In this document: piece after piece, positions 1 to 62,475 of the stretch
Position numbering within the stretch: the stretch's first letter is position 1
Layout of the letters: each line of letters begins with the position of its first letter
Virus record (IMG/VR): IMGVR_UViG_3300049002_000008
Coordinates: 1 to 62,475 of that record
DNA: 62,475 nt
Origin: a virus
Strand: one strand, 5' to 3'
Notes under the pieces: model-generated
What the model was told of the DNA's origin: nothing
Database searches by the model: none
The model's input: only the letters and a program-made list of their open reading frames with translations
Program-made: the position numbers and the translations under genes

Positions 1-127
1 CGGTACGGCGTCGGCTTCCTTCAACTTTGAGAAGGGCGTCTTCATATGCTTCTCCCGCTGCGGTGGGATGAGCATCAAAGAGTTGTACGACGCGGTGAAG
101 GATGAACTAGAGGAGACAGCCCCGCCC
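1..127. repeat. Terminal overlap, copy 1 (identical to 62349-62475). The unit genome is 62,348 bp.
   Basis: Direct comparison of the first and last bases of the window shows an identical 127-mer. Confidence 0.95.
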
Positions 128-2740
128 ACCCCCTCCCCTCGCAGGCAACGCAAGAGCAACGTCCGCAGCATCAACAGCGCCAAGAGCCGCGGCGGCAAAC
201 CGGTAACGCCGTTGCCCACCGAGGGAGACATTCGGAAGTGGCACGACCGGTTGATGTCCAGTAGCTTGCTGCTGAAGCCGCTGCACGAAGCGCGCGGGCT
301 CAACGATGAGACACTGAAGCGGCGCCTCATCGGATGGGACGGAGATCGGTATATGATCCCCGTTCGGGACGCTGATGGCTCTCTGGTGAACGTGCGCCGG
401 TACAAGCCGCGGTCTACCCGAGACAAGATGCTCAACTGGCCGGGCTACGGATCGGCTAACCTGTTCCTGATAGACAACCTGGCGCATTCGGAGATGGTGC
501 TGGTCTGCGAGGGTGAGCTGGACGCCCTTATCGGGGAGCAGTACGGCTTCGCCACGGTGACGGCTACTGCTGGGTCTGGCACCTGGTATGAGCAGTGGAG
601 CAATGCCTTCACCGGCAAGCACGTCTACATCGTCTATGACAACGACCCCGCCGGAGAAGCGGGTGGCCGGAAGGTTGCCAACCATCTGAAGAAGGTGGCC
701 GCGAGCGTGCATGTGGTGCGCCTTCCGGTGGCCGCCAAGCAGGACCTGACGGACTTCTTCGTGGCGCAAGGTCTGGGCAAGCGTGACCTCAAGAGCCTGC
801 TGGAGCAGACCCCTGTCTGGGGCGAGCGCCGGGTGAGCAGATCCACCCGCAACGCCAAGCCAACTTCTGTTGACCTGGAGAGCAGCATGGATAGCGACAA
901 CGCTGGAAAGCTGCTCGAGGTAGCTGCGATGGTGGGCGGGCGGGTGCAGAGCCCGTACCTGATGCCGCGCAAGCTGACCATCCTGTGCGAGCCCGGCTCC
1001 TGGGGCGTCAAGTGCAAGAAGTGCCGAAACGATGACAGCGGTGGCAGTACGCCTATGGAGATCGGGGCTGATGACCCCATCCTGCTGAAGCTGGTGGACA
1101 AAGCCATAGATGACACCGATAGCCTCCTTCGAAAGGAGGCTGGGGTGCAGGCCAACTGTCCGTATGCCGAGATGGAAGTAGAGCGGCACTGGTCCGTAGA
1201 GGAGCTGGTGTTGCTGCCGAACGTTGACGATCCGGGTAGTGACAGCAACATGAAGCAAAGCCGACGGGCCTACAACGTCGGTCCGCACAACACCCCCGTG
1301 AACCAGGTGATGAAGTTTCAAGGAGCCAGCGTGGCTGACCCCCGATCCCGGCGCAGCGTGTTCCAGAGCTGGGAGTGCGAGCCCACCAAGACCAGCCTTG
1401 ACAGCTTCACCATGACCGACGTCGTACGGCGCCGACTGGCTGCATTCCAGACCAAGTCCGGACAGGATCCGATGGCCAAGCTGCGGGCCATCGCTAAGGA
1501 CCTGGCCGCCAATGTGACGCACATTCATGGCCGCACCGACCTGCACATCGCCTATGACCTGGTGTGGCATAGCCTTCTCGACTTCCCCTTCCTCGGCAAG
1601 AACGTGGGTAAGGGCTGGCTTGAGCTGCTCGTGATGGGCGACACCCGTACCGGCAAGAGCGAGGCCGCCCTACGGCTTACCGAGCACTACCAATCGGGGG
1701 TGCTCAAGAGCTGTGAGGGGGCCACCCTGGCTGGCCTGGTGGGTGGCGCCCAGCAGGTGGCCAACAACTGGGTCGTCACCTGGGGGACCATCCCGCTGCA
1801 GGACCGCCGCCTGGTCATTCTCGACGAGGTGAGCGGCATCAAGGACAAGGGCATCATGGAGCAGATGAGCGCTGTGCGCAGCTCTGGCCGAGCCCAGATC
1901 ACCAAGGTGGTAAGCCAGGAGACGAATGCCCGGACCCGCCTCATCTGGATCAGCAATCCAGCGGACGGCCGCCCGCTATCCAGCATGAGCCGCGGCGCCA
2001 TCGACGCCATCGAGGGCCTGGTGCCGAACCCGGAGGACATCGCTCGCTTCGACTTCGCCATGGCGGCGGCCAGTGCGGATGTGAATGCAGACTCCATCAA
2101 CAGTGAGGCTCCGCCGTCGGTCAAGCATCGGTACAACCGCAGGCGGTGCAGCACCCTCGTCAACTGGGCCTGGAGCAGGAAGGCTGACCAGGTGCTGTGG
2201 GAACCCGGGGCGGAGGCCTTCGTGTTGCAGAGCGCCATGAGCCTCGGCGCCAGGTACATCGAGGAGCCGCCGCTGGTGCAGGCGGCCAACGTGCGCATCA
2301 AGCTGGCCCGGCTCGCAGTAGCGGTAGCAGCTCGGCTGTTCAGTAGCCCGGACGGCGAGCAGCTCCTGGTCACCAAGGAGCACGTCAAGTGCGCAGTGCA
2401 GGTGCTTGACATGCTGTACGGGGTCGCCACCTTCGGGTATGCCGAGTACAGCCGAGAAGAGATCGCCAACCGCAAGCAGGCGGAGAAGAACAAGCGGTCG
2501 GTCCGGCGATGGTTGGCTGGACATGAGAGCGTGGCCAAGGCGTTGTTTCAGGTCATGGCGGACACCCACTTCCGCGTTCGGGACTTCGAGGAGTTCGGTG
2601 CGCTAGGCCGAGACCAGAGCCAGGACGCCCTCGGTGAGCTGCTCAAGATGCGCATGGTGCGGCGGCGCAGCCGGGGTTACATCGTCTTGCAGCCCGAGCT
2701 TATTGACGTGCTGAAGAAGCTTCGTAGAGAACTGGAGTAG
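2..2740 (+). CDS. DNA primase / replicative helicase fusion (Toprim + MCM-like AAA+). The 5' end is cut by the window edge; the true start is ATG 62242.
   Basis: Toprim motifs VLVCEGELDALI and IVYDNDPAGEAG. MCM-like Walker A LLVMGDTRTGKSE, Walker B LVILDEVSG, and IMEQMS..ITK..NARTRLIWISNP. The frame is open from base 2 and continuous with 62242-62475 through the overlap. Confidence 0.85.
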   Translation, partial: GTASASFNFEKGVFICFSRCGGMSIKELYDAVKDELEETAPPTPSPRRQRKSNVRSINSAKSRGGKPVTPLPTEGDIRKWHDRLMSSSLLLKPLHEARGLNDETLKRRLIGWDGDRYMIPVRDADGSLVNVRRYKPRSTRDKMLNWPGYGSANLFLIDNLAHSEMVLVCEGELDALIGEQYGFATVTATAGSGTWYEQWSNAFTGKHVYIVYDNDPAGEAGGRKVANHLKKVAASVHVVRLPVAAKQDLTDFFVAQGLGKRDLKSLLEQTPVWGERRVSRSTRNAKPTSVDLESSMDSDNAGKLLEVAAMVGGRVQSPYLMPRKLTILCEPGSWGVKCKKCRNDDSGGSTPMEIGADDPILLKLVDKAIDDTDSLLRKEAGVQANCPYAEMEVERHWSVEELVLLPNVDDPGSDSNMKQSRRAYNVGPHNTPVNQVMKFQGASVADPRSRRSVFQSWECEPTKTSLDSFTMTDVVRRRLAAFQTKSGQDPMAKLRAIAKDLAANVTHIHGRTDLHIAYDLVWHSLLDFPFLGKNVGKGWLELLVMGDTRTGKSEAALRLTEHYQSGVLKSCEGATLAGLVGGAQQVANNWVVTWGTIPLQDRRLVILDEVSGIKDKGIMEQMSAVRSSGRAQITKVVSQETNARTRLIWISNPADGRPLSSMSRGAIDAIEGLVPNPEDIARFDFAMAAASADVNADSINSEAPPSVKHRYNRRRCSTLVNWAWSRKADQVLWEPGAEAFVLQSAMSLGARYIEEPPLVQAANVRIKLARLAVAVAARLFSSPDGEQLLVTKEHVKCAVQVLDMLYGVATFGYAEYSREEIANRKQAEKNKRSVRRWLAGHESVAKALFQVMADTHFRVRDFEEFGALGRDQSQDALGELLKMRMVRRRSRGYIVLQPELIDVLKKLRRELE
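120..145 (+). repeat. Polar C-tract/TCGCAG motif, copy 1
   Basis: ccccgcccaccccctcccctcgcagg, inside the primase gene (read as PSPRR). Confidence 0.8.
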
Positions 2741-2810
2741 CCAGTGGCATTGCTGTAGGGCGATGCTGTTGGTTGGCTTTGCGGTACCCCCGACCAGGCA
2801 AGGAGATGAG

Positions 2811-3626
2811 ATGACGTCACTACCCCGGGTGTTCGTCTTTGGCTGTGGCCCCGCGGGGCTGGTGGCCGCGCAGGCAGCCTCCACCATGGGGCACGCCGTC
2901 ACCGTGCTCAGCAAGCGGCGCAAGAGCGAGCTGTGGGGGTGTCAGTACCTGCATGCTCCTATCCCCGGCATCACGCCGTTGGGCAACTATGTGGAGGTGC
3001 GCTACCTGTTGGAAGGCAGCGTCTCCGAGTACCGCGAGAAGGTGTACGGCGGCGAGTACGACGGCAGCGTCAGCCCGGAGGACGTCGAGGAGAACCACCA
3101 GGCCTGGGATCTACGCGAGACATACGACGATCTGTGGTTGCGCTGGCGCCCACACATCGCCGATGTGCCCGTCATCAACGGCCAGCAGGCGGCGGACTTC
3201 ATGCCGGACTTCACCCGAGACGGCATCGTGTTCAGCACCATCCCACGGTCTGCGTTGTGCGCCGACCGCAAACACCAATTCGACGCCCAGTACATCTGGG
3301 CGATGGGAGACAGCGAGGACCGGCGAGCCATCGTCAGCCCACCCGCGGACAACACCGTGCTGTGCAACGGAAGTTCGGACGTGGGCTGGTACCGAACCAG
3401 CCAGGTGTTCGGGTACGGGACCGTCGAGTGGCCATGGCGCAACGGTAAGCGCCCGCCATTCGAGGGCGTCGCCCAGGTGGAGAAGCCAATCTCCACCAAC
3501 TGCACCTGCCTGCCGGACGTCAACTACGTCGGGCGCTACGGCAAGTGGCAGAAGGGCGTACTGGTCCATCAGGTGTATGACGAGGTGCTTGCCACCCTCG
3601 AAACCGTTCAACGGAGGTTGTTCTAA
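2811..3626 (+). CDS. FAD/NAD(P)-binding Rossmann-fold oxidoreductase-like protein
   Basis: N-terminal RVFVFGCGPAGLVAAQAA (GxGxxG fingerprint). SD aaggaga lies 5 nt before ATG 2811; the ORF is open from 2763. Confidence 0.55.
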   Translation: MTSLPRVFVFGCGPAGLVAAQAASTMGHAVTVLSKRRKSELWGCQYLHAPIPGITPLGNYVEVRYLLEGSVSEYREKVYGGEYDGSVSPEDVEENHQAWDLRETYDDLWLRWRPHIADVPVINGQQAADFMPDFTRDGIVFSTIPRSALCADRKHQFDAQYIWAMGDSEDRRAIVSPPADNTVLCNGSSDVGWYRTSQVFGYGTVEWPWRNGKRPPFEGVAQVEKPISTNCTCLPDVNYVGRYGKWQKGVLVHQVYDEVLATLETVQRRLF

Positions 3627-4018
3627 TGGACATTGACGATCTGGTTGTACTGGCTACCGAGCAGGCTCGTGTCAGTGGATTCACCAAGCCTGGCGTTGGC
3701 CGAGCCGTCTCCGAGCACGCCGCCCTTCTGCACTCGGAGGTCAGCGAGATGTTCGAGGCGCACCGCGACGGCTTGGCACCTGCGGACTTCTGGTACGAGC
3801 ATCGAGGCCATGAGCTGAGCCAGCACCCAGAGAACGAGGAGCGTGAGCTGGGGAAGCCGGTGGGCATTCCGAGCGAGCTGGCTGATCTGGTCATTCGGGT
3901 CTGCAATATGGCGGGCGAGTACCACATCGACCTGGGGCGAGCCGTCGAGGAGAAGATGGCCTACAACGTCACCCGTCCGAAGTACCACGGCAGGAGGGGA
4001 GATGCCGCCGCTGGATAA
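3626..4018 (+). CDS. MazG-like all-alpha nucleotide pyrophosphohydrolase
   Basis: LHSEVSEMFEA and PSELADLVIRV acidic helices typical of the MazG/HisE fold. The ATG overlaps the upstream stop. Confidence 0.6.
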   Translation: MDIDDLVVLATEQARVSGFTKPGVGRAVSEHAALLHSEVSEMFEAHRDGLAPADFWYEHRGHELSQHPENEERELGKPVGIPSELADLVIRVCNMAGEYHIDLGRAVEEKMAYNVTRPKYHGRRGDAAAG

Positions 4019-4163
4019 CGGCCCGATGGACCTGGGCAAGTACCTGTCGGTGATGGGGCCATTCGAGATTGTCGTCACCCTCATCTTGTTGCTGGCGCTG
4101 TTCCGGGTGTGTGCACTGTGCGTCGACCTCGTCATTCGGGCCATGATGAAGGAGGACCCGTGA
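4002..4163 (+). CDS. Small membrane protein (53 aa)
   Basis: SD ggagggga precedes ATG 4002. One TM segment, FEIVVTLILLLALFRVCALCV. Confidence 0.45.
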   Translation: MPPLDNGPMDLGKYLSVMGPFEIVVTLILLLALFRVCALCVDLVIRAMMKEDP

Positions 4164-4375
4164 GTCAGCTGTACCTACGAGCGCCAGCAGGTGCTCCTTG
4201 GGATCAGATGGGTGAGGCAGAGCAGGAGGTCACCCGTCAAGCGGTGTCCGCCAAGGCCGAGGCTGCTGGGCTCAAGCTGCGCCCGGCTGACCATCCGATC
4301 TTCTCGGTCAAGCAACTGACGCCCGGTGCGTACTGGTTGATGTGGCAGGTGGTAGATCCCGATGACCAGGCGTAG
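4160..4375 (+). CDS. Hypothetical protein (71 aa)
   Basis: SD gaaggagga precedes GTG 4160, which overlaps the upstream stop (GTGA). High GC3. Confidence 0.5.
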   Translation: MSQLYLRAPAGAPWDQMGEAEQEVTRQAVSAKAEAAGLKLRPADHPIFSVKQLTPGAYWLMWQVVDPDDQA

Positions 4376-5081
4376 CTGGAACGGCACCGATCCGGTAGTG
4401 GGCATCGACATCGACGGCACCCTCGGCCGGTACCACGAGCACTTCCTGGGCTTCGCCCGGCAGTGGTTCGGCACCAACTCGAACTACGGCACGGAGGGGG
4501 ACAGGGGATGGGCCGGTCCGAAGCTATTGCGGGACCAGAGTCGGTGGTGGGGTGACTTCGACTACGACGGATCCTGCCCGCTCAACGAATACATGGGTGT
4601 CAGCAAGGCCCGCTATCGGCAGTGCAAGCTTGCATACCGGCGCGGAGGGCTCAAGCGCAGCATGCCGGTCTACAAGGGGGCTCGCGAGCTGCTGGTCGGC
4701 CTGCGAAGGAAGGCGTGGGTGGTGCTCTGCACGACCCGACCGTACCTGCACATGGACAATATCGAGCCGGACACGGTGGAGTGGCTGCGCCGGAACAAGA
4801 TGCCGTACGACGCCCTGCTGATGGGCGAGCACAAGTACCGTGACCTCCGGCGTCAGTATGGTGAACGAGTGGCTGCCGTGCTCGACGACGACCCAGCCCT
4901 CCTCTCGCAGGCCCAAAGCCTGAACCCCGCCATCCCGGCGTTGTTCATGGTGCGCAACCACAACACTCACCACTGGGGGGCCTGGCCTTGGTGGGAGGGC
5001 TCCTGCCAGGGGGCTCTCCTTACCCTGACCGAGCACGTGAAGAACGGATCCTGGATGCTGGGCATCCAGCCGAAGAACTAG
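4362..5081 (+). CDS. HAD-superfamily phosphatase / (deoxy)nucleotidase-like
   Basis: VVGIDIDGTLG matches the DxDxT motif I of HAD phosphatases. Confidence 0.6.
   Translation: MTRRSWNGTDPVVGIDIDGTLGRYHEHFLGFARQWFGTNSNYGTEGDRGWAGPKLLRDQSRWWGDFDYDGSCPLNEYMGVSKARYRQCKLAYRRGGLKRSMPVYKGARELLVGLRRKAWVVLCTTRPYLHMDNIEPDTVEWLRRNKMPYDALLMGEHKYRDLRRQYGERVAAVLDDDPALLSQAQSLNPAIPALFMVRNHNTHHWGAWPWWEGSCQGALLTLTEHVKNGSWMLGIQPKN
4892..4911 (+). repeat. Polar C-tract/TCGCAG motif, copy 2
   Basis: cccagccctcctctcgcagg (read as LLSQA). Confidence 0.7.
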
Positions 5082-5091
5082 GAGTTCAGTT

Positions 5092-5565
5092 ATGCGTCCG
5101 GTTGACCACAGCGAGTGCCACTACGACGACTGCGTCCACAAGCGGGACGAGGTGCTCGTCCTTCAGAAGAAGCGCGACGAGGAGAAGGAGCAGGCGTACT
5201 ACGAGGCCAAGCGCGCGCAGAACTTCCGGGCGGCCAAGTTCCACAACGAGAGTGACCCGATGCCCCTGCAGGAGCTGCGGAACACCGTCGGAGACGCTCT
5301 CCGGCTAGCCGCGCACAAGAACGAGCAGTACCAGGACGCCTGGCGGAAGCAGGGCTACATGGGCAACCTGGCCCGGATCCTCAGCAAGACCGCTCGCCTC
5401 GAGGCCATGCTTTGGAACGACCCTGAAGACGAGGTGGGGCGCGAAGAGGCTGTGGAGGCGGTGGAGCCCATCCGGGAAACCCTGCTCGACATCATCAACC
5501 TGGCGGGCTTCATGGCCGTTAACTACGCCGAGTGCAACCGGTGGGGGAAGCGTGATCAGCGCTGA
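5092..5565 (+). CDS. MazG/DUF1599-like all-alpha NTP-pyrophosphohydrolase-fold protein
   Basis: HKNEQYQDAWRKQGYMGNLARILSKTARLEAMLW resembles the K..DYG..W...G......K..R motif of this fold. Confidence 0.45.
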   Translation: MRPVDHSECHYDDCVHKRDEVLVLQKKRDEEKEQAYYEAKRAQNFRAAKFHNESDPMPLQELRNTVGDALRLAAHKNEQYQDAWRKQGYMGNLARILSKTARLEAMLWNDPEDEVGREEAVEAVEPIRETLLDIINLAGFMAVNYAECNRWGKRDQR

Positions 5566-5833
5566 GTGCGCACGAGCGGCAGACTTCTTCAGCGAGCGCC
5601 TGGAGAAGGTAAACAACCTGACCGCCAACGGGCATCGTGAGATAGCTCAAGGTGTGCGCTCTTCGGCTGTCCGGGCGGCGGCGGCACTGCATGCCGAGCG
5701 CCCCGGTTGTGCCTGTCAATGCAGGTTGCCCTCATGAAGGTGCCAGTGTGGCAGTACCGGGAGCGCAAGAGCCACGTGGCGGGCGCCTGGGGCACCTCAC
5801 GATGCTGTTCCGGCGTAGGGAGTTGAGGCTCTA

Positions 5834-6406
5834 ATGGTCGCGGACGGGCGTCGGATAGCGCTACGCAGCCTCGCTGTCGGGTACCAGATCGACCGTGCGC
5901 CTGCGTTGGCACGTCTTCGGGCTGGCACCAAGTACGTACCTGGTCGCGGGGCGCTAGGGCCTCGCTACGCCTTCATCGGAGAGGCGCCTGGTGCTGCCGA
6001 GGAGAAGCTCCGGCGCCCGTTCTGCGGTCCCAGCGGTCGAGTGCTTGATGAGCTGCTCAGCAGCATCGGGCTGGACCGTGAGCAGGTGTGGGTAACGAAT
6101 GTCATCAAGTACCGCCCGCCGCGCAACCGAGACCCGCACCCCGACGAGAAGCGGGCTAGCCTGCCATACCTGAAGCGAGAACTGCAACTGGTGGCTCCGA
6201 TGTATGTGGTTACGCTGGGGAGACACGCCCTAGAGGCGATGGACCCCACGCTGCGGTTGGCTCAGGTACATGGCGAGTGGCAGACTGTGGCTGGCTGGCC
6301 CTGGCTGATGCCCCTGTATCACCCAGCCGTCGCTCTGTATCGGGCGACCATGAGGACAACCCTCGTGAAGGACTTCGCCGGACTGTTGGAGGTGCCGAGT
6401 GCGTGA
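5834..6406 (+). CDS. Uracil-DNA glycosylase superfamily protein (family 4-like, without the 4-Cys cluster)
   Basis: FIGEAPGAAEE (motif A), RRPFCGPSGRVLDELL, and LYHPAVALY (motif B). Only one Cys in the protein. Confidence 0.7.
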   Translation: MVADGRRIALRSLAVGYQIDRAPALARLRAGTKYVPGRGALGPRYAFIGEAPGAAEEKLRRPFCGPSGRVLDELLSSIGLDREQVWVTNVIKYRPPRNRDPHPDEKRASLPYLKRELQLVAPMYVVTLGRHALEAMDPTLRLAQVHGEWQTVAGWPWLMPLYHPAVALYRATMRTTLVKDFAGLLEVPSA

Positions 6407-6923
6407 CGTAAACCGTTTGCAGCGTGCGCTGATCCTGCTGGCGCTGTACGTGTGGTTGTGGATTGACACCCTGTCGGACTTCTACTCGACGGTGTGGGAG
6501 AACCGCCGAGGGTTGCTGAGGGGTGCGGCCGACGAGGACTGGCAGCACACCCTCCACGACCTGGCCGAGCCTATCCGGGAGCACCGCCTGCTCCTGGAGG
6601 CCCTCGAGAACAGCGGCGAGCACGCAGCCCTCCCGCCAGCCCCTGTCCTCGCAGTACCCGTCGTGATGGCGGACGGTACGACTATGGTCACGGTTGCTGC
6701 CACCCCAACGCCCCGCAAGCGCAACCACCGGGCGGTGAAGGCGACGCTGATGAAGAGCGGCGCACCGGAGGTGCTGGCCGTAGAGCGCCGGGTGCGCAAG
6801 CAGCTTGACACCGTCGTCCGGGAAGCCATGCTGGCACTGGGCCTGAGCGCCGAGGAAGTGCGGGCGGTGTTGGGCGTGAAGCAGTTCGAGCGCACCCTGG
6901 ACAACGTGATGGGGCTGGCATGA
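6399..6923 (+). CDS. Hypothetical membrane-anchored protein
   Basis: GTG start overlaps the upstream stop. N-terminal TM segment LILLALYVWLWI. Confidence 0.5.
   Translation: MRDVNRLQRALILLALYVWLWIDTLSDFYSTVWENRRGLLRGAADEDWQHTLHDLAEPIREHRLLLEALENSGEHAALPPAPVLAVPVVMADGTTMVTVAATPTPRKRNHRAVKATLMKSGAPEVLAVERRVRKQLDTVVREAMLALGLSAEEVRAVLGVKQFERTLDNVMGLA
6628..6654 (+). repeat. Polar C-tract/TCGCAG motif, copy 3
   Basis: ccctcccgccagcccctgtcctcgcag (read as PVLAV). Confidence 0.7.
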
Positions 6924-7147
6924 GCAAGCAGTGGGAGGCCTACTACGACGGCTTCTGTGCCAACTGTGGGCAGCGGTTCAAGAAGGGCACCCCCGTCAGG
7001 TGGAGCGAGGGCGGAAACATCGTGGGGTCGAGTTGTTCGCTGGACAACCTGAACGCGATGCTTGTCGTGGACATGAAGACGTACCGCGAGCAGATGTGCA
7101 TGAAGTGCTTCACGGTGCACGGCGCAGGGCAGGCGGACTGTGCCTGA
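6920..7147 (+). CDS. Zinc-ribbon protein (75 aa)
   Basis: CANC ... CMKC pairs. ATGA overlap with the upstream gene. Confidence 0.55.
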   Translation: MSKQWEAYYDGFCANCGQRFKKGTPVRWSEGGNIVGSSCSLDNLNAMLVVDMKTYREQMCMKCFTVHGAGQADCA

Positions 7148-7217
7148 CTTCTGGCGGTACTTCTGGGTCACCGTGCTGGTGGCTGGCCCCATCGTGTTCG
7201 CGACGGTGTTGTCATGA
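7140..7217 (+). CDS. Possible 25-aa transmembrane micro-protein
   Basis: GTG 7140 overlaps the upstream stop and its TGA overlaps ATG 7214. Sequence VPDFWRYFWVTVLVAGPIVFATVLS. High GC3. Confidence 0.3.
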   Translation: MPDFWRYFWVTVLVAGPIVFATVLS

Positions 7218-7429
7218 GTGCTCCCTGGCAGAAGCCGCGCAAGCTGTTGCCTGAGAATGAGCCCGCTGAGGCGCCAACGTTCTGCGGCAAGGAGACCGCC
7301 CACCGGGCGCATATATGGGACGAGGCCGAAGAGCCCATCGTCCTTCGGGCCGATGAGACGTATACGGCCAAGCTCCCCTTCGTGCGGCACTGGTGTAAGG
7401 GCTTCGGTCACCTGGAGGGGTACCTGTGA
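7214..7429 (+). CDS. Hypothetical protein (71 aa)
   Basis: ORF with high GC3. Its stop overlaps the dnaE start. Confidence 0.5.
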   Translation: MSAPWQKPRKLLPENEPAEAPTFCGKETAHRAHIWDEAEEPIVLRADETYTAKLPFVRHWCKGFGHLEGYL

Positions 7430-10400
7430 GCGACGGGTATGTCAACTTGCACGGGCACACCACCTTCAGCGACGGGGACGGCTTCATGCTGCCCGAGGAC
7501 CACGTCGCGCGGGTGGCGGAGCTGGGTCAGCCGGGGCTCGCGCTTACCGAGCACGGAAACATCTCCTCGCATGTGCAGCTCGAGCAGGCGGCCAACAAGG
7601 CGGGTGTGCAGCCTGTGTTCGGATACGAGGCCTACTGCGAGAGCGGGGATCCGCGCGGTCAGCTCAAGCACCACTTGACGCTTCTCGCCGCAACGCAGGA
7701 GGGCTATCGCAACCTCCAGCGGCTCGTTACGGAGAGCTGGAGCAACTTCCGGTACAAGCCCACCACTACTGGCGAGATGCTGGCTGAGCACAGCGACGGC
7801 CTGATCGCGCTGTCCGGGTGCTTGGGCGGGCGTCTGGCTACCGCGATGCTTGGTGGCAAGGGCGAGGCCGAGCATGCGGCAGATCTCAAGGCAGCGTCGC
7901 GAGTAGCGGCCCGTATGCGGGAGGTGCTGGGCGACCGGTACTACCTCGAGATCCAGCCACATCCCACCCTCGCCAAGCAGCATGCTCTCAACCTGGGCAA
8001 TGCCGAGCTGAGCCGCAAGATGGGCATTCCGATGGTGGCGACGGGTGATGTGCACTACCCGCTGCCGGAGCAGCAGGACATCTACCCGCTCCTACACGCG
8101 ATTGCTCGCGGCGGCAACAAGGCCACCCTCGAGGCTGCCTCGCAGGGCTGGGAAGCCACCATCGAGCTGACGTACAAGTCCGCGGCGGATGTTTTGAAGG
8201 GACTGCGAGGAACGGGGCTGGGGCGGCGGGAAGCCGCGCAGGCAGTTGGCGCCTCGTTGGACATTCTCGCGCGCTGCAAGGTGGAGCTACCCCGGCTGCG
8301 CGAGCTGGTGTTCCCGAGCGACATCCCCGGCCCCCGCCTCTTTCGCAGGCTGCTCACGGAGGGCTGGGCGTACCGAGGCCTTAACGAGCTTACCGGGCGG
8401 GAGCGCAAGCGGTACCGGGAGCGAGTGCGATACGAGCTGGATCTCATTGAGAGCAAGGGCTTCACCGATTACTTCTTAGTCGTTGGAGACATGGTGCGGT
8501 GGGCAAAGGACAACGGCATCGCGGTAGGGCCTGCCCGTGGTTCGGCGGCGGCGTCGCTGGTGTGCTACCTGCTCCGCATCACCGAGGTAGAGCCGTTGCA
8601 GTTCCCAACGCTGCTGTTTGAGCGGTTCATCGACATCAACCGGCATGACCTGCCGGACATTGATCTGGACTTCGACGATGAGCTGCGCTGGCGTGTCGAG
8701 GAGTACCTGGTCTCCCGGTACGGCCGGGAGCGCGTCGGTAAGATCGGTACCTTCACCATGTACCGCGGGAAGAACAGCCTGGAGAGCGTAGCCCGGGTGC
8801 ACGGCATCCCCATCACCGCAGTGGAGGCGGTGAAGGACAAGCTCATTGAGCGCTCGTCCGGCGACCTGCGGGGCAACGCCACCATCGAGGACACCATCGC
8901 CATGTTCCCCGACGTGGCAAAGGTCTTCGAACAATGGCCAGCCCTGAAGCAGGCCCAGCGCCTGGAGGGGAACATCAAGGGGTTCTCGGTGCACGCTGCG
9001 GGCATCGTGGTGGCGAACCAGCCCCTGACCGATTCGGTGGCGGTATACCAGCGCACCGACGCCAAGGGCAACCTGATCGGTGAGGTGCTCAGCATCGACA
9101 AGCGGGACGCCGAGTACCTCAACGCCCTGAAGATCGATGTGCTGGGGCTTACCACGATGGGTGTCATCCGCATCATCCTAGAGATGATCGGCAAGGACCT
9201 GGAGTTCTTGTACCGCCTGCCGCTTGACGACGAGGCAGTGTACGAGGGCTTTCGACGCAACGAGGTCATCGGCATCTTTCAGTTCGACGGCCGCGCCATG
9301 CGCTCGGTGAACCGAGAGGTGAAACCGGACACCTTCATGGAGGTGTGCGACATCAACGCCCTGGCCCGCCCCGGGCCGTTGCACTCCGGTGCGGCGGCGG
9401 AGTACATCATGGTGAAGCACGGTAAGAAGAAGGCCGAACGCCACGGGGGCGTCATCGACCACATCACCGAGCACACCAACTACCAGATCGTGTACCAGGA
9501 GCAGATCCTGCAAGTGGTGCGCGAGGTTGGCGGCTTCAGCTGGGAGGAGGCCGCGCTCATCCGAAAGCTGATATCGAAGAAGCAGGGTGAGCAGGCCTTC
9601 AACCGCATGATGGGCAAGTTCATGGACGGGGCTGCGAGCAAGGGGATCGGGGAGGTGGTGGCTGCTCGGATCTGGAAGCAGCTCGTGACGGCGGGCGCGT
9701 ATGCCTTCAACGCTGCGCACTGCGTGTCGTACGGGATGCTGGCCTATTGGACCATGTGGCTGAAGCAGCACCACCCCTTGGAGTTCTATTGCGCCAGCCT
9801 GCAGAAGTACGACCCGAAGACGAAGGGCTTCGATCTGCTGAAGGAGGCGCATGCGAAGAACATCCGCATCCTCCCGCCCCACCCCCTCCGCTCGCAGGCC
9901 ACTTGGAGCATTGAGAAGGGCGCACTGCGGGCTGGGCTGGTGCAGGTGAAGGGAATCGGCGAGAAGCTGGCCGACCAGATGCTGCGCTACCGTGAGGACG
10001 AGCCGGACGTGTACGAGACGCTGAAGGCTCAGAGCTGGGAGGCCTTTGAGCAGATGAGGGGCTTCGGTCCGGCCAAGACGGCTACCATCCAGGAGTTCTG
10101 CGCAGACGAGGACCCCTTCGGCATTCTGCGCATGACGAAGACGCTACGTCGGGTGCGGCAGTGGCTGAAGAACCATGCCGATGACGCGGGGCTGTTCATG
10201 GCGCCGCACCGGAGCGAGGACGTGCCGTACGAAGCCAAGCGTGGCGAGTACTTCTGGGTCGGGGTCGTCCGGGACCGCAACCTGAAGGACATCTACGAGC
10301 TACACCGCTCGCGTACTGGAGAGGAGCTGGATCCGGAAACCGTACGGGAGCCGGAGTATGTCAACTATGCCGTCATCACCGGCGAGGACGAAACCGGCCC

Positions 10401-10566
10401 CCTCGTCATCACCGTGCACCGTTACGGAGGGCTGTACGCCAAGTACCAAGACCTGATCTGGGGCATGGCCCCGGACCGCGACCTACTGCTGGTGCGCGGG
10501 TACAAGCGAGCCGAATACCGTCGAGCCATCTACGCCACCGAGCTACATGTCCTGAACGTCGGATAG
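7426..10566 (+). CDS. dnaE: DNA polymerase III alpha subunit (DnaE-type, PHP domain)
   Basis: PHP motif NLHGHTTFSDGDG. Also GFTDYFLVVGDMVRWAKDNGIAVGPARGSAAASLVCYLLRITEVEPL and FNAAHCVSYG. Confidence 0.9.
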   Translation: MSDGYVNLHGHTTFSDGDGFMLPEDHVARVAELGQPGLALTEHGNISSHVQLEQAANKAGVQPVFGYEAYCESGDPRGQLKHHLTLLAATQEGYRNLQRLVTESWSNFRYKPTTTGEMLAEHSDGLIALSGCLGGRLATAMLGGKGEAEHAADLKAASRVAARMREVLGDRYYLEIQPHPTLAKQHALNLGNAELSRKMGIPMVATGDVHYPLPEQQDIYPLLHAIARGGNKATLEAASQGWEATIELTYKSAADVLKGLRGTGLGRREAAQAVGASLDILARCKVELPRLRELVFPSDIPGPRLFRRLLTEGWAYRGLNELTGRERKRYRERVRYELDLIESKGFTDYFLVVGDMVRWAKDNGIAVGPARGSAAASLVCYLLRITEVEPLQFPTLLFERFIDINRHDLPDIDLDFDDELRWRVEEYLVSRYGRERVGKIGTFTMYRGKNSLESVARVHGIPITAVEAVKDKLIERSSGDLRGNATIEDTIAMFPDVAKVFEQWPALKQAQRLEGNIKGFSVHAAGIVVANQPLTDSVAVYQRTDAKGNLIGEVLSIDKRDAEYLNALKIDVLGLTTMGVIRIILEMIGKDLEFLYRLPLDDEAVYEGFRRNEVIGIFQFDGRAMRSVNREVKPDTFMEVCDINALARPGPLHSGAAAEYIMVKHGKKKAERHGGVIDHITEHTNYQIVYQEQILQVVREVGGFSWEEAALIRKLISKKQGEQAFNRMMGKFMDGAASKGIGEVVAARIWKQLVTAGAYAFNAAHCVSYGMLAYWTMWLKQHHPLEFYCASLQKYDPKTKGFDLLKEAHAKNIRILPPHPLRSQATWSIEKGALRAGLVQVKGIGEKLADQMLRYREDEPDVYETLKAQSWEAFEQMRGFGPAKTATIQEFCADEDPFGILRMTKTLRRVRQWLKNHADDAGLFMAPHRSEDVPYEAKRGEYFWVGVVRDRNLKDIYELHRSRTGEELDPETVREPEYVNYAVITGEDETGPLVITVHRYGGLYAKYQDLIWGMAPDRDLLLVRGYKRAEYRRAIYATELHVLNVG
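8325..8349 (+). repeat. Polar C-tract/TCGCAG motif, copy 4
   Basis: ccccggcccccgcctctttcgcagg (read as PRLFRR). Confidence 0.7.
9871..9898 (+). repeat. Polar C-tract/TCGCAG motif, copy 5
   Basis: ctcccgccccaccccctccgctcgcagg (read as PPHPLRSQA). Confidence 0.8.
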
Positions 10567-10575
10567 GAGCATCAG

Positions 10576-11304
10576 ATGCCATCCCCCGCCAATTCCATCA
10601 GGAAGCCGTCCCTGCGCAAGAAGGAGGCTCGCCCACCCACCGTCCGGGTAGGCGCCCGAGAGAGCGACAACACCCTCTACACCCGCGTCAAGGAAACCGT
10701 CAGCCGGGCGAACGGCTGGCTCAAGGAGACCACTCTCGACGCCTACGCCCTCGACGAGGTGGCCCTGTTGCTGCCGGACAGCCAGGCCGGTGACGAATGG
10801 TTCGCGCAGATGCTGTACCGAGTGGGCAATCGTGGGATCACGTACTTCAACCGCAGCGAGGATGTCGTAGAGTGCCTGCCGTTGCCCAGCCGGTACTCGG
10901 TGCGCTACGACTTCTTCTCGACGGAGCTGGGCGTGCGCCTGGAGTTGCTACGCATGAAGGACGGCTTCAGCCCGCTGCACAATCTGTATGACATCCACGA
11001 CCGCGGGCGCGACGCAGCCATCGTGCACGCCAGCTTCAAGGTCCCCAACGGCCTCGAGTACGAAGAGACGTGTTCCATCCTGCGAGCACACGGCTGGGAT
11101 CTGGGGCAGTCCTGCTCTAGCACATACGGGGAGTTCAGCTACTGGCGGAAGCAGGGCGACGAGGGCTCGCTGCTCTGGCTGAAGCCGCGCGTGAACCTGC
11201 GAGACGCCGTGGGGCCGGTATTGCCCAGCTCCGAAGAGCAGATGGAAGCTTTCGACGATGAAAAGTTCATGGACGACGAAGACGGCGTAGAGGAGTTCCT
11301 ATGA
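10576..11304 (+). CDS. Hypothetical protein (242 aa)
   Basis: Long ORF with high GC3. SD taggagc lies upstream. No motif recognised with confidence. Confidence 0.6.
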   Translation: MPSPANSIRKPSLRKKEARPPTVRVGARESDNTLYTRVKETVSRANGWLKETTLDAYALDEVALLLPDSQAGDEWFAQMLYRVGNRGITYFNRSEDVVECLPLPSRYSVRYDFFSTELGVRLELLRMKDGFSPLHNLYDIHDRGRDAAIVHASFKVPNGLEYEETCSILRAHGWDLGQSCSSTYGEFSYWRKQGDEGSLLWLKPRVNLRDAVGPVLPSSEEQMEAFDDEKFMDDEDGVEEFL

Positions 11305-12035
11305 GCCGGACAACCATCCTCGTCGTAGGGACAGCGCCCGGCTCGTTCGGCGCCCGGCTGGTGCATGCGCTGAAGGTGGAGATGGCCGAAAGCAAAGCCG
11401 ATGACTACTCCGCCTGGAACGTGATCGCCGCTGGGCTGTCGGTCGACGGGTACGACGCGGAGTACGAGTACGACGTGGTGGAGGCCCTGGATCAGCACAT
11501 CGGAATCATGCGTGACATCCAGCCCTACCATGTGGTGTATGCGGTGGGCACAAACCACCCGGACATGCCGAACGACACCACCGACATCGCTGGCTCGGCA
11601 GTGGAACACTTCGAGCTGAACGTGGCGGGCTTCCTGCGGACAGCCGAGGCGTTCAAGACCATCGCCTTCCCCGGGTCGCAGCTCGTGGCCATCTCGAGCA
11701 ACTCCGCGCGCATCCCGCGCTCACCGTCGGTGAGCTACTGCGTCAGCAAGGCGGCGCTCTCGATGGCCGTGCGGGTGCTGGCTCGGCGCTGGAAGGGCGA
11801 GCCGGTGGTGTGGGGCGTCGAGCCTGGCCTCATGAACACCGAAGCCACGGTGCGGGCTGTCAATGAGCGCGCCTGGGTGAGCGGTGGGGCAACCGTCATG
11901 CACCGCATGCCCGGGGTTTCGTCGCAGTACGGCCTCAGCGCCGATCAGCTGGCTGAGATGGTGGCGCATCAGGTGCTGTGGGGTGGCATAGCCCTGAACG
12001 GCACTCTGTGGGGACTGGACGCAGGGGAGCTGTAG
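11301..12035 (+). CDS. Short-chain dehydrogenase/reductase (SDR)-like protein
   Basis: N-terminal ILVVGTAPGSFGARL Rossmann turn and the YCVSK (YxxxK) catalytic motif. Confidence 0.6.
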   Translation: MSRTTILVVGTAPGSFGARLVHALKVEMAESKADDYSAWNVIAAGLSVDGYDAEYEYDVVEALDQHIGIMRDIQPYHVVYAVGTNHPDMPNDTTDIAGSAVEHFELNVAGFLRTAEAFKTIAFPGSQLVAISSNSARIPRSPSVSYCVSKAALSMAVRVLARRWKGEPVVWGVEPGLMNTEATVRAVNERAWVSGGATVMHRMPGVSSQYGLSADQLAEMVAHQVLWGGIALNGTLWGLDAGEL

Positions 12036-12088
12036 GTCCTGCGGTAATGGCATGGCAAGATGGGGTCACCCAACCCAAAGGAGAAGAC

Positions 12089-12271
12089 ATGCAGCGGCCC
12101 ATGTTCGAGGGGCAGGAGCCCATCGGTGGCATGTCGACTGCGGTGAAGGTGACCCTCATCGTGTGCACTACCGTCGTAGTGCTCATGATCCTATGCTGCG
12201 GCGGGCTCATTCTGCTGGCTCAGGTGAGCCCTCCGCCCGCACCCCTAGCCCCACTACCGTCGGTCTCGTAA
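12089..12271 (+). CDS. Small membrane protein (60 aa)
   Basis: SD aaaggagaag precedes ATG 12089. TM segment VKVTLIVCTTVVVLMILCCGGLILLA. Confidence 0.45.
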   Translation: MQRPMFEGQEPIGGMSTAVKVTLIVCTTVVVLMILCCGGLILLAQVSPPPAPLAPLPSVS

Positions 12272-12405
12272 TGTGCCCCGGCCCCGGCCTCTGCCCGCTG
12301 CGCCAGCAGTCGGAGCGGCAGCGGTCGTACTGGCTGGGGCAGCACATCATCTGGGGCACGCTAGTGGCCCTGGGCACCTGGGTACTATTGCTCATCGTTT
12401 GGTAA
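12271..12405 (+). CDS. Small membrane protein (44 aa)
   Basis: TAATG overlap with the upstream gene. C-terminal TM segment GTLVALGTWVLLLIVW. Confidence 0.4.
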   Translation: MCPGPGLCPLRQQSERQRSYWLGQHIIWGTLVALGTWVLLLIVW

Positions 12406-12427
12406 CCTCCTCCCCCTGGAGTGACAA

Positions 12428-12829
12428 GTGAAGATCTACGTGTCCGGCCCCATCGCGGGTCGGCCCGAAGCCAACCGCCCGATGTTCGAGGAGTACGCCC
12501 ACCTGGTGCGGATGGCGGGCGGCGACCCCGTGCTGCCACACGACATCTCCCCCGAGCACTCCGGCGCCTGCCCGACGGACCCGCTAAGGGGTGCCGATGG
12601 GCACTCCTGGTCCTGCCACCTGCGCGCCGACATAGTGCAGATGCTCGGCTGCGACGGAGTGGTCATGATGCCCGGCTGGGAGCGCTCGCACGGCGCCCGC
12701 CAGGAGCACAACACCGCTGCCGCTTGCGGGATGCCCATCCACTACTTCATGGGCGACAGCGGCCTGGCCAAGGACAGCCAGGGCTACCCGCTCCAGCAGA
12801 TCATCGAGGACAAGGTGCTGGCTCGATGA
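12428..12829 (+). CDS. DUF4406 / nucleoside 2-deoxyribosyltransferase-like protein
   Basis: MKIYVSGPIAGRPEANRPMFEEY ... DGVVMMPGWERSHGARQE pattern. GTG start. Confidence 0.5.
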   Translation: MKIYVSGPIAGRPEANRPMFEEYAHLVRMAGGDPVLPHDISPEHSGACPTDPLRGADGHSWSCHLRADIVQMLGCDGVVMMPGWERSHGARQEHNTAAACGMPIHYFMGDSGLAKDSQGYPLQQIIEDKVLAR

Positions 12830-13062
12830 AGTACGAGGTGGAGGTCGTGGTGCGCAGCACCGACGCCAGCGGTAAGGTCGAAACCTCCCGATCGTACAAG
12901 GAGACGTGGTCCTTCCAGGATAACCCCCGCTGGGTGCTGGGCGGAGAGGCGTACGCCCTCGAGGAGACGGCCGGTCGGCTGGCCGGTAAGATCCGCCTGG
13001 AGGCCAAGGGCGGCGGCGGCCAAGAGCTGAACGACGCCAGCGGTACCCCGAGGAGGGCCTGA
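12826..13062 (+). CDS. Hypothetical protein (78 aa)
   Basis: ATGA overlap upstream and TGATG overlap downstream. Confidence 0.5.
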   Translation: MKYEVEVVVRSTDASGKVETSRSYKETWSFQDNPRWVLGGEAYALEETAGRLAGKIRLEAKGGGGQELNDASGTPRRA

Positions 13063-14162
13063 TGAACGAGTACGTAGGAGACCCGCACACCCACGGCGGC
13101 GCACCGTGCGCGGACTGGGCGAACTGCATGCTGCCCACCGATGCCCAGCGCCAGGAGATGCCCGACGAGCCATGGCGGATGGACGGGCGACCGGTGCCTG
13201 GCAAGCAGGTGCAGGCCTGGGCGGACGCCGCGCAGTATCGCAGCGAGCCGATGCCGGAGGGTGGGCGCATGACGGTGACGCTGCTGATGGCCACCCCGGA
13301 CCCGCTGGGTGTGGTCGCAGCGCTGTGCGGGATGTACGAGGGGCGGGTGACACGGTCGCTTTCGGAGCTGACGGATCGGCAGCGGCGGCAAGCCCTCGCG
13401 GACATGCTGGAAACCGAGCTGAACGGGGCGCTGTCGGCGGTGCAGTTCCTGTTCCTGGTCGAGGGTGTGGACCGCGCCTTCACGCATCAGGCGGTGCGGC
13501 AGCAGCAAGCCTTCTTCGCGCAGGAGAGCCTGCGGTTCGCGGTGAAAGAGGACTGGTCCGAGGAGATCCCCCTCCCGCCTTACCTCGCAGGCCTGCCGGA
13601 GGACGACCCGATGGTCCGGGTGTGGCGTAAGGCGCTCATCGCGGGCGAGGACGCCTACGGGGCGCTGGTGGCCGCGGGGATGCCCGCCGAGGAGGCCCGC
13701 GGGTTGCTGCCACACGCTGTGACGACGCGCTACTACTGGTCGGTGAACCTGAAGGGGTTGCTGATCGAAGCGGGCAAGCGCACCTGCACCCAGGCGCAGT
13801 TCCATTGGCGCCAGATGTTCGGGCTGGTCGCCAAGGCCCTCCGCGATTACGGAGCCTCGGAGGACTATCTTGGAGAGGCCGGTCCTTCGGCTCTTCATGG
13901 CTGGCAGTTCGCTCTCATCGCCGAGCAGCTCCGGCCGCACTGCTACCAGACCGGCTCCTGCGGCTTCATGGCCAAGTTCGACCGGGGATGCAGTATTCGG
14001 GCGCGCGTCGAGCAGAACGCCAACCTGGGGCGGCCCTCCTCGGATTGGCACCTGCCTGCGGTGGCGCTGGACTTCGGTGTCCCGGGGGCTATCGGCAAGG
14101 TGGTAGTGGAGGCCATCGAACCCCGGGAGTGGGCGGCGGATCCGGGGGCGGCGCGGACGTGA
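13062..14162 (+). CDS. thyX: ThyX-like (flavin-dependent thymidylate synthase fold) protein with a degenerate signature
   Basis: FLVEGVDRAFTHQAVRQQQAFFAQESLRF aligns to the ThyX block F..R....Q..RHR..S....S.RY, but RHR is RQQ, the first Ser is Phe, and RY is RF. Confidence 0.65.
   Translation: MNEYVGDPHTHGGAPCADWANCMLPTDAQRQEMPDEPWRMDGRPVPGKQVQAWADAAQYRSEPMPEGGRMTVTLLMATPDPLGVVAALCGMYEGRVTRSLSELTDRQRRQALADMLETELNGALSAVQFLFLVEGVDRAFTHQAVRQQQAFFAQESLRFAVKEDWSEEIPLPPYLAGLPEDDPMVRVWRKALIAGEDAYGALVAAGMPAEEARGLLPHAVTTRYYWSVNLKGLLIEAGKRTCTQAQFHWRQMFGLVAKALRDYGASEDYLGEAGPSALHGWQFALIAEQLRPHCYQTGSCGFMAKFDRGCSIRARVEQNANLGRPSSDWHLPAVALDFGVPGAIGKVVVEAIEPREWAADPGAART
13568..13591 (+). repeat. Polar C-tract/TCGCAG motif, copy 6
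   Basis: ccccctcccgccttacctcgcagg (read as PLPPYLAG). Confidence 0.75.
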
Positions 14163-14278
14163 TCTGGGGATCAGTAGCGGTGCTGATCGTCGCAGTAGTG
14201 GTCGGTGCCGGAGTGGGGCTCATCATCGATGTGCTGGTGCAACTGTTCCATCGGATAGGAGGAGGGGACCATGAGTAG
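14159..14278 (+). CDS. Small membrane protein (39 aa)
   Basis: GTGA overlap with the thyX stop. TM segment SVAVLIVAVVVGAGVGLIIDVLV. Confidence 0.4.
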   Translation: MIWGSVAVLIVAVVVGAGVGLIIDVLVQLFHRIGGGDHE

Positions 14279-14498
14279 CGAAGAGCCCATCATCGTGACG
14301 CTGCCGGAGGGCGGGCAGTGCGCGGCGGAGGCGGCGGACGGGTCGTTGAGCTGCATCCTGCCGACGGCCAACCTGGACGGCTGGCACGCCGTGTTCGGCG
14401 GGCACCTCGGTCGGGATGGGTCGGGGGCGTACTGGGGCTGGTCTATGACGGGTGGCGCCGAGGCGGTGCGTCGTACAGACCTGACGCAGGCCGACTGA
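14271..14498 (+). CDS. Hypothetical protein (75 aa)
   Basis: ORF from the track with SD ggaggagggg upstream. Confidence 0.5.
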   Translation: MSSEEPIIVTLPEGGQCAAEAADGSLSCILPTANLDGWHAVFGGHLGRDGSGAYWGWSMTGGAEAVRRTDLTQAD

Positions 14499-14737
14499 TG
14501 CGCCGGGGAGGGCGTAGTTCATTGGGCCGCGGGTCCGTGTGGCCCAAGGCCTACCGGACGGCCGTAGAGGCCGCAACCATCGTGAGTGCCATTGGCGGGG
14601 CGCTCTGGGGGTCTGGGCGCGCCAGCGTCGGGATAAGCCTGGTCTGCGTCGGCATTGCGATGGTGGGAGCCGCGGCGGGGTACAACCGGCGGTGGCTCGG
14701 TCTGCAGGGCGAGCTGTTCGTGCGGAGGCGTCGGTGA
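14498..14737 (+). CDS. Membrane protein (79 aa)
   Basis: TGATG overlap with the upstream gene. Two hydrophobic segments (IVSAIGGALWG, ISLVCVGIAMVGAAA). Confidence 0.45.
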   Translation: MRRGGRSSLGRGSVWPKAYRTAVEAATIVSAIGGALWGSGRASVGISLVCVGIAMVGAAAGYNRRWLGLQGELFVRRRR

Positions 14738-14853
14738 GCAAGGGCCGACACATCCGAGGTAAGAAGAAGCCCCCGCACTGCGAGGTGTGCGGCGGTCCGC
14801 TGCGCCGACGTAAGGGCATGCTGATGTGCGACCACTGCAAGCGGGCAGCATGA
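14734..14853 (+). CDS. Small zinc-ribbon protein (39 aa)
   Basis: GTGA overlap upstream. CEVCGG ... CDHC pairs. Confidence 0.4.
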   Translation: MSKGRHIRGKKKPPHCEVCGGPLRRRKGMLMCDHCKRAA

Positions 14854-15389
14854 GCGCCGCGCGGCTCGTCATCGTCGCCATCGACCCCGGGGTGACGTGC
14901 GGATGGGCCATCGTGCGGGTACCGATCAAGCGCCTGCTCGAGCTGGGGCAGGTGGGCTCGGTGTCCTACATGCAGGTCTCGACCGGACAGTTTCGAGAAG
15001 GGAGTACGTCGGCGAACGTGGACCGGGCGCTGGCCCTGAAACGGACGGCGTACGAGGAGCTGGCGGACGAGGGCGACGTCATGGTGTGCGTACACGAGGG
15101 GTTCACGTTGCGGATGCTCTCGAAGGATCCGGAGCTGCTCGAACCCGCCCGCTTCCTCGCAGTGTGGGCGGACAGGTTCGCCCCGCCGCGGCCGGAGTTC
15201 CCGCTGCCGGTTGAAGAGCAGGACCCCTCGCTCATGAACACCATCGGCGATGACAGGCTGCGGCTCTGGGGTCTGTGGCAACGGGGGCGCGAGCACGGGA
15301 GGGCGGCGCTCAAGCACGCCCTGGTGTACTGCCGCAGGTTCAGCGACCAGAAGGTCGTACGGCTGCGGGCTGGATACGAGGAGGAGTGA
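14850..15389 (+). CDS. RuvC-like Holliday junction resolvase
   Basis: ATGA overlap upstream. N-terminal RLVIVAIDPGVTCGWAIV (catalytic Asp in the first strand). Confidence 0.6.
   Translation: MSAARLVIVAIDPGVTCGWAIVRVPIKRLLELGQVGSVSYMQVSTGQFREGSTSANVDRALALKRTAYEELADEGDVMVCVHEGFTLRMLSKDPELLEPARFLAVWADRFAPPRPEFPLPVEEQDPSLMNTIGDDRLRLWGLWQRGREHGRAALKHALVYCRRFSDQKVVRLRAGYEEE
15144..15162 (+). repeat. Polar C-tract/TCGCAG motif, copy 7
   Basis: cccgcccgcttcctcgcag (read as ARFLAV). Confidence 0.65.
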
Positions 15390-15709
15390 TGGCGCCACCT
15401 ATCCCTAAGCTGACGCCTGTTCAGCGCGGTGGCTTTCTGATCCCGGGCCGGATGCTGGCTCAGCAGGTCGTGGAGTCCGAGCGCTTCGGTGTCTGGTGCC
15501 TGGCGCAGGCGCTGGCGGAGTACCACCTGATGACCCAGAATCCCCTTGAGGACGACAGCTACCACAACCATCGGATGTCCCGGCTGCTGACCATGAGCGG
15601 GGCGGCGCTGGGGAGCATCAACAGTCGGACAACTGCATTCAGGTTCCTAGAGGAGGTACGGAATGGACAGCACCCCGGAGGAGACGCCGAAGCCTACCGC
15701 TCGGCTTGA
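15389..15709 (+). CDS. Hypothetical protein (106 aa)
   Basis: TGATG overlap upstream. Overlaps the next gene by 47 nt, so the 3' end is uncertain. Confidence 0.4.
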   Translation: MAPPIPKLTPVQRGGFLIPGRMLAQQVVESERFGVWCLAQALAEYHLMTQNPLEDDSYHNHRMSRLLTMSGAALGSINSRTTAFRFLEEVRNGQHPGGDAEAYRSA

Positions 15710-16280
15710 CGAGCTGAGCCGAGAAGAGTTGATGGACATCGCGGTTGATGAGCGGCAGCGGGCGTCGGCTTTGGCTGCGAGGGCGGAGATGGCGGAGGCG
15801 CGGCTCGAGCTGGCTACCGGAGACTTGCGGAGACAGCTGAAGCGCGTTGTGGAGTACCGGGAGTTCGGCCGACAGTGGCGGGAGCTACTGACCAGCGAGG
15901 TGCGGCGGCTCGGGGAGGAGCTGTACCGCGTGAAGCTGGAGGCCGAGAGCGCGTTGGCTATGCTCGACTTGCTGACCGGGGAGCCGGACGGACAGGAGCA
16001 CCCCAGCTTTGTAGAGCTGATCACGACGCGCAAGGACTGGATCGCCAGTGCGGGTGGTCGGGTGCCTTTCGCCGAGGAGTCGTTCGGGTTCCGGTCCGGG
16101 CGCAACATCGAGGACGCCCTACCGAACTTCGTGGATATGGACGTGCCGAGCAAGCGCCCGGACGCCAGTAACTACGTCCCGTGGTCGGAGCGCTTCCCGC
16201 CCGGGATGGTGCCGGGGTCGGCGGGGGAGGCCAAGGCGGCCAAGGAGAGGGAAGCCAACCACCCCGACGTCGATGGCTGA
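15663..16280 (+). CDS. Coiled-coil protein (205 aa)
   Basis: SD gaggagg precedes ATG 15663. Heptad-rich, Glu/Arg/Leu-rich sequence. Confidence 0.55.
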   Translation: MDSTPEETPKPTARLDELSREELMDIAVDERQRASALAARAEMAEARLELATGDLRRQLKRVVEYREFGRQWRELLTSEVRRLGEELYRVKLEAESALAMLDLLTGEPDGQEHPSFVELITTRKDWIASAGGRVPFAEESFGFRSGRNIEDALPNFVDMDVPSKRPDASNYVPWSERFPPGMVPGSAGEAKAAKEREANHPDVDG

Positions 16281-16524
16281 GGTTCGGCTCCCCGCACAGT
16301 GCGAGCGCTGGGGGTGCGTCGTCTTCCTACGGGAGGTGGCGCGCCCCTTGGTGCTGGTGCTGGTTGGCGAGGGGGCCAACGTGTTCTGCAGTCAGGTGTG
16401 CCGAATGGAGCAGGAGAGGCTAGATGAGCGTACTGAGCGACCGAACCATCCGCGAACTAAGCGAGGCCGTCGGATTGGTCCGGCGTCCGGGTGGCGTACT
16501 GGAGGTGCAGCCCGTCTCGGTTGA
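16273..16524 (+). CDS. Possible small Cys-containing protein
   Basis: ATG 16273 overlaps the upstream stop region. The ORF runs 100 nt into dcd, so the call is uncertain. Confidence 0.3.
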   Translation: MAEVRLPAQCERWGCVVFLREVARPLVLVLVGEGANVFCSQVCRMEQERLDERTERPNHPRTKRGRRIGPASGWRTGGAARLG

Positions 16525-16933
16525 GCTGCACCTGGAGTCGCTCGCCTGGGTGGACGGTCGAGCGGTTGCCGACGTAGAGAGATGGTCGGAGGTGACGATG
16601 ACGGAGGGCGGCTTCCTGCTGGGGTGCTCCGAGGAAGTGTTTCGGATGCCGGAGAACGTGGTGGGGCTGGTCGTTGGTAAGTCCGGGGTAGCCCGGGCCG
16701 GGTTGCAGGTGGAGTGCGCGGGGCTGATCGACCCGGGCTTCGAGGGGCAGATCACGCTGGAGCTGGCCAACCTGCTACCGATGCCGAGCCTGCCGATGAG
16801 GAGGGGGATGGCGATCGCCCAGGTCATGTTCATGTGGGTGGATCAGCCCGTCGAACGGCTGTACGGCGCGCCGGGAGTTGGGTCACACTATCAGGGTCAG
16901 CGGGGGCCTATCGCTTCGTACCTTGGGGAGTAG
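16424..16933 (+). CDS. dcd: dCTP deaminase / dUTPase-superfamily protein
   Basis: MSVLSDRTIRE N-terminus. VGKSGVARAGLQVE and GLIDPGFEGQITLEL motifs. Confidence 0.75.
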   Translation: MSVLSDRTIRELSEAVGLVRRPGGVLEVQPVSVELHLESLAWVDGRAVADVERWSEVTMTEGGFLLGCSEEVFRMPENVVGLVVGKSGVARAGLQVECAGLIDPGFEGQITLELANLLPMPSLPMRRGMAIAQVMFMWVDQPVERLYGAPGVGSHYQGQRGPIASYLGE

Positions 16934-16936
16934 TCC

Positions 16937-16999
16937 CTATACTACGATATCTCAAGAGAGAGAGAGAGAGAGAGAGTAGTATAGTAGTAAGGGAGACAG
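16937..16999 (+). promoter_or_regulatory. GATATC/GA-repeat element, copy 1
   Basis: ctatactacGATATCTCAA(ga)10gTAGTATAGTAGTAAGGGAGACAG. The 9-bp arms ctatactac / gtagtatag form a perfect inverted repeat. About 55 nt is homologous to 61637-61691. Confidence 0.6.
16956..16976. repeat. (GA)10 dinucleotide microsatellite
   Basis: gagagagagagagagagagag, read directly from the sequence. Confidence 0.95.
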
Positions 17000-17055
17000 A
17001 GTATCAGTTCATTGTGTACAGACGAGCCGACTATCTTCGAGAGAGGGGCAGGCCA

Positions 17056-17247
17056 GTGGCTACATCACCAAGCGAGTTCGGAGGGTTCGGCGGGCTTCAG
17101 CAACCGCCACCTCACGAGCCAACCGCTGCTGAGAAGCTTCGGAACTGGCACCACTACAGCGATCCAGCGAACGCCGATGTTGACTCGGAGGAGGAAGCGC
17201 TTCGGGACGCGGAGCGGGCTGGGTATAAAGGTGAGGACAGTCTGTGA
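17056..17247 (+). CDS. Hypothetical acidic protein (63 aa); start uncertain
   Basis: The frame is open through the GA element. GTG 17056 follows gagagggg. Its stop overlaps the JAB gene start (GTGA). Confidence 0.35.
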   Translation: MATSPSEFGGFGGLQQPPPHEPTAAEKLRNWHHYSDPANADVDSEEEALRDAERAGYKGEDSL

Positions 17248-17717
17248 GAGCGGGGCGCCTGGTGCTGGGGCCAACGGTCATGGCGAAGCTGGTGGAGGTC
17301 ACGCAGGCAACGCGCGCCATCGAGCAATGTGGGGTGTTGGCCGGTAGGGTGAACAGCCTCGGAGAGGCGACCGTGGAGGCCTCCGCTCAGCTTCGGAACG
17401 TGCATCGGCGGCCGGAGACCAACTACGAGTTTGACGCCAGCGATCAGGCCTCGGCATGGGATCAGGTGGAGGCGGTGGGGCTCGAAGTGCTGGCCGTCTG
17501 GCACACCCACCCGCACGGTCCGCCCTACCCCTCCGGGACTGATCTCGAGTACATGCAACCGTGGTTGCTGTACCCGATCCTCATGCCCAGCATCATCAAG
17601 CGGGTGGACATGACGGTGTACCGGCTGCGGGCGCCGATGTCCGAGCTGGACGAGCTGTTGGAGAGGCCAGCCGAGCACCTGCGGTATGAAGTGGTGCCCT
17701 ACGAAGTGCGTCGGTAA
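17244..17717 (+). CDS. JAB/MPN (JAMM) metalloprotease-domain protein
   Basis: Exact JAMM signature WHTHPHGPPYPSGTD (HxHx7Sx2D) with an upstream Glu. Confidence 0.75.
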   Translation: MRAGRLVLGPTVMAKLVEVTQATRAIEQCGVLAGRVNSLGEATVEASAQLRNVHRRPETNYEFDASDQASAWDQVEAVGLEVLAVWHTHPHGPPYPSGTDLEYMQPWLLYPILMPSIIKRVDMTVYRLRAPMSELDELLERPAEHLRYEVVPYEVRR

Positions 17718-17732
17718 AACGGGGGTGGGTTG

Positions 17733-17762
17733 GGGCCGAGCCGAAACGCTCGGCCCTTTCGC
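17733..17762 (+). terminator. Rho-independent terminator-like hairpin
   Basis: gggccgagc-cgaaac-gctcggccc followed by tttcgcgtt. Confidence 0.6.
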
Positions 17763-17781
17763 GTTGGGTAGCATATAGGCC

Positions 17782-18426
17782 ATGGTGAAGCGCAAGGCAG
17801 CGGCAGCAGAGCCGGAGCCGGAGAAGGCACCGCGCAAGGGCCGAGTACGCGCTTCGGTACCGCGCGGAGGAGTGATGAACGCCCTGCGGGAGACTCAGCC
17901 GGACACGCGAACGCAAATAACGATGCGTCTCGGCAAGCGCTGGTCGCAGATCATTACCGAGGTGAAGGCGGGCCAGTACACCTGGGACGAGTTCGCGGAG
18001 GAGCTGGACCCCGAGGAGCTGGCTCGTGCTCAGCTGAAGGACAGGGACGGAACCTTCAAGGGGCGACCTCCTTCGCTGGTGCCGCGGCAATTCCAGTTGG
18101 CCTGCGTTCGGGAGATACAGCGGCGCTTCAACGAGAAGGTGCAGACGCGCCTCCTGGACGCCGTGGACGAGCTTATCGACCTGAGCAAGATCGGCCGGAT
18201 GGACGGCAAGGATCGGGCGAAGATCCTGGTGTACCTGATCGAGCGCGTGATGGGGCCGGTACCGAAGACGGTGCACGTCACGGCGGACGAACCGTGGCAG
18301 GGGCTGCTGACGCAGGGGCTGTTGCGACCGCGGGAGGAAGGCGTCCCAGCCAGCCCTCCCCCTCGCAGTGACCGGTACGCCAAGCGCCGGAGGAGGCTGG
18401 ACCCGGAAGAGGACAAGGATGACTGA
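17782..18426 (+). CDS. Putative terminase small subunit (called by position)
   Basis: Basic N-terminus. Lies two genes upstream of the large terminase. No SD is visible, so the transcript may be leaderless. Confidence 0.4.
   Translation: MVKRKAAAAEPEPEKAPRKGRVRASVPRGGVMNALRETQPDTRTQITMRLGKRWSQIITEVKAGQYTWDEFAEELDPEELARAQLKDRDGTFKGRPPSLVPRQFQLACVREIQRRFNEKVQTRLLDAVDELIDLSKIGRMDGKDRAKILVYLIERVMGPVPKTVHVTADEPWQGLLTQGLLRPREEGVPASPPPRSDRYAKRRRRLDPEEDKDD
18345..18368 (+). repeat. Polar C-tract/TCGCAG motif, copy 8
   Basis: cccagccagccctccccctcgcag (read as ASPPPRS). Confidence 0.8.
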
Positions 18427-18438
18427 CAGGAGGGGAGC

Positions 18439-18618
18439 ATGCCAGGGCATAACCACGGCAAGAGCATCAAGCGCCCGCTCGTGTACGAGGCGCTCCGGCG
18501 CAAGGGCATGAGCAAGACCAAGGCGGCGCGCATCAGTAATGCAGGCACCAGCCACATCAAGCGGGTGCGCATGGCCCGCAAGGCGTCCCGCACGCGGAAG
18601 CTGCGCGCTGGACACTAG
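18439..18618 (+). CDS. Small basic protein (59 aa)
   Basis: SD aggagggga precedes ATG 18439. RRKGMSKTKAARISNAG motif. Confidence 0.45.
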   Translation: MPGHNHGKSIKRPLVYEALRRKGMSKTKAARISNAGTSHIKRVRMARKASRTRKLRAGH

Positions 18619-18627
18619 GATGGTGGC

Positions 18628-20094
18628 ATGACTGCGCCCGCGCTTGTGGACGTGGGGGTGCTCTGGGACAGCCTGAAGTATCACCCGCATATCGGCCAGC
18701 GGAAGGTTCACGCCAGCTACACCAGGCACCGCGTGAACGCCGCTGGCCGACGTATGGGCAAGTCGATAGCCAGTGCTAGGGAGATCATGCCGCGGGCGGT
18801 GGAGGCCTTCGGCAGCAAGAACATGCTGGACGAGCTGGGCATCCGGTACGAGGGCTGGATCGTAGGCCCCAACTACACCGACGGCGAGAAGCTCTTCCGA
18901 ACCTTCTACAACGACTGCCGGCGGATGAGCATTCCGTTCGACAAGCCTGGTACGTACTACACCAAGCAGGAAATGACGGTGAGCCTATGGAAGGGCTCGT
19001 TCATCGTCAGCGTCAAGAGCGGCGCGCACCCGGAAAGCCTGGTCGGGGAGGGCCTGCACTTCGCGGTAATGACTGAGGCCGCTAAGATGAAGGAGAGCGT
19101 GTGGGAGCGCTTCGTACGACCCACGCTGGCGGACTTCGACGGGGAGACCTGGTGGGACAGCACCCCCGAGGGTCGCAATTGGTTCTACCGGCTGTACCGG
19201 GCTGGGCAGGATCCGGAGAATCACGAGTGGGAGAGCTGGCGCTCGCCAGCCTGGCTGAACCGCAACGTGTACCGGTTCAAGACCACTCGGGAAGGCGTGC
19301 GTCAGCTGAAGGAGCTCATCGAGGAGGGCTACACCAACAAGCTTGACCTCATGCGGCGCAAGCTGCAAGTGGACAACGAGATCATCAGCTTGGCGGTGGA
19401 CCTGACGCCGGAAGCCTTCGGGCAGGAGATCGAGTGCAACTTCAGCGACATGGTCGGGCGGGTGTTCAAGGACTGGGACGAGGAGGTGCACGTACGCGAC
19501 CTGCCCTACGTGCCCGGCTGGCCGCTGTTCCTGGCCACCGACTACGGATACACCCATCCCAATGTCTGTCTGTTCATCCAGGTCGGGCCGTTCGGCGACA
19601 TCCGGGTCATAGCCGAGTACTACCGCACTCAGCGCACCGACACCCAGTTCCGCGACGATGTCCTGCAGGACGAGCGCCTCGGGCGGCTCGTCGCGCAGGC
19701 GAAGGTGCTGTTCCCGGACCCCGAGGACCCCGGTGCCACCAAGACGCTCAGCGAGGGCTGGAAGGTGGCGGTAGGCGGCTCCACCGGTGGGCCGCTCATC
19801 GACCGCATCCGAGCCATCCAGGGTACCCTGAAGCAGCGGAACCGTCACCTGCCGTGGGGCCACGCGGAGCGAGCGCCGCAACTGTTGGTGGACCGTTCGT
19901 GCGTCGAGATGATCCGGGAGATGGACGCGTATAGCTGGCCCAAACTGCGCAAGCAGACCAAAGGCCCGGAGCAACCGCAGGACAAGGACAACCACACCCC
20001 CGAGGCCCTCGGGCGGTTCTTCGCTGGGTACGGTGCCGGAATGCTGGGGCCGGTCGTCAGCAAGGTCAACTTCGGAAGAGGTAGGAGAAGGTAG
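18628..20094 (+). CDS. Terminase large subunit
   Basis: Walker A AAGRRMGKSIA. Nuclease-half motifs (LATDYGYTHP). Lies immediately before the portal gene. Confidence 0.8.
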   Translation: MTAPALVDVGVLWDSLKYHPHIGQRKVHASYTRHRVNAAGRRMGKSIASAREIMPRAVEAFGSKNMLDELGIRYEGWIVGPNYTDGEKLFRTFYNDCRRMSIPFDKPGTYYTKQEMTVSLWKGSFIVSVKSGAHPESLVGEGLHFAVMTEAAKMKESVWERFVRPTLADFDGETWWDSTPEGRNWFYRLYRAGQDPENHEWESWRSPAWLNRNVYRFKTTREGVRQLKELIEEGYTNKLDLMRRKLQVDNEIISLAVDLTPEAFGQEIECNFSDMVGRVFKDWDEEVHVRDLPYVPGWPLFLATDYGYTHPNVCLFIQVGPFGDIRVIAEYYRTQRTDTQFRDDVLQDERLGRLVAQAKVLFPDPEDPGATKTLSEGWKVAVGGSTGGPLIDRIRAIQGTLKQRNRHLPWGHAERAPQLLVDRSCVEMIREMDAYSWPKLRKQTKGPEQPQDKDNHTPEALGRFFAGYGAGMLGPVVSKVNFGRGRRR

Positions 20095-21597
20095 ATGGCT
20101 GATGCCGTCGTCCAGACGCCGTGGAGCACGGTGGCTGCGCTGATCACTGCGAAGCCCTCCTGGGTGCCCGCGGTGGACCAGCAGCGGGTCCTCGCATACG
20201 ATCAGTACGACGCGCTGTACTGGAACAACAACACCAACCTCCGGCTCATCATGCGGGGCACCGACGACGCCCAGCCCATCTTCGTCCCGGAGGCCCGCAC
20301 CATCGTCGAGGCCACCCACCGGTACGTCGGGACGGGCTTCACGTTCCAGGTGAGCAGCGACGTCGGTACGCCCGCCAGCCAGGAGGCGGCCAACCTCGCC
20401 TTCACGAGCCTCTTTCGGCGCGAGCGCATCATCAGCCGGTATAACGACAACAAGCGCTTCGGGCTGGTGCGCGGGGACTGGCTGTGGCATGTCACGGCGG
20501 ACACCAACAAGCCACAGGGCTCGCGCCTGCGCATCCTGCCGGTACACCCCGGAAACTACTTCCCGGTATTTGAGAGCGACCTGGAGCCTGGTGGCGATCC
20601 GGACCGCATCGTCAAGGTGCACATCGCCGAGCGCATCGTAGGGGCGGACGGCAAGCCCTTCGTACGGCGTCAGACCTACGAGCGGCTCAACCCCGCCAGC
20701 ACCCAGATCACCAGTAGCTGCTTCATCTTCGAAGAGGAGAAGTGGTTCCTGGAGGGCGGCAAGCCGACGGATGTGGTGCTGGCGCCGACATTGCTGGACC
20801 CGGCCATCACCGCCTTCCCGGTGTACCACATCCAGAACCGCACTGAGCCGCTGAACCCCTGGGGCTCCAGCGAACTGCGTGGGTTGGAGCGCATCCTGGC
20901 CGCCCTCACGCAGGCTGTCAGCGACAGCGACATGGCCCTCGCCCTCGAGGGGCTGGGCGTCTACTACACCGAGAGTGCGGGCACCTTCCGTGATGCCAAC
21001 GGTGATGTGGTGGACCCGCAGCTCTTCCCGGGCACCATCCTGCGCGGCACCAAGCTCGAGCGAGTGCAGGGCATCGGGAGCCTTACCCCGTATGGCGAGC
21101 ACATCGAGCGGCTGATCCAGTTCTGCCGAGAGGCCTCCGGAACCCCGGACGTGGCCATCGGCAAGGTGGACGTTTCGGTGGCGGAGAGCGGCGTAGCGTT
21201 GCTGCTCGAGCTGGGTCCGATGCTGACCAAGGCTGCCGAGGCGGACGCGCACATCACCGACGTGCACACCCAGATGTTCTACGACCTGGCGCAGGGATGG
21301 TTCCCGGCCTACGAGCAGATCAACTTCACGGACGCCGAGGTGCTGCCGGTCCTGGGCGCCAAAGTACCGCCGAACGTGGACAAGGCCATCGCTCAGGTGA
21401 GCGGGCTGGCGGTCGCCGGGCTCATGAGCAAGAAGACCGGCCGGGAGTACCTCGCCACCCTAGGCGTCCCCTTCGCAGAAGACGAGGAGCAGCGCTTGGC
21501 TGAGGAGGCTGCCGCTGAGCAAGCCGCGGCCAACCTCGGGGCAGGAGACCCTAACGCTCCGGACCAATTCGGCCAGCAGCAGCAGGAGCAGCCGTGA
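20095..21597 (+). CDS. Portal protein
   Basis: 500-aa ORF directly after the large terminase, with an acidic/Gln-rich C-terminus. Confidence 0.7.
   Translation: MADAVVQTPWSTVAALITAKPSWVPAVDQQRVLAYDQYDALYWNNNTNLRLIMRGTDDAQPIFVPEARTIVEATHRYVGTGFTFQVSSDVGTPASQEAANLAFTSLFRRERIISRYNDNKRFGLVRGDWLWHVTADTNKPQGSRLRILPVHPGNYFPVFESDLEPGGDPDRIVKVHIAERIVGADGKPFVRRQTYERLNPASTQITSSCFIFEEEKWFLEGGKPTDVVLAPTLLDPAITAFPVYHIQNRTEPLNPWGSSELRGLERILAALTQAVSDSDMALALEGLGVYYTESAGTFRDANGDVVDPQLFPGTILRGTKLERVQGIGSLTPYGEHIERLIQFCREASGTPDVAIGKVDVSVAESGVALLLELGPMLTKAAEADAHITDVHTQMFYDLAQGWFPAYEQINFTDAEVLPVLGAKVPPNVDKAIAQVSGLAVAGLMSKKTGREYLATLGVPFAEDEEQRLAEEAAAEQAAANLGAGDPNAPDQFGQQQQEQP
21451..21478 (+). repeat. Polar C-tract/TCGCAG motif, copy 9 (weaker C-tract)
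   Basis: ctcgccaccctaggcgtccccttcgcag (read as VPFAE). Confidence 0.55.
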
Positions 21598-21776
21598 CGA
21601 CACTGACCATCAATGCCAGCTATCCGGCCACGGACGGCTCGGTGCCGGAGTCGATTGAGATACGGTACGAAGGTGAGATGCCGCTAGTGGTGGACTTGCT
21701 CGCTGTCATCGAGGCGCTGGGCAACCTGCCCGCCCGCCGGTACGCCGAGGAGGCCAGCAGCCATGCCGAGGACTGA
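21594..21776 (+). CDS. Hypothetical protein (60 aa)
   Basis: GTGA overlap with the portal stop. Confidence 0.45.
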   Translation: MTTLTINASYPATDGSVPESIEIRYEGEMPLVVDLLAVIEALGNLPARRYAEEASSHAED

Positions 21777-22068
21777 GCGACAGATCAAGGCAGACACCGC
21801 CCTCACCGAGGCCATTCTGGAGACCTGGCGGGCCTACTACGCCGAGGAGGAGGAGCCGGAGTGTAATGCCGACGTCCCGGCGGAGGCGCTGAAGGAGGGC
21901 GTGCTGATGGAGTACCTGGTCCTCGGCACCATGCACAACCTCGACGACAACGGGGACAGCTACACCCGGGTCTTCAGCATTCCTCGGGACAGTGACACCC
22001 CAATGCACCGCCTGCTCGGGCTGGTGGCGCATGCCGATACTCGGTTCCGAGCCATCATCGCGGAATGA
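21763..22068 (+). CDS. Hypothetical protein (101 aa)
   Basis: ORF from the track with high GC3. Confidence 0.5.
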   Translation: MPRTERQIKADTALTEAILETWRAYYAEEEEPECNADVPAEALKEGVLMEYLVLGTMHNLDDNGDSYTRVFSIPRDSDTPMHRLLGLVAHADTRFRAIIAE

Positions 22069-22331
22069 AGACGCCGCGGGCAGTGTGGTTCGGCCGAGTG
22101 AGGGCGGGCACTTGGCTGCTGGCTGGCGCACTCGCGCAAGTGTTCGGCCTGACGGACTCGGTAGCGCTGGTGTGGTGGGCCAGCGTGTACGCCAACGTTG
22201 AGAGCGGCATGGCTACCGCGCAGGCGGCCGACGACAGGGGCGTCCTGCGAGAGGTGCGGGCGTTGGGCGACCAGGTGCGCGGTCTGCGTGACGATGTAGC
22301 CCGGCTAGAATCGATTCTGAGGGGAGAGTAG
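22065..22331 (+). CDS. Hypothetical membrane-associated protein (88 aa)
   Basis: ATGA overlap upstream. Hydrophobic N-terminal half. Confidence 0.5.
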   Translation: MKTPRAVWFGRVRAGTWLLAGALAQVFGLTDSVALVWWASVYANVESGMATAQAADDRGVLREVRALGDQVRGLRDDVARLESILRGE

Positions 22332-22335
22332 GCCC

Positions 22336-24561
22336 ATGGCCCAGCCCGAGCCGCTACAGCGGTTCTTCGGGGCGTACAAGCCCACTGAGGCCGAGATGCG
22401 TCAGGTGCTCCAGGACGCCGCGGAGGAGGCGGAGCGTAACATCCCCAAGCTCCTGGAGAAGCACACCACCGGGGCCAGTCTCAAGGCTGCCCAGCTTCAG
22501 CTCATCCTTCGGGAGGTGCGCGCCCAGCAGTCCGCGATGTGGGGCGACCTGTCCGGGGTACTGAAGGAAGGCATGGAGCGGGCTGCGGCAGCGGGGGTGG
22601 AGGGGCAGACCACCATCGACCGATACCTGGCCCGGAACGGGCTGTACTTGCCTGATCTGAAGAAGGGCTTGCATGAGCAGGCCAAGCGCGGACTCAAGAA
22701 CGTGCTCGCCAAGGGCTTCAACAACATCCCGCTCAGCACACAGGTGTACCGGACGCAGGCCCTCGCGCAAGGCTGGGTGGATCGCCAGATACGAAAGGCC
22801 CTCATCCTGCAGACCGACGCTCGGACGCTAGCCCGTCAAGTCCGGGACTTCATAGACCCGAACGTCAAGGGTGGTGTCAGCTTTGCAGCTATCCGGCTGG
22901 CACGTACCGAACTGAACAACGCCTTCCACACGGTGGCCAAGGAGCGCCTTGACGAGCCCTGGGCTACTGGCGTCGAGTGGAACCTCAGCGGCAGCCATCC
23001 GCCCAGCAAGCCTGGTAAGCCGGAGGCCTGCGAGCTGCTGGCTCGGGTAGACCTGGGCCTGGGCACTGGAGTGTTCCCGAGTGGCGAGGTACCGGACAAG
23101 CCGCATCCGCAGTGTCTCTGCTACATCACCCAGCACGTTGTAGACGAGGACACCTTCCTCGACAACCTGATCTCCGGTACCTATGACGACTATCTGGACG
23201 AGCAACTCGGAGGGGCGAGAGTCGTTCAGGTACCGAAGAAGCCGCAACTGAAGGTCGCTACCTCCGCCAAAGAGGAGGATCTGCAACGGAAGCCGGATCT
23301 GCCGAAAGTGGCTCCCGACCCAGCCCCTCCCTCGCAGCCCCAGGTATCTAAGATCCTGCACAACCATATCGACGGTATCGTGGAGTATAGCGGTGCCCGC
23401 AAGGAGCGCGTCCGCAAAGCACTCGAGCAAATGGCCAGCAACACCCCGAAGAGCATGCTGAACCTGGACAGGGTGGCGCCGTTCCCCGTCGGGCACACCG
23501 GGCATCACGATCCTGGTCTGCTAGGTGAGTACGATGAGCGCATTCACACGATGTGGCTCAGTGAGCGGGCCTTCACCGGTGCGGCCAACGAGACCTTCGG
23601 CAAGGAGAAGGAGACTGGGTTTGTCAGCAAGTGCGGGGAGAAGTTTGACAACTTGGATGCCCTCATCAGCCATGAGTACGGCCATCATCTGCACGACCTC
23701 TGGCTAGAAACCGCCAGCAGGCCCGAGCGCCTGCGTACCTGGCGGGCTATCGCCCGGGCGCTGCACCTGCCCCAGATGACCGATGCGGAGGACGGCACGC
23801 TCATCGATTGGACCGAACAGCACAAGCAAGCGCTGAGCACCTACGTGAGCAAGTACGGGGCCAGCAACCCGTTGGAGCTACTTGCCGAGATATGGGCGGA
23901 GTATACTTTGGGTGACCCACCTCGAGCGCACATAACGGACGCGGGGTTCATCTTGCAGGAGATAGCGGAGGACCATGCCAACGATAGGCACAGGTCAATC
24001 AAGCCTGCTACTGGAAATGACGCGCGAGCGGCAGCACCAGCCAGTGTAAACGCCGAGAATACTCGTGGTGGGCTGACGGCCGAGGAGGAGGCTGCTCTCA
24101 GGCGTTATCGTGGCGGCAAGTACGAGGACATCAACGATTACCTGAGCGGCGAGATCTCTGACCCCTCGGAAAGGGTTTTGGGGCTTGTCAAGCTTATCCG
24201 GCAGGCCATGGAGAAGAGCCGCCTCACCTCCCCCGTCCAGGTTTGGCGAGGTGTGCGCGACGGTAGAAAGGTGTTCGGAGAGCACTGGTCAGACGACCTT
24301 ACTGGCGCAGAGTGGTCTGAGAACAGGTTCCTCAGTACCACGACCGAGGAGTCTGTTGTAGATGAATTTACGGATGGGGATCAGGGCGCTCGCATTCTTC
24401 TCCGGATACCAAAGGGCGTCGGGGCTATCGAGCTGTCCACGGAAAAGGGTGGCGGAGAGGCGGAGCTTTTGCTGCAGGACGGTCTCAAACTTCATGTCGT
24501 CCGGGACAGTGGTCCCGGTACCAAGCCGCGGGTCATCGAGGCGGAGGTGTTGGTGAGATGA
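22336..24561 (+). CDS. MuF/SPP1 gp7-like head morphogenesis protein fused to an HExxH domain and a C-terminal ADP-ribosyltransferase toxin domain
   Basis: Lies after the portal gene. HEYGH at nt 23671-23685. ART R-S-E triad: ALRRYRGGKYEDINDYL and VWRGV (24241-24255), FLSTT (24328-24345), GEAELLLQ (24454-24477). Confidence 0.8.
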   Translation: MAQPEPLQRFFGAYKPTEAEMRQVLQDAAEEAERNIPKLLEKHTTGASLKAAQLQLILREVRAQQSAMWGDLSGVLKEGMERAAAAGVEGQTTIDRYLARNGLYLPDLKKGLHEQAKRGLKNVLAKGFNNIPLSTQVYRTQALAQGWVDRQIRKALILQTDARTLARQVRDFIDPNVKGGVSFAAIRLARTELNNAFHTVAKERLDEPWATGVEWNLSGSHPPSKPGKPEACELLARVDLGLGTGVFPSGEVPDKPHPQCLCYITQHVVDEDTFLDNLISGTYDDYLDEQLGGARVVQVPKKPQLKVATSAKEEDLQRKPDLPKVAPDPAPPSQPQVSKILHNHIDGIVEYSGARKERVRKALEQMASNTPKSMLNLDRVAPFPVGHTGHHDPGLLGEYDERIHTMWLSERAFTGAANETFGKEKETGFVSKCGEKFDNLDALISHEYGHHLHDLWLETASRPERLRTWRAIARALHLPQMTDAEDGTLIDWTEQHKQALSTYVSKYGASNPLELLAEIWAEYTLGDPPRAHITDAGFILQEIAEDHANDRHRSIKPATGNDARAAAPASVNAENTRGGLTAEEEAALRRYRGGKYEDINDYLSGEISDPSERVLGLVKLIRQAMEKSRLTSPVQVWRGVRDGRKVFGEHWSDDLTGAEWSENRFLSTTTEESVVDEFTDGDQGARILLRIPKGVGAIELSTEKGGGEAELLLQDGLKLHVVRDSGPGTKPRVIEAEVLVR
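23312..23337 (+). repeat. Polar C-tract/TCGCAG motif, copy 10
   Basis: ctcccgacccagcccctccctcgcag (read as PAPPSQP). Confidence 0.8.
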
Positions 24562-24665
24562 CCAGCTCTGTTCAGAGGTTGAAGAAGTTCGGTATGGCTC
24601 CAGTAAAGCTCACCAAGCTGCCGAACGTCTCTCGTAAGAAGAAGGGCAAAGGCAAGAGGTCATGA
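24558..24665 (+). CDS. Small basic protein (35 aa)
   Basis: ATGA overlaps at both ends. Sequence MTSSVQRLKKFGMAPVKLTKLPNVSRKKKGKGKRS. Confidence 0.35.
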   Translation: MTSSVQRLKKFGMAPVKLTKLPNVSRKKKGKGKRS

Positions 24666-24934
24666 CCACAAGGATGCCCACCCAGTGCGTCGCGTGCGTA
24701 CACCTGCGAAGCAAGGACGGCGGGGCGGTGCCAACGTGTGACGCCTTCCCCGGTGGCATACCGAACAGCATCGCCTATTACGGGGCCGACCACCGGGAGG
24801 CGCGGCGGGGCGACCACGGCGTACAGTTCGAGTTGAGGCCGGGTGCCGAGGCACGCTTCGACGACTGGCTGTTCGTGTACGCGCCCAACGAGTACGAGAG
24901 GGAGCACCGTGCCGACCAAACGGCAGGCGGGTAA
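24662..24934 (+). CDS. Hypothetical protein (90 aa)
   Basis: ORF from the track. CVAC...C motif. Confidence 0.5.
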   Translation: MTTRMPTQCVACVHLRSKDGGAVPTCDAFPGGIPNSIAYYGADHREARRGDHGVQFELRPGAEARFDDWLFVYAPNEYEREHRADQTAGG

Positions 24935-25019
24935 GGCAGGCGCGATGAAGCGCAAGGGCCTGAGTGACGCGGCGGCGAAGCGCATCGCGGGCATCACCAA
25001 GCGCAAGAAGCGGAAGTAG
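24909..25019 (+). CDS. Possible small basic protein (36 aa)
   Basis: GTG 24909. KRKGLSDAAAKRIAGITKRKKRK resembles the 18439-18618 product. Confidence 0.3.
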   Translation: MPTKRQAGKAGAMKRKGLSDAAAKRIAGITKRKKRK

Positions 25020-25166
25020 TTCGAACATCAGAGCGCGGGTACCCTGGAAAGATGGGTGCCCGCGTTGAGTGCTGCCCCGTTAGAATGGCCAAACAGGAGC
25101 AGCAGAGCGCTCCGGGCCTAGCGAGCAGAGCCGCAGGGCAACCAATCCAGCAGGGAGTTACTACCG

Positions 25167-25886
25167 ATGAAGATCCATCTTGCACTCGTTGACCCGAAGG
25201 CCCCTTGGGGCCTCCCGCTGTTCGTCGACGGCAGCGGACGCCCGGTGTACCTGGGTCGGGGCGCCGACGGAACGGACGACGATGGCGAAGGCGGTACCGA
25301 CAGTGGCGGTGACGACGACGCGGACGCCGACGACGACGGTGACGACGACAAGAAGGACAAGAAGGAACCAGGTGCTGAGGCGGACGCCGAAGTCCTGAAG
25401 AAGAAGATGCGGTTGGCGGACAAGCGGGCGGCGGAAGCCGAGCGCAAGCTTCGCGAGCTGGAAGACAAGGACAAGGGCGAGCTGGAGGTCACCCAGCGCA
25501 AGCTGAAGGAGGCCACCGAGACGAACGCCAAGCTCGTCTTGCAGGTGCGGGAGCAGGCCCTCGAGAACGCCTTCCTCTCCGTCAACGAAATCACCTGGCA
25601 TGACCCCTCGGACGCCCTCACGGCGGCCACCCGGCTCAAGCTGCTGGAGGGGGTGCAGGACGAGGACGGCGAGGTCGACCAGGCCAAGCTGAAGACGGCC
25701 CTGCAGAAGCTCGCCAAGGCCAAACCGCACTATGTGAAGAACAACACCGAAGAGGACTCGGGCTCGGGCGCAGGCGCGGGCAAGGGGACGACCGGGACAA
25801 CGACCGGGAGCGGGCGTAAGAAGGGCACGGCTGACGGACCGACGGAGCAGCAGCTCCGGGACCGTTACTCCGCCCTACGCCGTTAA
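25167..25886 (+). CDS. Scaffolding protein (putative)
   Basis: Asp-rich N-terminus, then a coiled coil. Lies upstream of the capsid gene. Confidence 0.55.
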   Translation: MKIHLALVDPKAPWGLPLFVDGSGRPVYLGRGADGTDDDGEGGTDSGGDDDADADDDGDDDKKDKKEPGAEADAEVLKKKMRLADKRAAEAERKLRELEDKDKGELEVTQRKLKEATETNAKLVLQVREQALENAFLSVNEITWHDPSDALTAATRLKLLEGVQDEDGEVDQAKLKTALQKLAKAKPHYVKNNTEEDSGSGAGAGKGTTGTTTGSGRKKGTADGPTEQQLRDRYSALRR

Positions 25887-25909
25887 TCGAAGGAGGAGGC
25901 GGACCGCAC

Positions 25910-26293
25910 ATGGCCCGTTACGACAAGTACGTTCCCGACATCTCGGGAACCCGAGCGCCGTTGAACGCGGACTGGCTGGACGCCGACCTGGGAAAGATCG
26001 TTCCGGTCAGCCTCAACACCACCGGCAAGGTTGTGAAGGGCACCGCGGGTCAGTCCGGCTTCGTCGGCGTGCTGTGCCTCACCAAGAAGCGCTACGCGGG
26101 CGACGTCGTCGACATCATGCAGTTCGGTGACATCGTCGAGGTCACCGGCACCGTGGCGGGCCAGCGATACTACGCGGTGGCGGACGGCTCCGGCATCGCC
26201 ACGACGGTGCTGCTCAACCACTTCGTCGGGTTCACCGTCGAGGCCGACCGCCTGGTCGTCCGCTGCGGTCTGGGTGTTGGGGCGGTTTCCTGA
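25910..26293 (+). CDS. Head decoration-like protein (putative)
   Basis: 127-aa ORF between the scaffold and capsid genes, matching the lambda D/E gene order. Confidence 0.4.
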   Translation: MARYDKYVPDISGTRAPLNADWLDADLGKIVPVSLNTTGKVVKGTAGQSGFVGVLCLTKKRYAGDVVDIMQFGDIVEVTGTVAGQRYYAVADGSGIATTVLLNHFVGFTVEADRLVVRCGLGVGAVS

Positions 26294-27585
26294 TGAGTCT
26301 CGCAACCCTCAACCGGCCCCGGCTGGTCATCCCGGCAACGGCCATCGCGGCGCGCCCGCTGGCCTACACCACTCCGCGCACCATCAACGTCCTCGGGGAC
26401 AGGTTTCTCAGCGGTCGCCTGGGCCTGCTGGCCGGAGCCCTCGGTGGATCGAGCGCGCTGAGCGGCATCCACGCTGTTGGAGACTCGGTCATCACGACCA
26501 CCTCCGACGGCATCGACGTGAACGTGCTGTGGGCTGAGTTCCAGGCGGCGCTGGCGCTGCTCAACGCCCAGCGTCAGCCGCTCATCGACCTGCTCACGTA
26601 CACCGTGCCGAAGCCGGTCGAGAGCGTGCCGCAGGTGGGCAACGCTGCCAAGTTCGAGAAGTCGTCCGAGTTCGGTGTGCCGCGCGCCATCCGTACCGAC
26701 GTCGACTTCTTCCAGATGGGCTTCAGCTTCGACGACTACGACGTCGGCGTGCGGTTCACCTGGAAGTTCCTCCGGGACGCGGACGCGGAGCAGGTGCGCA
26801 GCGTGAACGCGGCCATCCTCGAGGCGGACAACCGCCTCATCTTCGAGGAGGTCATGCGCTCGCTGTACCGGAACACCAACCGGACAGCCGAGATTCAGGG
26901 GGCCATCAACAACCAGGCCACCGTCTACAGCGCGTACAACGGGACGGACGGCGTCGTGCCGCCGACCTACCGCACGAACACCTTCGTCAGCACGCACACG
27001 CACTACCTCACGAGTGGTGCCACGGTGGTCGACTCGGGGGATCTCGACGACGCCATGACGCAGCTCGAGCACCACGGGTACAACGCCAGCAACGGATACA
27101 CCGAGATCCTGTGCGTCAACCCGGTCGAGGGCGACGTCATTCGGCAGTTCCGCAGCATCGCCAACGGCGGAACCGCGAAGTACGACTTCATCCCGGCGCA
27201 GGGCACGCCGACGTTCCTCCTGCCGATCACGCTGCGCGTGAACGACCAGGGCGCGGGTCAGCCTCAGGATACCTACCGAGGCATGACGGTGCTCGGGCGG
27301 TACGGCAACTTCCTCATCCTGCAGGACGACTACTTCCCGGCGGGCTACCTCACGGCGTTCGCCACCGGTGGCCGGGAGAACATCCAGAACCCCATCGGCA
27401 TCCGCGAGCATGCTCGCGCCGAGTTCCGGGGGCTGGTGCTGCTCAAGGGGCGGGATCCGAACTACCCGCTGCAGGAGTCGTACTACGGTCGGTCCTTCGG
27501 TACCGGCATCCGGCACCGCGGGGCGCTGGTCATCATCCAGCTCAAGGTCGCCGCCGGATACGTTCCTCCGACGCAGTACACCTGA
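26293..27585 (+). CDS. Major capsid protein (putative)
   Basis: 430-aa ORF after the scaffold and decoration genes, followed by a strong hairpin. Confidence 0.65.
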   Translation: MSLATLNRPRLVIPATAIAARPLAYTTPRTINVLGDRFLSGRLGLLAGALGGSSALSGIHAVGDSVITTTSDGIDVNVLWAEFQAALALLNAQRQPLIDLLTYTVPKPVESVPQVGNAAKFEKSSEFGVPRAIRTDVDFFQMGFSFDDYDVGVRFTWKFLRDADAEQVRSVNAAILEADNRLIFEEVMRSLYRNTNRTAEIQGAINNQATVYSAYNGTDGVVPPTYRTNTFVSTHTHYLTSGATVVDSGDLDDAMTQLEHHGYNASNGYTEILCVNPVEGDVIRQFRSIANGGTAKYDFIPAQGTPTFLLPITLRVNDQGAGQPQDTYRGMTVLGRYGNFLILQDDYFPAGYLTAFATGGRENIQNPIGIREHARAEFRGLVLLKGRDPNYPLQESYYGRSFGTGIRHRGALVIIQLKVAAGYVPPTQYT

Positions 27586-27591
27586 TCCGGT

Positions 27592-27632
27592 GGGGCGGGC
27601 TTCTGACTCTTCCCCGTAGCTGAGCCCGCCCC
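27592..27632 (+). terminator. 10-bp stem-loop after the capsid gene (attenuator/terminator-like, no T-tract)
   Basis: ggggcgggct (27592-27601) pairs with agcccgcccc (27623-27632). Confidence 0.4.
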
Positions 27633-27648
27633 GCCCTCCCCTTCGCAG
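27625..27648 (+). repeat. Polar C-tract/TCGCAG motif, copy 11 (intergenic)
   Basis: cccgccccgccctccccttcgcag, between the capsid gene and the 27661 gene. Confidence 0.8.
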
Positions 27649-27660
27649 TTAGGAGACGGC

Positions 27661-28119
27661 ATGAGCCGCCAGATCAACGAGGAAGAGCCGCTCAGCGCCG
27701 AGGACCGCAGGTACCTCGAGGAGCGCGGTAACTACGCGCTCATTCGGCGCATGGATGAAGTGCACGGTACCGGCCCGGAGCCGGAGGCGGAGACGGAGGA
27801 GTCCCTGGCCGCTCGCATCGGCGAGCTGGAGGCCGAGGCCAACGACCTGCGCGGACGGCAGACGGCCCTTCGCATCGCTCGAGAGCAGGAAGAGGCCAAC
27901 GTCCGGGACAACACCGTCGTCGACGGCCAGGGTGGCGCCGAGGAGGCCACCGACGACTACGAGCAGCGCAGCAAGAATGAGCTGCAGACGGAGATCGACG
28001 GCCGGAACGAAGACCGGGACGAGGAGTACCACATCTCCCGGAACGGCAGTAAGGCGCAGCTCATCGAGCGCCTGCGCGCTGACGACGCCGACGAAGACGA
28101 CGACGAGGACGAAGAGTAG
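27661..28119 (+). CDS. Acidic protein with HeH/SAP-like motifs
   Basis: SKNELQTEI and SKAQLIERLRA helix-extension-helix-like motifs. Asp/Glu-rich tail. Confidence 0.45.
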   Translation: MSRQINEEEPLSAEDRRYLEERGNYALIRRMDEVHGTGPEPEAETEESLAARIGELEAEANDLRGRQTALRIAREQEEANVRDNTVVDGQGGAEEATDDYEQRSKNELQTEIDGRNEDRDEEYHISRNGSKAQLIERLRADDADEDDDEDEE

Positions 28120-28121
28120 CC

Positions 28122-28442
28122 ATGGCAAGTGCAGGCCAGATCGCAGAGGTGCGCGAATACGTCGCGGAGCCCGGCCTCGAAGGAGGCTGGACCGACGACC
28201 GTATCGGGGATTACGTCGACCGCGAGGCCGACTTGTACCTGGCCGCCTCTGCGATCTGGTCAGCCAAGGCAGCGACCTACGCCAGCCTTGTCAACGTCAG
28301 TGAAAGCGGCTCCAGTCGGAGCATGGGCTCGTTGATCGACAACGCGCTCAAGATGGCCAAGGAGTACAAGAACCGGAGCATCACTCCGGGTAGCGAAACG
28401 GTTCCGGGGGACATCATCCTGACACGCCTCGTCCGGAAGTAG
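28122..28442 (+). CDS. Head-tail connector protein (putative)
   Basis: 106-aa ORF in the connector position. Confidence 0.45.
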   Translation: MASAGQIAEVREYVAEPGLEGGWTDDRIGDYVDREADLYLAASAIWSAKAATYASLVNVSESGSSRSMGSLIDNALKMAKEYKNRSITPGSETVPGDIILTRLVRK

Positions 28443-28448
28443 GTCGCC

Positions 28449-30887
28449 ATGGTCCGCTACTTCGGCCCCGACAACGGGAGCGCCTACTTCACGCTCCCCG
28501 ACGGCCGCCCTGCGGTGGGGCGGGTGGCCCTGGTGTTCGCCGACGAGACGGGCATCATCCCGGCGGACATCTTGGACGGGGATCGTAACACCGAAGGTGT
28601 TCCGGTTGACGAAGTGGTGGTGGACGCCAATGGGCGACTGAACTTCTGGTTCCCCGACGAGCAGCCTACCGTCTGGGTGACCCTGAACGGCGGTCCGCTG
28701 GTGCGGGTTACGGCAGACCTGCAAGACCAGCTGGACGACGCCGCGTTCGGCGGTGGTGGCGGCGGGGTCACCATCGCCGAACTGGACGCAGCCATTGCCG
28801 CACACAGCGCCGACACCACCGCGGTGCACGGCGTTGCCGATACCGCGCCCCTAGAGACGACCACCGGCGCGCAGAACAAGGCGAACGCCGCGCAGGCTAC
28901 CGCCATCGCCGCCGCCGCCGCAGATGCCACTGCGAAGGTCTCCGCGCACACCGGTGCAGCCGACCCGCACGGAGACCGCGCCTTCGCGACGGCTGGGCTC
29001 GCGGGCAAGGCTGACCTTGTCGGCGGCCTCGTGCCCAGTAGCCAGATCCCAGCCATTGCTGTCACGGAGTTCCTCGGTAACGTCGGTAGCCAAGCCGCGA
29101 TGCTGGCGCTGACCGGCCAGAAGGGCGACTGGGCGATCCGCACCGACACCGTCGGTACTTGGGTCATTACTGGCAACAACCCGACCCTGATTGGCGACTG
29201 GACCCAGATCGTCACACCGGGTGGGGGCGGTGGGACTGTCACCAGCGTCAACGGCAACCCCGGCCCGACGGTGGTGCTGGCGAAGGGCGACATCGGGCTG
29301 GGCTCAGTGGACGACACCTCGGATGCCGGGAAGCCGGTGAGCACCGCCCAACAGACCGCGCTGAACTTGAAGGCCAACCTGGCTGGCCCCACCTTCACTG
29401 GCACCGTCAGCGGCATCACCAAGGCCATGGTTGGGTTGAGCAACGTCGATAACACGGCGGACGCCAGCAAGACGTTCACCGAGAGCCAGGTCACCGGCCT
29501 AGTGGCGGACTTGGCGGCCAAGCAGCCACTCGACAGCGACCTGACCACCATCGCCGGGCTCACGGCAACCACGGACAACATGATCCAGGCAGTAGCCAGC
29601 GCCTGGGCCAGCCGGACACCGGCGCAGGTGAAGACTGCCCTAGCTATCGCGCAGGCAGACGTCAGCGGTCTCACGGCGGCTCTCAGCGGCAAGGAACCGA
29701 CCATCGCGGCGGGCACCACGGCGCAGTATTGGCGCGGTGACAAGAGCTGGCAGACACTGGACAAGACGGCTGTCGGCCTGGCCAACGTCAACAACACCAC
29801 CGACGCGGCCAAGCCCATCTCCACGGCCACCCAGACGGCCCTGGACGCGAAGGCCGACCTGGTCGGGGGCCTGGTGCCGACGGCGCAGCTTCCGGCCCTC
29901 GCCATCACCGAGGTGTTCGCGGCGGCCAGTCAGGCGGCCATGCTGGCCTTGACGGCTCAGCGCGGGGACGTGGCCCTGCGCAGCGACAACGGCAAGACGT
30001 TCATCCTCAGCACCGACAGCCCCGGCACCCTCGCGGACTGGAAAGAAGTTCAGGCAATCGGGGTTGTGCAGTCCGTCGCCGGACAGACCGGCGTCGTGGT
30101 GCTCGCCAAGGGTGACGTTGGGCTCGGCAACGTGGACAACACCAGCGACGCCAACAAGCCTGTCTCCACCGCGCAGCAGACGGCTTTGAACCTCAAGGCT
30201 GATCTGGCCAGCCCCACCTTCACTGGGACACCGGCCCTCCCGACGGGAACTACCGCTGTCACGCAGACAGCGGGGGACAACACGACAAAGCTCGCCACTA
30301 CGGCCTTCGTAGCTGCGCTGGGCGCCCTGAAGGCGAACCTGGCCAGCCCGACGTTCACGGGTACCGTCGCGGGCATTACCGCGGCGATGGTGGGGGCGCC
30401 TGCGCTCTCCGTTGTCACCACCAAGGGCGACCTGTATGCGGCGACGGGCAGCGGGGCTGTCGCGCGGCTCGCGGTAGGCGCCAACGGCACTGTCCCTCGG
30501 GCCAACTCCGCCAATGCGAACGGTTGGGAAACAGCCAATTCCAACCAGAGCAAGGAGTTCGGCTTCACCGGTACCGCCGTGGTCCAGGCAGGGACCATGA
30601 GATGGTACAACCGCACCGGTCGGACGCTCAACGTCGTAGGTTGCTGGGTCTCGGCGAACACAGCTCCGACCGGTGCGGCCATCCTGGTGGACGTCAACAA
30701 GAACGGCACGACCATCTACACGACGCAGGGCAACCGCCCCACCGTGGCTATCTCCGGCAACGGCGGCGTGCTGACCACGCCGGACATCACCACCATCGCG
30801 GACGGCGACTACATCACGGCGGACATCGACCAGATCGGCTCCACAGTGGCGGGCGCCAATCTCGTTGTCGGGGTGGTGTTCTGGTGA
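28449..30887 (+). CDS. Fibre-like repeat protein (812 aa)
   Basis: Recurrent GLGNVDNTSDA.KPVSTAQQTALNLKA.LA.PTFTGT and DLVGGLVP..Q.PA.AITE modules. Two divergent tandem copies start at about nt 29010 and 29853. Confidence 0.6.
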   Translation: MVRYFGPDNGSAYFTLPDGRPAVGRVALVFADETGIIPADILDGDRNTEGVPVDEVVVDANGRLNFWFPDEQPTVWVTLNGGPLVRVTADLQDQLDDAAFGGGGGGVTIAELDAAIAAHSADTTAVHGVADTAPLETTTGAQNKANAAQATAIAAAAADATAKVSAHTGAADPHGDRAFATAGLAGKADLVGGLVPSSQIPAIAVTEFLGNVGSQAAMLALTGQKGDWAIRTDTVGTWVITGNNPTLIGDWTQIVTPGGGGGTVTSVNGNPGPTVVLAKGDIGLGSVDDTSDAGKPVSTAQQTALNLKANLAGPTFTGTVSGITKAMVGLSNVDNTADASKTFTESQVTGLVADLAAKQPLDSDLTTIAGLTATTDNMIQAVASAWASRTPAQVKTALAIAQADVSGLTAALSGKEPTIAAGTTAQYWRGDKSWQTLDKTAVGLANVNNTTDAAKPISTATQTALDAKADLVGGLVPTAQLPALAITEVFAAASQAAMLALTAQRGDVALRSDNGKTFILSTDSPGTLADWKEVQAIGVVQSVAGQTGVVVLAKGDVGLGNVDNTSDANKPVSTAQQTALNLKADLASPTFTGTPALPTGTTAVTQTAGDNTTKLATTAFVAALGALKANLASPTFTGTVAGITAAMVGAPALSVVTTKGDLYAATGSGAVARLAVGANGTVPRANSANANGWETANSNQSKEFGFTGTAVVQAGTMRWYNRTGRTLNVVGCWVSANTAPTGAAILVDVNKNGTTIYTTQGNRPTVAISGNGGVLTTPDITTIADGDYITADIDQIGSTVAGANLVVGVVFW

Positions 30888-31588
30888 CACAGAGCGTGGG
30901 GACGCTGCTCGAGGCCTTCGCGACAGGCGGAGGCCCGAGCGCTGCGCCAGTGTTCGGCACGGCCGGTACGCACCGAGCCAGCACCACTACGACCCCAGCC
31001 TTCGCGGTACCTGCCAGCGTGGCAAACAACGACATCATCATCATCCCGATGTACGTCGACAGCCCCACGGTTACCGTGACCGCCTTCGCCACCGGATGGC
31101 AACTGCACGGAGACTTCCCGTACACCGCCAGCGGCATCATGAACCATCGGCTCATGGTGATGTGGCGCCGAGCCACCGGCGCGGACTCGGGTACCTACAC
31201 CTTCACCATCTCCGGCAACGTCTACACCGCAGGCGCAGCCCTGCGGTACACCGGATGTAAGCTGACCGGAACCCCGTTCGACACCCCGGGTGGCGGGGAC
31301 CTGTCCCTGGCACAGGACACCACCAACGGGACCGTCACACCTGCCGTCAACATGACAACGCTCGGGGCCTTCCGCAAGCTGCTACACGTCGGAACCAACT
31401 GGACAGGCGGTACCTGGACGAACCCCAGCGCGGGCGGCACCTGGACGAAGCGGATGGACGGCAACGACCACCTGCACATTCTCACGGACCGCGACCTAGC
31501 CGTTGCGGGCAACTCCGGGTCGGTGACGGCCTCGTGTACGGGCAGTGACAAGCGAACCGGATGGATCGGCGCCCTGATCGGGGCCTAG
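30884..31588 (+). CDS. Hypothetical structural protein (234 aa)
   Basis: GTGA overlap with the fibre-like gene. Confidence 0.5.
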   Translation: MTQSVGTLLEAFATGGGPSAAPVFGTAGTHRASTTTTPAFAVPASVANNDIIIIPMYVDSPTVTVTAFATGWQLHGDFPYTASGIMNHRLMVMWRRATGADSGTYTFTISGNVYTAGAALRYTGCKLTGTPFDTPGGGDLSLAQDTTNGTVTPAVNMTTLGAFRKLLHVGTNWTGGTWTNPSAGGTWTKRMDGNDHLHILTDRDLAVAGNSGSVTASCTGSDKRTGWIGALIGA

Positions 31589-31597
31589 AGGGGGTGT

Positions 31598-31996
31598 GTG
31601 ATGGGACTACCGGCAGGACCTGACGTATTCGACTCAACTACTGAGATTGCGATGCAGCGCAACCTGACGCGCGCCTTCATCGCCGCCGACGAGGACGCGG
31701 TGGTGCTGGAGCGTCGCACGCGCACTGCGAACGGGAGTGGTGGGTACGTGCTGAGCGCCCCAGCCGCCCTCCCCTCGCAGCCCATGCGTTTGATCCCGCT
31801 CCAGAGTGGGGCAGCCGAGCGGCATACGCTGGATGGCAAGCTGGTGGAACCTGGCTATGCACTGCTGGCGGATTGGGACGCGGACATGGCTCGCTGGGAT
31901 CTGTTCACTGTGAACGGACGCCGGTACGAGGTCGTGTTCATCAATGAGAACCGTTCGTACGAACTGAAGGGGGAGGTGGTCTACCATGGCGAATAG
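31598..31996 (+). CDS. Head closure / head-tail adaptor protein (putative)
   Basis: Size and position fit. C-terminal FTVNGRRYEVV motif. Confidence 0.45.
   Translation: MMGLPAGPDVFDSTTEIAMQRNLTRAFIAADEDAVVLERRTRTANGSGGYVLSAPAALPSQPMRLIPLQSGAAERHTLDGKLVEPGYALLADWDADMARWDLFTVNGRRYEVVFINENRSYELKGEVVYHGE
31758..31780 (+). repeat. Polar C-tract/TCGCAG motif, copy 12
   Basis: ccccagccgccctcccctcgcag (read as AALPSQP). Confidence 0.8.
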
Positions 31997-32360
31997 CGGT
32001 TTCAAGTGGGACATCAGCAAGTTCAAGAATCCGCAGCACATGGAGGACAAGCTGCGCCGCTCCCTGTATGGGATCTGCAAGTATTGGGATGGCCCGATCG
32101 AGGCGCACATGAAGACGAAGGCGCCTTGGACGGACCGCACCAGCAACGCGCGTTCTGGCCTGGCTGCCGCGGCCGTCAAGGAGACTGACGACATCTTCAG
32201 TGTCGTGATGACGTACTCGGTCAACTACGGTATATTCCTCGAGGTGTGCAACGACGGCAACTACGCCATCGTCAAGCCGACCATCGTGCTGTACGGGCCG
32301 AAGGTCATCAGCATGACCGAGAAGCTGTTGGACCGCCTGGATGACAGGGTGGGGCGCTGA
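31986..32360 (+). CDS. HK97 gp10-like neck/tail-completion protein (putative)
   Basis: KTKAPWTDRTSNARSGL motif. Position fits. Confidence 0.45.
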   Translation: MANSGFKWDISKFKNPQHMEDKLRRSLYGICKYWDGPIEAHMKTKAPWTDRTSNARSGLAAAAVKETDDIFSVVMTYSVNYGIFLEVCNDGNYAIVKPTIVLYGPKVISMTEKLLDRLDDRVGR

Positions 32361-32749
32361 TGTACAAGGCCATGTACGAGCTGCTGATCGGGCACACGCC
32401 CCTCACCGCGCTGGTGCCGGTGGGGAACTTCTACGAGGCGGGCAGCACCAAGGACCGCCCACATCGGCCGTACATCGTCATCGGGTGGCTGCCGCAACTG
32501 CGCAAGGCCAGCGGTCGGTACGCCAGCGTCTGCGAGGTGCGGGTGCACGACGAGCGCGGCTCGTATGCCCGCATCCGACAGGTCAACAACATCGTCCGGG
32601 CGCTGCTCCTTGGCGTGGAGCAGTTCCAGGGGTCCGACGGCTGGCTCACGCAATGCAGCTATGCGGGCGACAGCGGAGAGCTAGTGGACACCGATGCCAA
32701 CACCAACCTGCACATCACGAGTTGGGAAATCGTAGGGAGGAACACGTAA
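32360..32749 (+). CDS. Tail terminator / DUF3168-like protein (putative)
   Basis: LTALVPVGNFYEAGS...RPYIVIGW pattern. Position fits. Confidence 0.45.
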   Translation: MYKAMYELLIGHTPLTALVPVGNFYEAGSTKDRPHRPYIVIGWLPQLRKASGRYASVCEVRVHDERGSYARIRQVNNIVRALLLGVEQFQGSDGWLTQCSYAGDSGELVDTDANTNLHITSWEIVGRNT

Positions 32750-33105
32750 TGGCCAAGCAGATGCGCGGCGCCGAGGACCCGGACCCGGGCAGCACCGTCG
32801 AGACCGACGTTGCTCAGGAGGCCCCGGAATCGGCCTCGGAGCCGTCCGAGCCGCAGTACGTCGTCGTCGAGTACGTCGGCCACGAGCCGTACGGCCGGGA
32901 GTTCATCGCAAGCCACACCATCCAGAAGTCCTCGGCGGACCCCAAGCACAAGACGGAGCGGCTCAGCTTCGCCGGGCAGGCCATCGAGGTTCCCGAGGAT
33001 CTGGTGTGGCACAAGGACACCGGTTGGGTCGTGAAGGTGGACTCGACCCTCACGGAACTCATCGAGGCGCTGCGCACGCAGCCCGACCTGAAGGTTCGCG
33101 ACTAG
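32749..33105 (+). CDS. Hypothetical acidic protein (118 aa)
   Basis: TAATG overlap upstream. Confidence 0.5.
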   Translation: MAKQMRGAEDPDPGSTVETDVAQEAPESASEPSEPQYVVVEYVGHEPYGREFIASHTIQKSSADPKHKTERLSFAGQAIEVPEDLVWHKDTGWVVKVDSTLTELIEALRTQPDLKVRD

Positions 33106-33106
33106 C

Positions 33107-33307
33107 GTGGACGGCCTGGAGCTGCGGTGTGAAGAGGGCCTCCTGCATGGCATCATCCTTCCGGACGGCCAGCTCGAGGTCAAGTGCCACTCGCGGTTCT
33201 GCGGCCACGCGCCCGGGGTGGTGGTGCTCCACCGCTTCGACGTCCACACCGGCCTGGTAACGACTCGCCGGTACCGGGATCCTGCACCACAGAAGAAGGA
33301 GGAGTAA
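33107..33307 (+). CDS. Hypothetical Cys/His protein (66 aa)
   Basis: GTG start. C..C..H..C residues. Confidence 0.4.
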   Translation: MDGLELRCEEGLLHGIILPDGQLEVKCHSRFCGHAPGVVVLHRFDVHTGLVTTRRYRDPAPQKKEE

Positions 33308-33310
33308 GCA

Positions 33311-33853
33311 GTGGCTCTCACCGTCATTCCGCTGCCGTACGGTCTCCGGGACGTCAAGGTCTGCACCCTCGACGCCACCGGGACCAAGGGCACCCTCGTG
33401 GATCTGCCCAACTCGCAGACCTACGAGTTCGAGGAGAACACCAGCACGCAGGAGCTGCGCGGCGACGACTCGGTGGTGGCCAAGCGCACCACCGTCGATG
33501 CGGTCGCGTGGACCCTGGAGGCAGGCGGCATCAGCCTCGAGGCGTGCGTCGTCATGTTCGGCGGCACCATCACGAGCAGCGGCACCACCCCAGCGCAGAA
33601 GAAGGTGTACCGGCGGCTCGCGACGGACGCCTACCCGGACTTCTTCGTCGAGGGCCAGTCCCTCAGCGAGTCCGGCGGCGATGTGCACACCGTCATCTAC
33701 CGCAACAAGGCCGAGAAGTTCAGCGGCAGCCACACCGACCAGGAGTTCTGGGTCACGCACGCCGAGGGTACCGGCATCGGCAGCCTCGCCGCGGCCAACC
33801 TGAACGCGGTCTGGGATCACGTGCAGAACGAGACCGCAGCCACCATCGTCTAG
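33311..33853 (+). CDS. Major tail protein (putative)
   Basis: 180-aa ORF immediately before the chaperone pair and tape measure gene. Confidence 0.6.
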   Translation: MALTVIPLPYGLRDVKVCTLDATGTKGTLVDLPNSQTYEFEENTSTQELRGDDSVVAKRTTVDAVAWTLEAGGISLEACVVMFGGTITSSGTTPAQKKVYRRLATDAYPDFFVEGQSLSESGGDVHTVIYRNKAEKFSGSHTDQEFWVTHAEGTGIGSLAAANLNAVWDHVQNETAATIV

Positions 33854-33886
33854 CCAGTCGCCCACTCACGGAACAGGAGCACAGAG

Positions 33887-34468
33887 ATGCCAGCTTCCAA
33901 GAAGACCGCCGCCATGGCACCAGCCGCCGACTACGGCAAGGCGCCCCGCACCCCAACCGCCCGAGAGAACGCGCGCAAGGCCGCCAAGTCGACGCCAGCG
34001 GCCAAGACGGCCCGAGCCCAGCGCGGGGCACCCCAGTCCGAAGAGGCCTACGCAGCGTCGTCCTGGGGCACCGTGGTCAGCTTCGAGCTGACCACGCCCT
34101 CCGGCCAGAAGTGCCGCGCCCACGAGATGAGCATCGAGCGGCTCATCGAGATGGGCTTGCTGGAGGCCATCAACAGCCTCAGCGGCATCGTGGAGATGGA
34201 GACGCTGCCCAAGGGCGGTCCTCCTGCCGTCGACATGGCTAAGCTGCTGGCCAACACCGACCAGCTCATCGAGGTCATGGCGCTGGTCAACGTCATCGTG
34301 TGTGAGGCCGTCGAGGCACCGAAGGTGCACCCGGTGATCGACGAGGACGGCAACCCGGTGAAGCGGATCGATGGGCTGGTCTACGTCGACAGCATCCCGA
34401 TGACCGACCGCTTCTTCCTCTTCGGCGAGGTTACGGGCGGGCTGGAGAGCCTGGCCTCGTTTCGTTAG
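33887..34468 (+). CDS. Tail assembly chaperone (G-like)
   Basis: Lies upstream of the tape measure gene. Confidence 0.55.
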   Translation: MPASKKTAAMAPAADYGKAPRTPTARENARKAAKSTPAAKTARAQRGAPQSEEAYAASSWGTVVSFELTTPSGQKCRAHEMSIERLIEMGLLEAINSLSGIVEMETLPKGGPPAVDMAKLLANTDQLIEVMALVNVIVCEAVEAPKVHPVIDEDGNPVKRIDGLVYVDSIPMTDRFFLFGEVTGGLESLASFR

Positions 34469-34481
34469 GGATCCACAGAGC

Positions 34482-34730
34482 ATGATGAGCGCATGGTCGA
34501 TGAGCAAGTCTCTGCGATGCCGCCCCAGTGAGGTGTACGGCATCCAGAGCCCGCTCGCGGCCTATTGCTTCGACAGCGCGGTAACGCGCTGGGGCAGTGC
34601 GCTCGAGGCCGACCTTCAGGCTGCCGGGGATGGCGAGAAGGACGGCAAGAAAGCCCAGCGCGCTCGAGAGCGCGTCCTGCGGCGTTATGTGCCCAGCACC
34701 GCCCGCTACCGGGACCCGGCAAAGGAGTAG
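34482..34730 (+). CDS. Tail assembly chaperone, T-like segment (separate ORF or frameshift extension)
   Basis: This frame is open from 34404 and overlaps the last 65 nt of the G-like ORF at +1 offset. Confidence 0.4.
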   Translation: MMSAWSMSKSLRCRPSEVYGIQSPLAAYCFDSAVTRWGSALEADLQAAGDGEKDGKKAQRARERVLRRYVPSTARYRDPAKE

Positions 34731-34733
34731 ACG

Positions 34734-37700
34734 GTGAGTTACGATCTTGGCACGGCGCACGGCAAGATCACCCTCGAGTACGACGGGGGCACTGCGGCGC
34801 GCCGTGCCAAGGACGACGTTGACGACGTAGGCGACAAGTCCAAGAAGAGCGACAAGGAAGTTCAGCGGTTCAGCAAGCGCCTGGGCTCGCTGTTCAAGAC
34901 GCTCGGCGGGATCGGCGCTACCGTCGGCAAATGGTCTGCGCTGGCCAGCGCCATCAGCCTGAGCGCGGTCAGCGCGGGCAACCTGGTGGTTCAGCTGTTG
35001 GGCGTCATACCGGCGCTCACAAGCATTCTGAGCCTTTCCGCCGCCCTCCCCGCCCTCTTCGCAGGCATGCTCGGCACGGTGGGCGTACTCAAGGCCGCGT
35101 TCAAGGGGCTGGGCGATGCGGTCTCCGCCGCCTTCGGCGATGACCCGGCGAAGTTCGATGAAGCTATCAAGGGGCTGGCCCCAGAAGCGCAGAAGGTAGC
35201 TCGAGCCTTCCAGGCTGCCGCGCCTCAGGTGAAGGCGCTCCAGCAGAGCATCCAGAACATCACCTTCAAGAACCTGGCTCCGCAGGTCACCGGGCTGCTC
35301 AACAGCCTCCTGCGGTTGCGACCGGTGCTCGAAGGTATCAGCGCGAACTTCAACCGGATCTTCAGCCAGGTACTGGACTTCGGCGCCAGCCAGGGCGTTT
35401 TCCGGTTCCTGCAGGGCAGCCTCGAGCAGGCCAGCAACGCGCTCAGCGGGCTGAACACCGCCCTCGGCCCCATCCTGAATGGGCTGCTGGCTGTTGCGCA
35501 GGTGGGGCTGACGGCCTTCCCGAACCTGGCCGTTACGATCGGCAGGATTGGCACGGCTTTCGGCAACTGGCTGAGTCAGATCGCCAGCAGTGGTCAGCTT
35601 CAGTCGTGGATCCAAACCGCCATCGCCACGCTGAAGACGCTGGGCGACATCATCGGGAATGTGTTCGGCGTGCTGCAGACGGTGCTCGGCACCGCGGTAA
35701 GCACGGGTGGTGGGTTGCTCAACACCATCGCCGACCTTACCGGGCACCTGGACGCCTTCCTGAGCAGCGCGGAAGGTGGCGCGGCTCTCACCAATCTGTT
35801 CAGCGGGTTGGCCGCTATCGGTGGCCAGCTCGGACCGATCTTCACCGGCCTCGTCAGTGCGGTTGCTCAGCTAGGGCCAGTGCTCGGAAGCATCGCCAGC
35901 GCTGTCGGTCCGGCACTGGGTAGCATCGTCACCGCGCTCGGTCCTGCGATTGCTTCTCTAGTGCCCGGCCTCAACGCCGTGGCGCAGGCCCTCGGGAGCG
36001 GCCTGGCGCAACTGGCGCCCGCGCTGGCCCCGCTGGGCGCGGTACTCGGGCAGGCCCTGACCGCGCTGGCTCCGGTGCTGCCGATCATCGGCAGTCTGGC
36101 CGCTCTCATCAACAACGTGCTCACGGCTGCGCTGCGCGTGCTGGTACCGCTGGTGGCGCCTGTCCTACAAGCCTTCACCGGTCTCATCCCGGTGTTCGAC
36201 CAGATCAGCCCGCTACTGGTCCAGATCGTTGAGGCCCTCGCCCCGCTGGCCGCGGCCCTCGGGGGCTCGTTGGCGACAGCTATCAGCTCCATCCTGCAAG
36301 CAGTTTTGCCGCTGGTGAGTAGCTTGCTTACCGGGCTACTGCCGGTGTTCCAGGCCCTCATCGGGATGGTGACACCCCTCATCACAGCCCTCGGACCGCT
36401 GCTCCAAGTGCTGGCCGAGATCCTGGGTGCAGCCATCAAGCCGCTCATCCCGGTCATCGTACAGTTGGCCGCCATTCTCACGCCGCTTTCCGCGATCTTT
36501 GCGAAGCTGCTGGCACCGGTGGTGGCGTTGCTGACGCCCATCCTGAACCTGATCGGCATGAAGGTCCTGGTGCCGATCATCACGCTGCTGGCCAAGGTGC
36601 TCGGGTTCATCCTGAGCCCCATCGTCAAGGCGGCGGAGGCCCTCACCAACCTGGGCAGCGGCTTCGATGGCATCAACTGGGGCGCCATCGGAGACGCCAT
36701 CGGCGGAGCCTTCAGCAGTGCCTGGGATGCTGTCAGCGGCTTCTTCAGTGACATCGGCGGATGGTTCGCAGACCTACCGGGACAGATCGGCGGAGCCTTT
36801 GCGGACGCTGGAAGCTGGGCGCTGGATGGCCTCAAGAACCTGGGTAGCGCCATCGGCGGGTTCTTCGTGGCCTTGCCGGGGCAGATCCTGGGCTTCCTGG
36901 CCGCACTGCCGGGCAGGCTCATTGACTTCCTCTCCAACCTGTCCCATCAGATGGCCTTCGCGGTAGGTGCAGGCATCGGCTTGCTACTCAGCTACTTCAT
37001 CAGCCTGCCTGGCCGCACGCTGGACGCCATCCGGAAGCTGCAAGACTTCGTTGTCAACTTCTTCACCAATCTGTTCAACTTCCTCATCGATCTGTTCTCC
37101 CGCAAGTTCGATGAGAGCATCGCCTTCTGGACGGCTTTCCCGGGCCGAGCCATGGCGGCTATCACGAGCCTGCTGACAACCGTCGGCACCTTCTTCACGA
37201 ATCTATGGAACGACGTCAAGCGCATCACAAGCGCAGCAATTGACGCCACCGTCAGTTTCCTAGCTGGTCTTCCCGCGCGGGCACGTGCAGCGCTGAGCAG
37301 CCTGGTAAGCTCCATCGGAGACATCGCGCGCAACGCGATGAACGCCGCACGCAACTTCATCAGCAACGGCATCAACGACGTCATCGCTTTCCTGCGCGGC
37401 CTACCTGGGCGCGTTGGGGAAATCGGTGGCCAGATGTACGAGGCTGGCAAGAACATCATTCAGAGCCTCATCAACGGCGCCAAGGCTATTGCTGGGCGGG
37501 CGATCAGCTTCATCAAGGATCTCGCCAAGGACATGCTCAACGGCTTCCTCAACACCTTTAAGATCGGCAGCCCCTCGAAGGTCATGGACGAGGGCGGTAG
37601 GGATGTCGTTCAGGGTCTCATCAATGGCTTGCTGGCTCTGAAGAAGAAGGCCGAGCAGACCATGGCGGGCGTCACTACCGGCGCAATGGCGGGGGTCACC

Positions 37701-37916
37701 AACAACATCATTACGGAGCCGAGGCTGCTGGTGCCGCCCCCGACCGCCCCCTCCTCGCAGCCAGCGCCCGCCGGACATGCTGAGGCCAGCATAGTCATCC
37801 AGAGCCTGAACATTACCCTACAAGGGATCTGGGACATGAACGACCCGCAGGCTAGCCGTCGCATCGCGGTGACCCTCAACGAGGCCATCGAACGTCTGAA
37901 GGGACAGTACCGCTAA
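34734..37916 (+). CDS. Tape measure protein
   Basis: 1060 aa, Gly/Ala/Leu-rich helical repeats, position fits. Confidence 0.85.
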   Translation: MSYDLGTAHGKITLEYDGGTAARRAKDDVDDVGDKSKKSDKEVQRFSKRLGSLFKTLGGIGATVGKWSALASAISLSAVSAGNLVVQLLGVIPALTSILSLSAALPALFAGMLGTVGVLKAAFKGLGDAVSAAFGDDPAKFDEAIKGLAPEAQKVARAFQAAAPQVKALQQSIQNITFKNLAPQVTGLLNSLLRLRPVLEGISANFNRIFSQVLDFGASQGVFRFLQGSLEQASNALSGLNTALGPILNGLLAVAQVGLTAFPNLAVTIGRIGTAFGNWLSQIASSGQLQSWIQTAIATLKTLGDIIGNVFGVLQTVLGTAVSTGGGLLNTIADLTGHLDAFLSSAEGGAALTNLFSGLAAIGGQLGPIFTGLVSAVAQLGPVLGSIASAVGPALGSIVTALGPAIASLVPGLNAVAQALGSGLAQLAPALAPLGAVLGQALTALAPVLPIIGSLAALINNVLTAALRVLVPLVAPVLQAFTGLIPVFDQISPLLVQIVEALAPLAAALGGSLATAISSILQAVLPLVSSLLTGLLPVFQALIGMVTPLITALGPLLQVLAEILGAAIKPLIPVIVQLAAILTPLSAIFAKLLAPVVALLTPILNLIGMKVLVPIITLLAKVLGFILSPIVKAAEALTNLGSGFDGINWGAIGDAIGGAFSSAWDAVSGFFSDIGGWFADLPGQIGGAFADAGSWALDGLKNLGSAIGGFFVALPGQILGFLAALPGRLIDFLSNLSHQMAFAVGAGIGLLLSYFISLPGRTLDAIRKLQDFVVNFFTNLFNFLIDLFSRKFDESIAFWTAFPGRAMAAITSLLTTVGTFFTNLWNDVKRITSAAIDATVSFLAGLPARARAALSSLVSSIGDIARNAMNAARNFISNGINDVIAFLRGLPGRVGEIGGQMYEAGKNIIQSLINGAKAIAGRAISFIKDLAKDMLNGFLNTFKIGSPSKVMDEGGRDVVQGLINGLLALKKKAEQTMAGVTTGAMAGVTNNIITEPRLLVPPPTAPSSQPAPAGHAEASIVIQSLNITLQGIWDMNDPQASRRIAVTLNEAIERLKGQYR
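35041..35065 (+). repeat. Polar C-tract/TCGCAG motif, copy 13
   Basis: ccgccctccccgccctcttcgcagg (read as ALPALFAG). Confidence 0.8.
37734..37760 (+). repeat. Polar C-tract/TCGCAG motif, copy 14
   Basis: ccgcccccgaccgccccctcctcgcag (read as PPPTAPSSQP). Confidence 0.8.
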
Positions 37917-39133
37917 TGCCATGGGGAACCTTGCAACTCGGCGGCCTCCTGCTCAAGGAGACGGACACCCTGACAGACGCCACAAACGCCAACACTGGCG
38001 AGCGCGCGGTGAAGGTGGAGGGCCGAGAGACGGTGCCAGGAGCCACGCTGGCCGACATCGAGGCCAAGCAGGAGGACATCGTCAGCATCATGGGGCGAAC
38101 CCTCCCCGCGGTGTTCCAGCGCAAGACGCTCTACAACGGGTATTACGTCGTCACGGATGCCAACGCCGAGTACGAGAAGTGGGTGGAGGGGCCAGCCCAG
38201 GTACGTTGGAGCCTGGCGCTGGGTTTCCTCGGGCCGGACAGCGCGGTGGACCTGGAGTCGAGGTTGGCCAATGTGGTGCGTCTCAACGACTTCAGCCTCG
38301 CCGGAGAACGCTGGCACGCGCCTCCGGTTGGGCACTACAGCTATCAGGTAGGCACGGCGGTGCCCAGCCTCGTGAGCCGGACCAGTGCGGATGGTGTTGT
38401 CGTGGTCTACCGGAGCATCCCAGCGGCTACGAACCCGCGCTGGGGCGCCAGCCCCGCCAACTACCTGCTAGGGCGTGTTCGGGTGCTCCAGGGGGCCATA
38501 GAGCGGGCAGGAGTCGGCATTACCCTGACGCCCACCGGCTGGGAGATGAACAACGCGCTGGTCCGGGTAAAGGTTGACACCATCGCGGCCGCGAGCACCC
38601 TGCGAGTGGCGGCCTGGACGGGCGCAGCCTGGCAGGACAAGAGCTGGGATGTGCGCTACGCCGGAACGACCGCCCTCCCGGCGCACGTGAAGAGCGCCAC
38701 CGTGATGCGCAACGACTCCGAGATGTGCACGGTGCGCCTTGTCCTACAGCTCCCAGCGGACTCGAGCCGCAAGCTGCTGGATGTCAGTCTGCGTCGGGGG
38801 TCCAGGTTCATCGAGTGCTACGCCCAGACGGTAGCCGCCGTGACCCTCGTCGCTACCCCGGACACCCTCGAAGCTGCTGTCGACACCAGCGCCAGCGGGT
38901 ACATGCGGGCTACGAGCAACGACGCAGCGGGCAACCGGTTCGTCACGGGCAGCGCGCGCAGCTTCACCGCCGACGCCAACGGCGGCATCAGCAAAGCAGC
39001 CACTACCACGCTAGACTTCTTCATCGGGGTTGAGGCCGCCGGAACTGGCGCAGTGGCTGGGGATCAGGCTACGAACCTCCGCGACCAGTACATCGGGGCG
39101 ATGACAGAGAAGGTGGGGGTGGCGCGCAGGTGA
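37916..39133 (+). CDS. Distal tail protein (putative)
   Basis: First ORF after the tape measure gene (ATGCC overlap). Confidence 0.5.
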   Translation: MPWGTLQLGGLLLKETDTLTDATNANTGERAVKVEGRETVPGATLADIEAKQEDIVSIMGRTLPAVFQRKTLYNGYYVVTDANAEYEKWVEGPAQVRWSLALGFLGPDSAVDLESRLANVVRLNDFSLAGERWHAPPVGHYSYQVGTAVPSLVSRTSADGVVVVYRSIPAATNPRWGASPANYLLGRVRVLQGAIERAGVGITLTPTGWEMNNALVRVKVDTIAAASTLRVAAWTGAAWQDKSWDVRYAGTTALPAHVKSATVMRNDSEMCTVRLVLQLPADSSRKLLDVSLRRGSRFIECYAQTVAAVTLVATPDTLEAAVDTSASGYMRATSNDAAGNRFVTGSARSFTADANGGISKAATTTLDFFIGVEAAGTGAVAGDQATNLRDQYIGAMTEKVGVARR

Positions 39134-41835
39134 GCGTAACCGAGATCAAGCAGGCGCTAGGCGGATGGGAGCTGCGCCTGCGTCCGGACACGCCCAAGGA
39201 GATCCTGGACGCCCTCAGCTTCTATGGCCACATCGCGGTGGTGCCAGGGCAGGTGGATCCCAAGCAGTACGGCGACAACCTGCTGACCACAGCTCGCTAC
39301 GTCGGGGTATACCGAGGCAAGGACAGCCAGAACAACTACACGCTCAAGGGCAGCGGGATGGCCTTCTGGCTGGGCGACGAGGACAACAAGGGCGACGTGT
39401 TCGAGACAGCGGTGACCCTTACGGGGGCTACCTTTGCGGCCAGCGTCACCGCCCTCCTTCCCGCAGGCGGAGCGGTCATCGCGGGCACTCTCAATGCGAT
39501 CGCGGGTACCTATACCGGGAAGCACCAGTGGCAGACACCGCGGGAAGCCATCACATACGTCACGGACACCTTCGGCGGTGAGTGGCGCGTCAACGGCAAC
39601 GCGACGCTGGACGCCGGTACGGTAGCCCAGCTCTACAACGTCAGTCCTACGGCGTTGTTGACCCCTCGGGGAAAGGGAGCCGACCTCCTGCGGAAGGCGT
39701 TGGAGGGTCGGCTATCCATGGGCGTAGACGTCGAAGACGTCACGACGCGGGTGGTGCTGCTGGCCGAGGGAGCCGGGGACAGCATCGCCACCGGTAGCGC
39801 CAATGCACCCGCTACTCCGTTCAAGGACATTCGCGGCAACGCCATCAAGGCGACCCGCATCGTCAGTGAGAGCGGCACCGAGTCTACGAACGCCGCAGCG
39901 CGGGCGCAGCTCCAGCTGAACCGATTTGTCAACGCCCGACGCAGTGTCGAGCTGAGCAGTGGCGAGTACGACGTCAAGGGCACCTTCAAGGTCGGCGATT
40001 ACCTCGACGTCTACGACCCGGAAAACGGCTTCTACGACATCCTCCGCGAGGTGTACTGGGCGGGCGATCGCATCAACCCGATGGCCCTGCGCTGCGTCGA
40101 GATGACCTGGCCCATCCCGGACGGCTGGACGGTGGCCTTCCGAGACATCAATGGGCTATGGATCGACCTCAGCCGGTACTACATCGGCGAAGGCGGCGAT
40201 ACTACCATCGTCGTCGGGGAGTTGGCTCGCGGGCTGAGCAGCGTCGGCGGCGAGCCCATTGGGGTGCGGCCGAATCTGCCCGAGGCCGGAGCAGACTTCA
40301 CGGTGCCCGCCGCGCCCACCTGGGGCACCTTCAGCGGGGGTAGCTATCAGCCGTCAACGGGGGAGTGGACCAAGTCTGCCATCCTGGCCGTGTGGACGCA
40401 GCCCCTGAACGGGGACGCCAGCACGATTACCGACGGTGGGCACTACGAGCTGCGCTACCGTGTCAACGCCTTCATCGGCTATGGCGTGCGCTGGGGCCAG
40501 CTTGCGGGCTACCGCTGGGGTGCGCTCAGTGCGAACAAGTGGGGCGCGCCCATCACTGACCCAGTGTCCTCCGGCGAGTGGCACTCCGTCTTCATCCCCT
40601 GGGGTCAGACCCAGATGCTGATCCAGGAGCTTACCCCGGGCGTCGAGTACGAGTTCCAGATCCGGGCAGTAGACGCCGCTGACCCGCCGCACCAGGGGCC
40701 GTGGAGCGTCAGCAAGTTCTACGTAGCTACCGGGGATCTGTTCGCACCAAGCCAACCCGCGGCGCCAGTGGTGGCGACCAGCATGATAGCCATCCAGATC
40801 GTGCACACCCTCGGCAAGGCGGCGGGCGGGACGTACAACTTGGAGTCGGACCTGGCGTACCTGAGTGTGCACCTCGGTCCTTCCAGCAGCTTCGCAGCGG
40901 ACAACACGAACCAGATCGGCAAGCTCATTGCCAACAGCGGTATGATCCAGGCGCAGATCCCGGCGGTGGGCACCTTCAAGGTGGACAGTACCGAGGCTAT
41001 CTGGATCCGTGTCATCGCGGTTGACCGAGCGGGCAACGAGTCCAGCCCGAGCAACGCCGTGCAATCCACCGTGACGCTCATCGACGATGCGCACATCAGC
41101 GACCTAACCGTCAGCAAGGTTACAGCCGGTACCATCAACGCAGCCTGGCTGTTGGCGGGCAGCATCAAGACGGCCAACACCGGCGCTCGAGTGGAGGTCG
41201 ACGCCGCGGGCGTACGGGCGTACAACTCGGCAGGACTCAACACCACCAACATCGAGTCTGCCAATGGAAACGCCACCATAACCGGAGAGTTCAGCACTGC
41301 GGTGGATGGCGCAGGAGTGCAGATCATCCCTGGCAACCCAGGGCTGATCCTTCTCCGACCCAATCCGGCCGACAACCACTACGGCCAGCTCTACGGGCTG
41401 TACTTCGGGACAGAGAACGCGACTGAGCTGAGCGTTCGGCGCACCAGCGATGACTCCATCGACGGCGGTAAGGTGCTACTGATGGAGACCGGTGCGGTGC
41501 TCAGCCACCAGCCAGCTAGCCCAGGAGTGGAAACATACATCTCGGTGGGCTGGCCGATTGCCCAGACTCTGTTCGGCCGCGGCAAGGTAGACAGCGCCTT
41601 CCACTTCAGCGACTCGATGTTCTTCACCTCTGGCGTTGTGGTGGGTGCAGGCTTCGGCGCCATCGCCATCAACTACGGCGCCACCATGACCAGCTCGGTG
41701 TTCCCGCTCTACAGCATCAGCGGCGCAGCCCCCAGCTTCAACCACTGCATCAACCTGTCCTCGCTTACCGGGTATAGCGTTTCGTGGGATGATGGGCTGG
41801 CGCACAACGTCTGGAGTTGGGTGTGCCGAGCCTAA
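39130..41835 (+). CDS. Tail-associated / baseplate hub protein (putative)
   Basis: 901-aa ORF, second after the tape measure gene. Confidence 0.5.
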   Translation: MSVTEIKQALGGWELRLRPDTPKEILDALSFYGHIAVVPGQVDPKQYGDNLLTTARYVGVYRGKDSQNNYTLKGSGMAFWLGDEDNKGDVFETAVTLTGATFAASVTALLPAGGAVIAGTLNAIAGTYTGKHQWQTPREAITYVTDTFGGEWRVNGNATLDAGTVAQLYNVSPTALLTPRGKGADLLRKALEGRLSMGVDVEDVTTRVVLLAEGAGDSIATGSANAPATPFKDIRGNAIKATRIVSESGTESTNAAARAQLQLNRFVNARRSVELSSGEYDVKGTFKVGDYLDVYDPENGFYDILREVYWAGDRINPMALRCVEMTWPIPDGWTVAFRDINGLWIDLSRYYIGEGGDTTIVVGELARGLSSVGGEPIGVRPNLPEAGADFTVPAAPTWGTFSGGSYQPSTGEWTKSAILAVWTQPLNGDASTITDGGHYELRYRVNAFIGYGVRWGQLAGYRWGALSANKWGAPITDPVSSGEWHSVFIPWGQTQMLIQELTPGVEYEFQIRAVDAADPPHQGPWSVSKFYVATGDLFAPSQPAAPVVATSMIAIQIVHTLGKAAGGTYNLESDLAYLSVHLGPSSSFAADNTNQIGKLIANSGMIQAQIPAVGTFKVDSTEAIWIRVIAVDRAGNESSPSNAVQSTVTLIDDAHISDLTVSKVTAGTINAAWLLAGSIKTANTGARVEVDAAGVRAYNSAGLNTTNIESANGNATITGEFSTAVDGAGVQIIPGNPGLILLRPNPADNHYGQLYGLYFGTENATELSVRRTSDDSIDGGKVLLMETGAVLSHQPASPGVETYISVGWPIAQTLFGRGKVDSAFHFSDSMFFTSGVVVGAGFGAIAINYGATMTSSVFPLYSISGAAPSFNHCINLSSLTGYSVSWDDGLAHNVWSWVCRA
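39447..39467 (+). repeat. Polar C-tract/CGCAG motif, copy 15 (variant CCCGCAG)
   Basis: caccgccctccttcccgcagg. Confidence 0.6.
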
Positions 41836-41844
41836 GGAGAAGCC

Positions 41845-42414
41845 ATGATCATTGAGCTGCTGGACGTACAGCCGTACGACAGCCACCAGATGATGTGCAC
41901 GTTGGACGTTACTGACGACGGAGGCACCACGGTTCGCACGGCGTACTTCCTGCCATACGACGCCGCAGAGTGGCGCATCGCCGAGTATGACCTGGATCCC
42001 GCCGACCACGAAACGGTGCTCGACATCCTACTGTGGGAGATGCACGCACACGCTGACGTGCCCGAAGACCTCAAGCTGCACCACGCACCCACCGTAGAGG
42101 CCGCTCGCACTGCCATGCTCGGCGCTGTGCGGGCGCGCAAGGCCACCAGCGACAGCAAGCGGGCGGCCAAACTGCGAGGGAAGGGGGCCGGGGAGGACCC
42201 AGAGCCTGCAGCCCGAGAAAAGATGCGCGGACTGTGTCTCGTGCAGGACGACGTCGTCGAGGTCAAGCGGGAGCACGTGCACAGGCAGCGGGAGACCATC
42301 TCCGAGCAACGCTCCGCTAGCCTCGCCCCGCCCCTCCCCCTCGCAGGCGACCGAGCCGCGCAGTTCAAGTCAGCGAGCAACCTAACGAAGGAGCCCAAAG
42401 GCCATGGCAACTAG
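41845..42414 (+). CDS. Hypothetical protein (189 aa)
   Basis: ORF from the track with SD aaggagaagcc upstream. Confidence 0.5.
   Translation: MIIELLDVQPYDSHQMMCTLDVTDDGGTTVRTAYFLPYDAAEWRIAEYDLDPADHETVLDILLWEMHAHADVPEDLKLHHAPTVEAARTAMLGAVRARKATSDSKRAAKLRGKGAGEDPEPAAREKMRGLCLVQDDVVEVKREHVHRQRETISEQRSASLAPPLPLAGDRAAQFKSASNLTKEPKGHGN
42321..42347 (+). repeat. Polar C-tract/TCGCAG motif, copy 16
   Basis: cctcgccccgcccctccccctcgcagg (read as APPLPLAG). Confidence 0.85.
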
Positions 42415-43240
42415 TACGACGCGCCTCGCGCTCCGCAAGCCGGACCCGAACCCCACCACCGGCGACTTTGTCGACGTTGCTGCAGACCTGAGCGCCAACT
42501 GGGACAAGATCGACGCTGCCATTGGCGCCACCATCTGTACCTCCGGCACCCGCCCGGGGGCGCCCTGGGACGGCCAGGTCATCCGAGAGACGGACACCCG
42601 TCGAATTGCCATATGGAACAACACCCAGGCCATCTGGCAGAGCATCAACGGGGCCTACATCTGCACCTCAGGCGCCCGGCCCTCCAGCCCCTTCGATGGG
42701 CTTATGATTCGGGAAACGGACACCCGGCGCTTCTACATCTGGAACGCCACTCAAGCCACTTGGGATCTGGTCAATGATCCGCTGGCCGTCATCCCGCCCA
42801 ACACGCTGTTCGCCAGGCGCACCAGCAATAGCGCAGGCAAGCAGAACAACACGATGGCCGATGACACCGCGCTCATCCTGCCGGTCGTGAGCGGTGGGGT
42901 GTACGCCATCGACTCGCAGATCATCTATACCTCGCCCGCGGCGGCCGACTTCCAGGCGGGCTGGAGCGGTCCGGCCAGCTCCTCGTTCGACTGGGCGAGC
43001 TGGGGTACCGCGCAGTCGGTGACGACCTTCGAGGGCCTCATCAAGGTGGAGGGCCGGAGCATCGCCCAGACGGCCTTCCTCGGCGGCTCGGATGCGGTTT
43101 CCCTGACCTGCCGACCAGGCGGGCTGTTCATCGCAGGGGCCAACGGCAGCCTGACCTTCCGCTGGGCGCAAGGAACAACGACCGCTAGCGACACCATCGT
43201 GTATTCGCGCTCGTGGGTGCGCGGCGTGCGAGTGGCCTAG
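42404..43240 (+). CDS. Minor tail / receptor-binding-like protein
   Basis: Internal duplication ICTSGTRPGAPWDGQVIRETDTRRIAIWN / ICTSGARPSSPFDGLMIRETDTRRFYIWN. Confidence 0.5.
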   Translation: MATSTTRLALRKPDPNPTTGDFVDVAADLSANWDKIDAAIGATICTSGTRPGAPWDGQVIRETDTRRIAIWNNTQAIWQSINGAYICTSGARPSSPFDGLMIRETDTRRFYIWNATQATWDLVNDPLAVIPPNTLFARRTSNSAGKQNNTMADDTALILPVVSGGVYAIDSQIIYTSPAAADFQAGWSGPASSSFDWASWGTAQSVTTFEGLIKVEGRSIAQTAFLGGSDAVSLTCRPGGLFIAGANGSLTFRWAQGTTTASDTIVYSRSWVRGVRVA

Positions 43241-43266
43241 ACTGGTATGGACAGAGGGGAGGAACC

Positions 43267-44262
43267 ATGACGGCAACAACGATCCCCGCCGACCTGGCGG
43301 AGCACCGCACACGCATGATGGCCAAGACTGGCCTGCGAGGCGATGACTACGGCATTGCTCCTGATGAGAGCCACAAGTCAGGCGGCGGGTACCACTGCGG
43401 GCGCATGGATTGCCAGAACATCGGCAAGTACCATCCGCCAGCGACCAGCCATGTCGGCAGCACCACTGAGGACTACTCGGTACGCCAACTGCGAGACAGG
43501 TTGCCGGGTGGGAATGCGGCCAGCGCCGAGGACATCGGGGATGACTGGCCCAACGGCGGTCGTCAGGCTTGGCTGAGGTTTAACAACCTGCTCGTCAAGC
43601 AGCTCCAGGCGGGCGACCCCGAGCTGGCCGCCATCCGGGAGGTCAACTTCAGCCCGGACGGCACCGCCCGCAAACGTTGGGATGCACTGCACCCCAACGA
43701 CGGCCCGAACGAGGACGGCATCGTCCCAAGCACGGACACCGTCTACATGCACACGCATCTCGGCCTCTGGCGGGACACCGCCGGAACTCCCGCGCGCGCC
43801 CGCACCTTGGCGCGCATCGAACAGATCGCAGAAGCGGCCATCGCCAACCGGCCGCTGGCATCGACCACCGAGGAGGACGACATGGGCGCCAGTACCGGCC
43901 CGATCAACATCAACGTGGAGGGCAACACCTCCCTCACCGTGCCGCCTACCGAGGCTGGTGCGGCGGATCCCCGCGAGGCCTGGCTGAACGTGGGGAATGA
44001 CACGAACGACAAGCCGTACGCCTTGCGCATCTGGTTCGGTGACGGTGTTGCCGGAGCCTGGAAGCCGGGCGACGCGGATGGGCTCTTCCCGATGAAGAGC
44101 GGCGTGACGCTGTCGCTGAAGCTTCCCAAGGGCACCCGCATCGTCACCATCATGCGCAAGGCGGTGGACGCCGCCGGGAAGGTGGTCGACCCGACCTCCG
44201 AGCTGGAGGCGTACGCGGGTCACCTCACGTGCTGCATCGAGCGCGGCCCCGTTATCCACTGA
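43267..44262 (+). CDS. Putative cell-wall hydrolase / lysin (position only)
   Basis: Last large ORF before three membrane-protein genes. DESHKSGGGYHCG motif. No catalytic family recognised. Confidence 0.3.
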   Translation: MTATTIPADLAEHRTRMMAKTGLRGDDYGIAPDESHKSGGGYHCGRMDCQNIGKYHPPATSHVGSTTEDYSVRQLRDRLPGGNAASAEDIGDDWPNGGRQAWLRFNNLLVKQLQAGDPELAAIREVNFSPDGTARKRWDALHPNDGPNEDGIVPSTDTVYMHTHLGLWRDTAGTPARARTLARIEQIAEAAIANRPLASTTEEDDMGASTGPININVEGNTSLTVPPTEAGAADPREAWLNVGNDTNDKPYALRIWFGDGVAGAWKPGDADGLFPMKSGVTLSLKLPKGTRIVTIMRKAVDAAGKVVDPTSELEAYAGHLTCCIERGPVIH

Positions 44263-44309
44263 CGCAATACCCCCACGGCACGCTTAGGCGAGAGGGCAAG
44301 GGAACGTGA

Positions 44310-44567
44310 GTGAAGTGGTCAGCCTTCATGGCGGGGTTGCGCGACGTGACGAGCCTGAGCGCGGGGGGATACACCCTGATCAGCCAGGTGCAAGTCGCGC
44401 GGGATCACCCCGAATCCGTCAACTTTTTTCTTATAGCGGCGGGTCTCGTCCTCCTCGGCGCACCGGGAGTCATCGGCGTATTTCAGGTCCGTCGTGGCAG
44501 CGACGAACCCCCGGATACTCCAGAGCCGCCATCGCAACCTCGGCGGCGAGCGTCCTCGCGGCGATGA
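44310..44567 (+). CDS. Membrane protein (holin candidate)
   Basis: TM segment FFLIAAGLVLLGAPGVIGVF. GTG start. Confidence 0.45.
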   Translation: MKWSAFMAGLRDVTSLSAGGYTLISQVQVARDHPESVNFFLIAAGLVLLGAPGVIGVFQVRRGSDEPPDTPEPPSQPRRRASSRR

Positions 44568-44609
44568 TCCTCCTGTACTACTTGATCGTTGTCCTGAAGG
44601 CGGGATAGC

Positions 44610-44951
44610 GTGGAGGAGCTACGCAAGCAGCAGGCCATTCTCGGACGGCAGCAGGTGAAAATCAATCGCCTGGTGAACCTTATCGGTATTGGCATTGCCA
44701 CGGTCATTGTCATATTCGCCGTGACCATCACGTACATCGTGGTGGTCAGCCGGGGAAACAAGGAAGCCTACTGCACGCTTATCGAGACCAACCGAGCAGA
44801 GAAGCGCGCACAGCTCAGGGGCTTCGAGGAAACCCCGCCCACCACCGAGGTCGGGCGCAACCTGGAGGGCACCTATCGGGACTCCTTGGCCGCCTGGGAT
44901 CGGCTATGGGACACTGTGGGGTGTAAAGCCGTCAAGGAGCAGCCCCTCTAG
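44610..44951 (+). CDS. Membrane-anchored protein (lysis accessory candidate)
   Basis: N-terminal TM segment LIGIGIATVIVIFAVTITYIVVV. Confidence 0.5.
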   Translation: MEELRKQQAILGRQQVKINRLVNLIGIGIATVIVIFAVTITYIVVVSRGNKEAYCTLIETNRAEKRAQLRGFEETPPTTEVGRNLEGTYRDSLAAWDRLWDTVGCKAVKEQPL

Positions 44952-45010
44952 AACGCAATCGGCGCTTTGGGGCATGCCCCAGGTACCCCCGAAAGGGCAA
45001 GGTGGTTCTA

Positions 45011-45376
45011 ATGAAGTGGTTCGGACGTGATCCGGTCTGGTACACGAACCTGTTCGCGGTCCTCGTAATGGCGGCGGCCAGCTTCGGCCTCCACCTGACC
45101 GTTGACCAGCAGGGTGCGCTCAACGCGATCGCGCTGGCCCTCGCCGGGGTCATCATCGCAGTGCAGCTCCGCAGCGAGGGCCAGCTCGCGATGGCGGTGC
45201 AGTTGATGAAGGCGCTCGTCGCCCTGGGGCTGAGCTTCGGCCTGCACTTGAGCCCGGACCAGCAGTTCGTCCTCGTCAGCCTCGTGACGGCCATCGGCTC
45301 GGGCTTCCTGCGCACGCAGGTGACCGCACCGGTCCCGAAGACCATCGACGGTACCGTAGTGCCGCCTCGGCGGTAA
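45011..45376 (+). CDS. Multi-pass membrane protein (holin candidate)
   Basis: Three or four hydrophobic segments. ATG 45011 follows SD aaggtgg; the ORF is open from GTG 45002. Confidence 0.5.
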   Translation: MKWFGRDPVWYTNLFAVLVMAAASFGLHLTVDQQGALNAIALALAGVIIAVQLRSEGQLAMAVQLMKALVALGLSFGLHLSPDQQFVLVSLVTAIGSGFLRTQVTAPVPKTIDGTVVPPRR

Positions 45377-45408
45377 ACTGGGGGTGCAGAGCGCACCTCC
45401 CCGGATAG

Positions 45409-45461
45409 GCGGGGATCCGTGGCCAGGGCTGGCAGTGGTCACGGATCTCCGCTTTTCTCTT
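45409..45461 (+). terminator. Rho-independent terminator at the end of the structural/lysis block
   Basis: 13-bp stem gcggggatccgtg / cacggatctccgc followed by ttttctctt. Confidence 0.75.
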
Positions 45462-45504
45462 GCGCTTCTTAGAGATCTCAGATAGAATTGGTCTGGTGGA
45501 CAAT

Positions 45505-45527
45505 CGCCCTGCCCTCTCCCTCGCAGG
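45505..45527 (+). repeat. Polar C-tract/TCGCAG motif, copy 17 (intergenic)
   Basis: cgccctgccctctccctcgcagg. Confidence 0.8.
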
Positions 45528-45534
45528 CCGTCTC

Positions 45535-45600
45535 TTGCGGATCTGATAGTCGTCTGCTAGGGTTGCCCTGTTGACAACTCCACAGACAGCCGGGAGGCAC
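45535..45600 (+). promoter_or_regulatory. Early cassette A: sigma70-like promoter plus start-associated leader
   Basis: TTGCGG-N17-TAGGGT (45535-45563). GACAGCCGGGAGGCAC (45585-45600) lies 3 nt before ATG 45604. Confidence 0.65.
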
Positions 45601-45603
45601 ACA

Positions 45604-45930
45604 ATGCAGCTTGACGAGTATGGCTACGCGGAGCACCTGACCAGCGGCGTACGTTGCGGCAACCACCCCGGACTCCGCCCCGCCAAGATCTACCACGACG
45701 CGGCCGAGACGGTGCGGTACTGCTACGCTCAGCGCGAAGCTGAGCAGGCCGAGCAGCGTGCGGAGCAGGCAGTAGAGCTGGCGTACGAGCGGCACCTCGA
45801 GGACGCAGGCTGGCGCGAGGCCGAAGCTCAAGAGCGATACGAGCAGCAGATGGGCATGATCTCCTTCCAGGAAGCTTGGCAGCGGGCGGACCTGGAGAAC
45901 GGGCCAGGCTACACCGGCCCGAGGAGCTGA
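45604..45930 (+). CDS. Early protein with an N-terminal Cys/His motif (108 aa)
   Basis: GVRCGNHPGLRPAKIYHDAAETVRYCY, paralogous to the N-terminus of the 49908 product. Confidence 0.6.
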   Translation: MQLDEYGYAEHLTSGVRCGNHPGLRPAKIYHDAAETVRYCYAQREAEQAEQRAEQAVELAYERHLEDAGWREAEAQERYEQQMGMISFQEAWQRADLENGPGYTGPRS

Positions 45931-45941
45931 GAGAGTCATCG

Positions 45942-46012
45942 CGGGGTCCTTGCCAAGTCGGCCGGGACCCCGTAGTGTTCTCACCATCAGCACAACGACA
46001 GCCGGGAGGCAC
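45942..46012 (+). promoter_or_regulatory. Early cassette B: hairpin, promoter and leader
   Basis: Hairpin cggggtcc/ggaccccg. TTGCCA-N17-TAGTGT (45950-45978). GACAGCCGGGAGGCAC at 45997-46012. Confidence 0.7.
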
Positions 46013-46015
46013 CAA

Positions 46016-46339
46016 ATGGACCGCATCGACCACACCAGCCACCAGCACCCCGCCACCCCCGCCGCCCGTAAGGCGTGCCGCAAGGCCCAGCGCTCGACCA
46101 CCTGGTACGGCTCGCCCGCCCCGCTGCCGCAGCCCATCGAGGTGCAGTTCGTCCTGAAGACCGGCAAGACCTGCCGGGTGCTGTTCGACCAGTACCAGAA
46201 CCCCACGCTGTTCGTGCAGGCGCATGAGCAGGGCTGGGACCGCACCCGCACCGTGAACCAGGCCATCAGCGAGGCCATCCACGGCGTGTTCGAGACCTAC
46301 GGCGTCGGCACCGTGGAGACCTACCGCGTGGTGAGCTAG
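46016..46339 (+). CDS. Early hypothetical protein (107 aa)
   Basis: Leader-defined ATG. HQHPATPAARKACRKA motif. Confidence 0.6.
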   Translation: MDRIDHTSHQHPATPAARKACRKAQRSTTWYGSPAPLPQPIEVQFVLKTGKTCRVLFDQYQNPTLFVQAHEQGWDRTRTVNQAISEAIHGVFETYGVGTVETYRVVS

Positions 46340-46364
46340 CAGGAGAAATGAGAAACTCGTCGCT

Positions 46365-46439
46365 GGGGCCTTGCGCCCCGGTGACGACTCGGCTAGTGTT
46401 CTTCATGTAAGGCAAACAACACAGACAGCCGGGAGGCAC
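46365..46439 (+). promoter_or_regulatory. Early cassette C
   Basis: Hairpin ggggc/gcccc. TTGCGC-N17-TAGTGT (46371-46399). GACAGCCGGGAGGCAC at 46424-46439. Confidence 0.7.
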
Positions 46440-46442
46440 CCC

Positions 46443-46943
46443 ATGGCACGCAAGCTTTGCGAGTTCTGCAACACCCGCCCCGCCACCAGTCAGAACCGTG
46501 GCTCGATCAGCATCAGCGCCTGCGAGCCCTGCGAAACCGAAGCGGGCTACGAAAACGAGCACAGCGACGGCAAGTGCGGCGGCGTCGAGGGTGGCCGCTG
46601 CTGGATCTGCCTGCCGGAGCTGAACCGGGCGCAGGCCACCTACGTCAAGCAGGAGCGCAAGGGCCACCACTCGCCCCGCCGCCCCCAGATCAACCACCGC
46701 GCTTGCAGCCACGCGCAGACCCCGCTGGCGCGCCGCACCTGCCGGAAGGCGTTCTGGGCCGCCAAGGCCACCGAGCAGGCCGCTCCGGTCACTATGGTCG
46801 GCAAGGCCGTTACCTGGGTCGGATCCACCGACAAGGTGTTGGGCGGCATCGTGATCAAGGAGCTGGAGGGCGGCAAGGTCATGGTGCGCAGCATCAAGGG
46901 CACTCCGGTCCGGGTTGCGGCCGAGAAGCTGCGCCTGGTGTAG
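46443..46943 (+). CDS. Early Cys-rich zinc-finger protein (166 aa)
   Basis: CEFC..CEPC..C..CWIC. HAQTPLARRTCRKA motif shared with the 46016 product. Confidence 0.6.
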   Translation: MARKLCEFCNTRPATSQNRGSISISACEPCETEAGYENEHSDGKCGGVEGGRCWICLPELNRAQATYVKQERKGHHSPRRPQINHRACSHAQTPLARRTCRKAFWAAKATEQAAPVTMVGKAVTWVGSTDKVLGGIVIKELEGGKVMVRSIKGTPVRVAAEKLRLV

Positions 46944-47075
46944 TAGTGGAGCCGCCCCGGGGCTGTGCATCGGCCCTGGGGCAGGTATGGTTGCCAAGCA
47001 CCGAGGGGAGGTGGGCAACATGCGCGACGGATACGGCAGGGACTTCGGCTGGGGCTGAGCCCGCTGAAGTAGTCA

Positions 47076-47159
47076 GGACCCCGGGGTTGCACATGACCCC
47101 GGGGTCCGCTACTGTTCTCATCAGCGGGGCAGTACGGCCCCAAGACAGCCGGGAGGCAC
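47076..47159 (+). promoter_or_regulatory. Early cassette D
   Basis: 11-bp hairpin ggaccccgggg/ccccggggtcc. TTGCAC-N17-TACTGT (47087-47115). GACAGCCGGGAGGCAC at 47144-47159. Confidence 0.7.
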
Positions 47160-47162
47160 CCA

Positions 47163-47630
47163 ATGACCAGCAACATGAAGCTCCGTCTGGCCCTTACCGC
47201 CATCGTGTGCGGCGCCGCGTTCTACGTCAGCTACCGGCACATCGTCACGGTCGCCCTGGCCAGCGGGAACACCGCCGACACCGCCTTCGTGTACCCGCTG
47301 ACCATAGACGCCATGATCCTCGTCAGCGCGGTCACCCTGGTGGCCAGCACGGGCGTCAACAAGATGGCCAAGCTGTGGGCCATGATCGGCCGGTACTTCG
47401 GCTTCACCGCTACGATCTACTGCAACCTGGCCGCTGGGCACTTCACCAGCGTGGCTGGCGCCATCGTCAACATGATCCCCGCGCTGGCCCTGATCATCAC
47501 GGTCGAACTGCTGGTGTACGGCTGGAAGGCCACCCCCGCCGCCCGTCCCTTGCAGGCCCGCAAGGCCACCCCCTCCAAGAAGGCCACCGCCAAGGCCACC
47601 AGCCCCGCCAGGCTGGCCAGCGTCAAGTAA
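47163..47630 (+). CDS. DUF2637-like multi-pass membrane protein
   Basis: Four hydrophobic segments and a basic C-terminal tail. AAFYVSYRHI pattern. Confidence 0.5.
   Translation: MTSNMKLRLALTAIVCGAAFYVSYRHIVTVALASGNTADTAFVYPLTIDAMILVSAVTLVASTGVNKMAKLWAMIGRYFGFTATIYCNLAAGHFTSVAGAIVNMIPALALIITVELLVYGWKATPAARPLQARKATPSKKATAKATSPARLASVK
47531..47556 (+). repeat. Polar C-tract motif, copy 18 (variant CTTGCAGG)
   Basis: cacccccgccgcccgtcccttgcagg. Confidence 0.55.
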
Positions 47631-47641
47631 GCCACCGCCAG

Positions 47642-47667
47642 CAGGGGCGCCCTACGGGGCGCCCCTG
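47642..47667 (+). terminator. Terminator-like GC hairpin
   Basis: caggggcgcc-ctacgg-ggcgcccctg. Confidence 0.5.
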
Positions 47668-47776
47668 AGACGACGTAGGCCGATGGTAGGCCCGAGGGGC
47701 ACACCTCGACCTACCCCGGGGCGCCCAGGCCCGCAGAATCGATCTGAGCGGGCTGCGAGAGAGCGGGCGGGACGCC

Positions 47777-47849
47777 TTGCATCTCATCGGACGCTGTGCC
47801 ATAGTGGTCCCAGCGCGGTGCACGGCACCGCCGGACAGCCGGGAGGCAT
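47777..47849 (+). promoter_or_regulatory. Early cassette E
   Basis: TTGCAT-N19-TAGTGG. GACAGCCGGGAGGCAT (47834-47849) lies 1 nt before ATG 47851. Confidence 0.55.
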
Positions 47850-47850
47850 C

Positions 47851-48027
47851 ATGTACGACGTGGGCACCGTAGCGGAGGGCGTCGCAGACGCTGCCATCGA
47901 CTGGGCCTTTGAAGAGGGCGATGTGGCGGATGCCAGCGCCATTACCGAGACCCCTGGCCAGGCCGAGTTTTACCTCATCGTAGGCGACCAGCGCTTCCTC
48001 GTTACCCTTGTTGAGGTGACCGAGTGA
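47851..48027 (+). CDS. Early acidic protein (58 aa)
   Basis: Leader-defined ATG. Confidence 0.55.
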   Translation: MYDVGTVAEGVADAAIDWAFEEGDVADASAITETPGQAEFYLIVGDQRFLVTLVEVTE

Positions 48028-48158
48028 ACACCCTGCTGGCCGCCTTCGCGGCATTGCCGGGTCTGGCCGTGGCGCATCCTGCGCCCGCTGCTGGCCTCGC
48101 GGCCGTCTGCCTGGCTCTGCTGGGCGGGCTGTGCTACCTAGTGGTTCGCAACCCGTAG
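48024..48158 (+). CDS. Small membrane protein (44 aa)
   Basis: GTGA overlap upstream. Hydrophobic throughout. Confidence 0.4.
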   Translation: MNTLLAAFAALPGLAVAHPAPAAGLAAVCLALLGGLCYLVVRNP

Positions 48159-48169
48159 GAGAAAGTCCG

Positions 48170-48242
48170 GCGGGGTCCTTGTGGCCCCGCTCCACCCCAT
48201 GCTAGTGTTCTCACAACAGCAACACCGACCGCCGGGAGGCAC
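48170..48242 (+). promoter_or_regulatory. Early cassette F
   Basis: Hairpin gcgggg/ccccgc. TTGTGG-N18-TAGTGT (48179-48208). GACCGCCGGGAGGCAC at 48227-48242. Confidence 0.65.
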
Positions 48243-48245
48243 ACC

Positions 48246-48584
48246 ATGAACGTTCTCGTCACCGCCACCAGCACCGCGACCCCCGCCACCTTCCTCGCAG
48301 ACCTGGCCAGCGGCACTGTGGTCCTGCACAAGGAGCGCGACAACGGCACCACCCGCCGCATCCACTTCCTGGCCCCGGGCACCGAGGCCCGCGAGCTGGC
48401 CGAGTACGTCGAGGCGCAGCGCGACAACGGCCTGACCATGAAGGCCATCTCCGCCGAGTTGCACCTCAGCACCGCTGCTACCCGGCGCGCGCTGAACGAC
48501 TTGATCCTCACCCGCGAGTTCGAGGACATGGACGCCGAGGAAATCGAGGGCCTGCTGTTGGGCGCCGAGGACCTGGCCGCCTGA
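48246..48584 (+). CDS. Early helix-turn-helix DNA-binding protein (112 aa)
   Basis: LTMKAISAELHLSTAATRRALNDL is HTH-like. Confidence 0.5.
   Translation: MNVLVTATSTATPATFLADLASGTVVLHKERDNGTTRRIHFLAPGTEARELAEYVEAQRDNGLTMKAISAELHLSTAATRRALNDLILTREFEDMDAEEIEGLLLGAEDLAA
48280..48300 (+). repeat. Polar C-tract/TCGCAG motif, copy 19
   Basis: cccccgccaccttcctcgcag (read as PATFLAD). Confidence 0.65.
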
Positions 48585-48598
48585 GAACCGGACACGGT

Positions 48599-48667
48599 GG
48601 GGCGCTGGCCTTAGGGCTGGCGCCCCGCTACTGTGACAGTAACGACCACCGATGCCCCGGGAGGGTG
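48599..48667 (+). promoter_or_regulatory. Early cassette G (degenerate)
   Basis: Hairpin ggggcgc/gcgcccc. TACTGT at 48629-48634. Variant leader gatgccccgggagggtg before GTG 48672. Confidence 0.45.
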
Positions 48668-48671
48668 CAAA

Positions 48672-49166
48672 GTGAGAAGGCGTACACTGACAGGCCTAGG
48701 CATTGCCCTGCTGGTGGGTATTGCTTGCGACGCGGGCAAGGTGGGGCCGCACATCGACGTGCCGAAGAAGGGCACCGACCCGGACCAGCCCATGGACGCC
48801 GTCGAAGGTCCCGACGACTGGCTGGCGGACGATGGTAGCCAGATCTGGGGTGCCAACATCACCGTTTGGGTAGAGAAGTCTTCTGGCCCGACTACGGTGG
48901 ACGTAGTTGTCACAGATCACAGCGACGGCAACAGGTCGATAGCGACCAACACGTGGGTCGTTGAGTACGGCCGTTTCGTGTGTCCGGTGGCCTACCCCGC
49001 CCGCCATGACATCAGCTTCAAGATCACGGCGAAGGCCCACCACCCCTCCTCGCGGGGATTCATCACGGTGCGCGAAGGCGGGAACTTCAAGTGGCGGTCC
49101 TCGGGTGCGCTCACGTTCAACAAGCGCACCGAGGTCGAGCTGGTCTGCAACTCCAAGCGCCGATGA
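48672..49166 (+). CDS. Putative secreted lipoprotein (164 aa)
   Basis: Signal-like RRRTLTGLGIALLVGIAC with a Cys at a lipobox-like position. Confidence 0.45.
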   Translation: MRRRTLTGLGIALLVGIACDAGKVGPHIDVPKKGTDPDQPMDAVEGPDDWLADDGSQIWGANITVWVEKSSGPTTVDVVVTDHSDGNRSIATNTWVVEYGRFVCPVAYPARHDISFKITAKAHHPSSRGFITVREGGNFKWRSSGALTFNKRTEVELVCNSKRR

Positions 49167-49360
49167 CGGCCACCGGTGCGGTGCTCTCCCTGGCAGCGGT
49201 TCTGCTCGGGTTTGCATTGCTGATCATCCTAGTCTCGTACCTGTCGACGCGCTTCCAGCGCTGGCAGGACTGGCGCTTCGCACGGCCGGTCAAGCGGCGC
49301 AAGTGGGGGCCGCTCGCCAACCTGGCGCTCGTGTGGCACTACGTAGCGAAGCGCAAGTAA
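49163..49360 (+). CDS. Small membrane protein (65 aa)
   Basis: ATGA overlap upstream. TM segment VLSLAAVLLGFALLIILVSYL. Confidence 0.45.
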   Translation: MTATGAVLSLAAVLLGFALLIILVSYLSTRFQRWQDWRFARPVKRRKWGPLANLALVWHYVAKRK

Positions 49361-49366
49361 GCGTGG

Positions 49367-49432
49367 CGGGGCGCCTTGCCAAAGGGCGGGCGCCTTGCTA
49401 CTGTTCTCCTAACACCGACCGCCGGGAGGCAA
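49367..49432 (+). promoter_or_regulatory. Early cassette H
   Basis: GC hairpin. TTGCCA-N17-TACTGT (49376-49404). GACCGCCGGGAGGCAA at 49417-49432. Confidence 0.7.
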
Positions 49433-49434
49433 TC

Positions 49435-49656
49435 ATGCGCAAGCCCACCAGCTCAGCCCCCAAGCCGGACCTGGTCGCCCGCGCGAAGGCGCTGGCGAAG
49501 ACGTACTACTGCGACAACTACCACCAGCACGAGCCCCACCCAACCACGCATTACATGTCCTCGTGGCTGGGCGGTGGCATCGAGACCATGATCTGCCCCG
49601 GGCACCCCACCGACGACACCAAGGCCAACTTCGACACCTGCGTAAAGGCGCTGTGA
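49435..49656 (+). CDS. Early hypothetical protein (73 aa)
   Basis: Leader-defined ATG. Confidence 0.55.
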   Translation: MRKPTSSAPKPDLVARAKALAKTYYCDNYHQHEPHPTTHYMSSWLGGGIETMICPGHPTDDTKANFDTCVKAL

Positions 49657-49658
49657 CC

Positions 49659-49823
49659 ATGCTGAAGGCAACGAAGGACCTGCGCAGGGGCGACGTGGTC
49701 GACATCGACGAGGAGTACTATCAGGTGTACCGCGTCGAGGGCGACGTGGTGCAGTGGCTGGACGGCACCAAGCTCGAGGGCAACGGCACCGACGAGCCCT
49801 TGTGGGAGGTAGTGAACGCCTGA
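49659..49823 (+). CDS. Early hypothetical protein (54 aa)
   Basis: ATG lies 3 nt after the upstream stop. Confidence 0.45.
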   Translation: MLKATKDLRRGDVVDIDEEYYQVYRVEGDVVQWLDGTKLEGNGTDEPLWEVVNA

Positions 49824-49832
49824 GATAATCTT

Positions 49833-49905
49833 GGCCCCGGGGTTGCCAACGGCTCCGGGGCCGACTACTGTTCTCGTATGGGTAGCAACGACAGCCGGGA
49901 GGCCA
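49833..49905 (+). promoter_or_regulatory. Early cassette I
   Basis: Hairpin ggccccgg/ccggggcc. TTGCCA-N17-TACTGT (49843-49871). GACAGCCGGGAGGCCA at 49890-49905. Confidence 0.7.
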
Positions 49906-49907
49906 AC

Positions 49908-50714
49908 ATGAACACCACCACCACCGCGCAGGGCGTACGCTGCGGCAACCACGGCCGCGGGGCGCACGTCTACCACGCGAACAGCGCCGAGGTCAGGTTC
50001 TGCTACCAGAGCCAGACGCGTCCAGTCAGCGCCCCGCCCGCCGCCGCTCCCTCGCAGGCGCCCCGCAACGCGGACGAGGCCCGCAGCGCCAGCATGCAGC
50101 GCCTGGCCAACCAGACCAGCCCGTTCTTCGAGCGCCACGCCAGCGAGGGGCGGGTGCGCCTGATCACCGCGCTGGTTGAGGAGCACCTCACGCAGCCCGA
50201 GGACGGGGTGCTGGCCGAGGCCATCGTCAAGGCGCTGCACGAGGGCATGAGCGACAGCTTCGCCAAGAAGGTCATCGAACAGTTGCTGGTACTGAAGACG
50301 CAGCGCAAGGCGGCGGCGGCCAAGGCCAGCTACGCCAGCGAGAACACCGCGGCCAGCGCCAGCGCGGAGGCCCGCAAGCTGGTGGCCCGTGTGATGGGCG
50401 AGGCCAACGAGGGCAACTTCGCGATCGAGGTCGACGGCAAGACCCGGTTCTACCGCATCAGCAAGCGGGGCAAGAACAGCCGGACCCCCGGTAGCTGGAA
50501 GATCCAGGAGCGGGTCACCGACATGTTGCTGCCGCGAGCGAATGCCATGCTGGGCACGGTATGCGCGGCCATCCTGGAGATGGGTGTCGAGGCCAGTGGG
50601 CGCCTGTTCGCGGACCGGCTGCACCAGTGCCGCACTTGCGGCGCCAGCCTGACCGATGACACCGGCAACCCGTACTACGAGATGGGCTACGGCCCGGAGT
50701 GCGGCGGCAAGTAG
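49908..50714 (+). CDS. Early protein with an N-terminal CGNH motif and a C-terminal zinc-ribbon-like motif (268 aa)
   Basis: GVRCGNHGRGAHVYHANSAEVRFCY. C-terminal CRTCGASLTDDTGNPYYEMGYGPEC. Confidence 0.6.
   Translation: MNTTTTAQGVRCGNHGRGAHVYHANSAEVRFCYQSQTRPVSAPPAAAPSQAPRNADEARSASMQRLANQTSPFFERHASEGRVRLITALVEEHLTQPEDGVLAEAIVKALHEGMSDSFAKKVIEQLLVLKTQRKAAAAKASYASENTAASASAEARKLVARVMGEANEGNFAIEVDGKTRFYRISKRGKNSRTPGSWKIQERVTDMLLPRANAMLGTVCAAILEMGVEASGRLFADRLHQCRTCGASLTDDTGNPYYEMGYGPECGGK
50031..50058 (+). repeat. Polar C-tract/TCGCAG motif, copy 20
   Basis: gccccgcccgccgccgctccctcgcagg (read as PPAAAPSQA). Confidence 0.75.
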
Positions 50715-50728
50715 CCTAGAGCCGACGC

Positions 50729-50753
50729 AGGGGCGCCCACCACGGGCGCCCCT
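50729..50753 (+). terminator. Terminator-like GC hairpin
   Basis: aggggcgccc-accac-gggcgcccct. Confidence 0.5.
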
Positions 50754-50815
50754 TGTCGCGCCTAGGGCACGGCGCCTGCTGGCCTTAGAATCGGTTACCG
50801 CGGGCAGACCGCAGC

Positions 50816-50886
50816 TTGCGCCGGTAGCGCAGGTGTGGTTGTATGTTCTTATAAGAGAAATGCCCCAACCGACAGCCGGGAGGCAA
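50816..50886 (+). promoter_or_regulatory. Early cassette J
   Basis: TTGCGC, about N19, then GTATGTTCTT. GACAGCCGGGAGGCAA at 50871-50886. Confidence 0.55.
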
Positions 50887-50888
50887 TC

Positions 50889-51608
50889 ATGGCTATGATC
50901 GACACCATCGTTGCGTTGCTCGCCAAGGCCGAGCGCACGGACAACGAGCACGAGCGGGACGCGTACCTCGCCAAGGCGCAGGAGCTGCAAACCAAGTACG
51001 CCATCGAGCAGGGCATGCTCGACGCCGCGCGGCCCCAGCAGGAGCGCGAGGCCATCAATCAGATGCGGTTCTGCGAGGAGCGCAACACCCCGCTGATCAA
51101 GGCCAAGCGTCAGTTGGTCCTGTGGCTGGCCGACGTCAACAACTGCTTCGTGATCTTGGGCCACCGGCGGGCGTACCTGGAGGTCACCGGACACCAGAGC
51201 GACCTCGTTATGGTGCAGCACTTGTACGCCAGCATCCTTCTGCAGATGCAGCGCGCCATGCAGCAAGCCGAGGGGCGCGGCGACGTGGTTGGGGCGCTGG
51301 CAGGCTGGCGCGTCAGCTACGCTCACGGGTACGTGCGTCGGGTAGCGGTGCGCCTGCTCGCTGCCAAGACCCGCCAGATGGCCGAGACCAGCACCGGGAC
51401 CCCAGGGAGCGCCCTGGTGTTGGTCAGCCGCGCTGGGGTGGCCAAGCAGGCCGCCGAAGGGCTGTACGGCGACCTGAAGAAGGCTCGCAAGATCCCGAAC
51501 AGCGACAACAACGAGTTCGGCCGGTACGCGGGCAATCGCGACGGGCACAACGCGGACCTTGGCGGAGACCGCATCGGTGCGGCAACCACCCGAAGGGAAC
51601 TGTCATGA
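50889..51608 (+). CDS. DUF2786-like protein (239 aa)
   Basis: N-terminal IVALLAKAERTDNEHERDAYLAKAQEL pattern. Confidence 0.55.
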   Translation: MAMIDTIVALLAKAERTDNEHERDAYLAKAQELQTKYAIEQGMLDAARPQQEREAINQMRFCEERNTPLIKAKRQLVLWLADVNNCFVILGHRRAYLEVTGHQSDLVMVQHLYASILLQMQRAMQQAEGRGDVVGALAGWRVSYAHGYVRRVAVRLLAAKTRQMAETSTGTPGSALVLVSRAGVAKQAAEGLYGDLKKARKIPNSDNNEFGRYAGNRDGHNADLGGDRIGAATTRRELS

Positions 51609-51886
51609 GCAAGAACTGGGAGCTGTACCCAGACGGCCACGTGGAGGAGGCGCCCGTGAGGGTGCCCCACCCCGTTCCGCACAACGTCAAGTTCCGACAC
51701 GCCGAAGAGGTCAAGGTCTGCGACAGCGAGCTGTGCCCACACCTGGGCAACGTGATCGAGCCTGGGACCAAGTACGCCCGCGTCCAGCGCATCGGCCCTC
51801 GTAGGAAGGCCGTGACAGAGTTCTTCCACGCCAAGTGCTACGACAACGAGTTTGACGAGGGCAGTCATGCCGAAATGGCTAGCTGA
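51605..51886 (+). CDS. Hypothetical protein (93 aa)
   Basis: ATGA overlap upstream. Confidence 0.5.
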   Translation: MSKNWELYPDGHVEEAPVRVPHPVPHNVKFRHAEEVKVCDSELCPHLGNVIEPGTKYARVQRIGPRRKAVTEFFHAKCYDNEFDEGSHAEMAS

Positions 51887-52358
51887 CCCACGCGCCTGCT
51901 TGGCGCACATCGACAGCAGCGGCGCATGCCGCTTGACCGCAGAAAGGGCAGACATGAAGGCCAAGCCGAAGGCGCACAAGCCGCGCGTGGCCAAGGTGGG
52001 CAAGGACGGCATGATTGAGCCGATCAGCGAGCTGAACCGCAAGCACCTGCGCATCGCGCTGGCGCGGCACGTGCACCCCAGCGACGTTGAGCGGGCGGTC
52101 AAGCGGCTTGTGAAAGTGAACGGTCTCCGGCCCCTCCGCCCCGCCTCGCAGGCCTGCATGGGCAAGAGCATTCTGGAGATGCTGTGGGATGAGTTGGACG
52201 CCATCGTCGAGCGGCTCATGGCTGGCGGGGCAGCCGAGGAGGACAAGGGTAAGGCGCAGGGCGTCGCCTACGCCATCGCCGTCATCGAGAACCCCTACCT
52301 GCCCAACGTCGAGCGCATCCGCGACGAGGCTATGGACCGCTGGGAGGCCGACCAGTGA
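51867..52358 (+). CDS. Hypothetical protein (163 aa)
   Basis: ATG 51867, with a 20-nt overlap onto the upstream gene. Confidence 0.5.
   Translation: MPKWLADPRACLAHIDSSGACRLTAERADMKAKPKAHKPRVAKVGKDGMIEPISELNRKHLRIALARHVHPSDVERAVKRLVKVNGLRPLRPASQACMGKSILEMLWDELDAIVERLMAGGAAEEDKGKAQGVAYAIAVIENPYLPNVERIRDEAMDRWEADQ
52131..52152 (+). repeat. Polar C-tract/TCGCAG motif, copy 21
   Basis: cccctccgccccgcctcgcagg (read as LRPASQA). Confidence 0.7.
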
Positions 52359-52573
52359 GCGGCCACTGGCACGACACCGTGCACCACGAGAACGGTGTGC
52401 CGTGGTGGGAGGCTAAGCTTCCCCGACGCTGGCACCTGTGCTACGTGCAGACGTGGGGCCTGGTGGACGGATGGATGTTCGCTCGCTGCCCTTGCGGCGC
52501 AGACCGTCTAGACGTGGCGGGCTACTGGCACAACAAGAACAGCCGGAGGAAGGAGTGCAATGGCCAAGCATAA
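52355..52573 (+). CDS. Hypothetical Cys/His/Trp-rich protein (72 aa)
   Basis: GTGA overlap upstream. Confidence 0.45.
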   Translation: MSGHWHDTVHHENGVPWWEAKLPRRWHLCYVQTWGLVDGWMFARCPCGADRLDVAGYWHNKNSRRKECNGQA

Positions 52574-52910
52574 GTGGTTCGCCCGGGAGGTTCTCAGCGA
52601 ACGGCAGGCCGTCGAGGGCCATGACCCGGGCTGTACCTGGCCGCGCGGCGAGCCGTGCCTCAGGTTCAGTACCGACGGCACCCGTGCTGGCGCTGAGATT
52701 GCGCACACTATGGGCACCACGAGCGAGCTGGTCATAGCCCAGGGTAAGGCGCCCAACGACGTCATCCCGCCGCCCTTCGTCAGCGACGTGGCCGCCGAGC
52801 AGGCCGATTGGGACGGCGAGCCTGGTCCGCCGGTGGACCACGAGCGCCCGCGGATGTACCCGACGAAGGACCTGTCCTGGGGCGTCTATCCCGAAGACGA
52901 ACTGGACTAG
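52560..52910 (+). CDS. Hypothetical protein (116 aa)
   Basis: ORF from the track. Confidence 0.5.
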   Translation: MAKHKWFAREVLSERQAVEGHDPGCTWPRGEPCLRFSTDGTRAGAEIAHTMGTTSELVIAQGKAPNDVIPPPFVSDVAAEQADWDGEPGPPVDHERPRMYPTKDLSWGVYPEDELD

Positions 52911-52966
52911 AGATCTCCTAGCGCTACCTCACGAGCGCTGCCAACATGTTCACGTACCCCGTTCAC

Positions 52967-52982
52967 GACAGCCGGGAGGCAC
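52967..52982 (+). promoter_or_regulatory. Early cassette K (leader only)
   Basis: GACAGCCGGGAGGCAC lies 4 nt before GTG 52987, preceded by ACATGTTCAC. Confidence 0.5.
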
Positions 52983-52986
52983 CCCC

Positions 52987-53802
52987 GTGACCCGCCAAGA
53001 GCGTACTGCCCGCGCAACCCGCAAAGCGGCCGAGCAGGCCGAAACCATCATCGCCGAGGCTACTAGCAAGGCCAGGCGCGGAGACCAGGACAAGCGCTGC
53101 CCGGTGTGCCGCACGGTCGGAGACCTGGCCTGGCTCAAGGCCAACGGGCACGGTAAGCGATGCACCAGCACACCGCGCGTGCTCGCCGAGGCTATCGGTG
53201 CTCAGATCGATGCTAAGCCCCGAGCCAAGGTGACCGCAGGGGCGAGGGTGGTGCGCAAGCCGGACGCGGCCAGTGACCCGCTGGGCGCCCAGTGCCTCGA
53301 GCTACGCGAGCAGGGGCTCAGCTGGATGGCCATCGGCGCGAAGCTGGGGCTACCTGGCGCGAAGAGCGGGGCTGCCGCCGCGCGCAAGCTGTACGCCGCG
53401 CACACTGGCCAGAGCCACCGAGCCGCGCCCGGTCTGCCCAAGGCGCCTCGGGCCAGGCGGCACGCCGCACAGGTGGGCAGCAAGGCCAGCCGTCGCGAGC
53501 GGGTGCAGCTTGGTACCGGGCTCATCTCCGACGACATGCCCGACGAAGCGGTCGTGACCCTGTTGGCGGGCAAGACGATCCAGTGGGCCATCGACCTGAA
53601 GCGACTGGCCGATGGCCGCGGCGAACCCGAGTGGGCGGAGCAGGAGGCAAAGGTGCATCCCACGTACATCCGCATCGAGTTCGGCAAGCTGGAAGAGCGG
53701 TGCGTGCGCTTCCGCGAGCACCTGGGCGAGGACAAGCACGGAAACGTGATCAGCGGCCCTACCCGCACCGTCCGCCTCGCCGCTATCCACACGGTGCGCT
53801 GA
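52987..53802 (+). CDS. DNA-binding protein (271 aa)
   Basis: CPVC motif. HTH-like LREQGLSWMAIGAKLGL. Basic. Confidence 0.5.
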   Translation: MTRQERTARATRKAAEQAETIIAEATSKARRGDQDKRCPVCRTVGDLAWLKANGHGKRCTSTPRVLAEAIGAQIDAKPRAKVTAGARVVRKPDAASDPLGAQCLELREQGLSWMAIGAKLGLPGAKSGAAAARKLYAAHTGQSHRAAPGLPKAPRARRHAAQVGSKASRRERVQLGTGLISDDMPDEAVVTLLAGKTIQWAIDLKRLADGRGEPEWAEQEAKVHPTYIRIEFGKLEERCVRFREHLGEDKHGNVISGPTRTVRLAAIHTVR

Positions 53803-53803
53803 C

Positions 53804-54241
53804 ATGATCACACTTGGCGATTACTCGTGGTTGGCTGGCGTGCTGGACATCAAGGCCCGCTGGAGCAGCGAGCGCACTAGCATCAGCGTGGGCACGCCAT
53901 CCCAGGCCCTCGCCCTCGCAGTAGCCGACCTGCTCGGTGTGGCCGCTGTAGAGAGTCGAGGCGTGGTGGGCGGGTACGACCGCAAGGGCTGCGCTACGCA
54001 CTGCCCCGGCGAGCACGTGCACGTCGAGCAGGCCAGGCCCAGCTACACCGTGCGGGTGACAGGCATTGCGGCGGTCATCGTGGCGGGGACCCTGCACACC
54101 CGCTTGCGGGCTGCGGCGCCCGAGGCGCAGGAGCTGGTTCGGTCCTATCTCGCGGGAACACGGCCCAACAGCGGTATGGTTACCACCGTAGTTGACCGCA
54201 TGGCCCGACTGGGCTGGGACGTACCGGAGTGGGCGCGGTAG
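53804..54241 (+). CDS. LAGLIDADG-like single-motif protein (possible homing endonuclease or DNA-binding relic)
   Basis: N-terminal YSWLAGVLDIKA resembles the LAGLIDADG helix. 145 aa. Confidence 0.3.
   Translation: MITLGDYSWLAGVLDIKARWSSERTSISVGTPSQALALAVADLLGVAAVESRGVVGGYDRKGCATHCPGEHVHVEQARPSYTVRVTGIAAVIVAGTLHTRLRAAAPEAQELVRSYLAGTRPNSGMVTTVVDRMARLGWDVPEWAR
53901..53921 (+). repeat. Polar C-tract/TCGCAG motif, copy 22
   Basis: cccaggccctcgccctcgcag (read as QALALAV). Confidence 0.65.
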
Positions 54242-54366
54242 TGGTCGAGTGGTGGCAGTACACGCGGTGCCCAAGGTGCTTCTGCGCCTGGGCCTGCGTG
54301 TGGCTGCGCGGCCCGCTCAGGTACTGCAAGCGCCCGCACGCAGGGAGGAAGCGCCATGAAGGCTAG
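54241..54366 (+). CDS. Possible Cys-rich micro-protein (41 aa)
   Basis: TAGTG overlap upstream. VVEWWQYTRCPRCFCAWACVWLRGPLRYCKRPH. High GC3. Overlaps the SNF2 start by 11 nt. Confidence 0.35.
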   Translation: MVEWWQYTRCPRCFCAWACVWLRGPLRYCKRPHAGRKRHEG

Positions 54367-56314
54367 GCTGCGCGGCAACCGCATCGTTGTGGAGTTCGTC
54401 AGTGCTCGGGACGAGGCGTCCACGCTGGTGCGTGGTGGGCGTTGGCTGAAGGGCTCGCCGGAGTACAGCTACCCGCTGAGCATTGCCAAGTGCCAGGAGA
54501 TGCGCCGCGCGTGGGGCAAGGACCTGCACGTTGAGCGAGCCCTCGGCGATTGGTACCGCACAGCTACCACAGCTCGCGACCAGCAGGCCGAGAGGGCAGA
54601 GGCTACCGAAGCCACCAGCCTGCCGAACCTAGAGCGCCTAGCGCCCGAGCTGCTGGCCTGGATTGGCCCCGACCAGCGGGCAGCGGCCAGCTGGATCGCA
54701 CACGCTTACGAAGGCGCTGGCATCCTCGCGGACGAGCCGGGTCTCGGCAAGACCTACTCGACGGTAGCTGGCTTGTACGAGCTGAACCCCGTCGGCCCCG
54801 TCCTCATCGTGTGCCCGAAGATCAGCGTGAAGACAGTATGGCAACGGCACCTCTCGGGCGGTCCCTGGCCGGTCTACGCCGCCCGGGGCACGCGCGCCCA
54901 GCGCCAGCAGGTGCTCGACGCCTTCTTCGCTGACCGCGCGTCTACCAAGGTGCTCATCGTAGTGGCCGAGATGCTGCGCGCGCAGGGAACCCTCGATAAG
55001 TTGGGCGGTGGCAAGGGCACCCGCTTCCGGGTCACCGGCTTCGACTATCCCGAGCTGTTCGGCATCACCTGGACGGTGGCGGTACTGGACGAGAGCCAGA
55101 AGCTGCTCGGAGCCCTCACCATCACCAAGGGCAACCTGATGAGCCATGGCCTGCGACACCTGGACGTGGCGCCCGCACCACTGGGCCTGCGCCTGATGGT
55201 GTCGGGAACCCCGTTCGGTCGAGGTGGCGACGTGGAGGGCTTCTTCGGTCACCTGCACTGGGGCTGGCCGAAAGAGTTCACCGCCTTCTGGCGCTGGGCC
55301 GACGAGAACTTCGAAGTGACCGAGGACAGAGTGTTCATCCGGGGCGGCCACGGGGCGACCCAGATCGTGCGCAAGGTGGGCCGGTTGAAGGGCGGCAAGA
55401 GCGAGGAGCAGTTCTTCAAAGACCTAGGGTCGCGCGTGATGCGGCGCACCCTGGAGGAGGTGAGCCCAGCACACCGAGGTCTGCGTGGTTACGAAGAGGT
55501 CGTGTGTGAGATGACCGACAAGCAGCGAGCGCAGTACTCCGCATTCGTGGCAAACGCCGAGGTGGCCGTAGAAGGTGGCATCATCACCGCAATCGGCAGC
55601 CTGGCGGAGATGACCCGGGCTCGCCAGCTCGCCAACGGCGTCCTGCGAAAGGAGGGGGAGGGGAAGGGCTCTGTCCGGTACACCGGTGAGTCCGGAAAGC
55701 TCGATGCCGTGATGCAGCGCCTCGAGGAGATGGGCCTGCGCGGCACCCCGAACCCCAACCGTCGAAAGGTGGTCATCGCCAGCCAGTGGAACGCCTATCT
55801 CGAGGCGCTCTGCCAACGGCTCGACATGGAGGGCACCCCGTACCATCTGATGACCGGTAGTAGCAGTGACGTCGCGCGGGATCGTATGATGGACGAGTTC
55901 CAGGCCGAAGGAGGGCCTCGTCTGTTCATTATGAACGGACGGGCGGGCGGCTTCAGCATCACCTTGGACGCCGCCGACTGGCTGTTCCAGCTGGACGAGA
56001 TGTTCCCACCGGAAGCCAACGAGCAGCTCCACCGGCGCATCTTTCGGCGCAGCCGGGTTCACGAAGCGCGGGTGGTGTACTTCCGCAGCGAAGACAGCAT
56101 CGACGTGAACATCGCCGGGGATGTGGCCGTCACATTGGCCGAGCAGTTGAAGGTGCTCGACGCCCGCCGCGGCCTCAACACCGTGCGCGAGCTGCTCCGT
56201 ACCACCAGCGACGGCCGACGGCCCTACCTGGGCAGTACCAAGGCGCGCAAGTGCCCGCAGTGCGGGGCGCGGCGCAACATGTTCCACGAGCCTGGATGCG
56301 AGGGAGAGAAATGA
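54356..56314 (+). CDS. SNF2-family helicase/translocase
   Basis: Motif I ADEPGLGKT, motif II AVLDESQKL, and C-terminal helicase motifs (GGFSITL, QLHRRIFR). Confidence 0.8.
   Translation: MKARLRGNRIVVEFVSARDEASTLVRGGRWLKGSPEYSYPLSIAKCQEMRRAWGKDLHVERALGDWYRTATTARDQQAERAEATEATSLPNLERLAPELLAWIGPDQRAAASWIAHAYEGAGILADEPGLGKTYSTVAGLYELNPVGPVLIVCPKISVKTVWQRHLSGGPWPVYAARGTRAQRQQVLDAFFADRASTKVLIVVAEMLRAQGTLDKLGGGKGTRFRVTGFDYPELFGITWTVAVLDESQKLLGALTITKGNLMSHGLRHLDVAPAPLGLRLMVSGTPFGRGGDVEGFFGHLHWGWPKEFTAFWRWADENFEVTEDRVFIRGGHGATQIVRKVGRLKGGKSEEQFFKDLGSRVMRRTLEEVSPAHRGLRGYEEVVCEMTDKQRAQYSAFVANAEVAVEGGIITAIGSLAEMTRARQLANGVLRKEGEGKGSVRYTGESGKLDAVMQRLEEMGLRGTPNPNRRKVVIASQWNAYLEALCQRLDMEGTPYHLMTGSSSDVARDRMMDEFQAEGGPRLFIMNGRAGGFSITLDAADWLFQLDEMFPPEANEQLHRRIFRRSRVHEARVVYFRSEDSIDVNIAGDVAVTLAEQLKVLDARRGLNTVRELLRTTSDGRRPYLGSTKARKCPQCGARRNMFHEPGCEGEK
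55642..55668 (-). repeat. Polar motif, inverted (minus-strand) copy A
   Basis: The + strand reads cctgcgaaaggagggggaggggaaggg. Its reverse complement is cccttcccctccccctcctttcgcagg. Confidence 0.65.
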
Positions 56315-56544
56315 CAACCGTAGTAGCTGCGTTCTTCGGCAGCCTGTCCGGCGTAGTGATCGGGGGCGGGCTGATGTGGCTGGTATACCTGCAACCGCGC
56401 CAGAAGCAGGTCGAGAGGGTTCGCCCAGCACCCCGGCCCTCTCCTTCGCAGGGGGCGCCGGAGCCTGGCTTTGTGCCGAGCGACAAGCCCGTGACGGTGG
56501 GCAAGGTGGGTTTCGGGCGCGTGAAGAAGGCCACCAGACTCTGA
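56311..56544 (+). CDS. Small membrane protein (77 aa)
   Basis: ATGA overlap upstream. TM segment VVAAFFGSLSGVVIGGGLMWLVYL. Confidence 0.5.
   Translation: MTTVVAAFFGSLSGVVIGGGLMWLVYLQPRQKQVERVRPAPRPSPSQGAPEPGFVPSDKPVTVGKVGFGRVKKATRL
56431..56452 (+). repeat. Polar C-tract/TCGCAG motif, copy 23
   Basis: ccccggccctctccttcgcagg (read as PRPSPSQG). Confidence 0.75.
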
Positions 56545-56636
56545 CCAGACTGGACTCGCAGTTGCTCACGTGAGCAACCCGTAGTCCGCGTAAGATGGCC
56601 ATTGCGAACACAAACATCAACCAAGGAGATGCCAGC

Positions 56637-57119
56637 ATGGCGAAGAAGGACAAGGCCGCGAAGCCCGCCCCCGAGCCGGAGGTGGAGGAGACCGAGGAGT
56701 CCAGCGGCGGTCGTGGTCCGGGTGAGCTGCACGAGGCGATGGCCGACTGGCTCAACGAGAACTTCGAGGGCGAGCACGACCCGTACACGGTGTACCTGGC
56801 CCAGACGCAGCGTCGGGCCTTCCGGGAGTCCGAGGCGTACGCGGCCATCAAGGCGGCGCAGGAGGAGCGGGCTGCCGAGCGCGAGGCCGCCGCCGCCAAG
56901 CGAGCCGAGGCGCGCGCCGCGAAGGGGGACGACGAGGAGGAGGCCGCCCCGCCGAGGAAGCCCAAGAAGGCGGCGACAGCGGCGGCGGCCGAAGAGGCCG
57001 CACCGGTGGTGAAGGCCAAGAGCAAGAAGTCCAAGACGGCCGCGGCGCCCGCCGCCGAGCCGGAGGCCGCGCCCGCAAAGGGCAAGAAGGGTTCCTCCAA
57101 GCGCGCGGCAGCGTTCTAG
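56637..57119 (+). CDS. Lys/Ala/Pro-rich histone-H1-like tail protein (nucleoid-associated candidate)
   Basis: SD aaggaga precedes ATG 56637. C-terminal PRKPKKAATAAAAEEAAPVVKAKSKKSKTAAAPAA. Confidence 0.4.
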   Translation: MAKKDKAAKPAPEPEVEETEESSGGRGPGELHEAMADWLNENFEGEHDPYTVYLAQTQRRAFRESEAYAAIKAAQEERAAEREAAAAKRAEARAAKGDDEEEAAPPRKPKKAATAAAAEEAAPVVKAKSKKSKTAAAPAAEPEAAPAKGKKGSSKRAAAF

Positions 57120-57159
57120 CGCCGGAGGCCCTGCCCTGGCAGTACGGGTAGGGTCTACG

Positions 57160-57268
57160 GGGGTGGTGGCTCAGCGGATGGAGCGCAGGGCAAGGCCGGG
57201 ATCGGTGAGGTGCATGCAGCCCCCGGCTGAGGACCCTGAGGTCGCAGGTTCGAGTCCTGCCCACCCCA
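57160..57268 (+). tRNA. tRNA-like gene with a 36-nt insertion in the anticodon loop (possible anticodon GAG)
   Basis: Acceptor GGGGTGG/CCACCCC + A73. U8. D arm GCTC-AGCGGATG-GAGC. Anticodon stem CAGGG/CCCTG encloses 43 nt ending CTGAGGA. Variable loop AGGTC. T arm GCAGG-TTCGAGT-CCTGC. Confidence 0.5.
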
Positions 57269-57410
57269 CGGAGGAAGTGCGAGCGGTTGTTGCCATGCCC
57301 GGCTAACCCCGGGGTCATAGCCAGCCAGGCGGTCACCGTAGGTCGCACATGTCGGTAGGGGTTAGGCCGACACAGGGGCACGCCGGAGATGCAGTCTGCG
57401 CAGTTGCTGG

Positions 57411-57445
57411 CCGGTCTAGTGGAGTTCGAGTCTCCCCGTCGCCCA
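57411..57445 (+). ncRNA. Orphan T-arm/acceptor-like element (not foldable as a full tRNA)
   Basis: ggag-TTCGAGT-ctcc followed by ccgtcgccca. No matching 5' acceptor strand or D arm upstream. Confidence 0.25.
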
Positions 57446-57464
57446 CGCAGAAGGAGGATGCGCA

Positions 57465-57659
57465 ATGACGTTCATGTTGCTCGTGTTGCTGGCGCTGGTC
57501 CTGAGCGTCGTGTCGCTGGTGGTGTACCTTATGAGGCTGGGCATTCGTATGCTCACTCTGTGGGCTGCCGTGGTGTTCTATCAGGCGCCAGGCACTAATG
57601 GTGACGTCATCGGATTGGCCGCTAAGATGTTCACCTATGTAGTACGGGGCAAGCGATGA
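57465..57659 (+). CDS. Small membrane protein (64 aa)
   Basis: SD gaaggagga upstream. TM segment FMLLVLLALVLSVVSLVVYL. Confidence 0.5.
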   Translation: MTFMLLVLLALVLSVVSLVVYLMRLGIRMLTLWAAVVFYQAPGTNGDVIGLAAKMFTYVVRGKR

Positions 57660-58813
57660 AGAAGTACACCACGAAGCCGGGCTTGGTCATGATGCGCACC
57701 AGTGAGCGCAGCGACTTCAAGCGGTGCCAGTGGCTGTGGTTCGTGCGCTGGGTGCTCGGTCTGGTCGGCAACCGCGTACCGACGTGGGCCTGGTTCGGCA
57801 CCGCCGTTCACAAGGCTCTCGAGGTGCGTTACCCGGTGGGCCTGAAGCGGGGGCACATGGCCGACGTGCTGGCCGCCTTCGAAGCTGCGGTCGACGGCCA
57901 GGTGGGAAAGATCTACACCGAAGGCCAGGAGGCCGACGAGGAAGAGATCGTCAATGCTACCGAGCTGGGTAAGGCGATGCTCATCGGGTACGCCCAGCGG
58001 TACGGCCGGGACCAGCACTGGCAAGTGATTCACACCGAGCAACCCTTCCAGATTGACGTACGGGACCCGGCCACCGGTAAGCTTCTGCTCGTCTACTGCG
58101 GCACCTTTGACATGGTGGTGTGGGACCGCAGCACCAAGCGCTTCTACGTGGTGGACCACAAGACCCGCAAGACCTTCCCGGCGGTCTGGACCTTCTACGA
58201 CCTGAACGACCAGGCGGGCTCGTATATCTGGGTGGCACCGGAAGTGCTGGAGCACCTGGGCGTGTTCACCAAGAAGGACAGCAAGCGCGTCGAGGGCCTG
58301 GTGTTCAACGCCCTGAAGAAGGCCCTGCCGGACACCCGCCCGAAGAACGCACTGGGCGAGGCCACGAACAAGCCGCAGAAGGCGCACTACATCGAAGCGC
58401 TCAGCAACGAGGGCATCCTAGCTGCGGACGGCAAGCCACTGGCCAAGGCGACCATTCCCCGCCTCGAGGAGCTGGCCGCTGCGGCCAAGCTAGAGGTGGT
58501 TGGAGACGTGAGCGTCATCCAGCCGGGTCCGCTGTTCCATCGGTACACCAGCCGACGAGGCCCCGAGGAGCGCGTCCGGCAGGCTCAGCACGTGCTCAAC
58601 GAAGCCAAGCACATGAACGCTGTGCGCCGCGGCAATCTCCCCATTCTGAAGAACAAGACCGAGGAGTGCGTGCGGTGTCCGCTGTTCGATATGTGCCAGC
58701 TAGACGAGCTGGACCCCTTGCAGGGTCAGGAGTACGCCGAAGCGACGCTGTTCAAGAGAGACCCGTATGCCGACCACCGAGAAGCCATGGCCGTGAACGG
58801 CGTACGGCTGTGA
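57656..58813 (+). CDS. PD-(D/E)xK Cas4/RecB-like exonuclease with a Cys cluster
   Basis: FYVVDHKTRK (D..K core). N-terminal Cys (RCQW) plus C-terminal ECVRCPLFDMC (Cx2Cx5C). Confidence 0.7.
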   Translation: MKKYTTKPGLVMMRTSERSDFKRCQWLWFVRWVLGLVGNRVPTWAWFGTAVHKALEVRYPVGLKRGHMADVLAAFEAAVDGQVGKIYTEGQEADEEEIVNATELGKAMLIGYAQRYGRDQHWQVIHTEQPFQIDVRDPATGKLLLVYCGTFDMVVWDRSTKRFYVVDHKTRKTFPAVWTFYDLNDQAGSYIWVAPEVLEHLGVFTKKDSKRVEGLVFNALKKALPDTRPKNALGEATNKPQKAHYIEALSNEGILAADGKPLAKATIPRLEELAAAAKLEVVGDVSVIQPGPLFHRYTSRRGPEERVRQAQHVLNEAKHMNAVRRGNLPILKNKTEECVRCPLFDMCQLDELDPLQGQEYAEATLFKRDPYADHREAMAVNGVRL

Positions 58814-59019
58814 CTTGGCGCCAGTTCCTGAGCGTCCTGCTGGTCGCGGCAGGGCTGGCGTTGTACGGCCTCAGCGGCACACCAGGCGCTCAGAAGGTAC
58901 CACCGGCCACTCCGGGCGGCTCCTGCCCTTCGCTCGCAGCCGTGGGCGCCTGGGGCGACCGAGCCTACATCTGTCAGACGGACCCCGAGGACATGGTCCT
59001 GCGCTGGCGCCCGCTCTGA
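58810..59019 (+). CDS. Small secreted/membrane protein (69 aa)
   Basis: GTGA overlap upstream. N-terminal TM segment FLSVLLVAAGLALYGL. Confidence 0.45.
   Translation: MTWRQFLSVLLVAAGLALYGLSGTPGAQKVPPATPGGSCPSLAAVGAWGDRAYICQTDPEDMVLRWRPL
58921..58939 (+). repeat. Polar C-tract/TCGCAG motif, copy 24
   Basis: tcctgcccttcgctcgcag (read as CPSLAA). Confidence 0.6.
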
Positions 59020-59091
59020 GCGCATCGGAAAGACCACGTGGTACGCGTGCGCGCTAGGCTTGGTGCTCTGCCAGCACAGAAGGGAACTATC

Positions 59092-59526
59092 GTGGCTCAG
59101 ATGCCTAAACCCACGGAGTTGCAGCTCCGCCAGCACGCCCTCGACCGCGCCGTGACCGATGGCATCGTGCACGCTGTCGGACAGGAGATCATCGACTACC
59201 TGGATCCATCCCAGGGGGTAGACGGTGGCACTCTTTACGCCGAGGCACTAGCCAAGGCGGTGACCAAGGCTGCTGACGTGTTCGTCGAGTACCTGCGCGG
59301 CCCCGCTGAGGAGCCCGCGTTCAAAGTGACCGACACGCTCGAGGCCAACCTGGGTCTCGCCACCACGCGGGAGCTTCTCGAAGAGATCCGTGCTCGTCTG
59401 GACACGATCGGGAAGCAGAGTGTCGGCAATGATCTGGTCGCGTGGTCCACCGACCTTACCGAGGCAGACCTCAACTACCGCACGGCGGACACGGCGGGCG
59501 CGCTGCATCACACCCCGGAAGTCTGA
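59092..59526 (+). CDS. Hypothetical protein; start uncertain (GTG 59092 or ATG 59101; ORF open from 59038)
   Basis: agaaggga lies 6 nt before GTG 59092. Confidence 0.5.
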   Translation: MAQMPKPTELQLRQHALDRAVTDGIVHAVGQEIIDYLDPSQGVDGGTLYAEALAKAVTKAADVFVEYLRGPAEEPAFKVTDTLEANLGLATTRELLEEIRARLDTIGKQSVGNDLVAWSTDLTEADLNYRTADTAGALHHTPEV

Positions 59527-60362
59527 TGGTGGCCTCCCGCCGCCGCTCACCTCGCAGACGCCCGAGCGCTATCGTTGCGCTGCAAGGAGGTGCGCGGCCG
59601 GTCTACCGGAACTGGCTGGTGTACGGCAACCCGGGCGTAGGCAAGACGGTGTTCGCTGGCACCGCACCGAAGGGCCTCATCCTGTCATACGACATCGAGG
59701 GCACCGAGAGCGCCCGCAACATGGGCAGCACCGCCGACGAGTGGCAGGTGGAGACCTGGGTCGAGTACCTCGAGGCCCTGGAGTACTTCCAGGAGGGACC
59801 CGGCTGTACGGAGTACGACTGGGTCATCAGCGACAACATCAGTACCCTCGAGGAGCACGCCTGGGCGTACACGATGGGCGAAGGGCGCAAGCGCAACAAG
59901 AAGCGTCCGGAGTTCAAACGGGCCATCGGCGACTACCCTATCGTGTGGGACATGATGAAGCGGCACGTGTCCGACTTCAACCGGTTGCCCATCCACGTGC
60001 TCTACACCGCGAACACCATGGTCCTCGACAGCTTCGATACCGAGACCGAGGAGGAGCGCAGCCAGCTCATGCCCCTCGTCGGCAGTCCGAAGCGCGGGGA
60101 TACCTCCGCCCGCATCTGTGCCAGCGTCAGCCTCGTAGGGCTGCTTCGTACGGTGCGGGTGCAGACCAAGACCGGCCAGAAGCGCATCCGCCGCCTGTTG
60201 CTGGAGGAGAGCGACTACTGGATCGCCAAGAGCCGGTACCCGGCGATGGGCGAGTACCTCAACCGCCCCAGCGTTGAAGCCATGCAAAAAGTGGCCACCA
60301 CTGGGGTACCCCTAAAACCGGCCAAGCGTTCTAGAAGCGCGGCCAAGACCGAGGAGAAGTAA
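59526..60362 (+). CDS. RecA-fold AAA ATPase (Sak4-like recombination protein candidate)
   Basis: Walker A LVYGNPGVGKTVF. Walker B-like WVISDNIS. Confidence 0.6.
   Translation: MVASRRRSPRRRPSAIVALQGGARPVYRNWLVYGNPGVGKTVFAGTAPKGLILSYDIEGTESARNMGSTADEWQVETWVEYLEALEYFQEGPGCTEYDWVISDNISTLEEHAWAYTMGEGRKRNKKRPEFKRAIGDYPIVWDMMKRHVSDFNRLPIHVLYTANTMVLDSFDTETEEERSQLMPLVGSPKRGDTSARICASVSLVGLLRTVRVQTKTGQKRIRRLLLEESDYWIAKSRYPAMGEYLNRPSVEAMQKVATTGVPLKPAKRSRSAAKTEEK
59533..59557 (+). repeat. Polar C-tract/TCGCAG motif, copy 25
   Basis: cctcccgccgccgctcacctcgcag (read as SRRRSPRR). Confidence 0.7.
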
Positions 60363-60364
60363 CT

Positions 60365-61192
60365 GTGGCACCTGCCAGCAAGCGCACCAAAGCCAAGGCC
60401 AGCAAGGCGGCCAGCGGCGTCATCGAGATCGACCTCGACCAGGCAGAAGTGCGGGACGCGTACGACGGCGACGACCCCCGCCCCGGCTTCTACACCTTCG
60501 AGCTGGTCAGCGTGCGGGAGCACACCAGCCAGGCGGGCAACGACGGCTTCGCCTGGCTGTTCGCACTGCGCGACGACCCGCTGTACGAGGGCTGGACCCG
60601 CACCGTGCACAGCAACCTGGACAAGGACTCCACCCGGTGGAAGACCGAGGAGATCCTGATGGCGCTCAAGGGCGGCAAGAGCGTCCAGGGCACCAAGGAG
60701 GCCAAGGTGCGCCTCGACGTTAGCAGCGAGAAGGCAGTGGCCGCCTTCCTGAAGAAGGCCAAGCTGGTCCGCGGGCGGGTGCAGCGTCGCCGGGACAGCG
60801 ACGACGACGACCCGATGTTCGAGCTGGGCAAGATCATCGCCCTCGACGAGGCGCGGATGGCGGCGCGCAAGGCAGCACAGGCGGCCATCGGAGGTGACGA
60901 GGACGAGTTCGAAGACGCCGACGAATTCGAGGACGCCGACACCGAGGAAACCGAAGACGAGGACGAAGAAGAAGACGACGCCGACGAAGACGACGACGAG
61001 GACTCCGACGACGAAGAAGACGAAGACGAGGAGGAGGACGAGGAGTTCGAAGAAGACGAGGAGGAGGACGAAGAAGAAGAAGAGCCGGAGCCTCCGAAGA
61101 AGAAGGCCAAGAAGACCGCGCCCGAGAAGAAGGCCGCGGCCAAGGTGACGAACATCAAGGACGCCAAGTCGAAGAAGGCCAAGCGCAAGTAG
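60365..61192 (+). CDS. Protein with an extreme acidic low-complexity region and a basic tail (SSB-like/DNA-mimic candidate)
   Basis: GTG start. About 60 consecutive Asp/Glu-rich residues, then PPKKKAKKTAPEKKAAAK. Confidence 0.4.
   Translation: MAPASKRTKAKASKAASGVIEIDLDQAEVRDAYDGDDPRPGFYTFELVSVREHTSQAGNDGFAWLFALRDDPLYEGWTRTVHSNLDKDSTRWKTEEILMALKGGKSVQGTKEAKVRLDVSSEKAVAAFLKKAKLVRGRVQRRRDSDDDDPMFELGKIIALDEARMAARKAAQAAIGGDEDEFEDADEFEDADTEETEDEDEEEDDADEDDDEDSDDEEDEDEEEDEEFEEDEEEDEEEEEPEPPKKKAKKTAPEKKAAAKVTNIKDAKSKKAKRK
60895..61085 (+). repeat. Low-complexity (GAN)n coding repeat
   Basis: gacgaggacgag...gaagaagaagaagag, encoding the D/E run. Confidence 0.9.
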
Positions 61193-61205
61193 CCAGTTCG
61201 ACCAC

Positions 61206-61239
61206 AGAGGCCGCCACCCAATGGGTAGCGGCCTCTTTG
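61206..61239 (+). terminator. Rho-independent terminator
   Basis: agaggccgc-cacccaatgggta-gcggcctct followed by ttg. Confidence 0.65.
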
Positions 61240-61340
61240 CGTGCCATCTCTATCGGTCCTAGAACCGACGCTACGGGCTCAAGAGGGCCGAAGGGCCACC
61301 CGTGTGCTCCTGGGTACTTCTTGAACCGATCCTCGGGGTG

Positions 61341-61365
61341 CCTGCGAAGGAAGGGGGTTGGGGGT
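61341..61365 (-). repeat. Polar motif, inverted (minus-strand) copy B, in non-coding DNA
   Basis: The + strand reads cctgcgaaggaagggggttgggggt. Its reverse complement is acccccaacccccttccttcgcagg. Confidence 0.6.
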
Positions 61366-61636
61366 TGCTGAGAGGCAAAGTGGTGATGAGACAGCACCCT
61401 GGGAAACCCTATATAGGCTCAATTTTAAGAAGCCCTTACGCGCGTGAGGGGCATACCCTCTATTGAGCCAGGCCAGCCAAAAACCAAACCCGTCTCATCT
61501 CACATACAAGTGGCCCTATGTTTGGTCATGAAGCAACGTCATATTTGACGCAGAGGAGGGATACCGCAGGCATCGGTAAGCTGCGTTACGGTGTACGTCT
61601 GCCCTACCGCCAGCCCCGGTAGAGCCTAGCTCTTCT

Positions 61637-61691
61637 CGATATCTCAAATGAGAGATGAGAGATGAGATAGTTAAAGTAGTAAAGAGAGGGG
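61637..61691 (+). promoter_or_regulatory. GATATC/GA-repeat element, copy 2
   Basis: CGATATCTCAA-atgagagatgagagatgagat-AGTtaaAGTAGTAAAGAGAGGGG, 4 nt before ATG 61696. Homologous to 16945-16999. Confidence 0.6.
61648..61668. repeat. Three tandem 7-mers (ATGAGAG ATGAGAG ATGAGAT)
   Basis: Read directly. An inverted copy, tctcatctcacat, lies at about 61493-61505. Confidence 0.85.
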
Positions 61692-61695
61692 TGCC

Positions 61696-62031
61696 ATGAA
61701 GACTGGACTTTCACCGACTGCGCAACTTCGCAGAGGGATACGGGTTGGCAGTGCACAGCTCTACGTGCGTCGCAGGACCAACAAGCGGGGCAGTGACCGC
61801 ATCCTGGTGGCTCTGCCCGCCTGCGTGCGGTACGCCGTATGCGTCTGGGGGAGCTACCGGCCCACCCGGCACGGCACGGCCTTCAGCCAGGAGCTTACCG
61901 TTCTCATCTGGGAGGCTTTGCGGCTTCGGCTGGGCGAGGACGCCGAGCAGATCATCACAGACTCCTACGACGACTACGCCAAGCAGTGCGCGGACAACGG
62001 CGAGGACAACATTTTCGAGGTAGCGTCATGA
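61696..62031 (+). CDS. Hypothetical basic protein (111 aa)
   Basis: SD agagagggg precedes ATG 61696. Confidence 0.55.
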   Translation: MKTGLSPTAQLRRGIRVGSAQLYVRRRTNKRGSDRILVALPACVRYAVCVWGSYRPTRHGTAFSQELTVLIWEALRLRLGEDAEQIITDSYDDYAKQCADNGEDNIFEVAS

Positions 62032-62249
62032 AGAGCACCTCTGACGAAAGTGGTCGAGGTGGCAGCAGCCCCACCCGGCGCGAGCTGAACCAGCACCTGA
62101 CCCGCAAGCACAGTTCCGCCGTGCTCACCGGCAACACCTGGGAGCGCCTTGTGGCGCACGAGGAACTGCATACCCGCCAGCACTGGGACCACACCCATGC
62201 GGACTACGAGCTTCCTGCCGAATGGCAGGTTGCGGTGAAGGATGCCTAG
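62028..62249 (+). CDS. Hypothetical His-rich protein (73 aa)
   Basis: ATGA overlap upstream. Confidence 0.5.
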   Translation: MKSTSDESGRGGSSPTRRELNQHLTRKHSSAVLTGNTWERLVAHEELHTRQHWDHTHADYELPAEWQVAVKDA

Positions 62250-62475
62250 CCGCAACTGGGAGAAGGTCTTCAAGGCATACCTGGTCCGAAAGCAGTCGGA
62301 CGGGGAGTACAAAGCCTTCTGCCCCGCACACGAGGAGCCTGGCGCCAGCGGTACGGCGTCGGCTTCCTTCAACTTTGAGAAGGGCGTCTTCATATGCTTC
62401 TCCCGCTGCGGTGGGATGAGCATCAAAGAGTTGTACGACGCGGTGAAGGATGAACTAGAGGAGACAGCCCCGCCC
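62242..62475 (+). CDS. N-terminal zinc-finger part of the primase-helicase (continues at base 128 through the circular junction)
   Basis: ATG 62242 overlaps the upstream stop. DnaG-type CHC2 finger FCPAHEEPG...FICFSRCG. In frame with 68-2740 (62416 corresponds to base 68). Confidence 0.8.
   Translation, partial: MPSRNWEKVFKAYLVRKQSDGEYKAFCPAHEEPGASGTASASFNFEKGVFICFSRCGGMSIKELYDAVKDELEETAPP
62349..62475. repeat. Terminal overlap, copy 2 (identical to 1-127)
   Basis: Direct comparison. Confidence 0.95.

Follow-up and report, generated by a model that had tools for sequence, protein, structure and literature searches.

A strand-specific, cis-acting DNA signal with near-regular spacing in a phage clade

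Known primases attach to a short specific sequence and then copy the template lying 5' of it, as is established for T7 gp4, which recognizes 5'-GTC-3' (PMC2910064). The Rembedalsseter/tf nick motif, [AT]ACT[GA]TGAC, is reported to give 13 nicks. Here we describe an element of about 25 nt in an uncultivated actinobacteriophage from soil, whose 62-kb genome is complete. The window, meaning the whole stretch of 62,475 nt analysed, closed into a circle on assembly (62,348 bp, followed by a 127-bp terminal duplicate), and its plus strand holds essentially all genes. In line with the preliminary description of this DNA, we found no described element with the same form: Rfam gave no match and the literature yielded analogues only. 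The element is a strand-specific cis-acting DNA signal that a phage clade maintains at fairly regular intervals. This suggests an undescribed punctuation mark in the DNA, its most plausible use being in replication.

The element consists of a C-rich tract of ~19 nt followed by an invariant CGCAG, with an information content above 20 bits. The last 7 nt of the tract are 87% pyrimidine, the base before CGCAG is T or C in relatives carrying the element, and the complementary strand is G-rich. All 25 plus-strand positions first proposed indeed hold it; 23 read YTCGCAG, the exceptions being 39460 (CCCGCAG) and the degenerate 47549 (CTTGCAG). Element copies have no palindromes, terminal repeats or indels relative to homologues. 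Neither an element hairpin nor a flanking composition signal was found, conserved structure being confined to one site (copy 27642).

Named by core start, the plus-strand copies begin with 138 (119..145; CTCGCAG, 30.2 bits, frame CGC-AGN), which lies in the primase-helicase gene and has an orthologous copy in relative R1. They continue with 4904 (4885..4911) in an NT5C-like gene, kept as a whole site in R1, L156 and L157, and 6648 (6629..6655). Two copies fall in dnaE. The first, 8342 (8323..8349; TTCGCAG), uses codons TTT and AGG; it is also found in L157, whereas R1 and L156 lack it at these codons. The second, 9891 (9872..9898), overlies the conserved peptide ILPPHP; its position is occupied in at least 7 of 9 relatives sampled across the region, is empty at threshold in L157, and in L155 has a nearby copy on the opposite strand. 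Copy 13584 (13565..13591) follows in thyX. Copy 15156 (15137..15163), in a RuvC-like gene, is specific to the window; relatives have GGTGCGGTGGCTGGCGG there, so the site was made by about eight substitutions and no indels. Next come 18362 (18343..18369), 21472 (21453..21479; TTCGCAG) at the 3' end of the portal gene, and 23331 (23312..23338) in a MuF-like gene. Beyond the capsid gene lie 31774 (31755..31781), with an orthologous copy in L001, 35058 (35039..35065; TTCGCAG) and 37754 (37735..37761) in the 5' and 3' parts of the tape-measure gene, 39460 (39441..39467; 14.1 bits) and 42340 (42321..42347). The intergenic copy 45520 (45501..45527) sits ~10 to 30 nt downstream of a promoter-like TAGAAT hexamer. 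R1 reads CTCGCAG where the window has the degenerate copy 47549 (47530..47556), and copy 48294 (48275..48301) has decayed to CTCGCCG in R1. The set is completed by 50051 (50032..50058), 52145 (52126..52152), 53915 (53896..53922), 56445 (56426..56452; TTCGCAG), which is intergenic after the SNF2 gene, a weak intergenic copy at 58933 (58914..58940; 14.7 bits) and 59551 (59532..59558). A weak plus-strand candidate at 46126 has 10 or more C among the 16 nt that precede CGCAG.

The most widely conserved copy, 27642 (27623..27649; TTCGCAG), is intergenic, just 3' of the capsid gene, and occupies this position in all 12 relatives examined. Here the distal half of the C tract forms the 3' arm of a plus-strand hairpin (27589..27635) with a G-rich 5' arm and a 14-bp stem. 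The duplex, at -31.1 kcal/mol, lies beyond the first percentile of controls; 11 of 12 relatives also form a stem, of 9 to 14 bp, though the arms vary in sequence from one relative to another. Pairing of the C tract with an upstream G-rich arm is unique to this copy.

The window holds ~30 copies in total, 21 to 25 on the plus and 5 to 10 on the minus strand. Only two minus copies had been counted previously, an underestimate: at least five equal the plus copies in quality (23 to 28 bits), and about five more are weaker. The good ones are 4707 (4700..4726; 23.9 bits), 197 bp from plus copy 4904 and conserved in R1; 8209 (8202..8228; 26.7 bits), in dnaE, 133 bp from 8342 and conserved in R1 and L156; 42178 (42171..42197; 24.7 bits), 162 bp from 42340; 55649 (55642..55668; 23.5 bits), in the SNF2 gene and nearly identical in R1; and 61348 (61341..61367; 28.3 bits), intergenic with orthologous copies in R1 and L016. 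The weaker copy 47759 (47752..47778) and the weak candidates at 930, 15781, 22251 and 22589 all likewise carry 10 or more C in the 16 nt preceding CGCAG.

These counts far exceed chance. Counting TCGCAG cores preceded by 11 or more C within 16 nt gives 15 sites on the plus strand (0.17 expected) and 4 on the minus (0.07 expected). With at least 10 C there are 20 and 9, against 0.18 and 0.36 in dinucleotide shuffles, and codon-permuted and synonymous shuffles stay at or below 6 and 5, never attaining the observed count. Before CGCAG, at least 10 C gives 21 and 10 (shuffles, 1.2 and 2.1). The bare heptamer CTCGCAG is enriched only ~2-fold and occurs 23 times on the plus and 18 on the minus strand, not ~20 against ~8 as estimated by eye. 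Polarity is 25:5 by PWM (binomial P=3e-4), a matrix trained mostly on plus sites, and 21:10 (P=0.07) under the neutral rule (CGCAG with 10 or more C in its preceding 16 nt), whose chance expectation is ~2 per strand; in this genome it is therefore about 2 to 5:1. Coding sequence contains 26 of the 30 copies, and our gene calls place four plus copies between genes (27642, 45520, 56445, 58933), twice the number first reported. The element is read as TCG-CAG at 8 sites, CTC-GCA at 9 and CGC-AGN at 4, much as first described, and some sites use rare codons to build it or overlie a conserved LPP(H/D)P peptide. Thus, the three frames, the intergenic copies, the loss under synonymous shuffles and the rare codons support a real, non-random element selected on DNA rather than protein, which bears out, at the DNA level, the earlier view that conservation does not lie in the protein.

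Plus copies lie 0.6 to 4.8 kb apart (mean 2.5 kb), reproducing the range and mean of the preliminary description, and testing their regularity, as it suggested, showed them to be far more even than random (CV 0.416 versus 0.94, P<5e-5), also against a null placing sites near gene ends. The plus set alone is even in R1 (CV 0.30, P=4e-4), L157 (0.37, P=0.005), L156 (0.23, P=0.02) and L154 (0.46, P=0.025), as is the minus set of L160 (0.35, P=0.006). In the window, R1, L156 and L157 the plus set is more even than the pooled set, several minus copies lying just 100 to 250 bp from a plus copy. In L160 (P=0.001) and L154 (P=0.004), both of subclade B, the pooled set is even, and as even as either strand alone. 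The two orientations interleave, and no switch marks an origin or terminus.

The element is restricted to one clade: every relative with DnaE identity of at least 62% or capsid identity of at least 53% carries it. Relatives further off lack it despite having the replication genes (primase-helicase and DnaE) in common, so it is not intrinsic to the replication module. On either strand, site positions are largely conserved, with some turnover, and sites overlay existing peptides, arising by substitution without indels. The expectation that related phages would share the motif held for its presence; in relatives' replication regions the orientations are about equal (for example 8+/8-, 9+/8- and 10+/10-). 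The single orientation originally claimed survives as a plus bias in the window and was otherwise overstated, good minus copies being conserved at orthologous positions.

Our leading reading, a tentative one, is that each copy may mark a place on the template strand where primer synthesis preferentially starts. We infer that the phage Toprim/MCM-like primase-helicase (68..2740, plus strand; Toprim_2 at 2e-7, MCM P-loop at 1.7e-5), a candidate reader of the signal, would recognize the invariant 3' part CGCAG, and that the pyrimidine/C-rich 19 nt on its 5' side would template a G-rich, very stable primer. Coding-strand copies would serve forks co-directional with transcription, and other-strand copies forks running the opposite way. 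Priming is favoured by spacing far more even than random and in the Okazaki-fragment range, and by the coding-strand bias, the coding strand being the lagging-strand template when forks are co-directional with transcription. The compact element, with neither hairpin nor flanking signal, could be recognized where the DNA is single-stranded or locally opened; at more than 20 bits it should be essentially absent from a host genome, which fits a phage-specific enzyme. The substitution-made sites, rare codons and loss under synonymous shuffling also lend support. Against priming, we know of no primase that needs a ~25-nt site, known sites being 3 to 5 nt. Homologues of the primase-helicase occur at 8 of 8 motif-bearing loci, yet also in 5 of 11 motif-less relatives, and distant relatives pair one with DnaE and lack the element. 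The missing orientation switch counts against priming too, and the pooled evenness in subclade B also fits an orientation-independent reader.

A phage nickase that cuts one strand at the element, leaving nicks in virion or replicating DNA, is a rather doubtful alternative. Among motifs of lytic phages, no other documented class is dispersed, clade-conserved, strand-biased and mostly intragenic, as this element is too, and restriction to one clade fits an accessory function. Yet the nick motifs known so far have defined sequences, unlike a degenerate tract plus core, and none is related to this element; nor are they evenly spread, those of the tf group being concentrated at one side. No nickase candidate was found; the clade-specific proteins are a RuvC-like resolvase and proteins of unknown function. 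Less probable still is a Chi-like self-mark attenuating a helicase-nuclease (host AdnAB/RecBCD, or the phage SNF2 helicase with a PD-(D/E)XK nuclease), by which phage DNA ends such as rolling-circle tails would be spared and unmarked DNA degraded. A coverage function would account for the even spacing, polar recognition for strand-specific sets, and high information content for telling phage DNA apart from that of a high-GC host; SNF2, PD-(D/E)XK and AAA_24 proteins are all encoded by the phage, and the G-rich complement is like known Chi and KOPS, GGGNAGGG being present in 9 of 30 copies. On form, however, the Chi proposal fails: Chi sites are defined and 5 to 8 nt long, the core by itself shows hardly any enrichment, and when 185,579 genomes were scanned with a 15-mer only scattered single matches came up, with no host-like enrichment. 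The same helicase and nuclease genes also occur in motif-less relatives. The suggested KOPS fit has to be dropped as a family assignment, with GGGNAGGG in only 9 of 30 copies.

The pooled evenness in L160 and L154 would suit duplex binding sites for a phage DNA-binding protein, evenly spaced to organise or protect the genome or to block transcription as a roadblock, much like Cluster A stoperators, with strand bias a by-product of coding constraints. We consider this improbable: no repressor or integrase was detected among the phage proteins scanned, most copies are intragenic, the plus set is the more even one in four genomes, minus copies so close to a plus copy would be redundant for an orientation-blind reader, and proteins that recognize duplex DNA base by base do not usually do so through a degenerate tract. 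Very unlikely is a signal in long sense transcripts (RNA processing, Rho/antitermination or an anti-SD-like role). C-rich, G-poor RNA is similar to Rho-loading sites, the sense strand carries most copies, and copy 45520 lies in a putative early leader and 27642 directly after a conserved stem-loop. Minus copies, however, score like plus copies and are orthologously conserved although antisense to every gene, which disfavours the rut-like or anti-SD-like role once suggested; orientations are also about equal in relatives' early regions, Rfam gave no match, and conserved structure is confined to one site. Finally, high GC, Pro/Ser/Leu/Ala-rich linkers that yield C-rich sense DNA, and the LPP(H/D)P sites could mean that the element merely follows from composition, codon usage or Pro-rich peptides, or else it could be a small mobile repeat (REP/MITE-like). 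The shuffles effectively refute this scarcely credible reading. Also against it are the occurrence of copies in all three frames, in both orientations and in intergenic DNA, the lack of mobile-repeat hallmarks, and the absence of copies from the GC-matched distant relatives L182 and L183. Tested for features of Chi, KOPS, REP/MITE repeats and G-quadruplexes, the element did not show them.

T5-type nicks and lagging-strand priming, both raised at the outset, are thus the two best candidates, and spacing and geometry put priming slightly ahead. For nicking, the phages for comparison are T5 and the phiKMV-like and tf-like groups. For priming, the comparison is with T7 gp4, whose geometry the element shares: its specific part lies 3', and its composition-type part lies 5' and is about the length of a primer.

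The element consists of a C-rich tract followed by a short core, and its anatomy was drawn from 156 pooled copies in the window and eleven related loci. Counting from the C of CGCAG, it extends from about −19 to +6. C makes up 65% of the tract, and since 67% of the non-C bases at its last 7 positions are T, this end is truly a pyrimidine tract. CGCAG shows no variation, with a weak G and C after it. The information content exceeds 20 bits, and the element is therefore effectively phage-specific. Around the copies, we found no flanking composition signal and no AT-rich unwinding segment, and searches for hairpins or complementary arms gave energies equal to those of controls at every copy except the one just 3′ of the capsid gene (core at 27642). 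A G-quadruplex or i-motif was ruled out, as only 3 of 30 copies contain the four runs of at least three G (or C) of the canonical forms.

All 25 + strand positions listed in the preliminary description carry the element. The asymmetry reported there for the bare heptamer (about 20 forward against about 8 reverse) did not survive a full count: CTCGCAG occurs 23 times on the + strand and 18 times on the − strand, only about 2-fold over shuffles, and the enrichment resides in the 25-nt composite. When the 16 nt preceding TCGCAG had to contain at least 11 C, 15 sites qualified on + (0.17 expected) and 4 on − (0.07 expected); with at least 10 C the counts were 20 and 9, compared to 0.18 and 0.36 in dinucleotide shuffles. 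Within-gene codon-permuting and protein-preserving synonymous-codon shuffles reached at most 6 and 5 under the 10-C rule, values that are inflated because the non-genic parts were left unshuffled. With CGCAG alone as the anchor (at least 10 C in the preceding 16 nt, the neutral rule), there are 21 sites on + and 10 on −, against 1.2 and 2.1 in shuffles. Thus, the shuffle test that had been called for upheld the element, with dinucleotide, codon and synonymous shuffles all far below the observed counts. K-mer enrichment or asymmetry alone does not expose it, the top asymmetric words being codon-driven.

The − strand holds more than the two comparable copies first noticed. Five − copies (cores 4707, 8209, 42178, 55649 and 61348) score as high as the best + copies with a position weight matrix (PWM), and about five weaker ones also exist. 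The copies fall in all three reading frames, as originally described (TCG-CAG 8, CTC-GCA 9, CGC-AGN 4), but four rather than two are intergenic, leaving 26 of 30 within coding sequence (CDS). The shuffle counts and the occurrence of copies in three frames and between genes reject a coding artefact.

The 25 + copies are evenly spaced, a new finding beyond the preliminary description. Gaps run from 0.6 to 4.8 kb with a coefficient of variation (CV) of 0.416, versus 0.94 for random placement (P<5e-5; 0 of 20,000 simulated sets were as even), and the evenness also holds against a null drawing sites only near gene ends. The + set alone is even in four relatives, R1 (CV 0.30, P=4e-4), L157 (CV 0.37, P=0.005), L156 (CV 0.23, P=0.02) and L154 (CV 0.46, P=0.025). 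In a fifth, L160, the − set is even (CV 0.35, P=0.006), and the pooled set of both orientations is even in L160 and L154 as well. Selection for even genome coverage is statistically demonstrable.

Polarity is a bias. In the window it amounts to 25:5 by the PWM, which was trained mainly on + sites, and to 21:10 by the neutral rule (P=0.07), and it is common for a − copy to have a + copy 100 to 250 bp away. The element was also looked for in relatives, as had been proposed, and is present in the close clade, where the + orientation predominates in structural regions (L173 7+/2−, L167 7+/3−, L165 3+/0−) and the two orientations are about equal in replication regions (L160 8+/8−, L154 9+/8−, R1 10+/10−). 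The share on + is 53% in the early versus 69% in the late region, a trend only (Fisher P=0.16). Hence the claimed + bias stands for the window while its strictness does not: with 10 − copies there, the best of them good, and relatives close to 1:1 in their replication regions, strict single orientation is not a defining property.

The first and last 127 bases of the window (1–127 and 62349–62475) are identical, so that the assembly is circular and the genome, at 62,348 bp without the 127-bp terminal duplicate, is complete; the relative L016/R1 aligns across the circular junction. GC content is 65%, and the + strand holds essentially all genes. Megablast against 50,697 deposited phage records returned no match and no close relative, and the nearest isolates are Microbacterium and Streptomyces phages with only 46 to 49% amino-acid identity in DnaE and the capsid protein. 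The genes identified encode a Toprim plus MCM-like primase-helicase (68–2740, + strand), a UDG-family protein, DnaE (7426–10566), a ThyX-like protein, dCTP-deaminase-like and NT5C-like proteins, a SNF2 helicase, a PD-(D/E)XK nuclease and an AAA_24 protein. No tRNA genes were found in the window, and Rfam covariance models gave 0 matches at gathering thresholds.

Several other features of the genome deserve record. A dense nucleotide-metabolism cluster (2763–3626, 4362–5081, 5834–6406, 11301–12035, 12428–12829, 13062–14162 and 16424–16933) comprises a Rossmann-like phrog_8720 protein, an NT5C-like nucleotidase, the UDG-family protein, a short-chain dehydrogenase, a DUF4406/deoxyribosyltransferase-like protein, an extended ThyX-like protein and a dCTP-deaminase-like protein, joined in some relatives by an Asn-synthase-like protein. 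Such a combination of genes might indicate a modified nucleotide pool or modified bases in the DNA. In relative L155 (NCBI metagenome GCA_020064125.1), inteins (Pfam Intein_splicing) interrupt both DnaE and the ThyX-like gene (10001–14053 and 16501–18240). Between the capsid and tail genes of the window, an 812-aa ORF (28449–30887) has internal repeats, and segments from relatives align at several places within 28988–30229. At ~16955–16976, an intergenic gap holds an (AG)n microsatellite of about 11 dinucleotide units, with TACGAT, TAGTAT and TACTAT hexamers on its flanks.

Protein searches placed the phage among many uncultivated relatives, a large family sampled from soil and other metagenomes, with contigs of 55 to 65 kb and DnaE 62 to 86% identical. 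We sampled DnaE-centred and capsid-centred loci and asked, independently of the PWM, which 5-mers come after C-rich tracts. The answer was CGCAG in nearly every sampled member whose DnaE identity reaches 62% or whose capsid identity reaches 53%; the base preceding the core is T in the subclade of the window and C in other subclades. The element is absent from the more distant relatives sampled, including the GC-matched L182 and L183, and from Microbacterium phage Hager (L189), though the latter shares the replication-gene set. Motif searches run de novo on more distant relatives recovered no homologous tract-plus-core element.

Motifs of other kinds surfaced in these distant genomes. Four contigs with a 46% identical capsid and a GC content of 44% (L174–L177) carry a dispersed octamer, (A)CCCCTGCCC(A), whose complement GGGCAGGG is the E. 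coli KOPS/FRS octamer. It occurs 14 to 16 times in 21 kb, where chance would give 0.3. The copies lie on both strands, their positions are shared by the four contigs, and they often form + then − pairs 50 to 400 bp apart; the spacing is not even (CV about 1). Hager has a one-strand intergenic motif, AATTCTCA-N8-GTAGCG (2011, 9799, 20889, 22287 and 27650), which is probably the promoter set of that phage.

Comparison with R1, at ~75% nucleotide identity, found 12 of 12 + copies and at least 4 − copies orthologous in position. Turnover is also visible. Site 15156 exists only in the window and arose via about 8 substitutions with no indel; site 8342 occurs in the window and L157 but is missing from R1 and L156, and was built with codons TTT and AGG; sites 48294 and 47549 have each decayed in one genome of the window/R1 pair. 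In a DnaE alignment, the sites overlie existing Pro/Leu/Ser-rich peptides without insertions. Orthologous positions, turnover by substitution and the lack of insertions in DnaE together argue that the element is kept by DNA-level selection and not by mobile insertion. A REP- or MITE-like mobile repeat was rejected on the same grounds and for want of a pairing partner beyond controls, one site excepted. Pooled over the relatives, per-position conservation does not clearly exceed that of the flanks, owing to site turnover and coding constraint.

The exceptional site is the copy just 3′ of the capsid gene, found in 12 of 12 relatives examined. Here, a G:C stem of 9 to 14 bp has the distal half of the tract as its 3′ arm and, as partner, a G-rich arm that comes after the capsid stop codon, while the pyrimidine part and CGCAG remain unpaired. 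The arm sequences vary among relatives and the pairing is kept; since the arms misalign, the RNAalifold consensus is weak and single-sequence folds were used instead. Such a pairing partner is absent at all other copies.

Searches beyond the clade gave little. An exact 15-mer compared to 185,579 genomes returned, among the matches listed, scattered singles in unrelated genomes with no host-like enrichment. Viral and genome collections scanned with exact 14-mers and 15-mers likewise gave mostly chance singletons among the matches listed, and the multi-hit loci proved to be unrelated palindromic repeats in Chloroflexota MAGs. That palindromic family, CCTCTCCCCCGACCCCTCCCCT-CGCA-GGGGAGGGGAG, occurs in L211, in the Dehalococcoidia MAG L201 and in the Ktedonobacterales MAGs L267 and L205, with several REP-like copies per contig and without protein similarity to the phage.

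A clade-specific protein that might read the element was also sought. The candidates 5092–5565, 10576–11304 and 14826–15389 have no solved-structure relatives. The last (187 aa) has no Pfam match and hosts the window-specific site 15156; its family alignment revealed an N-terminal VVVWFDPGxTTGWA signature along with conserved E, H and D residues, as is typical of RuvC-like resolvases. The motif-less Hager also has an annotated RuvC-like resolvase. No candidate emerged beyond the primase-helicase (68–2740), homologues of which occur in motif-less relatives too.

Transcription signals appear to be separate. TAGAAT occurs four times (22306, 25081, 45483 and 50786) and TAAGAT seven times (56591, 57623 and others), all on + and none on −. 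The six at these coordinates lie in intergenic gaps with similar G+C-rich upstream context, and the hexamers are probably −10 promoter elements distinct from the tract-plus-core element. Given these separate hexamers and an element without a −10-like part, a promoter reading was rejected. Ahead of the TAGAAT at 45483, where the structural/lysis block gives way to the rightward early block, a hairpin (GGGGATCCGTG...CACGGATCTCC) followed by a T-rich run (~45411–45460) looks like an intrinsic terminator.

The element combines three robust properties, namely strand asymmetry, more than 20 bits of information and selection for even genome coverage. These suggest a cis-acting signal used by an enzyme that acts on the phage DNA over its full length. 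Ranked first, though tentatively, are preferred primer-start sites; we infer every mechanistic step, and geometry and spacing are consistent with it. CGCAG would be the specific part and the pyrimidine stretch on its 5′ side the template, of primer length, an arrangement seen in known primase sites; the Okazaki-like spacing would mark primer starts, and the coding-strand bias would fit forks co-directional with transcription. In this clade of soil actinobacteriophages, long (~25-nt) phage-specific signals selected every 1.5 to 3 kb on the template strand or strands may then make Okazaki starts genome-encoded rather than stochastic, an idea we hold just as tentatively. Primase sites (T7 gp4 5′-GTC-3′, DnaG trinucleotides, pRN1 GTG) are 3 to 5 nt long and occur by chance at high density. 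In the T7 gp4 site, the specific part lies 3′ of the copied template (PMC2910064). The element would share with them strand specificity, template-strand reading and a short specific part 3′ of the copied template, and its spacing matches Okazaki-fragment size, but it is a 25-nt signal maintained by selection at about 25 places. G4-type priming signals are roughly 100-nt hairpins, whereas the element is without structure.

Motif-directed nicks at the copies, ranked second, are somewhat less probable than primer starts. They offer the only documented precedent with the same genomic behaviour: the nick motifs of tf/Rembedalsseter are clade-conserved, mostly in CDS and mostly on the coding strand (bioRxiv 10.1101/2024.10.22.619576). 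Like these motifs and those of phiKMV-like phages and T5, the element is dispersed, many-fold enriched and clade-conserved despite little nucleotide identity, and lies mostly inside CDS, at about coding density, with a bias towards one strand that is not exclusive. The known nick motifs, however, are defined 9 to 20-mers, unevenly placed and gathered at one side in the tf group; the element is a degenerate ~19-nt tract with a 5-nt core, unrelated to TACTRTGMC, with a copy number about 2 to 3 times higher and an even spacing. A Chi-like self-mark for a helicase-nuclease is unlikely. Chi and KOPS are defined sequences of 5 to 8 nt that host enzymes read and in which the host chromosome is enriched. 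The element resembles Chi and KOPS/FRS (GGGNAGGG) in polarity, a G-rich complement strand and whole-replicon coverage. However, the core by itself is barely enriched, and GGGNAGGG, which a KOPS assignment would require in every copy, is found in 9 of 30. In form, the element is thus neither Chi nor KOPS; the matches listed from the genome search showed no host-like enrichment. A binding-site array, which would be blind to orientation, is marginally less likely again. An RNA signal is improbable, since antisense copies are as good as sense ones and conserved; with no Rfam match either, the rut-like or anti-SD-like roles once suggested are disfavoured.

We found no description of such an element in the literature or in Rfam, in agreement with the preliminary description. 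More than 100 diverged clade genomes with site turnover make comparative tests of spacing and orientation feasible, and the Toprim/MCM-like protein is a single candidate enzyme for direct biochemistry. If the copies are priming or nicking signals, they would show a phage marking its own DNA for strand-specific processing and would provide a nickase or primase recognition sequence of high specificity. Encoded priming sites, if true, would be the first that are genome-encoded and evenly spaced in a dsDNA virus, which would be categorically new; more generally, the element would be a new self-marking 'punctuation' for phage replication or recombination machinery.

To our knowledge, dispersed strand-biased phage motifs are few (the nicks of T5, tf and phiKMV, Chi, and stoperators), and their roles are mostly unsettled after decades. 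Stoperators are 13-bp defined sites, largely intergenic, in temperate phages with an immunity repressor. In Cluster A mycobacteriophages they are numerous, asymmetric and genome-wide, with a bias relative to transcription direction (PMC9283540, PMC6550527). The element shares this behaviour, but is mostly intragenic (26/30 in CDS), with a degenerate tract and mixed orientations in relatives, and no repressor or integrase family was found among the ~40 proteins scanned; in these features it is unlike a stoperator. The element belongs to this small class of dispersed strand-biased phage genome signals, and adds to it a new form, in which a 5-nt core follows a degenerate C tract under an even-spacing constraint, in a large clade known only from metagenomes.

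Follow-up and report, generated by a model that had tools for sequence, protein, structure and literature searches.

Start-associated sequences (SAS) are a known but unexplained kind of phage element. In Cluster K mycobacteriophages, the ESAS is now read as a SigA-like promoter plus an inverted repeat upstream of the SAS (PMC11373665). SAS/ESAS pairing is likewise present in Cluster EF Microbacterium phages (PMC7302621), such as Krampus. Here we describe a further example from an uncultivated actinobacterial phage whose genome of ~62.5 kb is coded on a single strand. We analyzed it as one window of 62,475 nucleotides (IMG/VR record IMGVR_UViG_3300049002_000008). (This phage and all of its relatives are metagenomic.)

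A preliminary description of the window likened its repeated gene-start motif to the Cluster K SAS. The analogy is apt: the arrangement is alike in kind to the SAS/ESAS arrangement of Clusters K and EF. But the same description suggested that the coupling of the motif to a promoter and an inverted repeat is distinct from Cluster K, which is not supported, as the Cluster K ESAS, Cluster EF, and Krampus have this coupling too. What is new relative to Clusters K and EF is the sequence of the motif, hairpins that keep their structure but not their sequence, and a structural account of part of the flank conservation.

The cassettes lie at 45.5-53 kb, in a block flanked by lysis genes and replication genes (a holin upstream; a helicase, an exonuclease, and a primase downstream). 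A terminator-like hairpin directly 3' of the holin-like gene (45002-45376; phrog_9752) marks the boundary where the late/lysis operon ends and the early block begins. The features, all on the + strand, are as follows.

45411..45461, +: canonical terminator-like hairpin (GGGGATCCGTG...CACGGATCTCC) with a T-rich run, read from the sequence
45460..45488, +: promoter-like TTGCGC-N17-TAGAAT, read directly from the sequence, first of two tandem promoters before cassette 1
45535..45603, +: cassette 1; TTGCGG 45535-45540, N17, TAGGGT 45558-45563, leader, SAS 45585-45600 (stem GCC 45589-91 / GGC 45596-98), ATG 45604
45931..46015, +: cassette 2; extended hairpin 45931-45982 (dG -35.4, z -6.1), TTGCCA 45950-55 in the loop, TAGTGT 45973-78 then TCTC, SAS 45997-46012, ATG 46016
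46342..46442, +: cassette 3; hairpin 46342-46404 (dG -31.9), TTGCGC 46371-76, TAGTGT 46394-99, leader with GTAAGGCAA, SAS 46424-46439, ATG 46443
47056..47162, +: cassette 4; hairpin 47056-47120 (dG -37.9, z -6.4; arms differ at orthologous sites in relatives), TTGCAC 47087-92, TACTGT 47110-15, SAS 47144-47159, ATG 47163
47756..47850, +: cassette 5; hairpin 47756-47789, TTGCAT 47777-82, -10 either CATAGT 47800-05 (17-nt spacer) or TAGTGG 47802-07 (19-nt spacer), SAS 47834-47849 (1 mismatch), ATG 47851
48169..48245, +: cassette 6; short hairpin 48169-48191, TTGTGG 48179-84, 18-nt spacer, TAGTGT 48203-08, SAS 48227-48242 (GACCGCC variant), ATG 48246
48599..48671, +: cassette 7; hairpin 48599-48626 (dG -35), TACTGT 48629-34, variant SAS CCC-GGGA-GGG 48656-48665, GTG 48672
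49360..49434, +: cassette 8; hairpin 49360-49405 (dG -32.6), TTGCCA 49376-81, TACTGT 49399-404, 13-nt leader, SAS 49417-49432, ATG 49435
49822..49907, +: cassette 9; hairpin 49822-49875 (dG -32.2; outer pairs GAGA/UCUC), TTGCCA 49843-48, TACTGT 49866-71, SAS 49890-49905 (GGCCA variant, also in orthologs), ATG 49908
50807..50888, +: cassette 10; hairpin 50807-50840, TTGCGC 50816-21, atypical -10 region GTTGTATGTTC (TATGTT 50842-47, 20-nt spacer; kept in 7 genomes), SAS 50871-50886, ATG 50889
52967..52986, +: cassette 11; SAS 52967-52982, GTG 52987

There are 10 copies of the motif, GAC(A/C)GCCGGGAGGCA(C/A), when one mismatch is allowed, versus 0.01 expected (from shuffles, for the 16-mer GACMGCCGGGAGGCAM with at most one mismatch). 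All of the matches (45585, 45997, 46424, 47144, 47834, 48227, 49417, 49890, 50871, and 52967) are on the + strand between 45.58 and 52.98 kb, and we found no copy at a gene start elsewhere in the window, so the motif is indeed confined to this block. Many copies within a genome are identical. As had been noted, each of the 10 copies ends 1-4 nt before an ATG or GTG. The motif holds the only Shine-Dalgarno sequence (SD) available to the cassette genes. Between promoter and SAS lies a G-poor, CA-rich leader of 11-43 nt. The SAS thus lies at a variable distance from the -10 box but always 1-4 nt from the start codon, to which, rather than to the promoter, its position is tied. The copy before 48672, which had been called degenerate, is instead a compensated variant (CCC-GGGA-GGG) that scores 13.9 bits with the CM. 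The last of the listed starts, 52987, does have its SAS (52967), but we could recognize no hairpin-promoter upstream of it.

The -10 box TASTGTTC has six exact copies, all on the + strand (45973 to 49873), and near copies at 47802 (TAGTGGTC), 50842 (TATGTTCT), and 48629 (TACTGTGA), which roughly matches the eight boxes reported at the outset. TTGNNN-N17/18-TA(G/C)TGT precedes most SAS copies in the window. With a 17-nt spacer (TTG-N20-TASTGT), there are five exact copies versus 0.23 expected, and TTGCGG-N17-TAGGGT at 45535 makes a sixth, which is the number originally given. Spacers of 18-19 nt had been assigned to two more: TTGTGG at 48179 does have 18 nt, but TTGCAT at 47777 is either 19 nt from TAGTGG or 17 nt from CATAGT. 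The SAS copy at 45585 is preceded by both tandem promoters and by the late-operon terminator. Across ten genomes, TTGNNN-N17/18-(T/C)ANNNT lies upstream of 85 of 113 SAS, 11-43 nt away. We predict that these are host sigma-A-type promoters.

The -35 boxes are embedded in long hairpins, as first described. Six of the nine intergenic regions have a hairpin with dG of -32 to -38 kcal/mol and z of -4 to -6. The stem begins at the stop codon of the preceding gene, the -35 box sits in the loop or the 3' arm, and the -10 box is just beyond the stem. At least 6 bp enclose the -35 box in 73 of 83 promoter-bearing cassettes. Twelve metagenomic relatives (helicase identity from 90% down to 44%) keep the layout, with changed hairpin arms that differ in sequence at orthologous sites. 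A layout that is kept while the arms change argues for selection on structure. The same cassette is also found before non-homologous genes in different relatives.

The hairpins were also proposed to be terminators of the preceding genes. This is plausible, but the U-tract is weak, and a generic terminator scan of the window did not call the intergenic cassette hairpins. In several cassettes, TCT(C) after the -10 box is complementary to GAGA(A/G) just past the upstream stop codon, but conservation of this element does not extend past the clade of the window; more distant relatives lack the TCTC tail.

Conservation of the SAS does extend beyond pairing with the 3' end of 16S rRNA, and it had been proposed that something else recognizes the flanks. 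For GCC...GGC, part of the conservation appears instead to be intramolecular complementarity that covaries across relatives. In the window and its relatives, the bases flanking GGAGG covary as the arms of a mini-stem, of 3 bp in the window and up to 5 bp in relatives: GCC-GGGA-GGC, CCC-GGGA-GGG, UACCC-AGGA-GGGUA, CUC-GGGA-GAG, and CGACC-GAGGA-GGUCG, as well as GCUC-GGGA-GAGC and AGCC-GGGA-GGCU. The GCC-GGGA-GGC form clamps the SD GGGAGG 5-9 nt upstream of the start codon. Two of the forms can occur in one genome (GCC/GGC and CCC/GGG: 10 + 1 in the window, 4 + 7 in L232, 1 + 9 in L233). Pair 3 is GC 77 / CG 17 in set A1 and GC 71 / CG 42 / AU 2 / UG 2 / unpaired 10 in the arm-blind set A3, but with so many orthologous or duplicated SAS copies, independent compensatory events are far fewer than these counts; we estimate ~8-10 distinct pair-preserving states. 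In set A3, covariation at pair 3 is 0.221, versus 0.075 ± 0.010 in 500 shuffles, none of which reaches 0.221, and at most 0.093 in slid controls. Among early-block genes that come first after a gap of 40 nt or more, 83% have at least three flanking pairs, versus 12% of 133 other RGGA-type ribosome-binding sites (RBSs). RNAalifold predicted no consensus structure, mini-stem included, from the SAS alignment, and counts of G·U versus A·C do not reveal the pairing strand. At -3.4 to -5.5 kcal/mol, the stem is weak, and its probability of forming in predicted leaders is 0.04-0.98. The clade-conserved unpaired flanks (for the window's clade, GAC(A/C) and CAC; for a distant clade, CACUA) lie outside the stem, and a purely structural role does not account for them.

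In our best explanation, to which we give an even chance as a whole, the block is the phage's early region, built from about 11 self-contained cassettes of four parts each. The GC-rich hairpin that starts at the preceding stop codon would end or stabilize the upstream transcript, and may also shield the next promoter from read-through. The host sigma-A-type promoter would be next, with -35 TTGCNN in the hairpin and -10 TA(G/C)TGT beyond the stem, then the short leader. The SAS closes the cassette. Its mini-hairpin, together with the flanks that stay unstructured, most likely works in cis as a standard ribosome-binding module of the mRNA that can be moved from gene to gene. Where a G-rich SD would otherwise pair variably with distant bases, a single weak local fold would take over, giving uniform translation initiation for diverse, often non-homologous early genes. 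In silico, however, removing the 5' arm lowered the SD opening energy by just 1.1 kcal/mol and widened the spread (sd 1.64 to 2.0), a small insulation effect from sequences that are not independent.

A trans-acting factor could also use the module as a shared point of recognition. Possibly, though we think it unlikely, the mini-hairpin is an RNA operator: a phage or host protein would bind the GGGA loop and the flanks and switch early translation off (or on) together, as with T4 RegA, the MS2 coat protein operator, or CsrA on GGA in hairpin loops. The stem seems too weak to matter much alone, yet it covaries; the flanks are clade-specific, as expected of a co-evolving binding partner; and 10-13 genes have the site in common, like a regulon. 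A candidate is the last SAS gene (52987), which encodes a 271-aa family that is kept in nearly all relatives examined and has an Arg/Lys-rich N-terminal helix (RQERTARATRKAAEQAE), a Zn-ribbon, an HTH-like region, and a small C-terminal beta-barrel. But the block's proteins match no known RNA-binding family, and Foldseek with a model of the 271-aa protein gave no match below E = 0.1. Also, Actinomycetota are not known to have CsrA-type regulators. The helix of the 271-aa protein would also suit an N-like protein that acts at boxB/nut-like sites on nascent early RNA to carry polymerase past the intergenic hairpins and on into replication and late genes. Just past every early promoter comes C(GGGA)G, a tetraloop hairpin of the GNRA type, and with a strong hairpin after each of these co-oriented genes, read-through could drive later ones. 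We consider this very unlikely, as every copy of the site doubles as a functional SD properly spaced from the start codon, the loop in L233 and L238 is AGGA (a non-GNRA sequence), we identified no boxA-like element, and the 271-aa model is not structurally similar to known antiterminators. Lambda-type systems make do with one or two nut sites and do not place one at each gene.

It is improbable that the SAS is only an ordinary strong SD, uniform because a promoter-leader module was recently duplicated or spread by gene conversion. Modular cassettes before unrelated genes do suggest spread by recombination, and the identical copies within a genome fit this. But the core and arms are kept where coding DNA is ~70-80% identical and helicase identity is down to 44-53%, the arm changes are compensatory, and flanking pairs are rare at other RBSs. 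Orthologous copies share derived states (GGCCA at 49890 and L226:4186), which also argues against homogenization. A DNA operator for a repressor or an elongation-blocking protein, with the RBS position incidental, seems quite improbable. Like the stoperators of Cluster A mycobacteriophages, the SAS is asymmetric, has one orientation relative to transcription, and lies in short intergenic spaces downstream of promoters (PMC3203893, PMC9283540). However, it keeps its distance from the start codon and not from the -10 box, the cassette genes have no SD apart from it, and G:C to C:G arm swaps within one genome fit pairing, not base-specific readout by a protein. Also, we saw no integrase or repressor in this genome, with every gene on one strand. 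We give the least credence to an endoribonuclease, of phage or host, that would cleave or inactivate early mRNAs at their SD. T4 RegB does target GGAG in early-mRNA SDs and requires an 11-nt context (PMC1702504), and the window's motif is centered on GGGAGG and limited to early genes. But RegB/S1 acts on a single-stranded site with A-rich sequence 3' of GGA (PMC1702504), whereas the window's site is GC-clamped, and we found no nuclease candidate among the proteins of the block.

The gene at 48246 has weak, sub-threshold matches to wHTH-like Pfam families. The genes at 47163 and 50889 encode a DUF2637 membrane protein and a DUF2786 protein, respectively.

We found 10 matches to GACMGCCGGGAGGCAM with at most one mismatch in the window, against 0.01 expected. 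All of these start-associated sequences (SAS) fall within 45585-52982 on the + strand. Each copy lies 1-4 nt 5' of an ATG or GTG, with the Shine-Dalgarno (SD) core GGGAGG 5-9 nt from the start codon. The preliminary description, which had reported repeated cassettes of a 16-mer, a promoter and a hairpin, is thus borne out with small corrections, as is its confinement of the motif to the 45.5-53 kb block (45.58-52.98 kb). One correction concerns the copy at 48672, which had been called degenerate: it reads CCC-GGGA-GGG, and the pairing between the two triplets that flank the core (the arms of the SAS) is kept. The SAS sits at the first genes after intergenic gaps, and the overlapping or coupled genes at 48024, 49163, 51605 and 52560 lack it. 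The actinobacterial 16S anti-SD ends …CCUCCUUUCU-3'. With this anti-SD (the host's own may differ), only GGGAGG can pair, and yet GAC(A/C)GCC and CAC are conserved on either side of it.

The window is a complete metagenome contig of 62,475 bp; its protein P0121 is on record as coming from a contig of just this length. It has a G+C content of about 65%, and all of its genes are on the + strand. The main landmarks are as follows.

Landmark features of the window (genes identified by PHROG matches)
68-2740, +, primase/helicase
7426-10566, +, DNA polymerase
18628, +, terminase
20095, +, portal
26293, +, capsid
34734, +, tape measure
45002-45376, +, holin-like gene
45411-45461, +, canonical terminator-like hairpin with T-run, 3' of the holin-like gene
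54356-56314, +, SNF2 helicase
57656, +, PD-(D/E)XK exonuclease

The cassette block lies between the holin-like gene and the SNF2 helicase. Its position, directly after the lysis genes and their canonical terminator and directly before the replication genes, supports the label "early." Directly after that terminator is a near-consensus promoter-like sequence, TTGCGC-N17-TAGAAT (the two together span 45411-45488), which precedes the first cassette's own TTGCGG-N17-TAGGGT. From these sequences, tandem promoters seem to open the early block. No tRNAs were found in the window.

We then looked for relatives. Megablast of the block and of window positions 1-25000 found no nucleotide similarity to GenBank phages, and the window's helicase is about 30% identical to the helicases of Gordonia and Microbacterium phages. 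An IMG/VR contig (L006 and L070, together L226) is syntenic with the window at 70-82% nucleotide identity. A protein search with the helicase gave a graded series of metagenomic relatives (159 proteins at E ≤ 1e-30), many of them on contigs of about 62 kb. From these we took eleven (L227-L234 and L238-L240), whose helicase identities run from 88% to 44%. The alignment of one relative continues past the end of the window into its start, which implies that the window sequence is circularly permuted. In all of these relatives, several short genes in a row separate the holin from the helicase, and the cassette layout is repeated at each first gene after a gap. Different relatives have the cassettes upstream of non-homologous genes, consistent with a plug-in module that serves mosaic early genes. 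Close relatives have 8-13 copies of the SAS each. On the + strand, 113 of 131 CC[AG]GGAGG sites precede the start of an open reading frame.

A putative promoter accompanies most SAS copies. TASTGTTC has six exact copies, all within the block, and TTG-N20-TASTGT has 5 copies against 0.23 expected. As the preliminary description had it, the spacer is 17 nt in six cassettes (including TTGCGG-N17-TAGGGT at 45535) and 18-19 nt in two. Across ten genomes, 85 of 113 SAS copies have TTGNNN-N17/18-(T/C)ANNNT upstream, with a spacer of 17 nt in 59 of these elements, 18 nt in 25 and 19 nt in one. The -10 is mostly TAGTGT or TACTGT, the -35 is mostly TTGCGC or TTGCCA, and the -10 lies 11 to 43 nt from the SAS. 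A generic terminator and promoter scan, based on E. coli-consensus promoters, called no cassette.

This putative promoter is nested in a strong, GC-rich intergenic hairpin (predicted dG of -32 to -38 kcal/mol, with z-scores of -4 to -6 in 6 of 9 regions). The hairpins start at the upstream stop codon and stop at the -10, so that the -35 is in the loop or the 3' arm. In several cassettes, TCTC after the -10 pairs with GAGA(A/G) just 3' of the stop codon. Among 83 promoter-bearing cassettes, the -35 is enclosed by at least 6 bp (median 16) in 73. The arms differ from cassette to cassette, and in orthologous intergenic regions the hairpin is kept while the arm sequences are entirely different, which indicates that the structure is what is conserved. 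The tail after the stem is UA(G/C)UGUUCUC (about 5 U in 10) in the window's clade only; it is of a GAG type in L232 and L233. Many cassettes also have a leader element that is separate from the SAS, GT(A/C)AGGCAAG (CAGCAAC in the window's clade), 5-12 nt 3' of the -10. Examples are at 46406-46416 in the window and in the leaders of L232, L233 and L238 (such as L233:1905-1920 and L238:3955-3970). The early mRNAs probably begin at this element or close to it.

What could explain the conservation on either side of the SD? The closer relatives share the window's motif. In the distant relatives it is altered, and the complementarity of the arms is kept. L232 has GCC-GGGA-GGC four times and CCC-GGGA-GGG seven times, commonly extended by a fourth pair that is not always the same. 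The form in L233 and L238 is (U)ACCC-AGGA-GGGU(A), with a single UAGCC-AGGA-GGCCA in addition. In L239 and L240 we found UACCC-GGGA-GGGU, AGCC-GGGA-GGCU and CGACC-GAGGA-GGUCG, and also CUC-GGGA-GAG and GCUC-GGGA-GAGC, in which a G-to-A change in the SD is matched by a C-to-U change in the 5' arm.

We tested this covariation in two ways. Across all 113 start-associated CC[AG]GGAGG sites, the third pair of the mini-stem is GC in 77, CG in 17, GU, AU or UG in 4, and unpaired in 10. The covariation is 0.125, versus 0.032 ± 0.009 in shuffles. The other test was blind to the arms: we took every gene 5' of the helicase that comes first behind a gap of 40 nt or more and has RGGA at the position of the ribosome-binding site (n = 131). 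Here the third pair is GC in 71, CG in 42, AU in 2, UG in 2 and unpaired in 10. The covariation is 0.221, versus 0.075 ± 0.010 in shuffles; none of 500 shuffles reached this value, and controls with slid positions gave at most 0.093. Three or more consecutive flanking pairs are present in 83% of this set versus 12% of 133 other RGGA-type ribosome sites from the same genomes. A caveat is that many SAS copies are related by descent, so there are only about 8-10 distinct pair-preserving states.

The predicted mini-stem is weak: -3.4 kcal/mol for GCCGGGAGGC (-4.9 with flanks) and -5.5 for UACCCAGGAGGGUA. Its probability of formation in predicted leaders ranges from 0.04 to 0.98. RNAalifold predicted no consensus structure for the arm-blind alignment, and counts of G·U versus A·C did not distinguish which strand pairs. 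A covariance model separated the SAS modestly, with coding-region hits at 57915 and 20369 interleaved among the true copies. Removing the 5' arm in silico lowered the energy to open the SD by only 1.1 kcal/mol (from 6.2 to 5.1) and slightly widened the spread across genes (sd from 1.64 to 2.0). In this model, the result would at best weakly favor a role for the arms in standardizing or insulating the SD. Flanks that do not pair are kept as well: the window's clade retains GAC(A/C) and CAC, and the distant clade retains CACUA.

We considered whether CCGGG/CCAGG might instead be a CCNGG methylation or restriction motif, but this would leave the covarying outer pairs unexplained, and we rejected it. 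A search of the window for a complementary anti-SAS sequence gave nothing beyond chance matches with 3 mismatches. Rfam 15 had no match apart from two spurious miRNA-hairpin hits far below the gathering score. A scan of genome contigs for the exact motif gave single chance matches only, and a scan of viral contigs gave 105 hits, in which one contig was a true relative. We also rejected a tandem array of a ~34-nt unit (…GGGACAGCCGGGAGGCAGCCGGGACAGGTCCACC…) at a contig end (L014:14570-14813, from IMGVR_UViG_3300037100_000035): it is a chance 15-mer match in an unrelated repeat, and the DNA around it has a low GC content and shows no relation to this phage family. Within the window, an SAS-like site with a U·G pair (ACCGCU-GGGA-GGCC, 52335-52357) falls within the 3'-terminal part of one gene and serves the next, which overlaps it and has its start codon at GTG 52355. 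The site is kept in L228 and L229, so an SAS-like ribosome-binding site can be embedded in coding sequence.

The closest known elements are the SAS of Cluster K mycobacteriophages, which were recognized by copy number, position at the ribosome-binding site, conservation beyond anti-SD pairing, a location in the non-structural arm, a single orientation and an association with gaps (Pope et al. 2011, PMC3203893). The window's motif shares all of these features; only its sequence differs. In both, an asymmetric short repeat is present in 10-19 copies, in one orientation, in the non-structural arm. Both lie a few nt 5' of the start codon, contain the SD core, are conserved beyond 16S pairing and are linked to genes that follow gaps. 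In both, a subset of copies has an upstream SigA-like -35 and -10 (17-18 nt apart) and an inverted repeat. The sequences are unrelated (Cluster K, GGGATAGGAGCCC; window, GACAGCCGGGAGGCAC), and the window's motif matches neither the Cluster K consensus nor the Cluster EF consensus (GGGAAAGGACCCC). Judged by arrangement and sequence, it is the same kind of element as the Cluster K and EF SAS but not of the same sequence family.

The extended SAS (ESAS) of Cluster K is now read as a SigA-like promoter with an inverted repeat (PMC11373665). The window has the SigA-like hexamers, 17-18 nt apart, but its inverted repeat is conserved in structure only and not in sequence. In Cluster K, the inverted repeats follow a conserved 17-bp consensus and have been judged not to form RNA hairpins (PMC3203893; PMC11373665), which points to protein binding. 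In the window, by contrast, the arms of the inverted repeat differ in every cassette, and the arms of the SAS covary. In the Cluster K phage Anaya, 13 SAS copies are invariant, and 3 variants break the GGG/CCC symmetry with no compensation. Another difference is that Cluster K phages are temperate, whereas no integrase was seen among the window's genes; neither a repressor nor an integrase was found among the ORFs examined.

Cluster EF Microbacterium phages have the same pairing of SAS and ESAS (Jacobs-Sera et al. 2020, PMC7302621). In the Cluster EF phage Krampus (MH271301, our loci L236/L237, 35700-49185), we found nine to ten near-invariant GGGAAAGGACCCC motifs at the position of the ribosome-binding site, each behind a promoter-like box (…GTAGCGAAA…TAGAGT/TATAGT). 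The replication module is in the same order as in the window (holin, helicase, RecB-like exonuclease, RecA-like protein, primase). Together with the ~30% identity of the helicases, this makes a distant evolutionary link between the window and Cluster EF possible. With a promoter-like ESAS and a syntenic module, Cluster EF suggests that many kinds of actinophage may have inherited the SAS habit from a common ancestor. There are differences: the EF motif has its G-rich arm on the 5' side and the SD in a loop of ~7 nt, whereas in the window the SD makes up the loop and the 3' arm; the EF -35 lacks an enclosing GC hairpin; and the EF sites are scattered along the right arm, whereas the window's are packed between the lysis and helicase genes. 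All three types of SAS have GC-rich complementary outer triplets. But because the SAS of Anaya and Krampus are essentially invariant, and three Anaya variants break the pairing, we do not extend the hairpin claim to Clusters K and EF.

Other phage systems share parts of this logic. In the Streptomyces phage phiC31, too, the early region is made up of numerous short transcription units. Each unit has a conserved promoter, with inverted repeats or terminators close by. Its inverted repeats are sequence-conserved repressor operators, and its promoters are not sigma-70-like. We know of no motif linked to the ribosome-binding site in phiC31. In T4, RegA controls early mRNAs at their ribosome-binding sites. 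RegB also acts on early mRNAs at that site, and the RegB/S1 site is single-stranded and A-rich (PMC1702504). As in the window, an extended SD context is common to the early mRNAs of T4, so that one factor could act on them post-transcriptionally; we found no homolog of a RegB-like nuclease or repressor in the window. The stoperators of Cluster A are DNA sites for the immunity repressor, which are spread genome-wide and have no set position relative to the SD or the start codon (PMC3203893, PMC9283540). Like the window's motif, they are many copies of an asymmetric, short intergenic site that is oriented with transcription. But the window's motif is fixed to the start codon rather than positioned independently of it, has covarying arms, and is accompanied by no evident repressor. 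As for lambda nut, the C(GGGA)G hairpin in the window's clade is GNRA-like (the loop is AGGA in L233 and L238), and we recognized no boxA element. The likeness to stoperators, lambda nut/boxB and T4 RegB is one of logic.

If an RNA-binding protein reads the SAS, which protein might it be? PHROGs and Pfam identified no RNA-binding or regulator family among the 20+ proteins of the block; the leads were sub-threshold winged-HTH-like hits in the gene at 48246, DUF2637 and DUF2786. The gene at 52987-53802 (g52987) encodes a 271-amino-acid protein whose family is present in nearly all relatives examined (including L226-L230 and L232-L234). Its members have a long helix rich in Arg and Lys at the N-terminus (RQERTARATRKAAEQAE) and a beta-barrel at the C-terminus. 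They also share a CxxC…H…C zinc ribbon and an HTH-like segment that does not vary (LSWMAIGAKLGLPGAK.GAA.ARKLY). The protein belongs to no Pfam or PHROG family. With its AlphaFold model (pLDDT 84), Foldseek found no hit in the PDB below E = 0.12, only weak matches resembling Sm or chromo barrels. Its Arg/Lys-rich N-terminus is suggestive of lambda's arginine-rich N protein, but no more than that, and there was no Foldseek match. It is possible that this family is an early regulator. Some other early proteins look paralogous from their sequences: those at 45604-45930 and 49908-50714 have a common N-terminal motif (GVRCGNH…YH…VR(Y/F)CY), and those at 46016-46339 and 46443-46943 are both weak matches to phrog_18656. 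The C-terminus of the orthologs of the 49908 protein matches DUF6011.

Overall, the preliminary interpretation stands in part. Conservation beyond SD pairing holds up, but the arrangement had been thought to be distinct from that of Cluster K, and the block is an SAS/ESAS arrangement, of an already known kind, in an uncultivated actinophage lineage. What appears to be new, from comparing the relatives' sequences, is a covariation-backed structural hypothesis for the conserved flanks and the family-wide nesting of the promoter inside a hairpin. We propose that the block would be a set of portable early expression cassettes. In each, the structure-conserved hairpin would act as a terminator, 3' stabilizer or insulator for the upstream unit; a host-type promoter would be nested in it, followed by a CA-rich leader; and a small local hairpin would hold the SD. 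This hairpin may work by itself or serve as a handle for a trans-acting factor. The position of the SAS follows the start codon rather than the promoter, and the SAS occurs without the hairpin-promoter at 52967 and its orthologs, so its action is most likely on the mRNA, when translation is initiated. A bolder idea, which we consider unlikely, is that the mini-hairpin and its clade-specific single-stranded flanks are an RNA operator common to all early mRNAs of this large lineage. It would be read by a co-evolving phage protein (such as g52987, the Arg-rich, zinc-ribbon and beta-barrel protein encoded by the last SAS gene), which would switch the early set as a whole, through translation or through termination read-through. 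On this view, the SAS of Clusters K and EF, in which GGG...CCC brackets the SD, would be structured operators too.

SAS have been known since 2011 in the therapeutically relevant Cluster K (TM4, ZoeJ and Adephagia derivatives), but their mechanism has not been found, and papers from 2024-2025 still give their function as unknown. The metagenomic lineage offers natural variation that is missing from the cultured clusters, and this variation suggests that complementarity around the SD accounts for part of the conservation that had lacked an explanation. This turns "function unknown" into a testable hypothesis. A whole family of ~62-kb phages, seen only in metagenomes, arranges its early genes in cassettes, and these compact combinations of terminator, promoter, leader and ribosome-binding site could be ready-made portable expression parts for high-GC actinobacteria.

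The set of genes that have an SAS is not fixed. In the distant relatives L239 and L240, the helicase gene itself has a promoter-like box and an SAS (L239:9975-10000, CUACCC-GGGA-GGGG; L240:9975-10000, UAGCC-GGGA-GGCC), whereas the window's helicase has an ordinary ribosome-binding site. This suggests that the SAS-controlled gene set shifts between lineages.

Follow-up and report, generated by a model that had tools for sequence, protein, structure and literature searches.

The window analysed here is the whole of IMG/VR record IMGVR_UViG_3300049002_000008, a complete virus (62,475 bp, about 65% GC) that carries direct terminal repeats and whose genes all run rightward. Because its exonuclease shares no more than 39% identity with the exonucleases of cultured Zierdtviridae and other actinophages, we regard the window as belonging to an uncultured actinophage lineage. 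A tRNA-like element lies within a gap of 346 nt (57120-57465), around which the following genes are arranged:

54356-56314, plus strand: SNF2-type helicase, on the 5' side of the gap
56595-57119, plus strand: Lys/Ala-rich protein of 174 aa, on the 5' side of the gap
57465-57659, plus strand: hydrophobic ORF of 64 aa, on the 3' side of the gap
57656-58813, plus strand: PD-(D/E)XK (Cas4-like) exonuclease, on the 3' side of the gap

The 174-aa protein is very rich in Ala, Lys and Glu, has no Pfam or PHROG match and looks histone-like or nucleoid-like. In relatives its C-terminal end is kept as ...AAF or ...SPF followed by the stop codon, and it always stands just 5' of the slot that holds the RNA.

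The tRNA-like element and the hairpin preceding it consist of these parts:

57126..57156, plus strand: GC-rich hairpin of 11 bp, after the upstream stop codon and ending 3 nt before the element (RNAfold, 60 nt upstream)
57160..57268, plus strand: tRNA-like element (sequence reading; covariance model R1, see below; ARAGORN intron mode; covariation in 10 orthologues)
57160-57166 / 57261-57267, plus strand: acceptor stem of 7 bp, GGGGTGG/CCACCCC (sequence reading)
57169-57184, plus strand: D arm GCTC-AGCGGATG-GAGC with GG in the loop (sequence reading)
57186..57238, plus strand: extended 'anticodon' arm with no conserved anticodon loop (sequence reading, relatives' arms, folds)
57186-57190 / 57234-57238, plus strand: anticodon stem CAGGG/CCCTG, enclosing 43 nt (57191-57233)
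57194-57200 / 57222-57228, plus strand: inner helix GGCCGGG/CCCGGCT, separated from the base stem by an internal loop
57244-57260, plus strand: T arm GCAGG-TTCGAGT-CCTGC (sequence reading)
57268, plus strand: discriminator A73 (sequence reading)

The body of the element carries T8, a variable loop of 5 nt (AGGTC) and the conserved tertiary nucleotides U8, A14, G18G19, T54-C56 and G53-C61; the terminal 7 nt of the 43-nt loop read CTGAGGA. A preliminary description of the locus had reported a canonical tRNA body whose anticodon stem encloses 43 nt, and all of these features were found in their places. With a canonical elongator tRNA (RF00005) the element shares the 7-bp acceptor stem, U8, the GG-containing D arm, the 5-nt variable loop, TTCGAGT and A73. 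In contrast to such a tRNA, the loop closed by its anticodon stem has 43 nt where 7 are normal, and no anticodon is common to the orthologues. The canonical 7-nt loop with U33 and a purine at position 37 is absent from the element as encoded, a 7-nt loop appearing only after a hypothetical excision. The hairpin that had been described inside the insert is indeed present as the inner helix, but comparison with shuffled sequence gives the inserted arm of the window no significant gain in stability (z -1.05).

Standard searches handle this element poorly. ARAGORN in default mode reports 0 genes in the window; the check with a standard finder that had been proposed thus ends with the element being missed. 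In intron mode, ARAGORN gives a 74-nt tRNA-Leu(gag) with the loop CUGAGGA and a 36-nt intron between positions 31 and 32. At gathering thresholds Rfam has 0 matches in the whole window, and a relaxed search returns a partial tRNA match at 57204-57268 with 24.6 bits, the gathering score of RF00005 being 29 bits. A covariance model (R1) was built from 11 relatives with the window excluded. Its sole match in the 62-kb window is 57160-57268 (67 bits, E 4e-14; runner-up 13.5 bits), and the window element is therefore a clear member of the family. The covariance-model check consequently speaks against the element when the general tRNA model is asked and for it when the model from relatives is asked. 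Upstream of the exonuclease in relatives, 8 loci are called by the Rfam tRNA model at 46-54 bits and so pass gathering, with lengths of 70, 71, 87, 89, 99, 104, 104 and 108 nt; the orthologue at locus L007 (76 nt) stays below the threshold.

Relatives were collected in several ways. By DNA search, IMG/VR holds one close relative, a single contig found under the handles L002, L003 and L006, with an exonuclease 85% identical to that of the window. A second near relative, L005, comes from a soil metagenome (exonuclease 79% identical), so that the near clade as sampled here comprises three sequences: the window, the L002/L003/L006 contig and L005. A protein search showed further exonucleases with 78-87% identity (P0002-P0011) in JGI and Logan data. 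Another 18, more distant, phage loci (30-57% identity) came from an alignment of exonuclease homologues. Scanning IMG/VR with exact patterns of the element returned the one close relative and nothing else, while megablast and blastn matches to cultured phages were limited to generic tRNA 3' halves. The cultured Zierdtviridae GuyFagieri and RedRaider have neither the gap nor a tRNA at the equivalent position. The element belongs to one clade of uncultured, lytic-looking actinobacterial phages that are distant kin of Zierdtviridae.

Important insight can be gained from comparing orthologues. The same element occurs in the same place, 5' of the exonuclease gene, in 10 phages. Over the alignment of these 10 sequences, 98% of the cells in the acceptor, D and T stems hold standard pairs, compared with 37-49% in a control in which the partners were slid by 1-3 columns. 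Five pairs show changes on both sides, e.g. 3-70, which is UA, CG or GC. Pairing of the acceptor and T stems is kept by compensatory changes even where the neighbouring exonuclease is just 51-57% identical.

The central arm behaves differently. Its lengths in the ten copies are 53, 52, 48, 43, 46, 31, 31, 15, 14 and 17 nt, and its sequences are unrelated between copies, each folding as a single closed irregular hairpin. In relatives these arms are more stable than shuffles, with z from -2.1 to -4.1, but L011 reaches only -1.04. Within the near clade the base stem covaries, from CAGGG/CCCTG over CGG(T)GG/CCCCG to TCGGC/GCCGG. The tail of the presumed anticodon loop reads cTGAGGA in the window, gTGGGGA in L006 and CCAAATG in L005; in the case of L005 every possible splice was tried and none yields a U33.

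In intron mode, ARAGORN assigns the ten orthologues to Leu(gag), Pro(ggg), Leu(caa), Arg(tct), Glu(ctc), Gly(gcc), SeC(tca), Glu(ttc), Lys(ctt) and none, i.e. nine different amino-acid/anticodon identities for one orthologous element. The proposed introns range from 8 to 36 nt and lie at positions from 30/31 to 35/36. Different 'anticodons' are called even among copies with the same acceptor and T stems. Three copies are of normal length, with the loops GCAGGGA, CCUUCGC and CACUUGG, all without U33. An uninterrupted orthologue had been named as something that would speak for a pseudogene; copies without the insert do exist at the locus, yet they are non-canonical themselves.

Altogether, the alignment shows a tRNA-derived RNA family in which selection maintains the stack of acceptor stem and T arm, the elbow between D and T arms and the discriminator A, but no anticodon. 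On the same comparison, the anticodon arm is free to vary in length and sequence provided that it closes on itself. The earlier claim of something tRNA-like that is not an ordinary tRNA is borne out by the kept body, with its 98% pairing, and by the 43-nt loop without shared anticodon. We consider it likely that the element is a selected, non-decoding look-alike of a tRNA, and it probably cannot read codons.

Similar elements were detected at other loci. Scanning the relatives' whole genomes with the Rfam tRNA model gave 1-3 tRNA-shaped genes in each of five records and one in a sixth. Four other relatives' records have no tRNA-shaped gene by this model, and because two of them (G006 and G007) are complete, the element must be dispensable. 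In the other-locus copies ordinary decoding is impossible throughout: one has the arm CCGGG-GAAA-CCCGG with a tetraloop, another the arm CCGG-CAAACA-CCGG, a third a D loop of 16 nt and an 'anticodon' loop of 11 nt, and a further one a 9-bp arm with an 8-nt loop. These copies stand alone, directly 5' of a gene.

The surroundings of the copies are also alike. All 14 copies are preceded by a strong GC hairpin (-20 to -39 kcal/mol), which lies after the upstream stop codon and stops 2-6 nt short of position +1, and CG comes directly after the discriminator in 13 of the 14. In the other-locus copies, and in a second element of the window, a Shine-Dalgarno sequence and a start codon are found 14-22 nt after the discriminator. 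All copies have the same orientation as the genes. Between hairpin and element there is no room for a promoter, and the element is therefore taken to be co-transcribed with the upstream sequence.

At the exonuclease locus no gene comes directly after the element; conserved structured RNA continues for another 100-190 nt. In the window, the following features could be identified there:

57269..57375, plus strand: conserved structured RNA '2a' (alignment with L002 and L005; folds)
57277-57282 / 57343-57348, plus strand: closing helix of 2a, GTGCGA/TCGCAC
57351-57355 / 57367-57371, plus strand: invariant hairpin of 2a, GTCGG/CCGAC
57376..57445, plus strand: reduced tRNA-like element '2b' without D arm, with discriminator A at 57445 (T-arm motif scan, constrained fold)
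within 57376-57445, plus strand: acceptor of 2b, GGGCACG/CGT(C)GCCC, with one bulged C
57421-57435, plus strand: T arm of 2b, GGAG-TTCGAGT-CTCC, with the same TTCGAGT loop
57446..57467, plus strand: leader CGCAG-AAGGAGG-ATGCGCA, then the ATG (57465) of the 64-aa ORF

The inner hairpin of 2a differs in sequence in each of the three phages, and its 3' part GGTCACCGTAGGTCGCACATGTCGGTAGGGGTTAGGCCGAC is almost invariant. In L005, 2a runs directly into the ribosome-binding site of the next gene. Element 2b, 176 nt downstream, holds the only other T-arm motif in the window. Its constrained tRNA-like fold has -23.3 kcal/mol as compared with -25.9 kcal/mol for the MFE, an alternative in which GGAGAT pairs with GTCTCC being 2.6 kcal/mol more stable. 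It is identical in L002 and absent in L005, and CG follows it as in other family members. The stretch 57330-57450 is almost invariant between window and L002, though the exonucleases are 85% identical. No Rfam family was found for the 2a/2b region, relaxed search included. The intergenic slot after the Lys/Ala-rich gene seems to be a hot spot for structured RNA.

In the more distant relatives a different conserved motif, GGGGCACCCACSGTYYGGTGC, follows the tRNA-like element. It has 5 exact matches in bacterial genomes, which we read as chance; the sole placed one lies in a release-factor gene (GGTHRLVR), and none of the five has an Rfam match. A candidate hammerhead in the 2a of L002 was likewise rejected as coincidence: CUGAUGAG is without GAAA or a cleavage triplet, and neither the window nor L005 contains it. 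An invariant motif GGGGCACCCAC(G/C)GT(C/T)(C/T)GGTGC was also noted about 60-100 nt past the element in L007, L008, L010, L011, L012, L013 and L019. It can form a hairpin GCACC/GGTGC and is followed by a long GC hairpin containing TCCAC. After that hairpin the leader GGAGGAGAAGCTATG, or a near variant, occurs in about half of the loci (L007, L008, L011, L013). Small hydrophobic ORFs stand directly 3' of the RNA elements in the window (57465-57659, 64 aa) and in L005 (~2387-2512); they match no known family and resemble single-pass membrane proteins.

RNase P, RNase Z and the CCA-adding enzyme recognise exactly these parts of a tRNA, namely the acceptor/T stack, the elbow and the discriminator, and none of the three needs the anticodon arm. 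We tentatively propose, as a reading that is plausible but somewhat short of an even chance, that the element is a non-decoding tRNA-like mark for cleavage of the phage transcript by host RNase P and RNase Z. This explanation is favoured because the kept parts suit these two enzymes, and because a hairpin lies just upstream and a leader with its gene just downstream. The element would be transcribed within a rightward polycistronic RNA. Host RNase P would cut at 57159/57160, so that the protective hairpin 57126-57156 would form the end of the upstream mRNA. The cut after A73 (57268/57269) would be made by RNase Z of the host or by a different enzyme of 3' processing. The products would be a tRNA-shaped RNA of about 109 nt and a downstream RNA starting with CG, and the reduced copy at 57376-57445 might repeat the cutting just 5' of the leader of the 57465 gene. 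tRNA mimics would then act as punctuation of the phage transcript, as t-elements do in plant mitochondria.

Some observations speak against such processing. Bacterial RNase P prefers U at position -1, and this position is mostly C in the copies. The hairpin lies 2-6 nt from the proposed cut, which would leave a short single-stranded leader. The element is moreover dispensable, being absent from G006 and G007.

The closest known parallel is provided by the t-elements of plant mitochondria, non-canonical tRNA-like structures at which RNase P and RNase Z cleave the mRNAs (Forner et al. 2007, PMC1920247). RNase P makes the 5' cut and RNase Z the 3' cut, and t-elements are unable to decode (PMC1920247). 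Both t-elements and the phage element are non-canonical cloverleaves with a kept acceptor stem and a GGTTCRANYCC T arm, and both stand at gene borders in polycistronic transcripts (predicted in the case of the phage). Unlike the organellar t-elements, for which cleavage has been mapped experimentally, the phage element is from a bacterial phage and its cuts are predicted ones. It also differs in its almost perfect D arm and its extended hairpin arm, and there is no common descent. A full-text literature search for phage tRNA-like processing elements found no description of one.

If the processing explanation is true, host tRNA-processing enzymes help to shape phage gene expression, as in mitochondria. 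tRNA finders would mislabel such elements as intron-bearing or odd tRNAs, or miss them, and phage tRNA counts and codon-usage arguments would be inflated or distorted. The element family would offer a simple, testable system.

The kept features of the element would suit a decoy equally well. Acting as a decoy or sponge, the released tRNA-shaped RNA would itself be the product and would titrate some host factor that recognises tRNAs by their acceptor end or elbow. Toxins of the nucleotidyltransferase or pyrophosphokinase kind, which modify tRNA 3' ends, would be examples, and without an anticodon the RNA would leave translation undisturbed. Conservation limited to the acceptor, T and D parts with a free anticodon arm agrees with this, as do the position among early and recombination genes and the accessory nature of the element, which is present or absent among complete relatives as counter-defence genes often are. 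Phage tRNAs are also known to counter tRNA-targeting defences. According to van den Berg et al. in 2023, phage tRNAs with altered anticodon loops reportedly escape anticodon nucleases while the 7-nt loop and decoding are kept. Like these, the phage element is a tRNA-shaped phage gene whose anticodon region departs from that of the host; unlike them, it has no usable anticodon loop, and an RNA that lacks this loop could not distract defences that cut there. A decoy also leaves the fixed hairpin 2-6 nt upstream and the nearby downstream Shine-Dalgarno sequence and ATG unexplained. On balance we regard it as possible but unlikely. It can coexist with the processing explanation, and a combination, in which RNase P and RNase Z release an anticodon-less mimic that acts as an anti-defence decoy by titrating toxins or sensors of tRNA 3' ends with decoding unaffected, seems to us distinctly unlikely.

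Since 100-190 nt of structured RNA follow at the exonuclease locus, the element may be the 5' part of a larger non-coding RNA. Element, 2a and 2b would then form one uncut unit of about 290 nt that could, for instance, stabilise or regulate the mRNA for the downstream small gene and the exonuclease. The near-invariance of 57330-57450 would fit such a unit, as would the presence of 2a in all three close relatives and of the GGGGCACCCACSGTYYGGTGC motif after the element in more distant ones. Against it stand the other-locus copies, which occur alone directly 5' of a gene, the loss of 2b from L005 and the lack of an Rfam family for the region, and we consider this reading very unlikely.

Decay had been suggested before, and a one-time phage tRNA gene that took up an insertion and now drifts without function would explain why standard finders reject the element, why its anticodon arm is disrupted and why some relatives have lost it entirely. 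Plain decay is improbable in view of the acceptor and T stems, whose pairing is kept through compensatory changes at 51-57% exonuclease identity with just the anticodon arm degenerate. No copy shows damage outside that arm, conservation extends to the flanking hairpin and the CG, and the extended arms of relatives are more stable than shuffles (z down to -4.1). A decaying pseudogene thus has little chance of being the right explanation.

The preliminary description had pointed to a spliced tRNA-Leu reading CUC/CUU. In this reading the element is a real decoding tRNA(GAG) whose 36-nt insert is removed by a cut-and-rejoin pathway, like the short introns of Lak megaphages. The clean tRNA-Leu(gag) of ARAGORN intron mode is in its favour, and for L006 this mode proposes Pro(ggg), with UGGGGA in the corresponding position. 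CUC and CUU account for 34% of the phage's Leu codons, so that the codon-usage check that had been proposed comes out in favour of a use for such a tRNA, but the anticodon itself is not conserved. The 'textbook' loop CTGAGGA is present as described, but it is easily obtained by chance and is absent from L005: when one block was deleted from random 43-nt loops of local composition, U33 with R37 arose in 21% and Y32-U33-R37-H38 in 8% of trials.

In bacteria, tRNA-Leu belongs to the class II tRNAs, which have a long variable arm. The spliced tRNA-Leu is unsupported because the variable loop has 5 nt, the anticodons and introns shift between relatives (the two closest ones differ in anticodon, and L005 has no U33 loop at all), the insert-free copies have no U33 and the phage has no splicing endonuclease or RtcB. 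In addition, the insert has no bulge-helix-bulge motif and no group I core, and the stacked helices total about 12 bp, which is short for RNase III. We therefore hold a spliced decoding tRNA to be scarcely probable.

In the case of the Lak megaphages, tRNA genes with 'enigmatic' short introns have been reported (Devoto et al. 2019, PMC6784885), i.e. phage tRNA introns of unexplained mechanism, which is a further point for splicing. Lak tRNAs and the phage element are both over-long tRNA-shaped phage genes with an insert in the anticodon region that is too short for a group I intron. In Lak the same tRNA occurs with and without insert, the anticodon is clear and the introns are identical across cohorts (PMC6784885), whereas in the phage element the anticodon is not conserved and the insert-free copies are also non-canonical.

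Several other candidates were examined and set aside. Group I introns measure about 200 nt or more and have a P3-P9 catalytic core; the insert has 36 nt and no Rfam match even at E up to 10, and here the earlier judgement that it is too short holds. A bulge-helix-bulge intron was rejected since the unpaired segments face each other as an internal loop and are not 3-nt bulges 4 bp apart, and since the phage is without PF01974 and RtcB. A search of the phage genes found no RtcB, tRNA-splicing endonuclease (PF01974), CCA-adding enzyme or Ro/TROVE protein, and no tyrosine integrase or serine recombinase either. An attP core was rejected as the phage has no integrase and the element no host tRNA match; T arm and acceptor of the element occur in no bacterial genome among 185,579 species. 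No tmRNA or two-piece tmRNA is called by ARAGORN for 57160-57450, and no tag reading frame was seen by eye. A K-turn in the internal loop CAA/GAGGA lacks the required G-A on the non-bulged strand. An ORF on the minus strand (56848-57465, 205 aa) was discarded: its length is not conserved in L002, the genes are all on the plus strand, and the compensatory changes point to RNA.

YrlA, as Chen et al. in 2014 are said to have described it, has ends that emerge from the anticodon side and works with a Ro/Rsr protein. YrlA and the phage element are both non-decoding bacterial or phage RNAs with a tRNA-like T arm, D arm and acceptor. The phage element differs in its normal tRNA arm order, and there is no TROVE protein in the phage. 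A Y RNA acting with Ro was rejected on these two grounds, the match to the Rfam YrlA model (15.2 bits, E 4.4, gathering 69) being noise.

A different structured element was observed in L014, L016 and L021 (~2530-2740), loci without a tRNA-like element. It consists of a GC hairpin and a long-range helix CTCAGAAGGTGACACGG ... CCGTGTCACCCTCTGAG, and it occupies the same slot after the Lys/Ala-rich gene.
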